A DNA stretch of 48,882 nt from Lacisediminihabitans sp. (GCA_039936355.1 JBDTIM010000095.1:1-48882); one strand, 5' to 3'; shown: positions 1 through 48,882, counted from the stretch's first letter. Program-made: numbers and translations. The notes: a model not told the origin generated them from the sequence alone.

Positions 1-52
1 CGAGCCGAAGGCTCCGCCCATAGAGGCCCACCACACCCGAGCCTTCGGCTCG
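1..52. repeat. 14-bp perfect inverted repeat
   Basis: CGAGCCGAAGGCTC (1-14) and GAGCCTTCGGCTCG (39-52). It may extend beyond the window edge. Confidence 0.6.
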
Positions 53-1642
53 GCATCCGACGACCTGGTTGCCACCGATCAACCGGAGCTGCGAATCGAC
101 CGATGGTGGGGGCGGATGCTCGCACACCCCGCGCGCTTCAGGCTTTGGTACTGGGGTGGTCCGATGGCGGTCACGCTGCTCGCCGCCGTGCTGCGGCTGT
201 GGAACCTCGGGCACCCGAAATCGCTCGTGTTCGACGAGACGTACTACGTGAAAGACGCCTGGAGCCTCATCCATCTCGGTTACGAGGGCAGTTGGCCAGC
301 TGGAGCCGACGCGAGTTTCATCACCGGGCATGTGAACATTTTCACGGCCGCGGGCGGTTATGTGGTGCATCCGCCGCTGGGTAAATGGCTGATCGGTCTC
401 GGCATGGCGGCATTTGGCGGCGACAACAGCGTCGGCTGGCGCATCAGTACGGCGATCGTCGGCATCCTCGCCGTTTTCATTGTGGCGCTGATCGCTCGCG
501 AACTGTTCGCGTCCACGCTTCTGGCAACGATTGCTGGCGGCCTGATGGCGATCGACGGTAACGCAATCGTCTTGTCGAGGGTGAGCCTGCTCGACAACTT
601 CCTGATGTTTTTCGCACTCCTTGGTTTCTGGGCGATTCTGAAGGATCGGCGGCAGAGCACTGAGCGCCTTGCCATGTGGCTGGTTGCGCGCGAGAAGCAA
701 GGCCTAAGCACCGACTGGGGACCTGCACTGTGGTGGCGACCGTGGTTGATCACCGCCGGACTCATCTTCGGTCACGCCTCCGCCGTCAAGTGGAACGGTC
801 TCTACTTCCTCGCTGGCTTCGCCATTTACACACTGCTGGTGGATGCCATGGCCAGGCGTCGCGCTGGCGTCACCTTCTGGGCGAGTGGCACCGTCTTCAA
901 ACAAGCGCCAACCAGCTTCCTCTTGACGGTTCCGCTCGCGCTTGCCGCCTACCTTGCGAGCTGGACTGGCTGGTTCGTGACCCATGGCGGCTACGGCAGA
1001 AACTGGGCGGATGTTGCAGGCAACGCGCTCACCGGCCCGTTCGCCTGGGTCCCTCACTCGCTGCAAAGTTTTTGGCACTACCAGGTCATGGCCTACGACT
1101 TCAACGTGGGTATGCATTCGCCTCATCCGTATGCCGCCAACCCGCTGGGCTGGCTACTCATGCTCAGGCCGACAAGCATGTTTTATGTTGGCTCGAACCT
1201 GGGCAAGAACGGCTGCGACGTGAGCCGCTGCGGCGAGGCGATCACGGGCATCGCGAACCCGCTGATCTGGTGGGCAGCGACCGCGGCCGTCCTCTACCTG
1301 GTGTACCGGCTGGTGCGGTACCGGGAGTGGCGGGTTGGTCTCATTCTGATGGGCGTCGCAGCTGGATACCTTCCGTGGCTGCTGTATCTGAACCGCACGG
1401 TGTTCCAGTTCTACACAATTGCTTTCGAGCCGTACCTGATCCTGTCGCTCACCTTCGTGATCGGGGTGCTCCTGGGATCGCGCCGAGACCCGAGCTGGCG
1501 ACGGCTCAGCGGCATCCGCCTGGTTTTCATCTTCGTTGTGTGCGCCGCCGCGTTGAGCGCATTCTGGTATCCACTGTGGACTGCGATGCAGGAACCGGAG
1601 TGGTTTACGCAACTTCACTATTGGCTGCGCAGCTGGATCTAA
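2..1642 (+). CDS. pmt: Protein O-mannosyltransferase (GT39/PMT family), probably 5'-partial
   Basis: FDETYY and VHPPLGKW motifs, SRxxLLD, AVKWNG, HPYAANP, many TM segments. The frame is open from base 2 to the ATG at 116, so the true start may be upstream of the window. Confidence 0.9.
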   Translation, partial: EPKAPPIEAHHTRAFGSASDDLVATDQPELRIDRWWGRMLAHPARFRLWYWGGPMAVTLLAAVLRLWNLGHPKSLVFDETYYVKDAWSLIHLGYEGSWPAGADASFITGHVNIFTAAGGYVVHPPLGKWLIGLGMAAFGGDNSVGWRISTAIVGILAVFIVALIARELFASTLLATIAGGLMAIDGNAIVLSRVSLLDNFLMFFALLGFWAILKDRRQSTERLAMWLVAREKQGLSTDWGPALWWRPWLITAGLIFGHASAVKWNGLYFLAGFAIYTLLVDAMARRRAGVTFWASGTVFKQAPTSFLLTVPLALAAYLASWTGWFVTHGGYGRNWADVAGNALTGPFAWVPHSLQSFWHYQVMAYDFNVGMHSPHPYAANPLGWLLMLRPTSMFYVGSNLGKNGCDVSRCGEAITGIANPLIWWAATAAVLYLVYRLVRYREWRVGLILMGVAAGYLPWLLYLNRTVFQFYTIAFEPYLILSLTFVIGVLLGSRRDPSWRRLSGIRLVFIFVVCAAALSAFWYPLWTAMQEPEWFTQLHYWLRSWI

Positions 1643-1846
1643 CTTCGACAGCAAGTGGCCGCTTCAGTTCGTGGTTCACCGCCCCCCTAACGGGATTAGC
1701 CAAGGTGGAGTAGGATTCACTCGCGCCTTTACCCGACGCACCCCCACTCTGCAACGTCACTGGCGGCAGTGCCGCTGACTGCAAACCCGAATTGCACATG
1801 CCGGATGCCCACCCGGTGTTTGCTCAGACCCCCCAGGATCGCTCCC

Positions 1847-4800
1847 GTGCGCATTGGAAAAACCGGCGGCGCCGTTGCCGCGCTCGCCTTAGTATCGTTT
1901 TTCATCTTTGGTGGCGTGGCGGTGGCACACGCGGCCGCCCCACTCACCCTGGTCCCCTTTGACTCGACCGGATCCACGAACCCCACCCTCGTCGTCCACG
2001 GCACTGCTGAACCCGGGGCCCCGATCACGGTCACCGCGACCAGCATTGAAGCCACCGATGCCCCGTATTGCGAAACGGTCGCCGACCCGGGCGGGAGTTG
2101 GTACTGCACTAAAGACACCCCCGGAATCAATCAGGTCCACTTCGGCAGCAACGTACTTACCGTGACAGACGGCACGAGCGCTCCGGTCTCCAGTGCGGCG
2201 ATCACGCTCTACGGTGCGGGCGGCCCCATTCTGACCAGTCCGCAATCGGGCAAGAGCATCCTGCCCAATCATCCGGTGTTTACGGGGTTCGGGCCGGCAC
2301 GCGGGTCGATCAGCGTGATCGCGAATGACGGCGAAACGGTCTGCACGGTCGACCCAGTGCCTGACAGCGAAACTTGGAGCTGCTCCCCCGCAACGCTTCC
2401 ACTCGGAGCGAACACCTTCACCGTCAGGAGCACTACGCCGGGATATCCGACCGTTGGCTTCGATACCAGGGACAGCAACCCAACTGCCGTGACGGTTTCA
2501 GACCTGGCTGCCCCTGTCATGAGCTACACGATGGGCTACTCGACCGGCACTTCGTCGGCGCCAATTTCTTTCCAGAACGGGGCGGTGGGCACTGACCTGT
2601 ACTCAATCACGGAGCCCACCGGCGAGGGAAACGGTTACGTCAGGTCACCATATCCCGATCCGAGCTGTGGTCCATCAGCTGGCCCCGGCGCTCTCGTCTG
2701 CGACTTCGGCATCCTGGCCCCCGGTATTTGGGAGGCCCACTCCTACCAATACGTGGGAGAGATGTCCCCGGCGGGGCAGAACGACTTCTTCCGGATCCCA
2801 GAAGCACCCACCATGACGGCAACAGCGCAGCCGGATCAAACTGTCGCATTCTCCGGAACAGGCACAACGGGAGATCTCATCTCCGTCGTCACCGACCCCG
2901 GAGCCACCGTCTGCACCGCGACGGTTGCCGCAAATCAATGGGGCTGCAGCGCGGCTGCCACCTTGGGCACCCACTCTTATCAGGCAGCACAGCTCGATCA
3001 GGGCTGGACACCGTATCTGGACAACGACAGCTCTGGGAACGTCATGGGCGATCCGCTCGGCACCGTGCTGAATGGGCGTTCCGCGCTGACCGCCCCGACC
3101 TCGGTGACTGTGGTCGCTCCGCCTGCACCACCGGCGCCACCCGCCATGCGCTATGACTTCGGCGCGGCAAGCGTGACGATCACCGCGACCGGTGATCCCA
3201 CGGGCGAGGGATCGGGCATAGAGGTCTATTCCGTCGACGATGGTGCAGGCAGCGGCTACTCCTTCACGTCGTACCCGGCGTGCGTTGCGCTATCGAACGA
3301 GGGCGAGGGCGGAGGGTTCGCCCCACAGACATCCATTCCGACAACCCAGACATGCAGCGTGAGCAATCTCACCCCCGGCGTCTGGAACATCTACAGTGCG
3401 CAAAGGGTGAACGGAACAACGTCGTCGTACCAGAACGATTACTTCAGGGTGCCTGACGCACCAAGTATTCAGGCGCGATCCGGCGATTCAGACAGCATCA
3501 TCCTGTCTGGGACTGGCACGACTGGAGACATTGTGACCGCGCTTCAGGATGGCACGCCCGTGTGCCAGGCAACTGTCGCCGGAGGGGCGTGGACCTGCAT
3601 AATTTCTTCCACCTCAGGGACCCACAGTTACACGGCGAGCCAGCTTGACCAGGGATTCGCCGTCACCGACCCGGAACAAACCGACGGCCTCGTCTACAAC
3701 GCGCGCTCAGCGTTCAGCGCATCCGCGGCGCTGATCGTTGCCTCGGTTCCGCCGGCCTCGGTTCCGCCGACCTCGGCCCCCCAGGCGCCGCCCGGCTCGT
3801 CCCTGCCTGCGCCGACGATCCAGACATTATTCTTCTGGGCGCTGAATATTGTTGGAGGCGATGGGCCGCTCCACGCTGGGGATACCGTGACCGTGAGCAG
3901 CTCCGGATTGCCAGTGGGGGCGCTCGTGAGTTTCGAGCTGCATTCCACACCTCGGTCGCTGGGAACCATGACAGTCGCACCCGACGGCACTTTCTCGAGA
4001 ACCATCACCATTCCGGATGATGTGGATCCAGGTAACCACCACATTGTGGTCACTGTGACCCCGCAGGGTGAGGCGCCGTCACCGCAGGAGGCGGCCATCA
4101 CAGTGGTACCGGTAGCGCCCGCCGCCGCGAGCAGCACCGCGTCAGGCGATACTTCAACCGCTGTGCCGAAACATCAGAACAGTCACCATTCGGAAGGCAA
4201 CCGCAACACACTCTCGACCCCGAGCTCCTTCACCCACGCACTACCAACGTTGGCGACTCTGTTTGAGAACCCCGGCACTCTAGCGGTCGCGGTCGGACTC
4301 GCGCTCGCCATCATGCTGCTCGCTGCGCTCCCCACTGAGATCCTGGACAGCGCCGTCAGCTCGAACCTTGACCGCTTTGGTCCGTTCCTGAGCCGCGCCG
4401 GTTCGTGGGCCGAACGCACCACCGCCTGGCTAAATCGGGTGACACACAGTTCGGCAGCATCATCCGCGATCATGATCGTGCTCTCGTCGATCATCTTTGG
4501 TTTCGCCGACCCCGACTACGGGTTCAACCTGGTTTCGGTTCGGCTGACCCTGTCGATCATCGTTGGCCTGTACGTCGTCTATTACATCGCGCCCCGAATC
4601 AGCGGTGTCCTGATCAAGCGCCGCTGGGGTCTCGAGAGCGAAATCTCGATCCAACCGATCGCCCTGGTCTTCGCCATCTTCGGAGTGATAGTTGGACGCC
4701 TGCTCGGTTTCTCGCCCGGCTTCCTGATCGGTCTGGCGATCGGTCTTGAACTGGCCGCGAACGCTAAAACTTTGCACAAGGCCAGGTCCATGGCCGTGCA

Positions 4801-5221
4801 GGTCAGCGTGATTGTGGGCCTCGCATTGCTCGCTTGGTTGGGATACAGCCTCATCGCCCTCGGCGGTGAGAGCTCCGTCTGGACCGGGTTGGTCCAGGAT
4901 GCGCTGACCACCATCACGGCCGAGGGACTTACTGGAATGCTGCTTGGGCTGTTCCCACTCGCCTTTTTCGAGGGCAAAGAAGTCTGGGACTACTCGAAGC
5001 GGCTCTGGACTGGGCTGTTCATGATCACGGGAACCGCCTTCGCACTGCTCGTTTTACCCACCGCGGTAGCCCCGCAGAAGATCGGCGAAAGTCTGCCCGC
5101 CTGGCTGTTGGTATTGGGTTGCTTCACGGTCGTCTCACTCGGTGTGTGGCTGTATCTCAAACTGACCACCAAGCCTGAGCAGGAGATCGTGGAAGCTGAG
5201 CCAGAGCGGGTCGAAGCATAA
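1847..5221 (+). CDS. Large surface/membrane protein with signal peptide, Ig-like repeats, Pro/Ser/Thr linkers and a C-terminal multi-TM domain (FGLLP-motif-like)
   Basis: ORF 1769..5221; start uncertain (1769/1805/1847). Signal peptide ends in AHA. Repeated C-x-x-x-V...W-x-C beta modules. About 8-9 C-terminal hydrophobic helices including EGLTGMLLGLFPLAFFEG. Confidence 0.7.
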   Translation: MRIGKTGGAVAALALVSFFIFGGVAVAHAAAPLTLVPFDSTGSTNPTLVVHGTAEPGAPITVTATSIEATDAPYCETVADPGGSWYCTKDTPGINQVHFGSNVLTVTDGTSAPVSSAAITLYGAGGPILTSPQSGKSILPNHPVFTGFGPARGSISVIANDGETVCTVDPVPDSETWSCSPATLPLGANTFTVRSTTPGYPTVGFDTRDSNPTAVTVSDLAAPVMSYTMGYSTGTSSAPISFQNGAVGTDLYSITEPTGEGNGYVRSPYPDPSCGPSAGPGALVCDFGILAPGIWEAHSYQYVGEMSPAGQNDFFRIPEAPTMTATAQPDQTVAFSGTGTTGDLISVVTDPGATVCTATVAANQWGCSAAATLGTHSYQAAQLDQGWTPYLDNDSSGNVMGDPLGTVLNGRSALTAPTSVTVVAPPAPPAPPAMRYDFGAASVTITATGDPTGEGSGIEVYSVDDGAGSGYSFTSYPACVALSNEGEGGGFAPQTSIPTTQTCSVSNLTPGVWNIYSAQRVNGTTSSYQNDYFRVPDAPSIQARSGDSDSIILSGTGTTGDIVTALQDGTPVCQATVAGGAWTCIISSTSGTHSYTASQLDQGFAVTDPEQTDGLVYNARSAFSASAALIVASVPPASVPPTSAPQAPPGSSLPAPTIQTLFFWALNIVGGDGPLHAGDTVTVSSSGLPVGALVSFELHSTPRSLGTMTVAPDGTFSRTITIPDDVDPGNHHIVVTVTPQGEAPSPQEAAITVVPVAPAAASSTASGDTSTAVPKHQNSHHSEGNRNTLSTPSSFTHALPTLATLFENPGTLAVAVGLALAIMLLAALPTEILDSAVSSNLDRFGPFLSRAGSWAERTTAWLNRVTHSSAASSAIMIVLSSIIFGFADPDYGFNLVSVRLTLSIIVGLYVVYYIAPRISGVLIKRRWGLESEISIQPIALVFAIFGVIVGRLLGFSPGFLIGLAIGLELAANAKTLHKARSMAVQVSVIVGLALLAWLGYSLIALGGESSVWTGLVQDALTTITAEGLTGMLLGLFPLAFFEGKEVWDYSKRLWTGLFMITGTAFALLVLPTAVAPQKIGESLPAWLLVLGCFTVVSLGVWLYLKLTTKPEQEIVEAEPERVEA
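2507..3740 (+). repeat. Intragenic tandem duplication of about 200 aa (two copies, about 2507-3115 and 3134-3740)
   Basis: Copy 1: LAPGIW..QNDFFRIPEAP..SGTGTTGD..VCTATV..W.C..GTHSYQAAQLDQG..NGRSA. Copy 2: LTPGVW..QNDYFRVPDAP..SGTGTTGD..VCQATV..W.C..GTHSYTASQLDQG..NARSA. Confidence 0.85.
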
Positions 5222-5252
5222 GCGCCGTGTTACCTCTCGTGGCGACTCCAAT

Positions 5253-5280
5253 TTGACCTCCAGTCGCGCTCCACTAGCGT
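5253..5280 (+). promoter_or_regulatory. SigA-type promoter for a leaderless metY transcript
   Basis: TTGACC-N16-TAGCGT with the ATG 6 nt after the -10 element and no Shine-Dalgarno. Confidence 0.6.
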
Positions 5281-5286
5281 GATTGA

Positions 5287-6624
5287 ATGGCAGATCGCGA
5301 CCGCACAGGTACAGACCGCACAGGTACAGACCGCACTGACAGGGAGTGGGGTTTTCGCACCCGTTCCATCCATGCAGGCAACATTCCGGATGCGGTGACG
5401 GGAGCCAGAGCCCTCCCGATCTACCAGACCACGGCTTTCGTCTTCGATGACACCGCGGATGCGGCAGCTCGGTTTGCGCTGCAGAAGTACGGCAACATCT
5501 ACTCCCGAGTCGCCAACCCGACAGTTGCGGCGTTCGAGGAGCGCGTTGCGAGCCTCGAGGGCGGCATCGGCGCGGTCGCGACGTCAAGCGGACTGTCTGC
5601 GCAGTACATCACGTTCGCGTCCCTCGCGGGTGCCGGCGAGCACATCGTCGCATCCGCGGGGCTCTATGGCGGATCAGTAACCCAACTCGACGTCACCCTG
5701 CGCCGCTTCGGGATCGACACCACCTTTATCCCCGGCACCGACCCGGCAGACTACGCCGCAGCCATAACCGATGAGACCAAATTGATCTTCGCGGAATCGA
5801 TTTCCAACCCGTCCGGCGAGATCGCGGACCTCGAGGGCCTTGCGGATGTCGCCCATGCCGCGGGTATCCCGCTCATTATCGACTCCACCTTCGCCACCCC
5901 GTACCTCAACCGTCCCATGGAATGGGGCGCCGACATTGTCGTGCACTCCGCCACCAAGTTCCTCGGTGGGCACGGAACGACGATGGGCGGCGTCGTTGTC
6001 GAGTCCGGCAGATTCACCTGGCACAGCGACAAGTTCCCGCTGTTTGACATCCCCGTGCACACCTACGGCAACCTCAACTGGTCGGGCAATTTCGGCGAGT
6101 ACGCCTTTCTCACCCGGTTGCGCGCGGAGCAACTGCGAGACATCGGCCCCGTGCTCGCCCCGCACTCGGCGTTCCTACTCGCTCAGGGTGTCGAGACGCT
6201 GCCGTTCAGGATGGATGCGCACGTCACGAACGCCCGGATCGTCGCGGAGTGGCTTGAGGCGGATCCGCGCATCGAGTTCGTCAACTGGGCAGGGCTGCCT
6301 TCTCACGTGCACTACGACCGGGCCAAACGGTACCTGCCTAAGGGCCCAGGCTCGATCTTTAGCTTCGGAGTCAAAGGCGGGCGGGATGAAGGCCGTGCCT
6401 TCATCGAGTCGGTGGAGCTGGCCAGCCACCTCGCCAATGTTGGCGACGCGAAGACGCTGGTGATTCATCCGGCATCCACCACACACGGGCAACTCACCGA
6501 GCAGCAGCTCGCCGACGCGGGGGTGCTTCCTGGGCTCGTGAGGATTAGCGTGGGAATTGAAGATCCGGAAGACATTATTTACGACCTCGACCAGGCGTTG
6601 ACCCGAGCGACGGTAGGCACGTGA
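5287..6624 (+). CDS. metY: O-acetylhomoserine aminocarboxypropyltransferase/sulfhydrylase
   Basis: PIYQTT, YSRxxNPT, HSATKFLGGHG (PLP lysine), HLANVGDAKTLVIHPASTTH. Confidence 0.93.
   Translation: MADRDRTGTDRTGTDRTDREWGFRTRSIHAGNIPDAVTGARALPIYQTTAFVFDDTADAAARFALQKYGNIYSRVANPTVAAFEERVASLEGGIGAVATSSGLSAQYITFASLAGAGEHIVASAGLYGGSVTQLDVTLRRFGIDTTFIPGTDPADYAAAITDETKLIFAESISNPSGEIADLEGLADVAHAAGIPLIIDSTFATPYLNRPMEWGADIVVHSATKFLGGHGTTMGGVVVESGRFTWHSDKFPLFDIPVHTYGNLNWSGNFGEYAFLTRLRAEQLRDIGPVLAPHSAFLLAQGVETLPFRMDAHVTNARIVAEWLEADPRIEFVNWAGLPSHVHYDRAKRYLPKGPGSIFSFGVKGGRDEGRAFIESVELASHLANVGDAKTLVIHPASTTHGQLTEQQLADAGVLPGLVRISVGIEDPEDIIYDLDQALTRATVGT
5299..5336 (+). repeat. 15-bp in-frame tandem repeat x2.5 at the start of metY
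   Basis: GACCGCACAGGTACA x2 plus GACCGCAC, encoding DRTGT-DRTGT-DRT. Confidence 0.9.
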
Positions 6625-7193
6625 TGAGTGAACAGACAGTGACCTCGCAACTGGCCAACGGGCTCAGCTGCGAACTCCCGGCGGATTCCCCGCTCGCGAG
6701 GCTGCTGAAATCACAGCGCACCTGGGTTGGCCCGAGCGCCAAGGAACGGCTGAGACTCCTGCAGAATGCCACGTCAGTCGCCATCGTCGGAGCGTCGCCC
6801 AACGCGGCGCGCGCCAGCTACTTCGTCGGCACCTACCTGCTGCAGTCGAGTAAGTACCGGGTGTACTTCGTCAACCCGAACGCCACCGAGATTTTGGGTC
6901 ACAAGACCTACCCAGACCTTGCATCACTGCCCGAGGTTCCAGACATCGTGGATGTGTTCCGCAAGGCCAGCGACATCCCCTCGATCATCGACGATGTTGT
7001 CGCCATTGGCGCCCCGACCATCTGGGTGCAACTGGGGATTTGGAATCAGGATGCGGCAATCTATGGCGAGAGCAAGGGTCTCACCGTGGTGATGGACCGC
7101 TGTATCAAGATCGAACACGCCCGCTTCAACGGAGGCTTGTACCTTCTCGGTTTTGACACCGGGGTGATCTCGGCCAAGAAGACCGCACGGTGA
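6621..7193 (+). CDS. CoA-binding protein (YccU-like)
   Basis: VAIVGAS, VNP, YPDLASLPEVPDIVDVFR, WVQLG, VMDRCIKIEH. Overlaps the metY stop codon. Confidence 0.9.
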   Translation: MMSEQTVTSQLANGLSCELPADSPLARLLKSQRTWVGPSAKERLRLLQNATSVAIVGASPNAARASYFVGTYLLQSSKYRVYFVNPNATEILGHKTYPDLASLPEVPDIVDVFRKASDIPSIIDDVVAIGAPTIWVQLGIWNQDAAIYGESKGLTVVMDRCIKIEHARFNGGLYLLGFDTGVISAKKTAR

Positions 7194-7195
7194 CC

Positions 7196-7300
7196 ATGGC
7201 CATAGCCCCACTCGTCGTCTCCGCCGTTGTTTCCACCGAGTTGCTTGCCGACCACCTCGGCGCGGAGACGTTGGTCGTGCTCGACCCATCCACGTCATGA
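7196..7300 (+). pseudogene. Truncated rhodanese/sulfurtransferase (SseA-like) N-terminal remnant
   Basis: 34-aa ORF MAIAPLVVSAVVSTELLADHLGAETLVVLDPSTS* starting 2 nt after the CoA-binding gene. It matches the VST-x-WL-x-x-HL...VVLD N-terminus of two-domain sulfurtransferases and then stops. Confidence 0.6.
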
Positions 7301-7364
7301 CTCCCCCATTCCGCAGGCTGAGCCCGGACTGGGTGCGTAGCTCGTGGCACGTTACCCACGTCGG

Positions 7365-9299
7365 CTAGTCCACGTCAGCCAGTGAGCGCTCCAACTCGGC
7401 CGCGTCCGTGACCGGGAGCCTGCAGACGAAGTCGCGGCAGAGGTAAGCGGACGCGGAGTCGGCCTGCGAGGTGCGGGCCTGGAACAGCTCAAAGCCGACA
7501 TCCGCAAAGGTGGCGGCTTGGGCATCCGTGAGCACGGTCGAGATGCTCCCGCTTCGGTACCAACCGCGAGCGAGCGTGGTCAGAGGCGATACGGTCGCTG
7601 GGTCGCCTGCCGGGGTGGCCACTACGAGTTGGCTGGCCTGTGTGCCGAGCCCGCTCATCACGCCGAGCGCCGCACCAAACGCGACCGGTTGCTTCACCGC
7701 TAATGGGGCGAGTTGTTCCATGGTGTTCACTGCCGCCTCCCGGTATTTCGTTTCGGACGTCAGCAAATAGAGCACCTGTGCAGCGGATGCCATGGCGCTG
7801 AGTCCGGATGCGTACGCGCCCTCAGACGGGTCGGCCTTGACCGCGAGCCCGTGCGCGACGAGAACCGGGTCTGCTCCGTCGGGGACGGTGAACGGTGACG
7901 CTGGGTGCGCCAACGTCGCATCCACTAGCTTCCGGCCAGCGACGGCGTAGCGAGCTTCTCCCGTTTCCAGTCCCAAATGCAGGAGTGCTCGCGCGAGCAT
8001 CCCGTAATCCTCGAGAGTCGCCCTTGCGGCAGAAGGCCTACCGTCGACAGAGGCGCGGATGAGCGTCGGCAACTCCTGCATTTGGGACGCGAACGCGGTG
8101 GTCAGGCTCGAGGCGGGAGTGGAGTGCAGGTGCTGCTCTAGTAGATAGTCGGCGGCGGACGCCGCGGCGGAGATCCACTCCGGATGCCCGAACACAGCCC
8201 CAGCGGTTGCCAGGGCGTCGATCGCGAGGCCGTTCCATCCGGTGAGCACCTTCGCGTCGATGGCCGGAGGCGACTGAGCGGCGCGGCCGACCCTACCGAG
8301 CGAGTAGTAGACGCCCTCGACACGAGTGCCGTCGACGGTGCTCTCGCTGTCCTGCGCGGACGCGAAGGCACCACATGGAAGGCGCAGGGTATCGAGCAGG
8401 AAGTCTGCAATTCCTCCGCTCACCTCTTCTGCGCGCTCCCGGGCGGGCGGGGAAAGCTGGGCCAACCGCGTGTACGCAGTGAGAAGCTGGGCGTTGTCGT
8501 ACAGCATCCGCTCGTAGTGTGGCTCGGACCAGTCCCGCCTGGTGGCGTAGCGAAAGAAGCCACCGTCGACGGAGTCGCGGAGCGGGGATGCCGCCATCGC
8601 AAACAGAGTGCGTTCGACAAGCGCCAGCGCCGCGGTATCCCCGAGTGACCCGCGCTCAAGCAAAAACTGCAGCACCGGGACCATCGGAAATTTCGGCGCA
8701 GAACCGAACCCGCCGAACTCAGTGTCCTCATAGTCGAGGAGCGCCTGCACCACGCCCGCGAAATCGTCGTCGTCCGGCAACTCGCCGGATGGCCGACTGC
8801 TCGCCGCCGCAAGCGCCTCCACCACCTGCGCCGCGCTGTCTTCCAGCGATTCCCGCCGGTTCGTCCAGGCATCCGTGATCGCTTCGAGTACCTGACGAAA
8901 CGACGGATGCCCACCCGCTGCCTCGGGCGGCCAATACGTCCCTGCGAAGAATGTCTTGCCCTGCGGCGTGACGAAAACGTTGAGCGGCCAGCCAAGGTTG
9001 TCGGTGAACGCGCTCGCCGACGTCATGTAGCTAGAGTCGACATCCGGATACTCCTCACGATCCACCTTGATCGCGACAAAGTGCGCATTGAGATACTCGG
9101 CGAGCACCGGGTCGCTGAACGACTCGCGCGCCATCACGTGGCACCAGTGGCACGTCGAATACCCGATCGAGACGAACACGGGAACGTTGCGGCGCACCGC
9201 TTCCTCGAACGGGTCGCTACCCCACTGTTGCCAGTCGACCGGATTTTCGGCGTGCGAGCGCAGATACGGACTGATGGCAGTGGCGAGTCGGTTAGGCAT
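7365..9299 (-). CDS. Thioredoxin-domain protein YyaL/SPATA20 (DUF255 plus six-hairpin glycosidase-like domain)
   Basis: NRLxxxxSPYLxxHAxNPVDW, [16 protein letters not shown], KVDREExPDVD, GGFGxAPKFP, [12 protein letters not shown]. Confidence 0.92.
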
Positions 9300-9338
9300 G
9301 CCTCCAACGCTACCCGCGGTGTCGTGCCTGCGTCTGGG

Positions 9339-10166
9339 CTAGTTCACCTCGAACGGGTCACTACCGACCCGGCCCCCGCGCTCCAGCGCCGTGATCGACG
9401 CCTGCTCGTCTGAGGTGAGTTCGAAGTCGAACAGCGCGAAGTTTTCCGCCATCCGCTCGCGCCGGTTCGACTTGGGGAACACGATGTGACCCTCCTGAAT
9501 GTGCCAGCGCAGCACTACCTGGGCTGCGGACTTGCCGTGGGCATCCGCGACCCGAGTGATCATAGGAAGCTCCAGAAGCGGATACTTACCTTGGCCAAGC
9601 GGGCCCCAGCCTTCAGTGTGGATGCCGTTTTCGGTAGCGAACGCGGTCACGGCAGGCTGCTGATGGTACGGGTGCAGTTCGATCTGATTCACGGCCGGAA
9701 CGGTGTCGGTCTCTGCGATGAGCCGCTGGAGGTGGGGCACCATGAAGTTCGAGACCCCGATACTGCGGGTTTGCCCCCTGTCTCGAATCTTCTCGAGCGC
9801 GCGCCACGTCTCGACATAGAGCTCTTTCGCCGGACACGGCCAATGGATGAGATAGAGATTGACCTGCTCCAGACCCAACTTCTCGAGGCTTCGCTGTGCG
9901 GCGTCATACGCCGGCTGAGTGCCCTGGTCGTTGTTGTACAGCTTGGTGGTGACGAACAACTCGTCGCGCGGGATCCCGGACGCCGCGATCGCGCGGCCGA
10001 CACCGTCCTCGTTTCCATAGATGGCGGCCGCGTCGATGTGTCGGTAACCCACCTCGAGAGCGTCGGAGACTATCCGTTCCGTCTCGTTCGGATCGATCTT
10101 GAAGACCCCGAAGCCGAGTTGCGGGATTTGCGTGCCGTCGTTGAGCTCAATCACGGGAACAGCCAT
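9339..10166 (-). CDS. dkgA: Aldo/keto reductase (2,5-diketo-D-gluconate reductase A-like)
   Basis: LNDGxxIPQLGFGVF, GYRHID, YGNE, LYLIHWP, IGVSNF, NQIELHP, GPLGQG. Confidence 0.85.
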   Translation of the reverse strand: MAVPVIELNDGTQIPQLGFGVFKIDPNETERIVSDALEVGYRHIDAAAIYGNEDGVGRAIAASGIPRDELFVTTKLYNNDQGTQPAYDAAQRSLEKLGLEQVNLYLIHWPCPAKELYVETWRALEKIRDRGQTRSIGVSNFMVPHLQRLIAETDTVPAVNQIELHPYHQQPAVTAFATENGIHTEGWGPLGQGKYPLLELPMITRVADAHGKSAAQVVLRWHIQEGHIVFPKSNRRERMAENFALFDFELTSDEQASITALERGGRVGSDPFEVN

Positions 10167-11284
10167 TAGAAGTGCCTCTCTTCCACACCGTTGTATGCCG
10201 AGAGTGGACGGATGAGTGAATTCGACGCCTGCTGTTCCATGATGTGTGCCGTCCAGCCGACGATCCGGCTGGCAACGAATAGCGGCGTGAACGTAGCGGT
10301 GTCGAAGCCCATGAGGTTGTATGCCGGGCCGCTCGGGTAGTCGAGGTTGGGCTTGATGCCCTTGTGGTCATCCATCGCCTTCTCCAGTGCGTCGTACAGG
10401 TCGCCGAGATCGTGACGGTCGAATTCTGCGACGAGAGTGTCGAGTGCGGCCTTCATAGTCGGGACGCGGGAATCACCATTCTTGTACACACGATGACCGA
10501 ACCCCATGATCTTGCGCTTGCCCGCGAGTGCGGCATCAAGCCAAGCCTCGGCCTTATCTGCCGTACCGATCTCCTCAAAAATGTGCATGACCGCCTCGTT
10601 GGCCCCGCCGTGCAGTGGCCCCTTGAGGGCACCGATCGCACCCGTCACGGCCGAGTACAGGTCGGCCATCGTTGAGGTGATGACCCGTGCGGTGAAGGTG
10701 CTCGCGTTGAAGGAATGCTCGGCGTACAGGATCATCGAGATGTCGAACGCGTTGACGACCGCTAACTCTGGGACCTCACCGAAGGTCATGTGCAGCAGGT
10801 TCGCCGAGAATCCGAGGTCTTCCCGAGGCTCGACCAGCTGTTCACCGCGACGACGACGCTGGTCGTAGGCGACGATGCTTGGCAGCTGTGCGAGCAGATA
10901 GATCGCGCGGCCCTCGTTGAGCTTGGGGTCGGAGATTCCATCTGGCTCATTCAGGGTGGCATCGGTGGCGCCGATCACACTGACCGCGGTGCGCACGACA
11001 TCCATCGGATGCGCCGTCAGCGGCAGTTCGTCGATGATGCGCTTGGTGCGCGGATCGAGCGGACGAAGTGAGCGCTCCAGAGTCTCGAACTCGTCGAGTT
11101 GCGTCGGCGTGGGAAGTTCGCCGTGCCAGAGCAGATAGGCGACCTCCTCGAAGGTGCAGTGCTCGGCCAACTCCTGCACTGGGTATCCGCGATACAGCAG
11201 AGAATTGCTCGCGGGGTTGACTTTGGAGATCGCCGTGTAGTCGACGACCACCCCGGCAAGGCCCTTGTGGATTTCTTCGCTCAT
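10166..11284 (-). CDS. prpC: 2-methylcitrate synthase/citrate synthase
   Basis: GLAGV, LYAEHSFNASTF, GPLHGGANE, MGFGHRVYK, PNLDY. Lies in an operon with prpB and prpD. Confidence 0.93.
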   Translation of the reverse strand: MSEEIHKGLAGVVVDYTAISKVNPASNSLLYRGYPVQELAEHCTFEEVAYLLWHGELPTPTQLDEFETLERSLRPLDPRTKRIIDELPLTAHPMDVVRTAVSVIGATDATLNEPDGISDPKLNEGRAIYLLAQLPSIVAYDQRRRRGEQLVEPREDLGFSANLLHMTFGEVPELAVVNAFDISMILYAEHSFNASTFTARVITSTMADLYSAVTGAIGALKGPLHGGANEAVMHIFEEIGTADKAEAWLDAALAGKRKIMGFGHRVYKNGDSRVPTMKAALDTLVAEFDRHDLGDLYDALEKAMDDHKGIKPNLDYPSGPAYNLMGFDTATFTPLFVASRIVGWTAHIMEQQASNSLIRPLSAYNGVEERHF

Positions 11285-11316
11285 GTCAGTCCTTCGTGGT
11301 GTCGCGGTCGATGGTT

Positions 11317-12228
11317 TCAGCGCGCCTTGTTGGAGTCGAGCGTGAAGTTGAACACGCCAGAGTCAAATGTGCCATACGCCTCATAGTCCAGCAGTTCGTA
11401 GAGGCGAGCGCGAGTTTGCATCGCACCAACGGATTCCTGCTGGGTACCCTGCGATGCGATGAGATCGAGCGTACGCTCGGCCGCCCCCATCGCGCTGCGC
11501 AGAAGGGTGACGGGGTAGATGACGATGTTCACGCCGACGTCGGCGAGCTGCTGGGTGGTGAAGAGTTCGCTCTTCCCAAACTCCGTCATATTGGCGAGGA
11601 TCGGCACGTCCACGACCGCTCTCACGGCCTCAAACTCGGCCAGATCGCGCATCGCTTCTGGAAAGATCGCGTCTGCTCCGGCATCCACGAGTGCCTTCGC
11701 ACGATCTAGTGCGGACGCCATACCGTCTACCGCGCGGATGTCGGTGCGCGCCATGATGAGCAGGTTCGGATCGCGCCTGGCTTCCGCCGCAGCCCGGATG
11801 CGCTTGGTTGCCGTGCCTTCGTCCACGACGGCCTTGCCGTCCAGGTGGCCGCATCTCTTGGGATTCACCTGGTCTTCGATATGCAGACCGGTCACTCCGG
11901 CGTTCTCCAGCTCCTGCACGGTGCGGGCGACATTCATCGGCTCTCCGAAGCCTGTATCCGCGTCGACGAGGGTCGGCAGCGAGGTCATCCGATTGATCTG
12001 CTGGGCGCGGCTGGCCACCTCGGTGAGGGTGGTGAGGCCGATGTCCGGCAGTCCGAGGTCTGCAGAGATCACGGCACCGGAAATGTAGACGCCCTCGAAG
12101 CCCTTGTCCTCGATGAGCTTCGCGCTCAACGGGTTGAACGCCCCCGGGTAACGAAGCAGTTGCCCCGTTGCCAGGTGCTCACGTAGCAGTTGACGTTTTG
12201 TGGCGGGCGTGATGTGCGAATACAGCAT
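11317..12228 (-). CDS. prpB: Methylisocitrate lyase
   Basis: DADTGFG, HIEDQ, KRCGHL, ARTD, ANMTEFGKS. Confidence 0.95.
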   Translation of the reverse strand: MLYSHITPATKRQLLREHLATGQLLRYPGAFNPLSAKLIEDKGFEGVYISGAVISADLGLPDIGLTTLTEVASRAQQINRMTSLPTLVDADTGFGEPMNVARTVQELENAGVTGLHIEDQVNPKRCGHLDGKAVVDEGTATKRIRAAAEARRDPNLLIMARTDIRAVDGMASALDRAKALVDAGADAIFPEAMRDLAEFEAVRAVVDVPILANMTEFGKSELFTTQQLADVGVNIVIYPVTLLRSAMGAAERTLDLIASQGTQQESVGAMQTRARLYELLDYEAYGTFDSGVFNFTLDSNKAR

Positions 12229-13736
12229 TAGAAGATCCCTTTCGATGACGCGGGGAACGGTGTCGCTGGTGCAACGGTGAGTCCACCCAATTCTGCTGCA
12301 CCCAGCTCAGGAAGTCGCTGGACTGTGTCGAGAAAGCGATCGATCTCCGCCTGATCGAGCACGCCATCCGCGAGGCTTACGAACTTGCCAATGTACTGTT
12401 CGCGCGTGAACGGGCGGGCGCCAAGCGGATGGGCGTCGGCAACCGCAATCTCGTCGACGATGCGGGTTCCGTCCGCGAGATCGATCTCTACTCGACCTCC
12501 GAAGGCCTTCTCCTTCGGATCGAGTGAGTGGTAGCGGCGAGTCCACTCGGCGTCTTCCTCAGTCGTGACCTTGTGCCACAGCGCGACGGTGTCCGCTCGT
12601 GCGGCGCGCTCCGGTGCGTACGAGCGCACGTGATGCCACTCGCCATCCTGCAGCGCGACCGCAAAGATATACGGGATCGAGTGATCGAGAGTCTCGCGGC
12701 TCGCCGTGGGGTCATACTTCTGAGGATCGTTCGCGCCAGAGCCGATCACGTAATGGGTGTGATGACTGGTGTGCAGCACTGCCCTGGTGACGTTTGCCGG
12801 GTCCCGCAGTTCCGGATGCTGCTGCCCGAGTTTGCGCGCGAGGTCAATCCAGGCCTGCGCCTGATACTCGGCCGAGTGCTCCTTCGTGTAGCTGTCGAGA
12901 ATGGCACGCTTGGCTTCGCCGCGCTCCGGAAGTGGAACTTCGTAGCGGGCGTCTGGGCCGTCGAGCAGCCAGGCGATCACGCCGTCCTCACCCTCGTAGA
13001 TCGGGGTCGGGCTGGTCTGGCCGCGCATCGCCCGGTCGACAGCCTCGATGGCCATTTTTCCTGCGAAAGCCGGAGCGTACGCCTTCCAACTTGAGATCTC
13101 GCCCTTGCGTGACTGGCGCGTGGCGGTCGTGACGTGAAGCGCCTGACCAATGGCTTGGAAAATCGTCGCCGTATCGAGGCCGAGCAAAGTACCGATGCCT
13201 GCTGCCGCACTCGGACCGAGGTGTGCGACGTGGTCGATCTTGTGTGCGTGCAGGGTGATCGCCTTCACAAGATCGATTTGGATCTCGTAGCCTGTGGCGA
13301 TCCCTCGAATGAGTTCGTGCCCGCTCTTGCCCAGATGTTGGGCCACAGCCAGGATCGGCGGGATGTTGTCGCCTGGGTGCGAATACTCCGCGGCAAGGAA
13401 AGTGTCGTGATAGTCGAGTTCACGAACGGCGACTCCATTGGTCCAGGCCGCCCACTCCGGGCTGTGCCTGCCGTCGACCCCGAACACCGTGGAGCCTGCC
13501 CCGCCCACAGAAACCGGATGCGCCTCGGCCTGCGCCCGTGCGGCGAGCGCAGACGCGCGGCCGAGCGACGCAGTGGCAACTGCCGCGTTGTCGATGATGC
13601 GGTTGATGACCATTTCGGCCACCTCATCCGTCACCTCAACGGCATCTGTGGCGACCTCCGCGATCTTCCATGCGAGCTGATCCTCGCGGGCGAGGCTTTC
13701 GTCACTCTTGTACACACGAACTGTGGTGGTTTTCAT
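12228..13736 (-). CDS. prpD: 2-methylcitrate dehydratase (MmgE/PrpD)
   Basis: [33 protein letters not shown]. The ATG at 13736 has an AGAGGA RBS; the longer ORF from 13859 overlaps the GntR gene. Confidence 0.92.
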
Positions 13737-13749
13737 GGGGTCCTCTGGA

Positions 13750-14472
13750 TCAGGCCGACCGCGGGAGGCGATCAGCGTTGGTATTGGAACTTGTGTCGGT
13801 ATTGGCGCCGGCATGGATTGTGGTGTCGGAATTGTGAAAGTGGGAGGTCGCCAGCGCATTCTCTAGCGCGCGATACAGGTGCACATGTGTGGCATGAGCT
13901 GCCAACTCTGGGTCGCGGGCGATGATTGCCTGGACGATCATGAGGTGCTCGGCGGCGGCGCTGCGCAGGCGTGCCGCGTCATCCTTAGCGTGACGACGGA
14001 TGCGGACGAGGTGCGTCCGCAGGCCACGCATTGCCGTCACCAGGTACGGGTTTGCGACCGCGTCATCCAGTGCTTCATCGAAGCGCCGGACGAGATCGTA
14101 GTAGGCATGACGGCCAGGATCGGTCTCGCTGATGAGGTTCGGCGCCGACAGGAATTCCCGCTCAATCGCGACGAAGACGTCGACCCGACCGCGCTCTGCC
14201 GCGAGTCTCGCCGCCTGCTCTTCCAGCGCCCTGCGCACTTCAAAGAGTTCCCGGATGTTGGCGATCGAGACGTCGGTGACCACAAGGCCGCGCCCGGCCT
14301 GCGTCGCTACAAGCCCATCCGCGGTCAGTCTGGCGAGAGCTTCGCGAAGCGGAGTGCGCGAGACTCCCAGTCTGAGCGATTGTTCAACCTCTGCCAGGAC
14401 GCTGCCGGGGGGAAGCTCCCAGTCAATGATCTCGTCGCGCAGTGTTGTGTAGGCGCGGTCGCTGGCTTTCAC
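13750..14472 (-). CDS. GntR (FadR/FCD) family transcriptional regulator of the prp operon
   Basis: [18 protein letters not shown] domain with EH..I...I..RD...A. GGAG RBS before the GTG start. Confidence 0.9.
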
Positions 14473-14489
14473 AACTCACTCCTCGTCTA

Positions 14490-14559
14490 TGTATACACAG
14501 GTCGGTCTATTTTGAACTCCACGCCCGACGCAACGCAATACTTTCATTGATTGTATACA
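14490..14559. promoter_or_regulatory. Two TGTATACA palindromes, putative GntR/FadR operators
   Basis: TGTATACA at 14490-14497 and 14552-14559, directly upstream of the GntR-prpDBC operon. Fits the GT-N-AC type FadR-family operator. Confidence 0.6.
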
Positions 14560-14651
14560 CAATGCCCTACTTCGCTCTTGTCTCCAGCAATTAAGCCGCC
14601 ACACGGCAAGCCGCAACGGCTCAGCGGCATTCTGATGGTATTTCAGACATT

Positions 14652-14668
14652 GTTTCTATTAGCGGAAC
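14652..14668. promoter_or_regulatory. Putative IclR operator
   Basis: GTTTC-TATTAGC-GGAAC. Confidence 0.65.
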
Positions 14669-14795
14669 GGGTGTTGTGAGCCCTTGAGCTGTGAAGAGAA
14701 TAACAAGTTGGACACCTTTCCCTTATATTCATTGCTTCCTGAAGAAAGTGCTTGACCGTTGCACTACGGCTGTGACACCCTCAAGTACCAAGGAT

Positions 14796-14812
14796 GTTTC
14801 GCTGACGAGAAC
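14796..14812. promoter_or_regulatory. Putative IclR operator
   Basis: GTTTC-GCTGACG-AGAAC, about 15 nt downstream of a possible TTGACC-N18-CACCCT promoter (14752-14781). Confidence 0.55.
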
Positions 14813-14896
14813 GGCCTGTTAGACGACCGCACGCTGACGCGATGTACCTGAGCAGCCGCGGACTTCGCGCGCTGCCGCCCGAAAGGAGCAATTCAC

Positions 14897-16159
14897 GTGA
14901 TAGGTAAGAAGCCACTCGCGGCCTGCGCCATAGTCCTGGGGTTGACGCTGGTCCTCGCTGCCTGCTCAGGCACCACCGCCACCCCATCAGACAACACGCA
15001 TAAGGATCCGATCAAGATTGGATTCCTCGGAACTCTCACAGGCGGTTCGGCCGACGTTGGCCAGACCGGACTGGATGGTGCCCACATCGCCATTGAAGAA
15101 ATCAACGAAAAGGGCGGAATCGACGGACATCTGCTAGAGATCGTCACAAAGGACGAACAGCTTTCGCCGGCGCAGACAGTGAAGGCAATGCGCGAGTTGG
15201 CGCAAGAGGGCGTCAAATACGTCACCGGGTTCACCAGTAGCGCAGACGTAATCGCCGCCACTCCGATCGCAGAGCAGAACGGAATGGTGATCATCACCGC
15301 TGGTGCTACGAGCACCGCGTTGACCACAACGAACTTCAGCAAGAACCTGTTCGAGGTCGCATCGAACACGTCGATGATGAACGCCGCAGCAGCGCAGCTC
15401 GTGGCCACAAAGTGGAAGGACGTCAAGGAATGGCAGAACGTGGGCTTCGACTACGTCACTGGGCACGGCTCATGGGACGAGTTCCAAGCACTTGCCAAGA
15501 AGGCAAACCCCACTGTGAAGTTCGGACAGGCGGTTTTCTATCCCCTGGCTGGCGGACAGCTGAGCGCCTACATCACCTCGCTCACCGGCACTAATCCCAG
15601 CAAGACCGACACCGGGTTGTTCGTGACCACCTTCGGCGGTGGCGCAGTAACATTCGCGAAGCAAGCGGAACCGTACAAACTCTTCGATAAGTACGCCGTG
15701 GTCGCAAACGTCGGCGGTGGAGAAGAACTCGCCGCGGCCCTCGGCGCGGACAGCCCTCGCATCTACTACGTCCACGACTACTTCTACGGTGCGTATGACA
15801 ATGCGATCAACAAGAACCTGATCGCAAAGTGGAAAGAGCGCCCGAAGGTCGGTCCGAAGACGCACGGTCCACACTCTTGGCTGTACGAGGGATACACGGC
15901 CACGATTGCGTTTGCCACCGCTATGCAGAAGGCCAAGTCGTCTGATGCTAAGAAGGTGCTTAAAGTGCTGCCGGGCATGAAGTTCGACACTGCGATGGGA
16001 CCGGCATATTTCAGGGCAGAGGACCACATCCTCTTCGCACCGGTCACCGCGGTTGAGTGCTTCGGCGATGCTGCCTCGGAGTTCGGATACAAGTGTGAGA
16101 ACGCTACGTCTGTTCCTGCGAAGGACGTCGTTCCCGCTCCTAATCCAACCAAAAAGTAG
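14897..16159 (+). CDS. ABC transporter substrate-binding lipoprotein, LivK/HAAT type
   Basis: GAAAGGAG RBS, lipobox LAAC, IKIG..LTG..A..G, INxxGGIxG. Confidence 0.9.
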   Translation: MIGKKPLAACAIVLGLTLVLAACSGTTATPSDNTHKDPIKIGFLGTLTGGSADVGQTGLDGAHIAIEEINEKGGIDGHLLEIVTKDEQLSPAQTVKAMRELAQEGVKYVTGFTSSADVIAATPIAEQNGMVIITAGATSTALTTTNFSKNLFEVASNTSMMNAAAAQLVATKWKDVKEWQNVGFDYVTGHGSWDEFQALAKKANPTVKFGQAVFYPLAGGQLSAYITSLTGTNPSKTDTGLFVTTFGGGAVTFAKQAEPYKLFDKYAVVANVGGGEELAAALGADSPRIYYVHDYFYGAYDNAINKNLIAKWKERPKVGPKTHGPHSWLYEGYTATIAFATAMQKAKSSDAKKVLKVLPGMKFDTAMGPAYFRAEDHILFAPVTAVECFGDAASEFGYKCENATSVPAKDVVPAPNPTKK

Positions 16160-16193
16160 ACCGCTCATTCGCATCAGGATGCCCGATCACAAC

Positions 16194-16232
16194 GTGTCCG
16201 GGGACTTCGGCAAAGCCGAGGTTCCCGGACAC
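16194..16232 (+). terminator. Intercistronic stem-loop (mRNA stabiliser or partial terminator)
   Basis: 18-bp stem GTGTCCGGGGACTTCGGC-AAA-GCCGAGGTTCCCGGACAC (2 G:U pairs) between the binding-protein and permease genes; no U-tract. Confidence 0.7.
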
Positions 16233-16252
16233 CGGGAAAGGGGACTAAACCG

Positions 16253-17134
16253 ATGAACGTTTTACCTTCGATCGTCTCCGGACTCGGCGATGGCATGCTG
16301 CTTTTTCTTATCGCGAGCGGCTTGAGCGTAATTTTCGGGGCGATGCGGTTTCTCAATTTCGCCCACGGAGCCTTCTTTGCTATTGGTGGCTACCTGACGT
16401 ACAACATCCTGAGCAGCCTGCAGCTAACTCCGGTCCTTCTCATCGGGGGCGCACTGCTGGCGGGCCTGGGCGTTGCCGCACTCGCTTACATAAGCGAGGT
16501 CGTAGTTTTTCGTCGCCTCTACAAGCTGCCACCGATCGACTCTCTGCTGGGCACCTACGCCCTCCTATTACTTCTCGAGGGCGCAATTCTCGTCGTCTGG
16601 GGACCGAATTCGCTGTCGGTGCCGTATCCCAAGGGTCTCAACAGCACAGTGCGGATCGGGTCGGTCGACGTTCCGCAGTACAGCCTTTTGCTTATTGCCG
16701 TTGGTGTCATCGTGGTTGTGGCAATGTCTTTCCTGCTGTACAAGACTTCGCTGGGACTGGAAGTTCGCGCGCTGGCGGAAGACCGTCCCATGACACAGCT
16801 CCTCGGTGTAAATATCTCCAGGGTCTCCGCGAAAGTGATGCTGATTGGCGGCTTTCTAGCTGGCATCGGCGGCGCGTTGGCGACCCCGACAATCGCCTTG
16901 ACGCCCGATCTGGCGACGTCATTTATCATCCAGGCGTTCGCAGTCGTCGTAGTCGGCGGTCTGGGGAGCTTCTATGGCGCTCTCATCGCCGCAGTCGTGC
17001 TGGGAGTGACGCAAAGCATCGTCGTGACCTACATCCCCAGCGTCTCCGGAATCGCCTTCTACGCGACCATGTTTGCGATTCTCCTGTTCCGCCCGCAAGG
17101 CATCCTTGGAAAGTCGAGCGTGGAGATCTCATGA
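16253..17134 (+). CDS. Branched-chain amino acid-type ABC permease (LivH-like)
   Basis: LIASGLSVIFG..LNFAHG, VVVGGLGS, RPQGILG. Confidence 0.9.
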   Translation: MNVLPSIVSGLGDGMLLFLIASGLSVIFGAMRFLNFAHGAFFAIGGYLTYNILSSLQLTPVLLIGGALLAGLGVAALAYISEVVVFRRLYKLPPIDSLLGTYALLLLLEGAILVVWGPNSLSVPYPKGLNSTVRIGSVDVPQYSLLLIAVGVIVVVAMSFLLYKTSLGLEVRALAEDRPMTQLLGVNISRVSAKVMLIGGFLAGIGGALATPTIALTPDLATSFIIQAFAVVVVGGLGSFYGALIAAVVLGVTQSIVVTYIPSVSGIAFYATMFAILLFRPQGILGKSSVEIS

Positions 17135-17150
17135 ACGGAGAAATACTGCC

Positions 17151-18182
17151 ATGAGTCGCAAACTCACAAACACACCAGCGACCGGCGGCCCCCGATCATG
17201 GTTGAGGCGGCTCACCACCGATGGTCTATGGCAAAAAGTACTGTGGATCGCGGTGGCGGTGATCGGCATCGCCTACGTGGTGGCGCAATTCACGTCTGAG
17301 AATCCACCCAGCTTCTTCATCGAGATCGTACTCATTCAGGTGCTCTACGCGATGAGTGTGAATATTCTCATCGGCTACGCGCATCTGCCTTCGTTCGGTC
17401 AAGCTGCATTTTTTGGGACTGGTGCCTACGCAGCTGCGTTAACTATTCAAGGCGTGCCGCTGTATGCCTCACTGTTCCTTGCGGTGGCTGTGGCCGGAAT
17501 TCTGGCCCTTCTGCTCGGACTACTCGCCGTCAGGACGAGCGGCATCACGTTCGCGAACGTCACCCTTGCCTTTGGCCAGATGCTCTATCTGATCGCCGCC
17601 AACACCAATCTGGTCGGTGGCGAAAACGGACTCCTGGCAAGCCTGCCCAGTGAGGTGTCACCACAGAGCTTCTGGCTGGTCATCGTCGCGTGCGTTACCG
17701 TCGGCTGTGCCGTGGTGTGGTGGATGTTCCGCACGCCTGCTGGGGAGACGATCCTGGCCATCCGCGACAACCCGGAACGGGCAAGCTCACTCGGAATCTC
17801 TACGTTCCGTTATCGACTTACAGCCTTTGTTGTCGCGGGTGCTCTTGCCGGATTGGCCGGGGCACTGTACGCCTTCGCTACCGGGATAGTCACTGCCGAC
17901 ACCCTCTATTGGACGCGATCCGGGGAGCCCATCATTATGTGCCTGCTCGGTGGATCCAAAAAGTTCTTTGGTCCCGTTATCGGCGCGATCGCCTTGACAA
18001 CTCTCCTGCAGCAGGTGGGCCAAGGCTCAACCAGCTATCTCATCTATGTCGGCGGAATCCTGTTGGTTGTCTTGATCCTTCTGCCGCAGGGTCTTCTCAG
18101 CATCCCGGCGCGCATTCGACAGATAGCATCCAGATGGAACGGATCCGGACCACGTGACTCCAAGAGAGCTGCCACCCTATGA
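17151..18182 (+). CDS. Branched-chain amino acid-type ABC permease (LivM-like)
   Basis: SFGQAAFFG.GAY, GGENG, AIRDN..RA..LG, LLGG..F.GP. The ATG at 17151 follows GGAG. Confidence 0.88.
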   Translation: MSRKLTNTPATGGPRSWLRRLTTDGLWQKVLWIAVAVIGIAYVVAQFTSENPPSFFIEIVLIQVLYAMSVNILIGYAHLPSFGQAAFFGTGAYAAALTIQGVPLYASLFLAVAVAGILALLLGLLAVRTSGITFANVTLAFGQMLYLIAANTNLVGGENGLLASLPSEVSPQSFWLVIVACVTVGCAVVWWMFRTPAGETILAIRDNPERASSLGISTFRYRLTAFVVAGALAGLAGALYAFATGIVTADTLYWTRSGEPIIMCLLGGSKKFFGPVIGAIALTTLLQQVGQGSTSYLIYVGGILLVVLILLPQGLLSIPARIRQIASRWNGSGPRDSKRAATL

Positions 18183-18934
18183 ATGAGCCGATACCCGCGC
18201 TCAGTATCGAGGGCGTCAGCAAACGTTACGGCGGCAACCTCGCCGTCAGTAACGTGAGTTTCACCCTGCCGCAGTCCAGTATTTACGCGGTGATTGGGCC
18301 AAACGGCGCTGGAAAGAGCACGCTGTTCGGGGTCATTGCCGGGCAATATCCTGCGGATGAAGGCAAAATTCTCCTGAACGGCCGAGACGTCACCAAACAC
18401 AAGGCACGAGCCAGAGCCAGAGATGGGATTTCACGCGCTTTCCAGGTGGCTCACGTTTTCACATCACGGACCGTGGAGGAGAACGTTCGCATTGCGCTCC
18501 TCGCGGCCCGTCGCCAATCACATGTGTTTTGGGCAGCGGCGTCGCGTCAGGTGTCACCGGACGATGTTGCAGTCCTGTTGGATCAGGTCAAGCTGAGTCG
18601 ACTCACGAATCGCGAGGCAGGCGAGCTGTCGCAGGGAGACCGCAAGAAGCTCGAGATCGCGATGGGCCTGGCGTCCCATCCGACTTTGCTTCTGCTGGAT
18701 GAACCCACGGCTGGCATGACCCCGGACGAGACAGTAACCGTTATTGATCTAGTGGCCAGCGTTCAAAAGTCGAGTGGGTGTTCGGTCCTGATCACTGAGC
18801 ATGACATGAAGGTGGTATTTGGCCTTGCAGAACAGATAGTTGTTCTTTCGGGTGGTGCCGTGCTCGTACAGGGCACACCCGAAGAAATCCGAAACAACAG
18901 CGACGTCAAGGCGGTGTATCTCGGTGGCCGATGA
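18179..18934 (+). CDS. ABC ATP-binding protein (LivG-like)
   Basis: GPNGAGKST, LLLLDEPTAG, EHDM, VYLG. Confidence 0.92.
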   Translation: MNEPIPALSIEGVSKRYGGNLAVSNVSFTLPQSSIYAVIGPNGAGKSTLFGVIAGQYPADEGKILLNGRDVTKHKARARARDGISRAFQVAHVFTSRTVEENVRIALLAARRQSHVFWAAASRQVSPDDVAVLLDQVKLSRLTNREAGELSQGDRKKLEIAMGLASHPTLLLLDEPTAGMTPDETVTVIDLVASVQKSSGCSVLITEHDMKVVFGLAEQIVVLSGGAVLVQGTPEEIRNNSDVKAVYLGGR

Positions 18935-18938
18935 TGGA

Positions 18939-19742
18939 ATGCTCCTCGCCGATGGCTCCGCGGAACCTTTTCCCGCGTCGGGAGCGACCAAGTTGCCACG
19001 CGGCAAGCGCCAGAAGCCGACCACCGTGGGTTCATCGGCTTTGAGCATCAGTGGGTTGCACGCCTACTACGGCACGGCCCACGTATTGCACGGCGTGGAC
19101 TTCGAAGCAAACGCTGGTTCGGCGGTCGCGGTGCTTGGGCGCAACGGCGCAGGCAAGTCCACGATGCTGAAATCCATCGCAGGCACTGCCGATGTCACCC
19201 GAATCGGAGTGGTTCAGATCGGCGACACGGAATTGCAGGGCATGCGGGCTGACCAGGTAGCGCGCTGTGGCGTGCAACTGGTTCCCGAAGACCGTCGGGT
19301 TTTCGCAGGTCTTTCGGTGAGAGAGAATCTCGATCTCGCCGCGCGCGGGGCGCATGTCGCGCGCGGGGTCGACTATGTGGCGCGAATTCTTACTGTGTTT
19401 CCCGAAATGGAGGCGTTTCTGGGTTCAGGCGGAGGGGAACTCAGTGGTGGTCAGCAGCAGATGGTTGCCGTGGCCCGCGCTCTCGTCGGCGAACCGCGAC
19501 TTCTCCTTTTGGACGAGCCGTCCACTGGGCTCGCGCCAGTCGTCGTCGATCGACTGCTGGAGTCATTACAGAAGTTGCGCTCGTTCGGCGCCACGATGCT
19601 GGTCGCTGAACAGAACGTGAACTTCGCGCTGGAGGTTTGCGACGAAGTGGTGATTTTGGAGAAGGGCATGCCTGTCTTCCGCGGAACCAAAGCGGAGGTC
19701 AACAGCAATCCCGAACTGAAGAAAGCCTATTTGGAAGTGTAA
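18939..19742 (+). CDS. ABC ATP-binding protein (LivF-like)
   Basis: GRNGAGKST, VPEDR, LSGGQQQM, LLLDEPS, EQN. Start placed at the in-frame ATG just after the previous stop. Confidence 0.9.
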   Translation: MLLADGSAEPFPASGATKLPRGKRQKPTTVGSSALSISGLHAYYGTAHVLHGVDFEANAGSAVAVLGRNGAGKSTMLKSIAGTADVTRIGVVQIGDTELQGMRADQVARCGVQLVPEDRRVFAGLSVRENLDLAARGAHVARGVDYVARILTVFPEMEAFLGSGGGELSGGQQQMVAVARALVGEPRLLLLDEPSTGLAPVVVDRLLESLQKLRSFGATMLVAEQNVNFALEVCDEVVILEKGMPVFRGTKAEVNSNPELKKAYLEV

Positions 19743-19768
19743 GAACAAGAAAACTAAGGAGCAGATTC

Positions 19769-20191
19769 ATGATGAAGAGTGCCGAAATTGACATCGTCGA
19801 CGACTATCTGAGGTTGTGTGAAGAGCGGAATCTCGACGAAGCCGCGAAGTACCTCGCGGATGACGCGAAATTGACGTTCCCCGGAGGTGTCGTCTTCACC
19901 AACCTGCCTTCGATGGTTGCCGACGCGGGACAACGCTACCCTCGAGTCCAGAAACACCGCACGGAATTCATCGTCGGCAATCGCGCAAGCGATGGTGAGA
20001 CCGTGTGTATCTCGACCGGAACCCTGGACGGAGAAACTCTCTGGGGCACCAGCTTTACGGGAGTGCGCTATATCGACATGTTCATCATCCGTGACGGACT
20101 GATCCACGAGCAGTATGTCTGGAATGATCTCTCTGAAACCGGAGTCGCCCCTCTTCTCGTTCAGCGCCTCGCACAGGGCAGCGCGTCGTGA
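19769..20191 (+). CDS. NTF2/SnoaL-like family protein
   Basis: AAGGAG RBS; about 140 aa; GTLxG...F.GVRYID.F...DG.I..Q.VWND pattern. Confidence 0.8.
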   Translation: MMKSAEIDIVDDYLRLCEERNLDEAAKYLADDAKLTFPGGVVFTNLPSMVADAGQRYPRVQKHRTEFIVGNRASDGETVCISTGTLDGETLWGTSFTGVRYIDMFIIRDGLIHEQYVWNDLSETGVAPLLVQRLAQGSAS

Positions 20192-20201
20192 CTGCCTTGC
20201 G

Positions 20202-21494
20202 ATGAGCACCACTGATTATGGCGCGAGTTTTGTGCTCACGGCGGCATATGTCATAGCTGGCGACGAGCTACGAATGCTGAGCCCCGGTTACGTCCGAGTG
20301 GATGACGGAGTCATTACGGATGTCGGCGAGGGAGCACCTCCCCTGGCCGACCATGCCGATTGTCCGATTATCGACTTGCCGGGGCAGCTCATCATGCCCG
20401 GTCTGATTAACTGCCACACCCACATCGGTGACACCGTCGTCAAAGAGCTCGGCTACGGCGTCCCTGCTGACGTCAACCTCCTCTGGCAGCCGGACGGCCT
20501 GCGCCACGTGCGGATGGGTGCGCTCGGTAGGGAAACCAGAGTGGCCGGGATTAGGCATGCCCTCCAGCGAGCACTGGCCACTGGAACGGTTGCCCTTGCG
20601 GACTTCAGAGAGGGCGGGGTCGAGGGCGTATTGGAGTTGCGTGAGGCCGCGGCCGGGCTGCCAATCCGGTGTCTCGCGTTCGCCAGATTCACCACGTTCC
20701 CCCTCCACGACGACGCGGCTCTGGAAGGTAACTCGATTGGACTCTCAGACGCTCAATTAGCGGAGTTAGATGCAGGGCTCGATGTGGCGGAGGGCTTTTC
20801 TCCGCTCTGGGCCAACGACACGACAGATCTTGGCCTCACCCAGATTGCACAGCGCGTGCGTTCCCGCGGAAAGCTCCTGGCGACGCACGCCGGAGAGACA
20901 GCGCAGTACCGCGAGCTGTCGAAAGCAAGAACGGGGCTTGGCGACGTGCAGCGGATAGCGAAGTTCCTCGCCCCCGACTTCGTCGTGCACATGACGTCGG
21001 CCACCGATGAGGAGCTCGAGGTAGCCGCGACTGCGGGGATTCCTGTGGTGATGTGCGCCAGGACCCAGGCCGCTCTCGGTTACGGCATCCCGCCGTTCGT
21101 GCGAGCGGCGCGGTGCGGCGCCACTCTCGGCCTAGGCACCGACAACGCAATGATTTCCAGCCCGGATCTGCTGGCGGAACTGGAGTTCATGTCACGGTCG
21201 CTACGCTCCAAAACCGGCGACCCCGCAGCGGTCGACGCCACAGCACTGCTTGCTTCGGTCACGGTTGACGCCGCCCGGATACTGAAACTCGATCACGAGC
21301 TCGGATCCCTTTCTGTCGGGAAGTCGGCAACCCTGCTCGTGATCGACATGGAGTCGGATAACCTCGTTGGGTCTGTCAACCCCATCGCCAGCATCGTTGA
21401 TAGGGCGAGTCCGACCGACCTCACGATGGTTCTGGTCGACGGCAAGCTCGCGCACGGGGCCTTGCCAGAATTGCTTCACAGCCCCCCCAATTAG
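20202..21494 (+). CDS. Metal-dependent amidohydrolase (deaminase/chlorohydrolase-like)
   Basis: MPGLINCHTH, THAGE, VHMT, LGTDN, GSLxxGKxA. Confidence 0.85.
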   Translation: MSTTDYGASFVLTAAYVIAGDELRMLSPGYVRVDDGVITDVGEGAPPLADHADCPIIDLPGQLIMPGLINCHTHIGDTVVKELGYGVPADVNLLWQPDGLRHVRMGALGRETRVAGIRHALQRALATGTVALADFREGGVEGVLELREAAAGLPIRCLAFARFTTFPLHDDAALEGNSIGLSDAQLAELDAGLDVAEGFSPLWANDTTDLGLTQIAQRVRSRGKLLATHAGETAQYRELSKARTGLGDVQRIAKFLAPDFVVHMTSATDEELEVAATAGIPVVMCARTQAALGYGIPPFVRAARCGATLGLGTDNAMISSPDLLAELEFMSRSLRSKTGDPAAVDATALLASVTVDAARILKLDHELGSLSVGKSATLLVIDMESDNLVGSVNPIASIVDRASPTDLTMVLVDGKLAHGALPELLHSPPN

Positions 21495-21628
21495 GACAAC
21501 AAGCAGAAGACGTCCGTCCACTCTGCCGACGACCTTGCGCTGTCGAGCTCGTCCTCCGTTCCAGCCGACGCGCGAGTCGCGACCCTGTCTGGCGTACACA
21601 AAGTCATCGAGCGGGTGCAGCCAGATTC

Positions 21629-21645
21629 GGTTCGCTAGCCGGAAC
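21629..21645. promoter_or_regulatory. Putative IclR operator
   Basis: GGTTC-GCTAGCC-GGAAC upstream of the SDR promoter. Confidence 0.65.
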
Positions 21646-21684
21646 GCTGGATACCCCGACATCCACATCAACCGCGCCAAACGC

Positions 21685-21713
21685 TTGAGTTGCGTGTGTT
21701 GCAGGCATACAAT
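21685..21713 (+). promoter_or_regulatory. SigA-type promoter
   Basis: TTGAGT-N17-TACAAT. Confidence 0.6.
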
Positions 21714-21816
21714 TAGGACTAAGTCGAGTTACCTTTGTTGCGTTCAGAGAAACACTGTAAATTTATATAACCCGGCAAGGGTAGGCCCGTAACGACTCGC
21801 GACAGGAGAACCCACC

Positions 21817-22560
21817 ATTCCTCGTGTAACTCTGATCACCGGAGGCGCCCAGGGTATTGGGCTAGAGATCGCCCGAGAGCTCGCTCGACGTGGCGACAGC
21901 ATCGCACTGGCTGACTTGGTGCCACGCTCGCAGACAGCCCTGACGGCCGGCGAGCTCGCAGAAAAGTACGGTACTGCCGTCGTACCTTTTCACGTGGATA
22001 TCCAGGACCCCGCGTCGTGTGAACAGCTCATTCAGGACGTCATAGAACAGTTCGGCCGACTCGATGTTGTGGTGAATAACGCGGGAGTCAACTATCGGGC
22101 AGTAGCGGTTGAGACCCCTGAGTCGGCTTGGACGTCTGTCATCAACACCAATCTCAACGGCACGTTCCGAATCTCTTCCTTAGCATTTCCATTCCTCCGC
22201 GAAAGCAAAGGAACGGTGGTCAATCTCGCGTCGACCGCAGGACACATCGCGGTGGCAGGTTCGGCTGCATACGCCGTGAGCAAGGCCGCGATAATTCACC
22301 TCACGCGAGTACTCGCCCTAGAGTGGGCCGAATTTGGTGTGCGAGTAAACGCGGTCGGACCCACGATCGTTCCCACCTCGATGACTCAGGGCCTCCTCAC
22401 GAACGCAGAATATATGAGTAAGAAGCTGGGCTCGATCCCCCTGGGCGAGGTGGCCCTGCCCGCGGATGTCGCCCACGCGGTGGCATGGCTCGCGTCGCCA
22501 GAGGCACGCATGGTCACCGGGCACACAATATTCGTTGACGGTGGCGCCACGATCGTGTGA
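21817..22560 (+). CDS. Short-chain dehydrogenase/reductase with probable ATT start
   Basis: TGGAQGIG (upstream of the ORF-track start at 21916 but in frame), NNAG, YAVSK, VTG..I.VDGG. ATT at 21817 lies 8 nt after GGAG. Confidence 0.85.
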   Translation: MPRVTLITGGAQGIGLEIARELARRGDSIALADLVPRSQTALTAGELAEKYGTAVVPFHVDIQDPASCEQLIQDVIEQFGRLDVVVNNAGVNYRAVAVETPESAWTSVINTNLNGTFRISSLAFPFLRESKGTVVNLASTAGHIAVAGSAAYAVSKAAIIHLTRVLALEWAEFGVRVNAVGPTIVPTSMTQGLLTNAEYMSKKLGSIPLGEVALPADVAHAVAWLASPEARMVTGHTIFVDGGATIV

Positions 22561-22581
22561 CACCACAGTCCAAACGCCGCA

Positions 22582-23418
22582 ATGTCGAATATGGGAGACG
22601 AATTGGTTCGCGCACAGCCGCGGGTGATATCTGGAGACTTCCAGACACCGAAATTGACGGTTCATTTTCGGACAGTTTCGTCTCCAGGTTATGCACGTCC
22701 TTCGCTGGTCATGCTTCACCAGTCGCCGCTGTCATCGCGCAGATACCAGAAGTTGTTACCATTCCTCGCAGAGTTCTGTACGCCGTACGCTCTCGACACA
22801 CCGGGCTTTGGTGAGTCGACACCTCCGGACGGCGAATGGGCTGTCGCAGATTATTCGAAGGTCGTCACCGACTTCGCTGAGTCGCTAAGGCCTGGCATAG
22901 TATTTCTCTTCGGTCGCGCAACCGGAGCTGTGTTTGCCCTGCACGCAGCATCGATGAGAAAAGATCTCTTCGACGGGGTGATTCTCCACGGCTTGCCGGT
23001 GTACACCGTGGAGGAGCGCGAACAACGCCTCCGCTCCTTCGCCCCACCGTATTTAATCAATGACAGTGGCGATCATTTCACCTGGATCTGGAACAGGATT
23101 CATTCTGAGTACCCAACAATCGATGCAAGCCTCGCGACGAACCTTGTCCGGGACTTTCTCGATGCCGGTCCGGACTTCGCAACCGCGTACCGAGCTATCT
23201 GGCGGGAGGATGTACAGCTGTGGAGCGGGGGGCTCTCTATCCCCACCCTCTTGGTAGGCGGAGACAAAGACCGCATCAAATACATGTTCCCCCGCGCATG
23301 CGCGCTATTTCCCGAAGCCACCTCGGTTATGATCCCCGAGGCGACAGACTTTGTTGCCGAACAAGATCCCGAAGGATTTGCACAAGTCATCCGGAAATTC
23401 ATAGCGCCCACCGTGTAG
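22582..23418 (+). CDS. Alpha/beta-hydrolase fold protein with non-canonical catalytic residues
   Basis: LVMLHQSP, ALDTPGFGES, elbow GRATG, PTLLVGGDKD, IPEATDF. Confidence 0.8.
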   Translation: MSNMGDELVRAQPRVISGDFQTPKLTVHFRTVSSPGYARPSLVMLHQSPLSSRRYQKLLPFLAEFCTPYALDTPGFGESTPPDGEWAVADYSKVVTDFAESLRPGIVFLFGRATGAVFALHAASMRKDLFDGVILHGLPVYTVEEREQRLRSFAPPYLINDSGDHFTWIWNRIHSEYPTIDASLATNLVRDFLDAGPDFATAYRAIWREDVQLWSGGLSIPTLLVGGDKDRIKYMFPRACALFPEATSVMIPEATDFVAEQDPEGFAQVIRKFIAPTV

Positions 23419-23559
23419 GGATAGTTCGACTGCGACAGTACAAACAGCCACGGCATAACCGGACCCGGCGAGGCAAGCACCCTCCAAGAATGACTCCCGA
23501 ACGCCTACAAAGAGAGCTGGAGCGGAGTGAGCTCGCCTTGTGGGTCTGCTCGGTAGACC

Positions 23560-25218
23560 TCAGCGGCTAAGTTGTGAGAACTCCCTGCTACGACCAGCCA
23601 ACATGTTGATGAGAGCATCGGAATCCACTGGCAATTCATCGCCGCACCATGCCACGTGCCCGTCTGGGCGCACTACCACCAGCGGTACACCATAAAGGGT
23701 GATGAGTTCCTTCTCTCGGATAGTCTGCTCGACTATAGGCAACCCTCGCTCTGTCGCAGAGCTCACGAAGCCACTGACGTCTGGAGCAGTTTCACCCATA
23801 CGCAGGATCACATAACCGGTTCCGAACAGATCCAGAATGGATCGACCGTCGGATAGCCACCCATGAGGAGCCCGCTTACCTGGTCTCACTTCCGGAACAA
23901 AGTCCACTGCCTCAAATGGTGCAGGGGTGCTCGTTCCGTAGTCAATGATCGGAGATCCAACATATTGATACCCGAGATGGATACCGACCGGCTTCCACGC
24001 CTTCATGTTCTCGTCGTGAAGCTGGCGACCCAGTTTCTTTCTGGCTGCCTCCCCTTCTGGACTGAGATCTGTAACGTGCGCTACTTGGGTTGCCGCAGTA
24101 AGCCGATCGTAATTGGCGAGCGCCTCTTCAACAACGAGAAGCGCTATCGGGCGCCTCTCCGATTCGTAGCTCTCCACCACGCCCGGGCCAGCCCACCCTT
24201 GGACCGCCGCGGCGAGTTTCCACGCGAGGTTCATGGAATCAGCGAACCCCGTGTTCATCCCGAAGCCCCCGTTCGGTGGAACGGGATGAACTGCGTCCCC
24301 TGCTAGGTACACGCGACCTTCCTGGAATCGGTCAGCAACCAGAGCCCGACGCACCCACCTCTCAGCAGGCGCCAATTCATACTCGAAATCGCCGCCTATC
24401 TTGCGCATGGCCGCCTCGATGTCGATGTCACTGACGTCCTGGTCATTTGCTCCATAGAACGTCAGCCGCCACAAATCCACTCCGTTGACCGCCATGACAG
24501 TGGCCCAAGTTCCTTGCTCGCCCACCATCACATAGCGTTTCGCGTGATCGATAACTCCCAGATTGTTGAACTCGGCCGACCGAAACATGTGGTTGAGTGA
24601 ATGGTCAACGACACCTCTGCCGCTGAATGGGATGTTGAGTCCCGACCGCACTGCACTCGTAAACCCGTCGCATCCAACGAGATAGTCCGCAGTGATCTGA
24701 TATGTTTCGCCGGTTGCGCGGTCAAGAACATTGGCCGTGACACCGTCAGCGTCCTGCGTTAAGGATAAGAACTCCTGCTGGTATTCGATCTCTATCCCAT
24801 CAAACGACAGCGCAAGGTCTCGCATGATCGGATCGAATGACGTTTGCGGGCAATGTACCTGCCATTCCGGGCTAAACGCTGACGGACCGAGTTCACCTGG
24901 GGTCGGCATTTTAATGCGGGCTATTTCTACGCCCGTCATCGACGTGATGAAAGCGTTATCTAGTGGATAGTCCTGAGGAAACCCCCAGTGTTTGATCCGG
25001 TCAGTGACTCCCAGTCGGCGGCAGAACTCCATCGTTCGGACGCCGATGTCCATGATCTTGACGGCTGGATTAACTCGGTTCTCACTACGCTCAATTAATA
25101 GTGCAGAAACGCCACGTGAACCGAGGTCAGAAGCCAACGCGAGCCCGATCGGACCACCACCGACAATCAATACTGGAGTGTGGCGGGGCTTACCCTTACC
25201 GCTTGAGTCATTCTTCAT
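23560..25218 (-). CDS. FAD-dependent monooxygenase (PheA/TfdB aromatic hydroxylase type) with C-terminal thioredoxin-like domain
   Basis: IVGGGPIG, VGCDG, LAGDAVH..PP.GG.GMNTG..D..NL.WKL, VRPDGHVAW. The ATG at 25218 has an AGGAAAG RBS. Confidence 0.9.
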   Translation of the reverse strand: MKNDSSGKGKPRHTPVLIVGGGPIGLALASDLGSRGVSALLIERSENRVNPAVKIMDIGVRTMEFCRRLGVTDRIKHWGFPQDYPLDNAFITSMTGVEIARIKMPTPGELGPSAFSPEWQVHCPQTSFDPIMRDLALSFDGIEIEYQQEFLSLTQDADGVTANVLDRATGETYQITADYLVGCDGFTSAVRSGLNIPFSGRGVVDHSLNHMFRSAEFNNLGVIDHAKRYVMVGEQGTWATVMAVNGVDLWRLTFYGANDQDVSDIDIEAAMRKIGGDFEYELAPAERWVRRALVADRFQEGRVYLAGDAVHPVPPNGGFGMNTGFADSMNLAWKLAAAVQGWAGPGVVESYESERRPIALLVVEEALANYDRLTAATQVAHVTDLSPEGEAARKKLGRQLHDENMKAWKPVGIHLGYQYVGSPIIDYGTSTPAPFEAVDFVPEVRPGKRAPHGWLSDGRSILDLFGTGYVILRMGETAPDVSGFVSSATERGLPIVEQTIREKELITLYGVPLVVVRPDGHVAWCGDELPVDSDALINMLAGRSREFSQLSR

Positions 25219-25378
25219 TTCTTTCCTACAATCCTTTCGATAGTGTGTGCTTCCGGACCTCGGGGCCGCGTTCAGCGGAACGTGAAATCCAGTTGCCAAT
25301 CTCTAAAAGGCGCGAGTCTTGTGCGCCCAACGGTGGAGAGGTGAAATACAGGTGTCGAGCGGTTTTCTCCATGACCGC

Positions 25379-26275
25379 TTAGCTATCCCGCTGACGAATG
25401 AGCACTGACTCGTGCCAAGGGATCAGCACTCGACGCAAGACTGCAAATATTGAGTACAGTGCGAACCCGAGCAATGTCATCAAAAGTATTGACCCGTACA
25501 ACTCAGGAACTTGCAAATCATTCTGAAGTTGCACAGCCAGGCGCCCAAGACCCCGATCTCCGGCTAAGTACTCCCCAACAATCGCGCCGATCAGGGACAG
25601 GATCATGCCCATTTCGGCCCCAGTGAGCACGTAAGGGGTCATGTGCGGGATTTCGAGCTTGCGGAACCTCTGCCACATCGTGGCTCTCAAAGAAGTCATC
25701 ATTTCGCCCATGGCAGGAGAAACAGATCTTATTCCGAATGACGTGTTAACCAGAATTGGGAAGAATGCGAGAAGAGACGCGATCGCAATTTTCGATGAAA
25801 TATCAAACCCGAACCACAGGATAAACAGAGGAACAAGCGCAACCTTTGGCACCACCTGCGAGGCGACAACAAACGGATTCGCAATCGCTTCGACCGGCCG
25901 AAACTTGCCCATGAGGTAACCTCCGGTGACCCCGAGGAGGAATCCAATGATAAAGCCAAGGATTGTCTCGACAAGGGTCGTCCACACATGCAACTGCCAT
26001 ATATACGGCTGTTGAATCATATGGAAAAACGCCCCAAATACTTCCCAAGGTGAGGGCAAGACGAACTTGGAAATGCCCGAGACGTTGATGTAGAGCTGCC
26101 AAGCGAGCAACGCAAGCACGACGATTATCGGGGTAGACACATACGCGAGCCATCGGCTTTGCCAGACGTTCGTCCAAGACGAGCGCCCTCCTGAGTTGCG
26201 CCCGTCCGGAGCGGGTGACAGGCCCGCTACCGCTCGAGTGCGCACGCGGTTTCGCCGCGAAATAGTGTTATTCAT
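25379..26275 (-). CDS. ABC permease, NitT/TauT (SsuC/TauC) family
   Basis: LPSP, VPKVALVPLFILWFG, AIVGEY...GLG. The ATG at 26275 overlaps the ATPase stop region and has a GGAG RBS. Confidence 0.9.
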   Translation of the reverse strand: MNNTISRRNRVRTRAVAGLSPAPDGRNSGGRSSWTNVWQSRWLAYVSTPIIVVLALLAWQLYINVSGISKFVLPSPWEVFGAFFHMIQQPYIWQLHVWTTLVETILGFIIGFLLGVTGGYLMGKFRPVEAIANPFVVASQVVPKVALVPLFILWFGFDISSKIAIASLLAFFPILVNTSFGIRSVSPAMGEMMTSLRATMWQRFRKLEIPHMTPYVLTGAEMGMILSLIGAIVGEYLAGDRGLGRLAVQLQNDLQVPELYGSILLMTLLGFALYSIFAVLRRVLIPWHESVLIRQRDS

Positions 26276-27107
26276 GTTCAGACTCCAACTCTTTACGGAG
26301 TTGCTGCACGATAGTGGTGAATTCGGGATTATCAAACAGATCGAGGGTCCGAGGCCGTTCAAATCCAATTTTTGTGATCGACGCGATTCGACCGGGGTGA
26401 CTCGCCAGGAGAACTACTCGGTCTGCCAAGAACACGGCCTCTGGGATTGAATGGGTCACGAAGACAACCGTCGTAGGGCGTTCAATCCACAGACGCTGTA
26501 GCTCTATTCCCATGTTGTCTCGCGTCTGGGCGTCTAGCGCCCCGAATGGCTCATCCATCAAGAGCACAGAAGGGTCGAACGAGAGGGCTCTGGCTATGGC
26601 TACTCGTTGGCGCATTCCACCGGATAGCTGCCGCGGAAACGAAGACCCCACACCTTCCAGGCCAACCAGCTTCAACAATTCCGCCGAACGAGTCTTACGC
26701 GCGGCCTTCCGGACCTTGCGCATCTCGAGAGGAAGCTCGATGTTCCGAGCAATATTTCGCCATTGCATCAGATTGGGCTCTTGAAATACGAAACCGAGTT
26801 GATCAAGACCACTATCGTCAGTAACTTCTCCAGATTGGGCGTCTACCAGACGAACTTGACCCGCGGTCGGCTGAATCAGACCGCCGATGATGCGGAGCAA
26901 CGTCGTTTTCCCGCAACCCGACGGTCCGAGGAAGACGACAAACTCTCCACTTGATATTTCAAGGTCAATCGAGTCAAGAATCGTCGGTCCAGATTGGGCA
27001 CCAAACCGTTTGCTGACCTGAGAGACGCGAATTCCGGCGGCGTGAATATCTCCGGAATCCTTAGCTGCGCCGAGCCGAGCGTTACCGCGCTTGGCAAGAC
27101 TCATCAT
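26268..27107 (-). CDS. ABC ATP-binding protein, NitT/TauT family
   Basis: GPSGCGKTT, LSGGMRQR, LMDEPFGALD, FVTHSIPEAVFLADR. Confidence 0.93.
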   Translation of the reverse strand: MMSLAKRGNARLGAAKDSGDIHAAGIRVSQVSKRFGAQSGPTILDSIDLEISSGEFVVFLGPSGCGKTTLLRIIGGLIQPTAGQVRLVDAQSGEVTDDSGLDQLGFVFQEPNLMQWRNIARNIELPLEMRKVRKAARKTRSAELLKLVGLEGVGSSFPRQLSGGMRQRVAIARALSFDPSVLLMDEPFGALDAQTRDNMGIELQRLWIERPTTVVFVTHSIPEAVFLADRVVLLASHPGRIASITKIGFERPRTLDLFDNPEFTTIVQQLRKELESEHE

Positions 27108-27222
27108 CGTGTCACCAAGCCCTTCTGGGAATGAGCGCTATAGAGCGAATCTTGCAGGGCCTTGACCTCGTAGAACTTCACTCTGCCGCCTCACTTCTCC
27201 CTAAATTTTCAACCACTCAAGT

Positions 27223-27346
27223 GTTCCGGTAGGCGAACCCGCAACTGGAATAATTAGCGGCTCTAGACACACAACCATAACTGTTTCCCGAGATATCTGT
27301 CAATAGAGCGATCTTGGTGCTCACAAGATGGTCCTCCTAGCGAAAC
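27223..27346 (-). promoter_or_regulatory. SigA promoter bracketed by two putative IclR operators
   Basis: Minus strand TTGACA (27303-27298)-N18-TATGGT (27279-27274). Operators GTTCC-GGTAGGC-GAACC (27223-27239) and GGTCC-TCCTAGC-GAAAC (27330-27346). Confidence 0.7.
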
Positions 27347-27553
27347 ACCAAACTGCGCGGCTGAGCACGCGGCCCTTCCGTGCAGTCAGTGAGCGAATGG
27401 AACTAGGCCCGGTAGCACAGTGGTCCTTGGCGCGCTGCCGCCCAGCCCTCGACCGCGCGTAGAGAGCCAAGTCATCCTGTCCCTTTTATCGTTTTAGCAA
27501 GGCAGTCCGTTCTAAGGTCGGCGAACATCTGATGATCTAGTCGCCAGGCTGCA

Positions 27554-29017
27554 TTACCCGCGCCGCTGCACCATGTCTCCGATCGACACTGCCAGGCATA
27601 GGAGCAAAATGGCGATAATCACGGCAAACGCTACGGTGATCGCTGTTGTCCATCCAAAATGGGCCTGCACACCAAAGACAATCGCAGTGATCACCCCGAG
27701 GCCTATTGCAGAACCAATCCGCTGGCCTGTCTGCAGGATTCCCCCTGTGCTCCCTGCATACGCGATTGGGGCGTCAGCTAGAGTGATTGTCTGGTTCGGA
27801 CTGATCACCGCTCCCTGCGCAATTCCAATGAGGGTAAGTGTCCCGAGCAACCACCAGATGCTTGCACGCCCTTGAGTCTCAAGAACGATGACGAGAATGC
27901 TCGAAGCCATCCCGATGATTGCAATGAAGATCCCACCCGTAACAATTCGGCGTCCGTAATACGTGACGTGTCGCCCGGTCCATCGAGCCGTGAACGCCGA
28001 ACACACGGCGCTTGGTAGCCCGATGACGCCGGCTTCGAATGCTGTGTGCCCGAGTGCTTGTTGCATGTACAACGCCACAAGTACCCAGATACCGGTGGCA
28101 CCAAAGAAATAGATTGTGGCGAGCACCACTCCGTTCGAGAAGCCTCTAGACCGAAAGATAGCCATGTCGACCATGGGGTCGCGCCCCGAATTTCTGTACC
28201 GAAGCTCCCAGCCAACCCACACGAGCACGAGCACAATTCCGGCTGGCATAAGAAGCCAGGTCCACACTGTGGTTGGCGGCGTCATAAAGGGCAGAAGGAT
28301 GATCACAATTGAGCTGCTGAGAAGGATGATGCCCACCGGATCGAGATCTAAACCCGCCGGGCGGCCGGCAGCCAAGGCGCCTCTGGGGCTCGAGGGCCGC
28401 GCGCGTTTCGCATAGAGCGGTCGCGGAAACCATCGCAGCGCGAGAGTGATGGCGATGAGACTCACGGGCACGTTCACAAAAAAAGTCCAGCGCCACCCCT
28501 CCGCTTCCCCCGCTAGAGCGATGATGCCACCACCCAGAAGGGGCCCTAACCCCATGGACAGGCCTACAGTCGTCCCGTACATTCCAAACGCCCGTGCTCG
28601 ATCGTAGCCGCGGAAATAGTGCTGAATCATGCCGATTATTTGAGGACTGAGAATCCCGGATCCGAGACCTTGGACAAACCTCGCGACTTTGAGCAGCGAA
28701 ATATCGCTTGCCAGTCCGGCGGCAATTGACGCCGCACAAAAAAGTACAACACCAAAAACATATAGACCGCCGCGTCCAAGGACATCCCCGGCACGACCTG
28801 CCGCAACAAGGACGACTCCGAACGTTATCGCGTAGCCCGAAAGCACCCACTGCAGGTCGGACTCGCTGGCGCCCAGACTGAACTGCATCGACGGCAGAGC
28901 AACGTTGATGATACTGACGCCGATCAGACTCATGCTTACCGTGACTAGCAGCACGGAAAGAATCTTCCAGCGTGCGGGCTCGGAGCTAGTCCTAGGGGAT
29001 TCTCGTCGAGATTTCAC
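27554..29017 (-). CDS. MFS transporter, DHA2 (14-TMS) family
   Basis: NVALP, GRAGDVLGR (motif A), GPLLGG, WRWTFFVNVP. Confidence 0.88.
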   Translation of the reverse strand: MKSRRESPRTSSEPARWKILSVLLVTVSMSLIGVSIINVALPSMQFSLGASESDLQWVLSGYAITFGVVLVAAGRAGDVLGRGGLYVFGVVLFCAASIAAGLASDISLLKVARFVQGLGSGILSPQIIGMIQHYFRGYDRARAFGMYGTTVGLSMGLGPLLGGGIIALAGEAEGWRWTFFVNVPVSLIAITLALRWFPRPLYAKRARPSSPRGALAAGRPAGLDLDPVGIILLSSSIVIILLPFMTPPTTVWTWLLMPAGIVLVLVWVGWELRYRNSGRDPMVDMAIFRSRGFSNGVVLATIYFFGATGIWVLVALYMQQALGHTAFEAGVIGLPSAVCSAFTARWTGRHVTYYGRRIVTGGIFIAIIGMASSILVIVLETQGRASIWWLLGTLTLIGIAQGAVISPNQTITLADAPIAYAGSTGGILQTGQRIGSAIGLGVITAIVFGVQAHFGWTTAITVAFAVIIAILLLCLAVSIGDMVQRRG

Positions 29018-29047
29018 TGGGCAATGATCAGCGGCTCCCTGCGCGAA

Positions 29048-30460
29048 TTAATGCGATCCGAGCTTGAACTGCGCAGATATGCCAGGGTTGAGGGAGGTCC
29101 ATACAGACTTGGGTCGGGTGTAAAGCCGAGCAGCCTCGGTCCCGTTCTCGCGTCCATATCCCGACGATCCCACACCCCCGAACGGAACCAGCTCTGACAA
29201 GATCCGGTAGGTGTTGATCCACACCGTTCCCGCCTTAATCGCTCGGGCAACCTTGTGAGCCCTCGAGATATCGGAGGTCCAAATTCCAGCGGAAAGGCCA
29301 AACTCCGTTGAGTTGGCTAGTTGGACAGCCTCATCGTCGCTCGAAAACTTTGTCACTGCCAATACCGGCCCAAATACTTCTTCTCGCAGGAGCCGAGCAT
29401 TGGGGTCGAGGTCGTCGAAAATTGTCGGTGGAACGAAAAAGCCATTGGCAATGCTTGGGTCTGTCGGCATCTTCGACTGTGCAACTATCGTGCCGACTCC
29501 CTTCGACTCTTCGATAAAAGCCAATGTTTTGTCGCGTTGCAGTGACGTGATTTGCGGGCCGATGTCGGTGGCACTTTCGAATGGATTTCCTACGATGAAG
29601 TTTCGTACCCGCTCCGAGAGCCGGTCTACCACCTCACGATGGATTGACTCGTGAACGATAAGGCGTGAACCAGCGATACACATTTGCCCGCAGGACGCGA
29701 ATACACCGAGCGACACCGCGTCGATCGCGCGATCTAGGTCCGCATCGGCGAAAAGGACCTGCGGTGATTTACCACCCAGCTCAAGAGCAATGGGAATCAG
29801 ATTGTCGGCCGCACTTCGCGCAATGGCCTTTCCGGTCGCGTCACTACCCGTGAACACGATGAGGTCTATGTCGCGACTAGCAACGATCGCGGCGCCGACC
29901 TCACGGCCGCCAACAAGCACCTGAACGAGATTCTCAGGGACCCCGGCTTCGACGAGCAGATCAGACAACAAGAGCGCAGTAAGTGGAGTATCTTCCGCAG
30001 GCTTGAGAACGCAGGCGTTACCGAATGCCAGGGACGGTGCAATCTTCTTTGCAGCGAAGAAGAAAGGTACGTTCCATGGGATGATTCCTGCGACCACCCC
30101 GTATGGTTCGCGCAGGGTATAGACGAGATGGTCCTCATCGACGGGGATGGTCTCACCGACAACTTTGTCAGCCCACCCGGCATAGTAGCGGAATGCCTCC
30201 GCTGCTCGGAGGACTTCTCTCTTGGTGTCCGAGAGTATCTTCCCCGTATTGCGACTTTCCAGTTCCGCAATCTCAGTTGCACGTCGTTCGATAGCGGCCG
30301 CAACGTCCCCTAAAATTCGTCCGCGGTCAGTCGCTGTACGCCGGGCCCAACCGACTTGCGCCTCCTTTGCAGCTGAAATGCGGGCTGCAACACCGGCTGC
30401 AGTTTCCGGTTCGAGCTCAGCGAGCACACTCGCATCGATTGGCGATACAACTTGCATCAT
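29048..30460 (-). CDS. Aldehyde dehydrogenase
   Basis: IIPWN, KPAE.TP, FTGS, LELGGKSP, GQMCIAGSR, EEVFGP. Confidence 0.93.
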   Translation of the reverse strand: MMQVVSPIDASVLAELEPETAAGVAARISAAKEAQVGWARRTATDRGRILGDVAAAIERRATEIAELESRNTGKILSDTKREVLRAAEAFRYYAGWADKVVGETIPVDEDHLVYTLREPYGVVAGIIPWNVPFFFAAKKIAPSLAFGNACVLKPAEDTPLTALLLSDLLVEAGVPENLVQVLVGGREVGAAIVASRDIDLIVFTGSDATGKAIARSAADNLIPIALELGGKSPQVLFADADLDRAIDAVSLGVFASCGQMCIAGSRLIVHESIHREVVDRLSERVRNFIVGNPFESATDIGPQITSLQRDKTLAFIEESKGVGTIVAQSKMPTDPSIANGFFVPPTIFDDLDPNARLLREEVFGPVLAVTKFSSDDEAVQLANSTEFGLSAGIWTSDISRAHKVARAIKAGTVWINTYRILSELVPFGGVGSSGYGRENGTEAARLYTRPKSVWTSLNPGISAQFKLGSH

Positions 30461-30545
30461 TCCTCATCCTTTCCGAACGTCGTTTCGCGCGAAATGCGTG
30501 ACGTCTCTAGTTGGCGCAAAGCGAACGTCACGGGCCCAAAGAGCC

Positions 30546-30609
30546 CCGTTCGCGGAGGCCGCCTGCCCTAAATTGAAAAGCAATTCAGTTCAACGACCCC
30601 CGCGAACGG
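30546..30609 (-). terminator. Extended stem-loop after the binding-protein gene
   Basis: CCGTTCGCGG (30546-30555) / CCGCGAACGG (30600-30609), with an inner AATTG-AAAAG-CAATT hairpin. Confidence 0.55.
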
Positions 30610-30630
30610 CCCAGCTAACTACTGCCGTCT

Positions 30631-31698
30631 CTACGCCAGCCTCTTCTTTGCTTCCTTCACGATGTCTGCGTCGACCAACCGGCTAACCGCAACCGTCTTG
30701 TCAACGACGCCGTACTTCTTAAGAATCTGCTGGCCATGGTCCCATTCCTTGGGATCAATTTCGCCAATAGACTTTGCGCCCTTGACATACCATTCTTTGA
30801 GCAAGACCTTAAGGTAGTCCTCGAAGACATTCCTGGCGCCGCCAGGGTTATAGACCTGATAGTGGGCATATGCCTTGTCGACATTCGCGGGCTTGTTGAG
30901 GAACTCATATGCCTTGAGCAATCCGGCAGCGAAGCCCACTACTGACTCACGATCACTTTCCAACAGCTTTATGTCAGCAACATATGCCTCACCGGGCACC
31001 TCTGCTTCTTCACTCAAGCTGAAACTCTGAACCGGCAACCCTTGCTCCTGGAATGTGAACACATCCTGGGTCAGTGCGATCCACGCGTCGATCTTGTTGT
31101 CCTTAGCCAGCTGATAGGCGCCCGGCCCGACCCCGACCACTGGGGTAGTAATTTCGGAAAGCTGGATTCCCGCCTTGGCGAGCATGATCTTCATCAGCGT
31201 AGACGTTTCCCCGCCGGCAGAGACAACCCCAAGAGTCTTGCCTCTGAGCTGCTCAGGCTTGGTGATGGGGTGGCTATTTGTCGACACAATCTGCCAGCCT
31301 CCTTGCTCAGCCTGGAAGAACACCTTGACCGGTATGTCTTTCATGATCATGTCCGCTGTCAACAGCGCCCCGCCAGATCGCCCGTATTGAGCGCTACCCG
31401 CGAACACACTCTGGAGACCAGCTGATGCACCTTGCCCCCCACGGACGGTAATGTCGAGGCCCTGTTCAGTCCAAAACCCCTCCTCTGCGGCTACATAAGC
31501 ATCCATAAAGGTTGGGATAAATCCGAACGGGGTTGAGTATGTCTGCTGGACAACAGGTCTTGTGCTTTTTTGAGAATCTGGCTTTTTCTTATCTCCACCG
31601 GGAGTCGGAGTGCTGCATCCAGAAAGGAGCAGGGTGAGGCCAGTTCCGCCCAGCGTGGGGACGAGTATGGCGGCGCGAAGGAAGTTCCGTCGATCCAT
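30631..31698 (-). CDS. ABC substrate-binding Tat lipoprotein, NMT1/THI5/SsuA-like
   Basis: MDRRNFL twin-arginine signal, lipobox LSGC, YVAxEEGFWxEQGLDI, LRGKTLGV. GAAAGG RBS before 31698. Confidence 0.85.
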   Translation of the reverse strand: MDRRNFLRAAILVPTLGGTGLTLLLSGCSTPTPGGDKKKPDSQKSTRPVVQQTYSTPFGFIPTFMDAYVAAEEGFWTEQGLDITVRGGQGASAGLQSVFAGSAQYGRSGGALLTADMIMKDIPVKVFFQAEQGGWQIVSTNSHPITKPEQLRGKTLGVVSAGGETSTLMKIMLAKAGIQLSEITTPVVGVGPGAYQLAKDNKIDAWIALTQDVFTFQEQGLPVQSFSLSEEAEVPGEAYVADIKLLESDRESVVGFAAGLLKAYEFLNKPANVDKAYAHYQVYNPGGARNVFEDYLKVLLKEWYVKGAKSIGEIDPKEWDHGQQILKKYGVVDKTVAVSRLVDADIVKEAKKRLA

Positions 31699-32060
31699 GT
31701 TCGGGCCTTTCTGTGCTGTGTTTAGAACGTTCATTTTCTTCCCCTAGCTTGATTGAGGTTCATTTCATATCTAGTTGTTGAGAAGGTCGCACTGCAATTC
31801 ATCTCACGCAGAGACGGTCTGCCACGCGTTTGCCGCCTGACGAAATAGGCGCACTACTGTGTGCTCCCGTTCCACCTTTTCTCCCACCAACACGAAGCTT
31901 GGTGAGGTGTCTGATGAAGTTCCCATCGTGCGGTTCTCGATTCCCTACTTGACCATGCGCTGAAACGAATTTGCATTTGGCGACAGCTGGATTGAGCCAC
32001 GCTCAAATGCTAGGAAACATGCGCTTCCGGCTAGCTTCTTTGTGTTTGGTATTTAATATT

Positions 32061-32184
32061 GTTCCGCTAGCTGTTCCACAAGTTCTTCGCTTAATCCTTG
32101 TATTCATCGGAGATTACCGCGATCACAAACACTCTGTCAAGGGTTGGGTGGCCTATCAACAAAAATCGTTCCGCTAAGCGAACC
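32061..32184 (-). promoter_or_regulatory. SigA promoter bracketed by two putative IclR operators
   Basis: Minus strand TTGACA (32140-32135)-N18-TAATCT (32116-32111). Operators GTTCC-GCTAAGC-GAACC (32168-32184) and degenerate GTTCC-GCTAGCT-GTTCC (32061-32077). Confidence 0.7.
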
Positions 32185-32521
32185 ATTCTTAAAACGCGAG
32201 AGCACTGTGCCACACATGTTTTATCCACGAGTCAGAGACCTCTGCTTCGCCTCAATGTGCCCTCACCCGAATGAATCAGCAGCAGCCGATGAACAGTTAT
32301 CGACGCTGGTGATCTCGCGCCTAAATTCTGCGGTCGTTACACCTCTATAAGAGAGGTGCCACTGGGCGACGTGTGGGCATCGATCAGCAGGTTGCGATCT
32401 CTGCGAGGCTCCGGAGTACGCTGTCGCGCGAATCCATCAATTAGCCGAGGACGGTCCCGCGGTGCACGTTGACTTTCAGACTGGCGATCATCGCAATCGG
32501 CCACAATCCCGTCTATTTAGG

Positions 32522-33604
32522 CTAGGAACCGTCCACGCGGCTTGGCACAGTCAATCCTGTCTCAATCGCAACGCTAGGTTGTGGTGTATTGCCGCCATCG
32601 TCCAACGCCCATGCATGGTCAATAGCCGTGCCACTGAGGCTCGTCGAAACCAGGCTCGACGGGACGTTGTTCACGCGAAGCTGATACACGTCAGACCGGT
32701 TGTAGTGTCCGGCCATATCAAGCATCAGCCTGGAACGGATGCACACATCAAAATCTACATCCGCATAGATTATTCCCTCTTCGTTGCCCTCCATCGGGCC
32801 GGCGATAACCTGCCCGTGCGGGTTTACGATGCACGTCCCTCCAGTCTGGAGAGGATCCCGTAGAAATGACTTATCGGCCTCAGTCACGGCGACGTCAGCA
32901 ATCATCTCTTCTGAGTTCACACTGCAACTACTTATAACAAAGCAACTGAGCATATGGGCAGTGCTGCGAGACACGAGCAAACTCCGTTCTCGAACCCCAC
33001 CGTTTGCATTGGCGGATACATGAGCCGGCCAACTTGCTACGTGGACGACCGGATACGAAGCGGAGATCATACCCAGGGCAAGGGGATTCGAGTTCTCACC
33101 ACAGATTAACGCGCTGACAGTACCTAGCCCCATAGGGAAAGTTCGTTGGGTTTCCGGCCCGCCGGGAGCGTGCACCAGCCTCTCGCCCAGGGTGGCAACC
33201 AGCTTTTGATGTTTTCCGATGATTTGCCCTGTCGAACTGATGAACAGCTGAGTGTTATACAGAGTGCCCAGCGTGTTGGGGATTCGTTCGGTGAGACCGA
33301 TTACTACCCCGATATGACCGACAGCAGCAGCCTCGCAGAGCGCATCAACGGCATCGCTCGGAATCTCTACGGCTTCCTTGAAGAGTCGTACGGACATTTT
33401 CACGCACTCCGGACTCCCCCACGGTCGGTAGTGGAACCACAGCGGATGCCCGGGAATGAAGTTTTCCGGAAATGCGATGATGTCTGCCCCTGCAGCACCA
33501 GCTTCTCTAATGAGACGGCACGCCTTGACTACGGTCGCCTCTCGGTCTAACCACACCGACGAGGCTTGAACCGCCGCCAACTTTGCCGTCTGCTGAGTGA
33601 GCAC
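32522..33604 (-). CDS. Nitrilase / carbon-nitrogen hydrolase
   Basis: Glu-Lys-Cys triad (FPE, HQKL, LICGEN), LYNTQL, GHYNRSDV. Confidence 0.88.
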   Translation of the reverse strand: MLTQQTAKLAAVQASSVWLDREATVVKACRLIREAGAAGADIIAFPENFIPGHPLWFHYRPWGSPECVKMSVRLFKEAVEIPSDAVDALCEAAAVGHIGVVIGLTERIPNTLGTLYNTQLFISSTGQIIGKHQKLVATLGERLVHAPGGPETQRTFPMGLGTVSALICGENSNPLALGMISASYPVVHVASWPAHVSANANGGVRERSLLVSRSTAHMLSCFVISSCSVNSEEMIADVAVTEADKSFLRDPLQTGGTCIVNPHGQVIAGPMEGNEEGIIYADVDFDVCIRSRLMLDMAGHYNRSDVYQLRVNNVPSSLVSTSLSGTAIDHAWALDDGGNTPQPSVAIETGLTVPSRVDGS

Positions 33605-33705
33605 CGTACAGTCCCTCTTTCAACCCTTAAGGAGTGAGACTTAGCGAGCGGCGCACCGCGCTCTGATCTCCCTCGATCCAACAGTGGGCCTCAACCCACA
33701 TGCTT

Positions 33706-34311
33706 CTATGAATTCCAGCGCGCCAATATGTCGTCGCTACTTTCGACATCGCAAAAGTAGAATTCGAGATTTGCAATTGCAGGCTCGGCTAGTTCCTGTC
33801 GCGTCCAACCGACGAGATCCGAAGCCAAGGTAACCGTGAATTCAGACATATAGGCATCTCGAATCGTGGAATCTACACACACATTTGCCGCGGTGCCGCA
33901 CACAACGAGGTTGCTCCGCTCTGTTGCCCTCAACAAGTTATCGAGTGGCGTCCCGACGAAAGCACTGTAGTGAGGCTTTTCAATCACTACATCATTAGTG
34001 TTCGGCTGCAACCCTTCAGCCAATTCAGCGCCCCAGCTTCCTGCAGCACACACAGTCATGGCCCCGCGCTGCATGGCCTTGGCCCGAGAACGTCGAGCGG
34101 CTGAAAGGAACTTTTCTTGACGTGATTGTGTTACCCAAACGATGAGGCACCCGGCCGCCCGTGCCGAGTCGAGAAACTGCGGCAATCGCGCTGCAACGTC
34201 CGTGTTCCTCGATATGTCAGCACCCAGGGCGGCCATCGCTCCGTCCGGGGAACAAAAGTCCTTCTGCATGTCAATTATGACAACGGCAGTATTACTCGGG
34301 TCGGAGCTCAT
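33706..34311 (-). CDS. Isochorismatase-family cysteine hydrolase (amidase)
   Basis: Asp-Lys-Cys triad (IDMQKDF, EKPHYSAF, AANVCVDST). The ATG at 34311 has a GAAAGGTGA RBS. Confidence 0.88.
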   Translation of the reverse strand: MSSDPSNTAVVIIDMQKDFCSPDGAMAALGADISRNTDVAARLPQFLDSARAAGCLIVWVTQSRQEKFLSAARRSRAKAMQRGAMTVCAAGSWGAELAEGLQPNTNDVVIEKPHYSAFVGTPLDNLLRATERSNLVVCGTAANVCVDSTIRDAYMSEFTVTLASDLVGWTRQELAEPAIANLEFYFCDVESSDDILARWNS

Positions 34312-34346
34312 TCGGTCACCTTTCCTGCTCAGCACAGCTCAGTATC

Positions 34347-34363
34347 GTTCCGCTGAGCGTACT
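34347..34363. promoter_or_regulatory. Putative IclR operator in the divergent region
   Basis: GTTCC-GCTGAGC-GTACT, downstream of a possible minus-strand TTGACG-N17-GATCCT promoter (34416-34388). Confidence 0.55.
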
Positions 34364-34693
34364 TAACAATAACTATGGCGTAACTCAAGGATCGCATACT
34401 GCATGTCGACCGTCAACAGAGAACATAAGGTGGAGCTTAGATATCGAAAGTGCTATTCCGTTCTTTCAATCGTGGGTGAGTTTGACTATATTGAATCTTG
34501 TACCACTGAGAGGAACATATTTGTTGACGTTTCCGTGGATCGGATTGTTGGTCGTCTCGACCGCAGAGAATCTCCGGACGACGGGCAGATTTATCCCGTG
34601 CGGTGAAAGGGGCTTTTCGGAACCCCTCTCATAAGTCAGCGATCAGGCTCCGAGGCCTACAGGCTGGGTTGTCAGCGAAATGGAGAGCAGAGC

Positions 34694-36223
34694 ATGGATA
34701 GCTGGGATTACATCGTCGTCGGTGCAGGCTCTTCTGGTGCAGTCCTGGCAACACGACTCACAGAGAACCCGTCGGTGAATGTCTTGCTCCTCGAAGCAGG
34801 TCCCGACTATCGATCAGCAGAAACTCCAACGCAGTTCCGCGACCGCAACCTTGGCCGCGGGCTCGCTCTGTCCCCTCCACGCGAGGAAGCCGATCCGGAA
34901 TTCTTTTGGAGCGGAATCACAGCTCGAAGAAATCCGGTCCAGGATGTTTTCCCCTACCGACGTGGCCGCGGGCTAGGTGGGAGCTCGACCATAAACGGTT
35001 TGGCTGCAATTCGAGGACTGCCGACAGATTTTGACGAGTGGGTCCGCTCCGGTGCGAAAGGTTGGGCATACGAAGACCTGTTGCCCGCGTTCGTGAAACT
35101 AGAATCCGACGCCGACTTTCCCCAAGCGGACTATCACGGCTCTCATGGCCCGATCCCCGTCTTCCGCGAACCAGAATCTGGGTGGGGAGGGGTGGATGTC
35201 GGGCTCCGAGACGCCGCACTGAGCGAGGGCTATTCGTGGAACCCCGACCACAACAAGCCACACGGAACAGGCATCTCGCCGTTCGCAATGAATATCCGAC
35301 ATGGGCGCCGAGTATCTACGAACGATGGGTATTTGGAGCCAGCTCGGCAGCGCAAGAACCTCACGATTCGAGGAAACTCCCATGTTGATCGGGTTCTCAT
35401 ACAACACGATCGCGCAGTCGGGGTCGTCCTTGCATCTGGCGAGAGAATTTTTGTCGAAAGCGACGGAGAGGTGCTCCTTTCTGCAGGAGCAGCTCACAGT
35501 CCAGCGATTTTGTTTCGCTCCGGAGTTGGCCCAGAAGCAGCCCTCACGTCGATCGGCGTTACGCCCGTGTCGTTATTGCCAGTGGGGGATGGGCATCAAG
35601 ACCATGCAATCACTTTCATCGAGTTACCGGTCGCTCGAGAGTCACAACTGAGCAATGGAAGCAGGCCGAGCAATATTGTCGTTCGATATTCGTCAGGGCT
35701 CGAAGGTGGCGGACCCAACGACATGATGCTGTTGGCAAGCAACCACAATTACTGGTTTGGCTTGTCAACAGCCGCTATCGCCGTTCAACTAAACCAACCG
35801 TTCTCGCGTGGCAATTTCGTATTGAGGTCGGCAGATCCGTTTGACAATCCCCATTTTGAGCAGAATCTCTTGTCCGACCAGCGAGATCTGGCCCGGATGC
35901 GTGACGGCATCGCCCGAGCCTCGCGGCTGCTCACCCAGCCCTCATTTAGACAACTCATCACAGGCCCCGTTGATCTGCCATCGAGCGACGGGGAAATCCT
36001 CGCGAAAGTAAAGGACGTCGTGCATCTTTGTTCAACAGCCAGGATGGGATCCGCCAGCGATCCCCACGCCGTCGTAGACCCCGATTGCGAAGTCATCGGA
36101 GTCAACGGGCTTCGCGTAATTGACGCGTCTATCATGCCCAACATCGTGAGCGCCAACATACATTTGACCGTCATCGCCATGGCGGAATTGATGGCAACGA
36201 GGCTCATGGCGAAGCCTCGATAG
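34694..36223 (+). CDS. GMC family flavin oxidoreductase
   Basis: DYIVVGAGSSG, LLLEAG, RGRGLGGSSTING, catalytic H (VHLCSTARMG), GLRVIDASIMP..VSAN. Confidence 0.92.
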   Translation: MDSWDYIVVGAGSSGAVLATRLTENPSVNVLLLEAGPDYRSAETPTQFRDRNLGRGLALSPPREEADPEFFWSGITARRNPVQDVFPYRRGRGLGGSSTINGLAAIRGLPTDFDEWVRSGAKGWAYEDLLPAFVKLESDADFPQADYHGSHGPIPVFREPESGWGGVDVGLRDAALSEGYSWNPDHNKPHGTGISPFAMNIRHGRRVSTNDGYLEPARQRKNLTIRGNSHVDRVLIQHDRAVGVVLASGERIFVESDGEVLLSAGAAHSPAILFRSGVGPEAALTSIGVTPVSLLPVGDGHQDHAITFIELPVARESQLSNGSRPSNIVVRYSSGLEGGGPNDMMLLASNHNYWFGLSTAAIAVQLNQPFSRGNFVLRSADPFDNPHFEQNLLSDQRDLARMRDGIARASRLLTQPSFRQLITGPVDLPSSDGEILAKVKDVVHLCSTARMGSASDPHAVVDPDCEVIGVNGLRVIDASIMPNIVSANIHLTVIAMAELMATRLMAKPR

Positions 36224-36348
36224 CTAGGCCTCGAGCCTCGATTTCGTGGCCCAGGTTTGTGTCAGAAAGTACGACCGCGAGTCTCCGACTATTCATTTTC
36301 AGGACAAGCTCCAAGCAACGAGGAAATACACAATAGAAAGGCTGAAGA

Positions 36349-37101
36349 GTGAGTTCGCTCTCGATCGGCATCATTGTTCCACCGTCCAACCCGACAGTGG
36401 AGCCTGAGTTCCGCCGAATACTGCCGCCCGATATCGACACCTATGTCACTCGACTCCCTGTCATCCCGGGAACGCTTGCTGAACGCTTGGCTGCATACGG
36501 CCAGCACCTTCCGGAATCCGCGTCCACGCTGGCAGGGCTTGACGTGAACGCGATAGTTTCGGCCTGCACCGGATGCTCCTACAGTTCTGGTAGGGCTGCA
36601 GACCACGAGCTCGCAACTGCGATCAGCCATTCGCTGAACGCGCCGGTCGTCACTGCGGCCGGCGCGGTTTTGCTCGCGTTGGAGCAACTCAACGTGGATT
36701 CCCTCACTCTCATTTCTCCCTATCCCGATTGGCTGACAGAGAAGTCCGCGGCCTACTGGCAGAGCGCTGGAATCACGGTCGAGAGCGTCGTTAGCATTCC
36801 CGGTACGGGGCGAATCTACGACCTGAACTCAGATGCCGTGCTCGATATTCTCACCTCCACGCTCTCAAAGCACCCCGTATCAACGTCGGGGCACGCCATC
36901 CTCGTCACGGGAACCGGAGCGCCCAGCCTGAGCGCACTGAACGAAAAAGCGCCAACAACTCAGACCCCACTGTTGTCATCAAATTTGGCATCGGCTTGGG
37001 CCGCGCTCGAGGCAATGAACGCCCGTGACCATATCGAGTCGTCACCGAGTATCGCGTTGAAATTGCTCGATCAACGTATTCCCAACCGCACTGCACACTA
37101 G
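36349..37101 (+). CDS. Maleate cis-trans isomerase / arylmalonate decarboxylase (Asp/Glu racemase superfamily) protein
   Basis: GIIVPPSNPTVEPE, ACTG, LISPY, PLLSSN.A.AW. Confidence 0.82.
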   Translation: MSSLSIGIIVPPSNPTVEPEFRRILPPDIDTYVTRLPVIPGTLAERLAAYGQHLPESASTLAGLDVNAIVSACTGCSYSSGRAADHELATAISHSLNAPVVTAAGAVLLALEQLNVDSLTLISPYPDWLTEKSAAYWQSAGITVESVVSIPGTGRIYDLNSDAVLDILTSTLSKHPVSTSGHAILVTGTGAPSLSALNEKAPTTQTPLLSSNLASAWAALEAMNARDHIESSPSIALKLLDQRIPNRTAH

Positions 37102-37139
37102 AACGCCCACATACCAACCACATTTTCAAGGAGACCATC

Positions 37140-38345
37140 GTGAGTGACACCACACAGCTCGAACCCGTAATCATTGTCGGCGGTGGGCCAGTCGGAATGA
37201 TTACGGCGTTAGCCCTCGAAGGGAGCGGCGTCCCAGTAACGCTTCTAGAGAGCGGGCCAGACGAACTGCGATCGGAATGGCGCGGGTCGACAGTTCATCC
37301 GCCCACGGTGGCAATACTTGCCGAGCTCGGCCTCGCGGATGACATTCTCAGCGAGGCTGTCCGTCTTGAACGCTTGACCTATCGCGACCTGGAGCTGGAG
37401 GGCGAGGCATCCTTCAGTTATTCGCTACTCAGCGGACAAACCCCGTACCCATTTCGACTGCAGTACGAGCAGTACAAGCTTGTTCGCCTCCTCAAAAAGG
37501 CACTGGTTGATCGGGAGGTCACGACCCTCTACAACAGTAAGGTAGTGGGCTTGCGCCAAGACGATGATGCCGTCTATCTGGACGTCGAGACCAGCGAAGG
37601 TACTCGCGCCCTAGGGGGTCGCTGGGTCATAGCGGCAGATGGTGCACACAGCACCATTAGGCACATCCTGGATGTCCCCTTCCCCGGATTCACCTATCCA
37701 CTTCAGAGCCTTGTCGCTGCTACTGCTTTCGACTTTGAGAGCTACTTCCCCCAGTTGCCTGCGGTGAGTTATTGGACTGGCCCTCGAGGACGGTTCTCCC
37801 TTATTCGGACGCCAGACATTTGGAGAATCGCTCTGTCCACCAGCACAACCTCCGACGAGACGTATGTTCGTGACGGAAGCCGCCCGCACGCAGACTTCAT
37901 CGCCGACATCGAGCTGCTTTTTAAAGGTGAGGTTGACCCACTGAGCATAGAGCTTCAGCAGCACCAGATGTACCGCACTCACCAACGGCTTGCTGAAACA
38001 TTTAAAGTTGGACGAGTGCTCCTCGCTGGAGATGCCGCACACCTGAGTAGCACTACCGGCGGAATGGGTCTCAATTCCGGAATTCACGATGCAAGTGCTC
38101 TTAGCAGAGCCTTCGGCGAGCCCGATTTGGAGGCCGCTCTGGAGTCATATGCGTATGGGAGACGCCGGATGGCAGAACAAGTAATCCAACCCATGACGAC
38201 ACAGAGCCGACAGCGCACCGACCTTGCCAGTGTCGAAGCACGCCAACAGCGCCTCACGGATATGATTCAACTCGCCTCTCATGAAGAAAGCGCCCGGGAA
38301 CACTTGATCGGGACCAGCATGTTGCGTGTCAGCGGCCTTGCTTAG
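37140..38345 (+). CDS. FAD-dependent monooxygenase/oxidoreductase (FAD_binding_3)
   Basis: IVGGGPVG, AADGAHS, LAGDAAH..GGMGLNSGIHDA. AAGGAG RBS. Confidence 0.88.
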   Translation: MSDTTQLEPVIIVGGGPVGMITALALEGSGVPVTLLESGPDELRSEWRGSTVHPPTVAILAELGLADDILSEAVRLERLTYRDLELEGEASFSYSLLSGQTPYPFRLQYEQYKLVRLLKKALVDREVTTLYNSKVVGLRQDDDAVYLDVETSEGTRALGGRWVIAADGAHSTIRHILDVPFPGFTYPLQSLVAATAFDFESYFPQLPAVSYWTGPRGRFSLIRTPDIWRIALSTSTTSDETYVRDGSRPHADFIADIELLFKGEVDPLSIELQQHQMYRTHQRLAETFKVGRVLLAGDAAHLSSTTGGMGLNSGIHDASALSRAFGEPDLEAALESYAYGRRRMAEQVIQPMTTQSRQRTDLASVEARQQRLTDMIQLASHEESAREHLIGTSMLRVSGLA

Positions 38346-38427
38346 ACCATCCGCACGCTAAGTTCACGTGTGGCAAACTTCAAGCGTGCGCGATTGAGCT
38401 AGCGCGATAACGAAGGGGTGAGACAAG

Positions 38428-39198
38428 TTGGCAACGAAGTCATCTCCAACGGGGACAGAAGCTGCCGAGCGTGTCGCAGACGTGCTTCTCGCGTTTTCCC
38501 ACGGCGACACGTCAATCGGTGTAAGTGCACTGTCACGAGAGCTGTCGCTCAGCAAAGCCGTGGTGCACCGCATCCTGAAGTCGCTGGTATCGCGCGCACT
38601 CATCCACTTCGACCCCGCGAGCCGCGAATACAGCCTCGGACCAGGTGCGACCCTGTTGGGCACGCGCGCACTACGCCAACTCGATTTGCGTATCGTGGCC
38701 CGCGACGAACTCAGCAAGTTGCGCAATGACACGGGTGAGACGACCACCCTGTCACTGCTGGTAAACGATAAGCGTACGTATGTTGATCAATACGAGAGTC
38801 GCCAAGAAATCAAGATGACGGTTGAGCTCGGTCGCCTTTACCCACTGTATGCCGGAGCTTCGAGCCGAACGATTTTGGCTTTTCTTCCGGAATCAGAGAT
38901 TGAACGCGTACTAGCATCAGGCCTTGACCCTTTAACTCGTGAAACCGTGCGTGATCCTCTCCAGCTGCGAGAGCAACTCGAAGACATCCGGAGCAATCAT
39001 TACGCCACGTCGCGGGGAGAGCGGCAGTCAGGAGCCGGATCCGTGGCGGCGCCGGTATTCGGCAGCGACGGTCGAGTGGTCGGATCTATCAGTATCTGTG
39101 GCCCACTCGCGCGCTTTGACCCCGACGCGGTCGCGCGATATATCCCTCTCGTGACAGCTGCCGCGACGAAAATCTCGTCAAATCTAACCGGACACTAG
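38428..39198 (+). CDS. IclR family transcriptional regulator
   Basis: HTH LSRELSLSKAVVHRIL, G...PLYAGAS, SVAAPVF....V.GSISI.GP. TTG start. Confidence 0.93.
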   Translation: MATKSSPTGTEAAERVADVLLAFSHGDTSIGVSALSRELSLSKAVVHRILKSLVSRALIHFDPASREYSLGPGATLLGTRALRQLDLRIVARDELSKLRNDTGETTTLSLLVNDKRTYVDQYESRQEIKMTVELGRLYPLYAGASSRTILAFLPESEIERVLASGLDPLTRETVRDPLQLREQLEDIRSNHYATSRGERQSGAGSVAAPVFGSDGRVVGSISICGPLARFDPDAVARYIPLVTAAATKISSNLTGH

Positions 39199-39603
39199 GG
39201 CGCGTTACGCGCTAAGCGCTAGTTCAGCAACGCGGCAGCGCCCCACGCGCAGGGTGATGAGACGCCCTCCCGTTCGATCGAAGAAGTATCGAGCCCTGTC
39301 GACTCTGCAGCGGGATCTTCACTCATCGGCTCGCGTTGGCCAACAGCGAGTGCGGCACGTCTCCACCTCTGCTGAGACAAGCTTGCCGCGTGAGTCGACT
39401 TTCTCCACCAAATTTTGCTATCTAGCAATCCACATAAGTAGCGCTCCAGCCTCATGCCGTGTGTTCCTCTAGGAGGAACTTTAAATCGAAAATGAGACCT
39501 GTCACCTCGAGGAATTGCACCTCCTTGTAGGGATTGTCGACCAATTGTCTCGCAAATGACTAGAAAGAGCTGACGTTCTAAGCTATAGTTCAAATCTCGG
39601 AAT

Positions 39604-39620
39604 GTTTCTCAGGACGGAAC
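39604..39620. promoter_or_regulatory. Putative IclR operator
   Basis: AT-GTTTC-TCAGGAC-GGAAC-AT, 15 nt after a TATAGT -10 element (39584-39589) and just before the RBS. Confidence 0.68.
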
Positions 39621-39642
39621 ATAGAGAGGAATCGAGTAATCA

Positions 39643-40836
39643 ATGACGCCACTGGAAGGCCTACGAGTCATCGATGCGTCGACGATCCTCGCCGGGCCTC
39701 TGTGTTGCCAGATCCTCGGCGATTTTGGCGCAGATGTCATCAAGATCGAGCATCCGGTCTACGGCGATAGCATGCGCGGCCACGGTGGGCAGAAGGATGG
39801 CGTCTCACTGTGGTGGAAGGAGATTAGCCGCAACAAGCGCGGTCTTGGTCTCAATCTCGGAACTCCAGCCGGTGCCGAAGCTTTTCTCCGCTTGGCACAG
39901 ACAGCGGATGTCGTCGTGGAGAATTTTCGACCGGGGACGTTGGAGCGTTGGGGCATCGGCCCGACTCAACTACACGAGGTCAATCCCGGACTGATTCTGG
40001 TCAGGCTCACCGGGTTCGGCCAGACCGGCCCATATTCCACCCGCCCCGGTTTCGGAACTCTCGCCGAGGCGATGAGCGGGTTCGCCTATCTCACAGGCTC
40101 GCCAGATGGCCCACCCACGCTGCCCGCGTTCGGCCTAGCAGACAGCATTTGCGGAATCGCCGCTTCATCCGCCACCATGATGGCGCTTCGCCACCGTGAA
40201 GTGAACGGCGGTGGCGGACAGGTCATCGATATGAGCATCCTCGAGCCGATCATGGCCGCCGTAGGACCAGGGCCAACCGTCTACGACCAACTCGGAGTCG
40301 TCGGAGAACGACATGGCAACCGGTCCACCAACAACGCTCCCCGTAATACTTACCGCACACGCGACGGCTACTGGGTCGCTGTCTCGAGCAGCGCCCAAAG
40401 CATCGCCGAGCGCATCATGACCCTCGTCGGGCATCCCGAACTCCTCACTGAGCCTTGGTTTGCCAGCGGGCATGGCCGTGCAGAAAACGTCGATCTCATC
40501 GATGGGTATGTGGCAGATTGGATCGCCCAGCGCGACCGCTCCGATGTGCTCGCCGAGTTCGAAAGGGTAGGCGGCGCCGTTGCGCCGGTCTACAGCGCGA
40601 AGGACATCGTAGAAGATCCCCACATCAGAGAAACCCAGATGCTGGTTGAAGTGAATGACCCGGACCTCGGCCAAGTATTGATGCACAACGTCATGTGGCG
40701 GATGTCAGAATCGCCCGGGCAAATCCGGTTCACCGGCCGCGCACTGGGAGCAGACACCGACACCATCATGGTCGACGAACTCGGTTACACCACTGAGCAG
40801 GTACACGCAATGCGTGAAGAGGGAGTACTGACATGA
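39643..40836 (+). CDS. CaiB/BaiF family III CoA-transferase
   Basis: PLEGLRVID, DFGADVIKIE, RNKR, ADVVVENFRPG, GFGQTGP, catalytic D in LADS. Confidence 0.93.
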   Translation: MTPLEGLRVIDASTILAGPLCCQILGDFGADVIKIEHPVYGDSMRGHGGQKDGVSLWWKEISRNKRGLGLNLGTPAGAEAFLRLAQTADVVVENFRPGTLERWGIGPTQLHEVNPGLILVRLTGFGQTGPYSTRPGFGTLAEAMSGFAYLTGSPDGPPTLPAFGLADSICGIAASSATMMALRHREVNGGGGQVIDMSILEPIMAAVGPGPTVYDQLGVVGERHGNRSTNNAPRNTYRTRDGYWVAVSSSAQSIAERIMTLVGHPELLTEPWFASGHGRAENVDLIDGYVADWIAQRDRSDVLAEFERVGGAVAPVYSAKDIVEDPHIRETQMLVEVNDPDLGQVLMHNVMWRMSESPGQIRFTGRALGADTDTIMVDELGYTTEQVHAMREEGVLT

Positions 40837-41651
40837 GTGACGCACTGTTGGAAGTCGTCCGCAAAGGCGTTCGCACCTTCGATCTGGGACGCCCCCTGTT
40901 CGCCGGTATGCCGCAATCACCAAACCACCCGAAATACACTCACACGCTCCCCCGCCGCCATGGTGACATGGTGCGTCCCGACGGAGGATCTGCCGCTAAC
41001 GACCTGCTGGTCATGGGAACTCACGTGGGAACGCACATCGACGCTCTGGCCCATGTTTCCCAAGATGGCCGGCTGCACGGCGGCGACGACGCATACGAAG
41101 CCGGATGTGGCGGCGGCTATCAACGACTCGGTGTGCACACGGTGAAGCCGATCATCCGTCGCGGCATACTTCTCGACATCCCGCGGGCACTGGGGCTGGA
41201 CGTCTGCGAGGCTGCATACGAAGTGACACCTGCGGACCTCGACTCGGCCCTCGCCCGTACGGGTGTCAAAATTGGCGAAGGCGATATCGTCCTCATCCGC
41301 ACCGGATGGGGCAGGCACTTCTCAGACGGTTCCGACTCATACCTGGGCAAAGACACAGGAGTTCCCGGTGTGAGCGAAGCCGGAGCGAACTGGCTGGCGA
41401 ACCACCGAGTCACCGCAGCGGGCGCAGACACCATCGCCTTCGAATATCTTCCCGCCGGTGCGGGGCACTCTGTTCTTCCCGCGCATCGCGTGCTGCTGGT
41501 CGAACGGGGTATCTACATTATCGAGGCGCTCGATCTCGAAGAACTAGCAGACTCCGGTGTGCACGAGTTCACCTTCATCTTGTCGCCGTTGAACCTGGTC
41601 GGCGCAACCGGTTCCCCGGTCAGGCCACTCGCGGTGGTTTCGGATGTCTGA
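40833..41651 (+). CDS. Cyclase family protein (kynurenine formamidase-like metal hydrolase)
   Basis: HVGTHIDALAH, LIRTGW, AH..LL...G..IIE, GATGSPVRP. Confidence 0.9.
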   Translation: MSDALLEVVRKGVRTFDLGRPLFAGMPQSPNHPKYTHTLPRRHGDMVRPDGGSAANDLLVMGTHVGTHIDALAHVSQDGRLHGGDDAYEAGCGGGYQRLGVHTVKPIIRRGILLDIPRALGLDVCEAAYEVTPADLDSALARTGVKIGEGDIVLIRTGWGRHFSDGSDSYLGKDTGVPGVSEAGANWLANHRVTAAGADTIAFEYLPAGAGHSVLPAHRVLLVERGIYIIEALDLEELADSGVHEFTFILSPLNLVGATGSPVRPLAVVSDV

Positions 41652-43101
41652 CACCCTCGCACAACAGTTGGCGACCTTCGCCGTCGCGAGCACGTATGAC
41701 AACCTGCCGTCCACAGTGGTATCCAGCGTGCGCGAACGCGTGCTCGACATCCTCGGCATCTGCGCAGCAGCGACAGAGCTGGAAACAAGCCGAGCAGCCA
41801 TGGCGTGGGTGTCTGCACAGGGTGGCGTCCCACACGCGACAGCAATTGGGTTACACGAAAACGTCCCCGCCTCCCAAGCAGCGTTCGTCAACGGTGTTCT
41901 TGCACACTCGCTCGACTACGACGACACGCACCTTCCCTCTGTTTTGCATCCGAGCGCGTCCGTCATTCCCGCGGCCCTTGCGGCTGCTCAAGCCAGCGGT
42001 GCCGACGGTCGAGCGACCATCGCCGCGATCGCCGTGGGCCTCGAGGTCTGCGTGCGCATCGGGATGGCCGGATACGATCACGACTCGGGAAACTCTACGT
42101 TTTTCGAACACGGGCAGCACGCCACCTCCATCTGCGGCGCCCTCGGCTCCGCGGTCGCGGCCGGGATGCTCCTCGGGTTGGATAAAGAAGGCCTAACGAA
42201 CGCCATCGGAGTTTCAGCCTCGATGGCGTCTGGAATTATCGAATCTAACCGCACAGGTGGGACGGTCAAGCGAATGCACTGCGGCTGGGCAGCACACTCC
42301 GGTGTCTCTGCCGCACAGCTCGTTGCACTCGGATTTACCGGGCCCCCAACCGTGCTCGAGGGCCGCTTCGGCTTCTTCGAAGCTTGGCTGCATGGGACCT
42401 TCAACGCTGCAGAAATCACGGATGGCCTTGGCACGCACTGGTTAGTGCCCGGAATATTCTTCAAGCCCTACCCCGCAAATCACTTCACCCATGCGGCCAT
42501 AGATGCCGCCCTAGCGCTTCGAGCTGAAGGGCTCAATGTAGATCAGATCGAGTCAATTACGGTCGGTGTCGCCACCCCAACGGTTCGGACTATAGGCGAG
42601 CCGATCGCCGTCAAGCGCGCGCCAGACACCGGATACATGGCCCAGTTCAGCGCACCTTTTGTCGTCGCAGCTGCCCTACTAGGTGGTAGCGGACTCGGAC
42701 TCGGACTCGACGACTTCACCGACGACAAGGCTCACGACCCGGCCTACCGGGCTGTCATGGCCAAGGTGAGCGTGATTGCCGATGCTGACTGTGACGAGAT
42801 CTTTCCCCACCAGTTTCCTGCCACACTCCGGGTGCGGTTAATCGGAGGGCAGGAGATTGTCAAGAAAGTTCTGGCCAACCGCGGCGGCCCCGGTCACCCG
42901 CTGTCGTACGAAGAACTGGGAACGAAATTCTCCGACAATGCCGGTCGGGTGCTCGGAGCCCAAGCGGTAGCGAACATCCGAGACAACGTCGCACGCATGG
43001 AACAGCTTGCTGGCGTTGGGCAACTGCTGGAACCGATGCGAGACCTCGGCCAACTGCACACTGTTCCAGACGATGAATCAAAGGAGAACACCGATGTCTG
43101 A
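41644..43101 (+). CDS. MmgE/PrpD family protein
   Basis: NG.LAHSLDYDDTH..HPS, KRMHCGWAA..G, FKPYP, AQFS.PF. Confidence 0.9.
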   Translation: MSDTLAQQLATFAVASTYDNLPSTVVSSVRERVLDILGICAAATELETSRAAMAWVSAQGGVPHATAIGLHENVPASQAAFVNGVLAHSLDYDDTHLPSVLHPSASVIPAALAAAQASGADGRATIAAIAVGLEVCVRIGMAGYDHDSGNSTFFEHGQHATSICGALGSAVAAGMLLGLDKEGLTNAIGVSASMASGIIESNRTGGTVKRMHCGWAAHSGVSAAQLVALGFTGPPTVLEGRFGFFEAWLHGTFNAAEITDGLGTHWLVPGIFFKPYPANHFTHAAIDAALALRAEGLNVDQIESITVGVATPTVRTIGEPIAVKRAPDTGYMAQFSAPFVVAAALLGGSGLGLGLDDFTDDKAHDPAYRAVMAKVSVIADADCDEIFPHQFPATLRVRLIGGQEIVKKVLANRGGPGHPLSYEELGTKFSDNAGRVLGAQAVANIRDNVARMEQLAGVGQLLEPMRDLGQLHTVPDDESKENTDV

Positions 43102-44563
43102 ATTCGACCTGCTGGTTAAAAATGTTCGAGTCGTCCGCGCGGACACGAGCGAGGTCGCCGACCTCGACATTGGAGTCGCCGGTGGAAAGATCACCCGCCT
43201 CGCTCCCGCACTAGATGCGGACCTCGCTGCAACCGTCGTCGACGGCGGAGGCAAGCTGGCCTTTCCCGGCGCAGTGGATTCACACCAGCACTGGGGAATC
43301 TACAACCCGCTCGAGGAAGACGCTCGCAGCGAGAGCCGCGCCTCTGCCCAGGGCGGTGTCACGTCGGGGATCTCTTATATGCGCACCGGTCAGTACTACC
43401 TCAACCAGGGGGGGCCCTACTCCAAATTCCTGCCCAAGGTTCTCGAGGCGAGCGAGGGGCGTTCGTTCATCGACTACGCCTTCCACGTGGCTCCGATGAT
43501 GAACGAACACATCGACGAATTGCCGCAGATCGTTAAAGACTTCGGAATTACCTCATTTAAAATCTTCATGTTCTACGGAGGCTTTGGACTTCACGGTGCA
43601 TCAACGAGCCAGCGGGAGTTCCTCATGATCCCCGAGGACGAAAACTATGACTATGCACACTTCGAGTTCGTCATGCGGGGCGTGCAGCGCCTGCGAGAGC
43701 AGATGCCGGAACTCGCCGACGAGATTTCGCTCTCTCTGCACTGCGAGACGGCCGAGATCATGCGGGCGTACACGACCATCGTGCAGAAGGAGGGAAAGCT
43801 GAAGGGTCTCGAGGCGTATAGCGCGGCCCGGCCACCACACTCCGAAGGACTAGCTGTTTCGATCGCCTCTTACCTGGCGTACGAGACAGGCCTGCCAACG
43901 ATCAATCTGCTTCACCTGTCATCCGCCAAGGCCCTCGACGCGGCACTTGCCATGTCGAAGGCGTTCCCACACATCGACTTCCGTCGCGAAGTTACCATCG
44001 GTCACCTACTTGCGAACTTCAATACTGCAGCAAATCTCGGTGGCAAAGTCAACCCGCCGCTACGCTCGCCTGAAGATGTCGAAGCGCTTTGGGAACACCT
44101 GATTGCCGGCGATATCGACTGGGTCGTGAGCGACCATGCGTGCTGCAAAGACGAGCTCAAGTTCGGCGAACCACGGGACGATGTCTTCGCGGCGAAGTCC
44201 GGATTCGGCGGTACCGAATACCTGCTGCCCGGCCTCATTAGCGAGGGATCGAAGCGCGGGCTTAGCTACCAGCGGATTGCACAGCTCACGTCATGGAACC
44301 CGGCAAAGCGCTACGGTCTGCACCAGAAGGGGAATATTGCAGAAGGATACGACGCCGACTTCGCGCTGGTCGATCCCAACAGCTCGCACGTGATCCACGC
44401 CAGCGACTCAGAGTCGACTCAGGAGTACACACCCTTCGAGGGCTTCGAGCTCTCCGCACAGGTGACGGATACGTTCGTGCGGGGAAACCGAGTGCTTGAG
44501 AACGGAAAAGTTGTCGGGGAACCGCACGGGAAGTATCTCCGCCGCGGTTCACTTACGGCCTAG
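43094..44563 (+). CDS. Cyclic amidohydrolase (allantoinase/dihydroorotase/hydantoinase family)
   Basis: PG.VDSHQH, SFKIFM (carbamylated Lys), LHCE, HLS, KVNPPLR, SDHA, NPAK.YGL..KG. AAGGAG RBS before 43094. Confidence 0.88.
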   Translation: MSEFDLLVKNVRVVRADTSEVADLDIGVAGGKITRLAPALDADLAATVVDGGGKLAFPGAVDSHQHWGIYNPLEEDARSESRASAQGGVTSGISYMRTGQYYLNQGGPYSKFLPKVLEASEGRSFIDYAFHVAPMMNEHIDELPQIVKDFGITSFKIFMFYGGFGLHGASTSQREFLMIPEDENYDYAHFEFVMRGVQRLREQMPELADEISLSLHCETAEIMRAYTTIVQKEGKLKGLEAYSAARPPHSEGLAVSIASYLAYETGLPTINLLHLSSAKALDAALAMSKAFPHIDFRREVTIGHLLANFNTAANLGGKVNPPLRSPEDVEALWEHLIAGDIDWVVSDHACCKDELKFGEPRDDVFAAKSGFGGTEYLLPGLISEGSKRGLSYQRIAQLTSWNPAKRYGLHQKGNIAEGYDADFALVDPNSSHVIHASDSESTQEYTPFEGFELSAQVTDTFVRGNRVLENGKVVGEPHGKYLRRGSLTA

Positions 44564-44573
44564 TTCGGCAGGG

Positions 44574-45455
44574 TCAGCTTCCCTGCCGGGCTCCGGCCCT
44601 GGCGAGCACCTCACGCGCTGAACGGACGACGGCGACGTCAACCATCCTGCCGTCGTCATCCGTCATCACTCCCGCACCACCACGCTCGGACTCCTCGAAC
44701 GCAGCGACCAGCCTGCTGGCACGCTGCACTTCGGCCTCCGACGGCGTGAACACCTCGTTGATCGTCGCGAGCTGGGCCGGGTGGATGGCGCTGCGCCCGC
44801 GAAAGCCGAGACGCAAGAGACGCTCGGTCGATTCCCGCAGAGCCACCAGATCACGGAAGTCAGTGGATGTCGGGGCCATCGGGGAGGCGATTCCCGCCGC
44901 CGCCGACGCAATCACGAGTTGCAGAAGCAGAGGATCGAGGCCCGCGTCTTCTGGCTCGAGCCGAAGCCCGAGCTCGCCCGCCAAATCCGCGCGACCTATC
45001 GCCAACCGTGCCACACGGGGCAGTGAGGCGAGTTCCGCGGCACTCAGCAAACCGCGAGCCGTTTCGATGAGAGCGATGATCGCGAAGCTCCCGTGAACTG
45101 CCTGCAGCTCCCGCTCGCGAGACGTGAGGAGTTCGTCCACGGCGCGCAGAAGTTCCGGTTCCGCCTTGGGTACCATCACTCCGGTGACCCGTGAGGTAAG
45201 CGCCGCAATGTCAGCCGCGGGGGAGGTTGATGTTGTGCGCACCCACACTTGGCCGGTCGTTTCTCCATTATCCGCAAGCCATGCGGCAACACGCTCTCTA
45301 GCCAAGGTCTTGTTCTGCAGGGACACGGAATCCTCTAGATCGAGGATCAGCGCATCAGCACCGCGCGCGCTCGCGCCGTCCAGGCGTTCCTTCTGATCTC
45401 CCGGCACGTACAGGTAGCTCCGGGCAGCGGACTCGCTTTGGGCGTGTGAGTGCAT
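44574..45455 (-). CDS. CitE-like HpcH/HpaI aldolase/citrate lyase family (acyl-CoA lyase)
   Basis: RSYLYVPG, LDLEDSV, PK, IETARG, AIHPAQ, GRMVD. TAGACT -10 element 6 nt before the ATG (leaderless). Confidence 0.9.
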   Translation of the reverse strand: MHSHAQSESAARSYLYVPGDQKERLDGASARGADALILDLEDSVSLQNKTLARERVAAWLADNGETTGQVWVRTTSTSPAADIAALTSRVTGVMVPKAEPELLRAVDELLTSRERELQAVHGSFAIIALIETARGLLSAAELASLPRVARLAIGRADLAGELGLRLEPEDAGLDPLLLQLVIASAAAGIASPMAPTSTDFRDLVALRESTERLLRLGFRGRSAIHPAQLATINEVFTPSEAEVQRASRLVAAFEESERGGAGVMTDDDGRMVDVAVVRSAREVLARAGARQGS

Positions 45456-45546
45456 GACTACAGTCTAGATTTCGGGCGCCGTCTTCGTGAGTCGGCTCCC
45501 CGAGCATCCGCGTGACGTCAACGAGGCAAAGTACGATGTAATACCC

Positions 45547-46086
45547 ATGACTAGCACGCACATCACACCACTGAGCCTCGCTCAAGGCGACTCGTTCCTG
45601 CACACCACCATGCTCGATCCACTCGCCCAGCCGCTGCTGCTCGACCTGGAACGCGAGTACACCGAGCGCTACAGCTCGATGTTCGACACCCCGGCGTCCG
45701 AAGAAATCAATCGCTACCCGGCCGATGCGTTCGTGGCACCCCAAGGGACCTTCCTGCTGCTCCTGCGGAACGGCTCCGCTATCGCGGGCGGTGCGTTCAT
45801 GACAATCGCCGAGAACACGGTTGAGATCAAGCGAGTCTGGACGGACGCGAACTTCCGCGGCCACGGTTTCGCGCGACTCGTGCTCGCGGAGCTGGAAGCC
45901 GAGGCAACCCGACGCGGATTCACGGATGTCGTGCTCAGCACCGGCCCGCGGCAGCCTGAGGCCGTCCACCTCTACTTTGCGACCGGCTACAAGCCCCAGT
46001 TCGACCCGGCCCTCGACGCCGCAACCATCGGGGCCCACGAGTTCCGGAAGCGTCTCAACCCAGCCGTTTCCCTCGACGGACACTGA
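45547..46086 (+). CDS. GNAT family N-acetyltransferase
   Basis: EIKRVW..FRGHGFAR..LE, TGPRQPEA..LY...GY. Alternative start at 45487. Confidence 0.88.
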   Translation: MTSTHITPLSLAQGDSFLHTTMLDPLAQPLLLDLEREYTERYSSMFDTPASEEINRYPADAFVAPQGTFLLLLRNGSAIAGGAFMTIAENTVEIKRVWTDANFRGHGFARLVLAELEAEATRRGFTDVVLSTGPRQPEAVHLYFATGYKPQFDPALDAATIGAHEFRKRLNPAVSLDGH

Positions 46087-46636
46087 CCACGCGGGTACCT
46101 GCCACGAGATCGTGCGGGCCACGCCTTTCGCGCTGAAGAAGCACGCAGACCACATAAGCGATCGGCAACAGGTTAGCTCCGGCGATCCCAACGGATACCC
46201 ACACAGGGAACACGCTAAGGCTGCCAGCTGCCACCGCCTGCCAGACGAAAAAATGGGCTAACTCCCATGGGATCAACTTCACGACAGTGCGCACCAAGAT
46301 TCGAATGCGACCGGGCCGGCCACCATTGGTCTCATCAATGACTCGCAGCCGGAGCGCTCGCTTGCCCACTGTCGCCTGCCACACTGATGCCTCTGCAGCA
46401 TACAAATAGATCCCAACCGGAAGGACCAGGGTCACAAAACCCAACAGTTCGGCCCCAAGGGTGCCAAAAGCAAGCCAGTGTGCAAACCCACCGGTCATGC
46501 CTGCGACCACCACAGCGACAAGTGTCAACACGGCAAGATAGGCAACGATAAGTGCGTAATCGATCAGGATCGCGAGCAAGCGCCTGCCGAAACTCGGAGG
46601 CATCTGCGAAGTCAACCCGCCATTGCGCTCACTCAT
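46055..46636 (-). CDS. RDD family membrane protein
   Basis: RRLLAILIDY, QATVGKRALRLRV, R.PHDLVAGTRV. The ATG at 46636 has a GGAGAAGGA RBS. Confidence 0.88.
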   Translation of the reverse strand: MSERNGGLTSQMPPSFGRRLLAILIDYALIVAYLAVLTLVAVVVAGMTGGFAHWLAFGTLGAELLGFVTLVLPVGIYLYAAEASVWQATVGKRALRLRVIDETNGGRPGRIRILVRTVVKLIPWELAHFFVWQAVAAGSLSVFPVWVSVGIAGANLLPIAYVVCVLLQRERRGPHDLVAGTRVVSVRRGKRLG

Positions 46637-46649
46637 GTCCTTCTCCGGG

Positions 46650-47423
46650 TCAGCCCTGCTCTGGCCAGTAATACGAATCGGGTTTCGCTCGCGCTCCGAA
46701 GATCGCCTGGCCAACTCGAACCACGGTGGCGCCCTCCTCGATGGCAATCTCAAAGTCACCAGACATCCCCATCGACAGTTCATCGAGACCGACACCATCC
46801 GGTGCGCTCTCACGCAACTGCCCTTGAAGCTCTCGAAGCCGCCGGAAGCAGGTGCGTACGAGTTCGGCATCCCGGCTGAACACTGCGAGCGTCATCAGGC
46901 CGCGAACGCGCAGGGACGAATAGTTCGGTAGTTCCCGCACGAAGTCCGCAGCGGCAGAGGGCTCAAGCCCGAATTTGCTGTCTTCACCGGAGGTATTCAC
47001 TTGAACGAAGACGTCCAAACTGCGACCCGCCGCCTGAAGGCGCCGATCCAACGCTTCCGCGACCCTGAGACTGTCGAGTGCTTGGAACTCGCTCGCAAAC
47101 TCCGCAACCAGCTTCGCCTTATTGGTCTGCAGGTGGCCGATCACCGACCACTGAACCGCCGTATCCGCGAGCTCACCCCACTTGCGGTGAGCCTCCTGCA
47201 CCTTGTTCTCCCCTAGCAACAGGGCACCGGCTGCCACGGCGTGACGGATGCGTTCTGCCGGCACGGTCTTGCTGACGGGAAGCAATCGAACCTGATCGGC
47301 CCGACCGGCTCGCGTGCGGGCCGCATCGATCCGCCCCTGCACCGCGTCTAGATTGAGCGTGAACTCCTCGGGCGTCTCAGCGTGTGCCACCGGCATGAGC
47401 TCGGCGCCCAAAAACTCAGCCAC
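46650..47423 (-). CDS. yggS: YggS family PLP-binding homeostasis protein
   Basis: LLPVSKT, GENKVQE, IGHLQTNK, QVNTSGE.SK.G, GLMT, LSMGMSGDF..AIEEGAT.VRVG. Confidence 0.93.
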   Translation of the reverse strand: MAEFLGAELMPVAHAETPEEFTLNLDAVQGRIDAARTRAGRADQVRLLPVSKTVPAERIRHAVAAGALLLGENKVQEAHRKWGELADTAVQWSVIGHLQTNKAKLVAEFASEFQALDSLRVAEALDRRLQAAGRSLDVFVQVNTSGEDSKFGLEPSAAADFVRELPNYSSLRVRGLMTLAVFSRDAELVRTCFRRLRELQGQLRESAPDGVGLDELSMGMSGDFEIAIEEGATVVRVGQAIFGARAKPDSYYWPEQG

Positions 47424-47625
47424 GGTAATGCTCCCTACTTAAGCGTCATCCTGTGTACATCTTCCCATCGCGAGCGCGAGTCGGATCGCACACGGTGGAT
47501 AGAGCCGGACCATAGCGTTCACAACATCAGCTCGATCACTGATCTGGGAACAAACGCCCCGCTGATGAGAATGACGACATAGATTGGGTCACGAACTTTT
47601 CTATTAACGGACTAAGTGGGCGGCG

Positions 47626-48465
47626 ATGAGCGACGAGCGACGGAAGGAACTGGGTGCCAGTGACTCACCGGTCGAAGATGACCTGCACGAGGCTTTCGAC
47701 AGCGTCGTAGAACGAGGTGCGGAGCGACTCCATCGCACGCTCCCCACCATCCTGATCACCGGGTTTTTCGGTGGGCTGGAAGTGGGCTTGGGCGTGATGG
47801 CGTATCTCGCCGTTCTCGCACAGACAGGCGACCACCTCCTGGCCGGGCTGGCCTTCAGTATCGGATTCATCGCGCTCCTGCTTGCTCACAGTGAGCTCTT
47901 CACTGAGAACTTTCTGTTGCCAATCGCAGCGGTTGTGGCACGCGAGGCTAGCGTTTCGAAGCTCGGCAAGCTTTGGGCTGGAACACTCGTCGCCAACCTC
48001 GCTGGCGGGTGGATCTTCATGTGGCTCGTCGTACAAGCGTTCCCCGAATGGCACACCACAGTGATGAGCGCCGGTGAGCACTTTGCGGGTTCACCGCTCA
48101 CTCTTCAGACCGCAGTGCTAGGAATCCTCGGCGGCAGCACCATCACGCTCATGACTCGGATGCAAAACGGAACGGATTCCGACGTCGCGAAGATCGTCGC
48201 AGCGGTCGCCGGCGGCTTTCTCCTCGCGGGACTGCAGCTCTTTCACTCGATTCTCGACTCGCTTCTCATCTTTGGAGCAATTCAGGCCGGTGCAGATATC
48301 ACCTTCCTGCAATGGTTCGGATGGTTCGGGTACACGCTGCTGTTCAATATCGTTGGCGGCGTACTACTCGTCACCGCCCTCCGCTTGGTGCGCACGAAGG
48401 AGCTCATCAAAGAACGACGCAACAATGCTCCGGCAGATCCGGATGCTCCGCGCAAGAGTAAATGA
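47626..48465 (+). CDS. Formate/nitrite transporter (FNT) family protein
   Basis: FSIGF, SELFTENF, NL.GG, HSI, N..GG and TM pattern. Confidence 0.85.
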   Translation: MSDERRKELGASDSPVEDDLHEAFDSVVERGAERLHRTLPTILITGFFGGLEVGLGVMAYLAVLAQTGDHLLAGLAFSIGFIALLLAHSELFTENFLLPIAAVVAREASVSKLGKLWAGTLVANLAGGWIFMWLVVQAFPEWHTTVMSAGEHFAGSPLTLQTAVLGILGGSTITLMTRMQNGTDSDVAKIVAAVAGGFLLAGLQLFHSILDSLLIFGAIQAGADITFLQWFGWFGYTLLFNIVGGVLLVTALRLVRTKELIKERRNNAPADPDAPRKSK

Positions 48466-48505
48466 CCCCGCCAGTGGCGGCCGGGCAGTCTTCATTGCAT
48501 TCGGG

Positions 48506-48880
48506 CTAGACCCCTCCGCCACCTCCGCCACCGCCGCCCCCACCAGACACCGCTCCCCCGCCGGAGCCGCCGCTGGTGCTGCTGTATGCGGACGACGCGC
48601 TCACCGACACCGAACCGATGCTGCTGGCGAAGATCGCTGCATTGAACGCGCCTGAACCGACATACCAAGATGGTTGCTCACCGGATTTTTCGTAATAGCG
48701 GCCCAGTTCTTCAGCCCACTCCTTCTCAATGCCGAAGAGGACGGCATACGGGAGCAGTCTTTCGTTAATTTTGATCACCTGACGCTGGTCATCCGCTGTG
48801 ACCACGGCACGCTCGGCACCCTTGGGCGATTGCAGGTAGCGAAGTCGGTCTGCCTCGGCGAGCGAAATGTACTCGCGGAG
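48506..48880 (-). CDS. DUF2207 family membrane protein, C-terminal part (5'-partial)
   Basis: Frame open to the window end: LREYISLAEADRLRYLQSP.GA..., ERLLPYAVLFG.EKEW, P.WY.G, Gly-rich tail SGGGGGGGGGGGV. Confidence 0.85.
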   Translation of the reverse strand, partial: LREYISLAEADRLRYLQSPKGAERAVVTADDQRQVIKINERLLPYAVLFGIEKEWAEELGRYYEKSGEQPSWYVGSGAFNAAIFASSIGSVSVSASSAYSSTSGGSGGGAVSGGGGGGGGGGGV

Positions 48881-48882
48881 AC

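What the first reader, a model, noticed from the sequence alone, without database searches (positions are those of the whole stretch)
14897..45455. Uncharacterised catabolic pathway, probably for an N-heterocycle or nitrile
Seen: five C-N hydrolase-type enzymes (nitrilase, isochorismatase-type amidase, cyclase/formamidase, cyclic amidohydrolase, deaminase-type amidohydrolase). Also two flavin hydroxylases, GMC + ALDH + SDR, a maleate-isomerase-like protein, a SnoaL protein, CoA-transferase, MmgE/PrpD, a CitE-like lyase and two ABC importers. Knowledge: parts echo the nicotinate maleamate pathway (NicC/D/E/F families) and vitamin B6 catabolism (GMC oxidase, SDR, flavin oxygenase, alpha/beta hydrolase). 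However, no NicX-type dioxygenase, Rieske oxygenase or molybdo-hydroxylase is in the window. Inference: side-chain oxidation, flavin-dependent ring attack, stepwise N release, then a dicarboxylate lower pathway. I do not recognise this combination as a described pathway, and the substrate cannot be read from sequence.
Basis: partly seen in the sequence, partly recalled or inferred. Interest (0 to 1): 0.75.

Follow-up and report, generated by a model that had tools for sequence, protein, structure and literature searches.

The report
Undescribed nitrogen-ring breakdown regulon in actinobacteria
A soil actinobacterium carries a 26-gene block of transport and breakdown enzymes that share one repeated control motif, found beside the same core genes in many other actinobacteria, and that likely dismantle a nitrogen-containing ring compound by oxygenating it, opening it with water and splitting the leftover acid, with the actual food molecule still unidentified.

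Summary
The gene inventory is real. It is more than a pile of catabolic genes. A 17-bp palindrome learned from other genomes puts 10 of its top 20 genome-wide hits inside this block (1.5% of the genome), all intergenic. The same motif marks 66 of 77 related loci. A core (IclR, CoA-transferase, MmgE/PrpD, cyclic amidohydrolase, CitE, plus cyclase or a racemase-fold substitute) recurs across Actinomycetota. The upper genes recur with it, in new orders, in Leifsonella, Micromonospora and another class. It does not map onto the nicotinate or vitamin B6 pathways. The 'maleate isomerase' lacks its second cysteine in 120 of 120 relatives, and the alpha/beta hydrolase lacks nucleophile and histidine. 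Best model (inferred, about 45%): flavin oxygenation of a substituted hydroxypyridine-type ring, then a cyclic imide, hydrolytic opening, N release, hydration and CoA-dependent C-C cleavage. This resembles the fungal hxn route joined to an itaconate/citrate-lyase-like end. The substrate is unknown. No description turned up in 10 paper searches of an open-access library. The operator and cultured carriers make the question directly testable.

The parts
14652..14668 (.). Predicted IclR operator (17-bp palindrome) upstream of the LIV importer
   Evidence: rank 1 in genome, 22.6 bits
14796..14812 (.). Predicted operator upstream of the LIV importer
   Evidence: rank 11
14897..16159 (+). LIV/HAAT-type ABC solute-binding lipoprotein
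   Evidence: PF13458
16253..19742 (+). LIV-type permeases (16253-17134, 17151-18182) and ATPases (18179-18934, ~18939-19742)
   Evidence: PF02653, PF00005
19772..20191 (+). SnoaL-like protein
   Evidence: PF12680; 66% to Leifsonella, 52% to Blastococcus
20202..21494 (+). Deaminase-type amidohydrolase (HxH, HxxE, D intact); accessory
   Evidence: 48% in L003
21629..21645 (.). Predicted operator upstream of SDR
   Evidence: rank 8
21737..21753 (.). Predicted operator upstream of SDR
   Evidence: rank 10
21817..22560 (+). SDR oxidoreductase, probable ATT start behind AGGAG
   Evidence: same letters in contigs of runs X1-X3; 74% in L082
22582..23418 (+). Alpha/beta-hydrolase-fold protein without Ser/Asp/Cys nucleophile or catalytic His
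23560..25218 (-). FMO1, PRK06126/RebC-like flavin hydroxylase; accessory
   Evidence: NF004780 566.9 bits over cut-off 445; 75% in L082
25379..27107 (-). NMT1/SsuC-type ABC permease (25379-26275) and ATPase (26268-27107)
27223..27239 (.). Predicted operator upstream of ABC ATPase-permease-FMO1
   Evidence: rank 7
27330..27346 (.). Predicted operator upstream of ABC ATPase-permease-FMO1
   Evidence: rank 5
27554..29017 (-). DHA2-type MFS transporter
   Evidence: 55% in Leifsonella
29048..30460 (-). Aldehyde dehydrogenase
   Evidence: 74-82% in Leifsonella and L082
30631..31734 (-). NMT1/THI5-like solute-binding lipoprotein
   Evidence: PF09084
32168..32184 (.). Predicted operator upstream of SBP-ALDH-MFS
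   Evidence: rank 3
32522..33604 (-). Nitrilase-superfamily C-N hydrolase (E-K-C, CGEN)
   Evidence: 65% in Leifsonella
33706..34311 (-). Isochorismatase-family cysteine amidase, RutB-like but far below the RutB cut-off
   Evidence: 61% in Leifsonella
34347..34363 (.). Weaker predicted operator upstream of the amidase-nitrilase pair
   Evidence: rank 51, 12.2 bits
34500..34516 (.). Predicted operator upstream of GMC-Amd-FMO2-IclR
   Evidence: rank 19
34694..36223 (+). GMC alcohol oxidase/dehydrogenase, HMFO/MftG-like; accessory
   Evidence: 73% in L082
36349..37101 (+). Amd: maleate-isomerase/arylmalonate-decarboxylase fold without the second Cys
37140..38345 (+). FMO2: PnpA/HspB-like flavin monooxygenase, paired with Amd
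38428..39198 (+). IclR-family regulator, presumed binder of the operator
   Evidence: in 68 of 80 core loci
39463..39479 (.). Predicted operator upstream of the core operon
   Evidence: rank 2
39604..39620 (.). Predicted operator upstream of the core operon
   Evidence: rank 20
39643..40836 (+). Family III CoA-transferase (core)
   Evidence: 75 of 80 loci
40833..41651 (+). Cyclase/kynurenine-formamidase-family amidase (core, alternates with a racemase-fold protein)
41644..43101 (+). MmgE/PrpD-family protein (core)
   Evidence: family in 73 of 80 loci
43094..44563 (+). Cyclic amidohydrolase, allantoinase/hydantoinase-like, below all curated cut-offs shown (core)
44574..45455 (-). CitE/citramalyl-CoA-lyase-like C-C lyase (core by co-occurrence; no operator found upstream)
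   Evidence: 57 of 80 loci

Best explanation
The block is a set of transport and catabolic operons sharing one conserved palindrome, likely a single IclR-controlled regulon that probably imports a substituted nitrogen ring (most likely a hydroxypyridine or pyridone), likely oxygenates it with flavin enzymes to a cyclic imide, and would then open it by hydrolysis, strip the nitrogen and split the remaining branched acid. Steps: (1) Import by the NMT1 and LIV systems, export of toxic intermediates by the MFS (inferred from families). (2) GMC, ALDH, nitrilase, amidase and deaminase trim substituents to a common hydroxy-acid (inferred; these genes are variable). (3) FMO2 hydroxylates para to a ring hydroxyl and displaces a substituent, as HspB/PnpA do, while its fixed partner Amd decarboxylates or tautomerises the product without catalytic cysteines (inferred). 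(4) FMO1 and the SDR, or elsewhere a flavocytochrome-type FAD enzyme, adjust the ring to a cyclic imide or lactam (inferred). (5) The cyclic amidohydrolase opens it and the cyclase-family amidase, or its racemase-fold substitute, releases ammonia (inferred). (6) MmgE/PrpD hydrates or epimerises the branched di- or tricarboxylate, and CaiB plus CitE cleave it to an acyl-CoA and a keto acid (inferred). Shown directly: the genes, their residues, the motif, the co-occurrence. My confidence that it is one regulon is about 0.9; the figure given is for the chemical route.
For: Operator: motif trained on non-window DNA gives 10 of the top 20 genome sites in the block, all intergenic, covering six upstream regions, with a weaker seventh; the 10 best outside sites lie inside ORFs; 0 of 500 shuffles reach the count; 66 of 77 other loci carry it. 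Core co-occurrence in 80 loci. Cyclase and racemase-fold protein are nearly exclusive (both 2, only cyclase 33, only racemase 39, neither 6); FAD enzyme and SDR orthologue are exclusive (both 0; 63 vs 7), as expected of substitutes for one step. Upper genes travel with the core in Leifsonella, M. carbonacea, N. algeriensis and G1101, and together in rearranged order in L082. Proteobacterial FMO2-Amd clusters sit beside a hydratase and/or C-C lyase of other families: aconitase plus methylisocitrate-lyase-like in Shinella, ICL-family lyase in Novosphingobium, LeuC plus citrate lyase in Roseomonas. FMO2's best solved relatives are PnpA and HspB. Precedent for two flavin hydroxylases, SDR, cyclic imidase and amidase without a ring dioxygenase: Aspergillus hxn (PMC9304392, passages).
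Against: No enzyme has a characterised orthologue; best solved relatives are distant, so every chemical step is by analogy. FMO1, GMC and the FAD dehydrogenase were not found with these queries in near-complete Leifsonella, so the two-hydroxylase version is not required. Most core loci lack the upper genes within 10 kb (FMO2 3 of 80, nitrilase 0 of 80), so the core may serve a non-aromatic substrate. A secreted tannase-family hydrolase follows operator sites in some loci, which hints at an ester-linked acid rather than a ring. PnpA acts on a nitrophenol, so FMO2 does not prove a pyridine. The exclusivity counts come from related genomes and are not independent. CitE has no operator upstream in the window. 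Amidohydrolase-fold proteins can be ring dioxygenases (KpiC, PMC7356986, passages).
Confidence: 0.45

Rival explanations
1. A scavenging regulon: the conserved core handles one simple metabolite (a cyclic imide or a citrate/tricarballylate/methylsuccinate-like acid amide or ester), and this strain has bolted on several unrelated funnels for different substrates under the same regulator.
For: Upper modules differ widely among genomes: OYE, luciferase-like monooxygenase, methyltransferases, M20 peptidase, tannase. The upper part has lower GC than the core, 56.8% vs 61.5%. There are two importers. In Rhodococcus gordoniae the core adjoins an itaconate-type module.
Against: ALDH, FMO2, Amd, nitrilase, amidase and the NMT1 importer recur as a set in distant lineages. 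L082 holds eight of the upper components in one co-directional run.
Confidence: 0.22
2. An oxygenolytic maleamate- or B6-like route with a disguised ring dioxygenase (the deaminase-type amidohydrolase, cyclase or SnoaL protein), giving an N-acyl ring-fission product.
For: HspB makes 2,5-dihydroxypyridine, which enters the maleamate route (PMC7688666, passages). KpiC precedent. The top fold match of the alpha/beta protein is the B6 acetamidomethylene-succinate hydrolase, at 22% identity with little margin.
Against: The deformylase-like and isomerase-like proteins lack their catalytic residues. The deaminase-type enzyme is in 1 of 80 loci. The universal gene is a cyclic amidohydrolase with an intact metal site.
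Confidence: 0.14
3. Catabolism of an amino-hydroxymethyl-pyrimidine (thiamine moiety or modified cytosine): deamination, alcohol-to-acid oxidation, then dihydropyrimidinase- and RutB-like steps.
For: NMT1/THI5-like binding protein, deaminase, HMFO-like GMC, RutB-like amidase, hydantoinase-like enzyme.
Against: The RutB score is 121 against a cut-off of 378. No RutA or barbiturase among the scanned ORFs. A hydratase plus C-C lyase end is not needed for malonate or beta-alanine products. The deaminase and GMC are accessory.
Confidence: 0.11
4. Nitrile or cyanide-derived substrate catabolism centred on the nitrilase.
For: Best solved relatives are cyanide dihydratases and nitrilases, E about 1e-50.
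Against: The nitrilase is absent from the 80 core windows and below the Nit6803 cut-off. Ring-opening and oxygenase genes would be left unexplained.
Confidence: 0.04
5. Chance accumulation of unrelated catabolic genes at an integration site.
For: Low-GC segment; mixed gene orientation; rare among relatives (0 of 60; 1 of 400).
Against: Shared operator and repeated co-occurrence in new gene orders.
Confidence: 0.03

Closest known systems
Aspergillus nidulans hxn nicotinate pathway (PMC9304392; passages read)
   Same: Logic: two flavin hydroxylases, SDR, hydrolytic opening of a cyclic imide, amidase, no ring dioxygenase.
   Different: Fungal; starts with a Mo hydroxylase; its imidase is PuuE/deacetylase-type, not binuclear hydantoinase-type; ends at hydroxyglutarate with no CoA-transferase/PrpD/CitE end. 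No sequence orthology tested.
Nicotinate/nicotine maleamate pathway NicC-X-D-F-E, HspB-Hpo-Nfo-Ami-Iso (PMC7688666; passages)
   Same: HspB-like monooxygenase, alpha/beta fold, isochorismatase amidase, maleate-isomerase fold.
   Different: No NicX found; the alpha/beta protein lacks nucleophile and His; the isomerase fold lacks the second Cys; the amidase is nearer RutB.
Vitamin B6 pathway I (enzyme set recalled)
   Same: GMC, SDR, flavin oxygenase, alpha/beta fold (top Foldseek hit).
   Different: GMC closer to HMF oxidase (E 6e-74) than pyridoxine 4-oxidase (5e-50); no MHPCO listed; no lactonase or class II aldolase among scanned ORFs.
Itaconate/citramalate degradation (CoA-transferase, hydratase, citramalyl-CoA lyase; recalled)
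   Same: CaiB, MmgE/PrpD and CitE trio.
   Different: CitE scores 153 against a RipC cut-off of 375; no MaoC hydratase; tied to a cyclic amidohydrolase.
Mycobacterium INA1 isonicotinate/citrazinate route via a CoA-bound glutarimide to tricarballylate (recalled; not found)
   Same: Would need a CoA-transferase, an imide hydrolase, an amidase and a TcuA-like FAD enzyme, which is the commonest core.
   Different: Needs Mo hydroxylases, which were not found in Leifsonella; the FAD enzyme was not found in this genome; genes not available for comparison.
Pseudomonas hinFLHG imidazoleacetate pathway (PMC8231116, PMC6467879; passages)
   Same: FAD monooxygenase next to amidases for an N-heterocycle.
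   Different: Ends in aspartate; LysR-regulated; sequences could not be compared.

Membership tests
Maleamate pathway | 2,5-dihydroxypyridine dioxygenase NicX/Hpo | tested here: not met
   No such family among 43 scanned ORFs; not searched genome-wide; genome 67% complete
Maleamate pathway | Maleate isomerase with two catalytic Cys | tested here: not met
   Second site is Gly188 in 120 of 120 relatives; first Cys73 in 72 of 120
Maleamate pathway | Ser-His-Asp deformylase NicD | tested here: not met
   Elbow Ala or His and no His after beta8 in 11 of 11 homologs; positions from motif and model
Arylmalonate decarboxylase | Catalytic Cys188; NF052327 cut-off | tested here: not met
   Gly at that site; 55 vs 225 bits; fold is shared, TM about 0.7-0.78
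Vitamin B6 pathway I | Pyridoxine 4-oxidase and MHPCO orthologues | tested here: not met
   Other GMCs score higher; MHPCO not listed at E<=1e-20 and 1e-15
Rut pyrimidine pathway | RutA monooxygenase and RutB equivalog | tested here: not met
   RutB 121 vs 378 bits; no luciferase-like gene among scanned ORFs
Allantoinase / dihydropyrimidinase / ErtD | Curated equivalog cut-off | tested here: not met
   229/358, 192/393, 196/650 bits
Cyclic amidohydrolase superfamily | HxH, carbamylated Lys, two His, Asp metal site | tested here: met
   HQH64, FKIF155, LHCE215, LLH272, VSDH345 (roles recalled)
Itaconate degradation | RipC/Ccl equivalog and MaoC-type hydratase | tested here: not met
   153 vs 375 bits; no MaoC in the block
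hxn-like hydrolytic route | Cyclic imide intermediate opened by hydrolysis | not testable with these tools
   Needs enzyme assay or metabolomics
Citrazinate route | Molybdenum hydroxylase in the regulon | tested here: inconclusive
   None found in Leifsonella; one unlinked copy on C37 of this genome, with no top-40 operator on that contig
Single IclR regulon | Shared operator before the operons, conserved with the regulator | tested here: met
Single IclR regulon | Binding of this IclR to the motif and co-induction | not testable with these tools
   Needs EMSA and RNA data
hin imidazoleacetate pathway | Orthology to HinF and HinH | not tested
   Sequences not obtainable with the tools

The most novel reading that the evidence does not exclude
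A widespread, undescribed bacterial hub for nitrogen-ring catabolism. A conserved IclR regulon opens a cyclic imide hydrolytically and cleaves the resulting branched tricarboxylate through a CoA-transferase/CitE pair. It is fed by swappable upper modules that include two new catalytic types: a cysteine-independent racemase-fold enzyme paired with a flavin monooxygenase, and a nucleophile-less alpha/beta-fold enzyme. The substrate would be an abundant natural product whose fate in soil is unexplained, such as a vitamin B6 catabolite or a tetrapyrrole-derived maleimide.
Probability: 0.25. Interest if true: 0.8.

Novelty: new variant of a known kind. Interest (0 to 1): 0.6.

Why it matters
The core amidohydrolase family is large: at least 7,206 protein clusters at E<=1e-100 among 8,000 scored, 577 loci seen in GTDB species genomes, and 18 of 400 sampled phylum genomes. 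It is annotated as allantoinase or dihydroorotase although it meets none of the curated cut-offs shown. Assigning its substrate would fix a common misannotation and probably reveal a soil carbon and nitrogen flux. The operator gives a direct handle: a regulator-DNA release assay can screen for the inducer, and cultured, non-pathogenic carriers exist (Leifsonella bigeumensis, Micromonospora, Amycolatopsis, Nocardioides). Two conserved proteins with non-standard active sites are candidates for new enzyme chemistry.

Tried and rejected
First de novo motif run locked onto coding sequence of the amidohydrolase and was discarded. All-against-all BLAST timed out, and a first clustering was spoiled by shadow ORFs; redone with heuristic gene calls. 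Repeat search showed no arrays; only family D5 led to the operator. Sigma-70 and terminator scan was no better than shuffles. Degenerate operator pattern over five genomes: 4 clustered sites in Leifsonella, the rest near control level and not followed up. Atlas searches gave only generic family names. No RNA holder listed, so no expression evidence. Earlier scan notes: nothing. Paper searches found no description of this cluster; the library lacks most subscription journals, and supplements were not read. The trigonelline paper is not held. That ureidomalonase and HinH are racemase-fold amidases is recalled and was not confirmed. The nearest plasmid nitrilase (65%, Arthrobacter crystallopoietes pLDW-10) sits in a different context. 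Amd-like genes in Rhodococcus fascians are in an unrelated cluster. Rejected: maleate isomerase, arylmalonate decarboxylase, NicD, RutB, allantoinase, itaconate pathway and B6 pathway I as memberships; assembly error as the cause of the SDR start.

Full report
Setting. The window is all of contig C95 of a 2.07-Mb, 67%-complete assembly. A genome reported as same-family (G664) shares coordinates with the Leifsonella bigeumensis locus, so the host is inferred to be Microbacteriaceae (family of Leifsonella recalled). The best sequence holders are soil metagenomes. The stretch 14473-39642 has 56.8% GC against 62.8% on the left flank and 61.5% in the core operon. The cyclic amidohydrolase was not found in 60 relatives, including 5 of the same genus, and the Amd protein in 1 of 400 family genomes. 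The block is therefore probably acquired.

Inventory. Apart from broad subfamily models (PRK06126 for FMO1), no catabolic enzyme reaches a function-specific curated cut-off among the rows shown. Nearest solved relatives: allantoinase/hydantoinase, RebC, PnpA and HspB, cyanide dihydratase, IRG1/IDS epimerase, RutB, HMF oxidase ahead of pyridoxine 4-oxidase, AtzA/MTA deaminase. All are distant.

Two proteins are not what they look like. The Amd protein folds like maleate isomerase, but the second catalytic Cys is Gly in 120 of 120 relatives and the first is Cys in only 72 of 120. N14, R35, R46, Y50, T74, G75, Y78, Y125 and G188-T-G190 are invariant. The alpha/beta protein has Ala113 at the nucleophile elbow and TDF where His is expected; none of 11 homologs has Ser, Asp or Cys at the elbow or His in that loop. 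Its top fold match is the B6 acetamidomethylene-succinate hydrolase at 22%, barely ahead of dehalogenases. The SDR has no ordinary start codon before its Rossmann motif; an ATT follows AGGAG by 8 bases, and contigs of three runs show no difference there.

One regulon. I first saw a palindrome in the window's intergenic DNA. To reduce circularity I trained a matrix only on 4,046 intergenic bases from six other loci, giving GTTtCgcTnAgcGaAAC. Width, symmetry and the choice of loci were informed by the window, so the test is not fully blind. In the host genome 10 of the top 20 sites fall in the block, which is 1.5% of the genome; all 10 are intergenic, and the 10 best sites elsewhere lie inside ORFs. 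Shuffles never reach the count (0 of 500), the flanks have no site >=14 bits, and 66 of 77 non-training amidohydrolase loci have a non-genic site (gene calls heuristic). Of 13 further genomes whose neighbourhoods I fetched from the phylum sample, 10 have such sites. CitE has none upstream in the window. That this IclR binds the motif is inferred from co-location.

A conserved core. Of 577 GTDB loci encoding a relative of the amidohydrolase, the best 80 were analysed (69 full length). CaiB is beside it in 75, a PrpD-family gene in 73, IclR in 68, CitE in 57 and the cyclase in 35. A flavocytochrome/TcuA-like FAD enzyme is in 63 of 80 but was not found in this genome. Cyclase and a racemase-fold protein are nearly exclusive (2 both, 33, 39, 6 neither), and the FAD enzyme never occurs with the SDR orthologue or the alpha/beta protein. 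This suggests substitutes for one amidase step and one redox step, though the genomes are kin.

Upper modules. Within 10 kb of the amidohydrolase the upper genes are rare (nitrilase, amidase and GMC 0 of 80; FMO2 3 of 80). Wider reading finds them linked. Leifsonella has Amd, FMO2, amidase, nitrilase, MFS, ALDH, NMT1 importer, SnoaL and the core, near the same GntR-prpD genes as here. L082 has Amd, FMO2, SDR, alpha/beta, FMO1, GMC, importer and ALDH at 53-82% (binding protein 32%) in a new order. Micromonospora carbonacea has CitE, Amd, FMO2 and ALDH beside a second core. G1101, from another class, has most of the set with six operator sites. Against a fixed pathway: GMC, FMO1, the FAD enzyme and a Mo hydroxylase were not found in Leifsonella, and ten of the extended regions gave no hit or only generic ones. 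FMO2 and Amd stay paired in Alphaproteobacteria, next to aconitase plus a methylisocitrate-lyase-like gene (Shinella), an ICL-family lyase (Novosphingobium), or LeuC and a citrate lyase (Roseomonas); the Bradyrhizobium FMO2 relative has no such partners. Different families filling the hydratase and lyase slots is the best clue that the product is a branched unsaturated or hydroxylated di- or tricarboxylate.

Mechanism. I commit to oxygenation, cyclic imide formation, hydrolytic opening, N release, hydration and CoA-dependent cleavage (0.45). The closest working precedent is the fungal hxn route (PMC9304392, passages). Within this model my odds for the ring are roughly pyridine-type 55%, pyrrole/maleimide 20%, other 25%; these are judgement. 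A 4-substituted glutarimide would open to an isocitrate- or tricarballylate-type skeleton, which fits both lower modules and a citrazinate route I recall but could not find. If propionyl-CoA is a product, the adjacent methylcitrate operon would consume it; this is speculation. Rivals are a multi-substrate funnel (0.22), a disguised dioxygenase as in KpiC (0.14; PMC7356986, passages), a pyrimidine route (0.11), nitriles (0.04) and chance (0.03).

Novelty. Ten searches of the open-access library (listings only, plus passages from six papers) found no description. Subscription papers and supplements were not seen, so a published name may exist. It is a new variant of a known kind, N-heterocycle catabolism, with a newly defined operator and two atypical enzymes. 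Interest 0.6.

Noticed in passing
window 21817-21819: SDR appears to start at ATT behind a good ribosome-binding site; same letters in three other runs' contigs; the L082 orthologue starts with ATG.
   Followed up: partly
window 10166-14472: Complete methylcitrate operon (prpD, prpB, prpC) with GntR next to the block; the same neighbours flank the Leifsonella cluster (L116:15000-17200).
   Followed up: partly
L075:12790-14406 (also L076, L077, L081); L165:6087-8024: Secreted-looking tannase/feruloyl-esterase-family gene directly behind operator sites in two separate lineages; may point to an ester- or amide-bound source of the substrate.
   Followed up: partly
L005:12621-14059, L030:19332-20685, L140:9975-11105, L158:5503-6636 and 14009-15070: A class I methyltransferase-fold protein, usually with a ~100-aa unknown protein, recurs in these clusters but is absent from the window.
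   Followed up: partly
L116:5727-14906; L119:1620-7046: Flavin monooxygenase, amidohydrolase_2 and genes that read as a TPP-dependent E1/E2 dehydrogenase (motifs recalled) lie behind operator sites in Leifsonella and a Microbacterium MAG.
   Followed up: partly
L138:2847-23999: On a Rhodococcus gordoniae plasmid the core adjoins an itaconate/methylsuccinate-type module and a hydantoinase/oxoprolinase pair.
   Followed up: no
window 1769-5221: 1150-aa surface protein with Ig-like repeats and a C-terminal FGLLP-type membrane domain (below cut-off), next to a protein O-mannosyltransferase-like gene at 116-1642.
   Followed up: no
window 31735-32521: 787-base AT-rich gap with one strong operator, a half-site at 32061 and no convincing ORF.
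   Followed up: partly
L154:20001-21062: Nearest plasmid nitrilase (65%) is on Arthrobacter crystallopoietes pLDW-10, with one operator-like site 1.7 kb upstream; that strain is recalled as a 2-pyridone degrader.
   Followed up: partly
G000:C37:6723-7415: One molybdenum hydroxylase large subunit elsewhere in the genome, with no top-ranked operator on that contig.
   Followed up: partly
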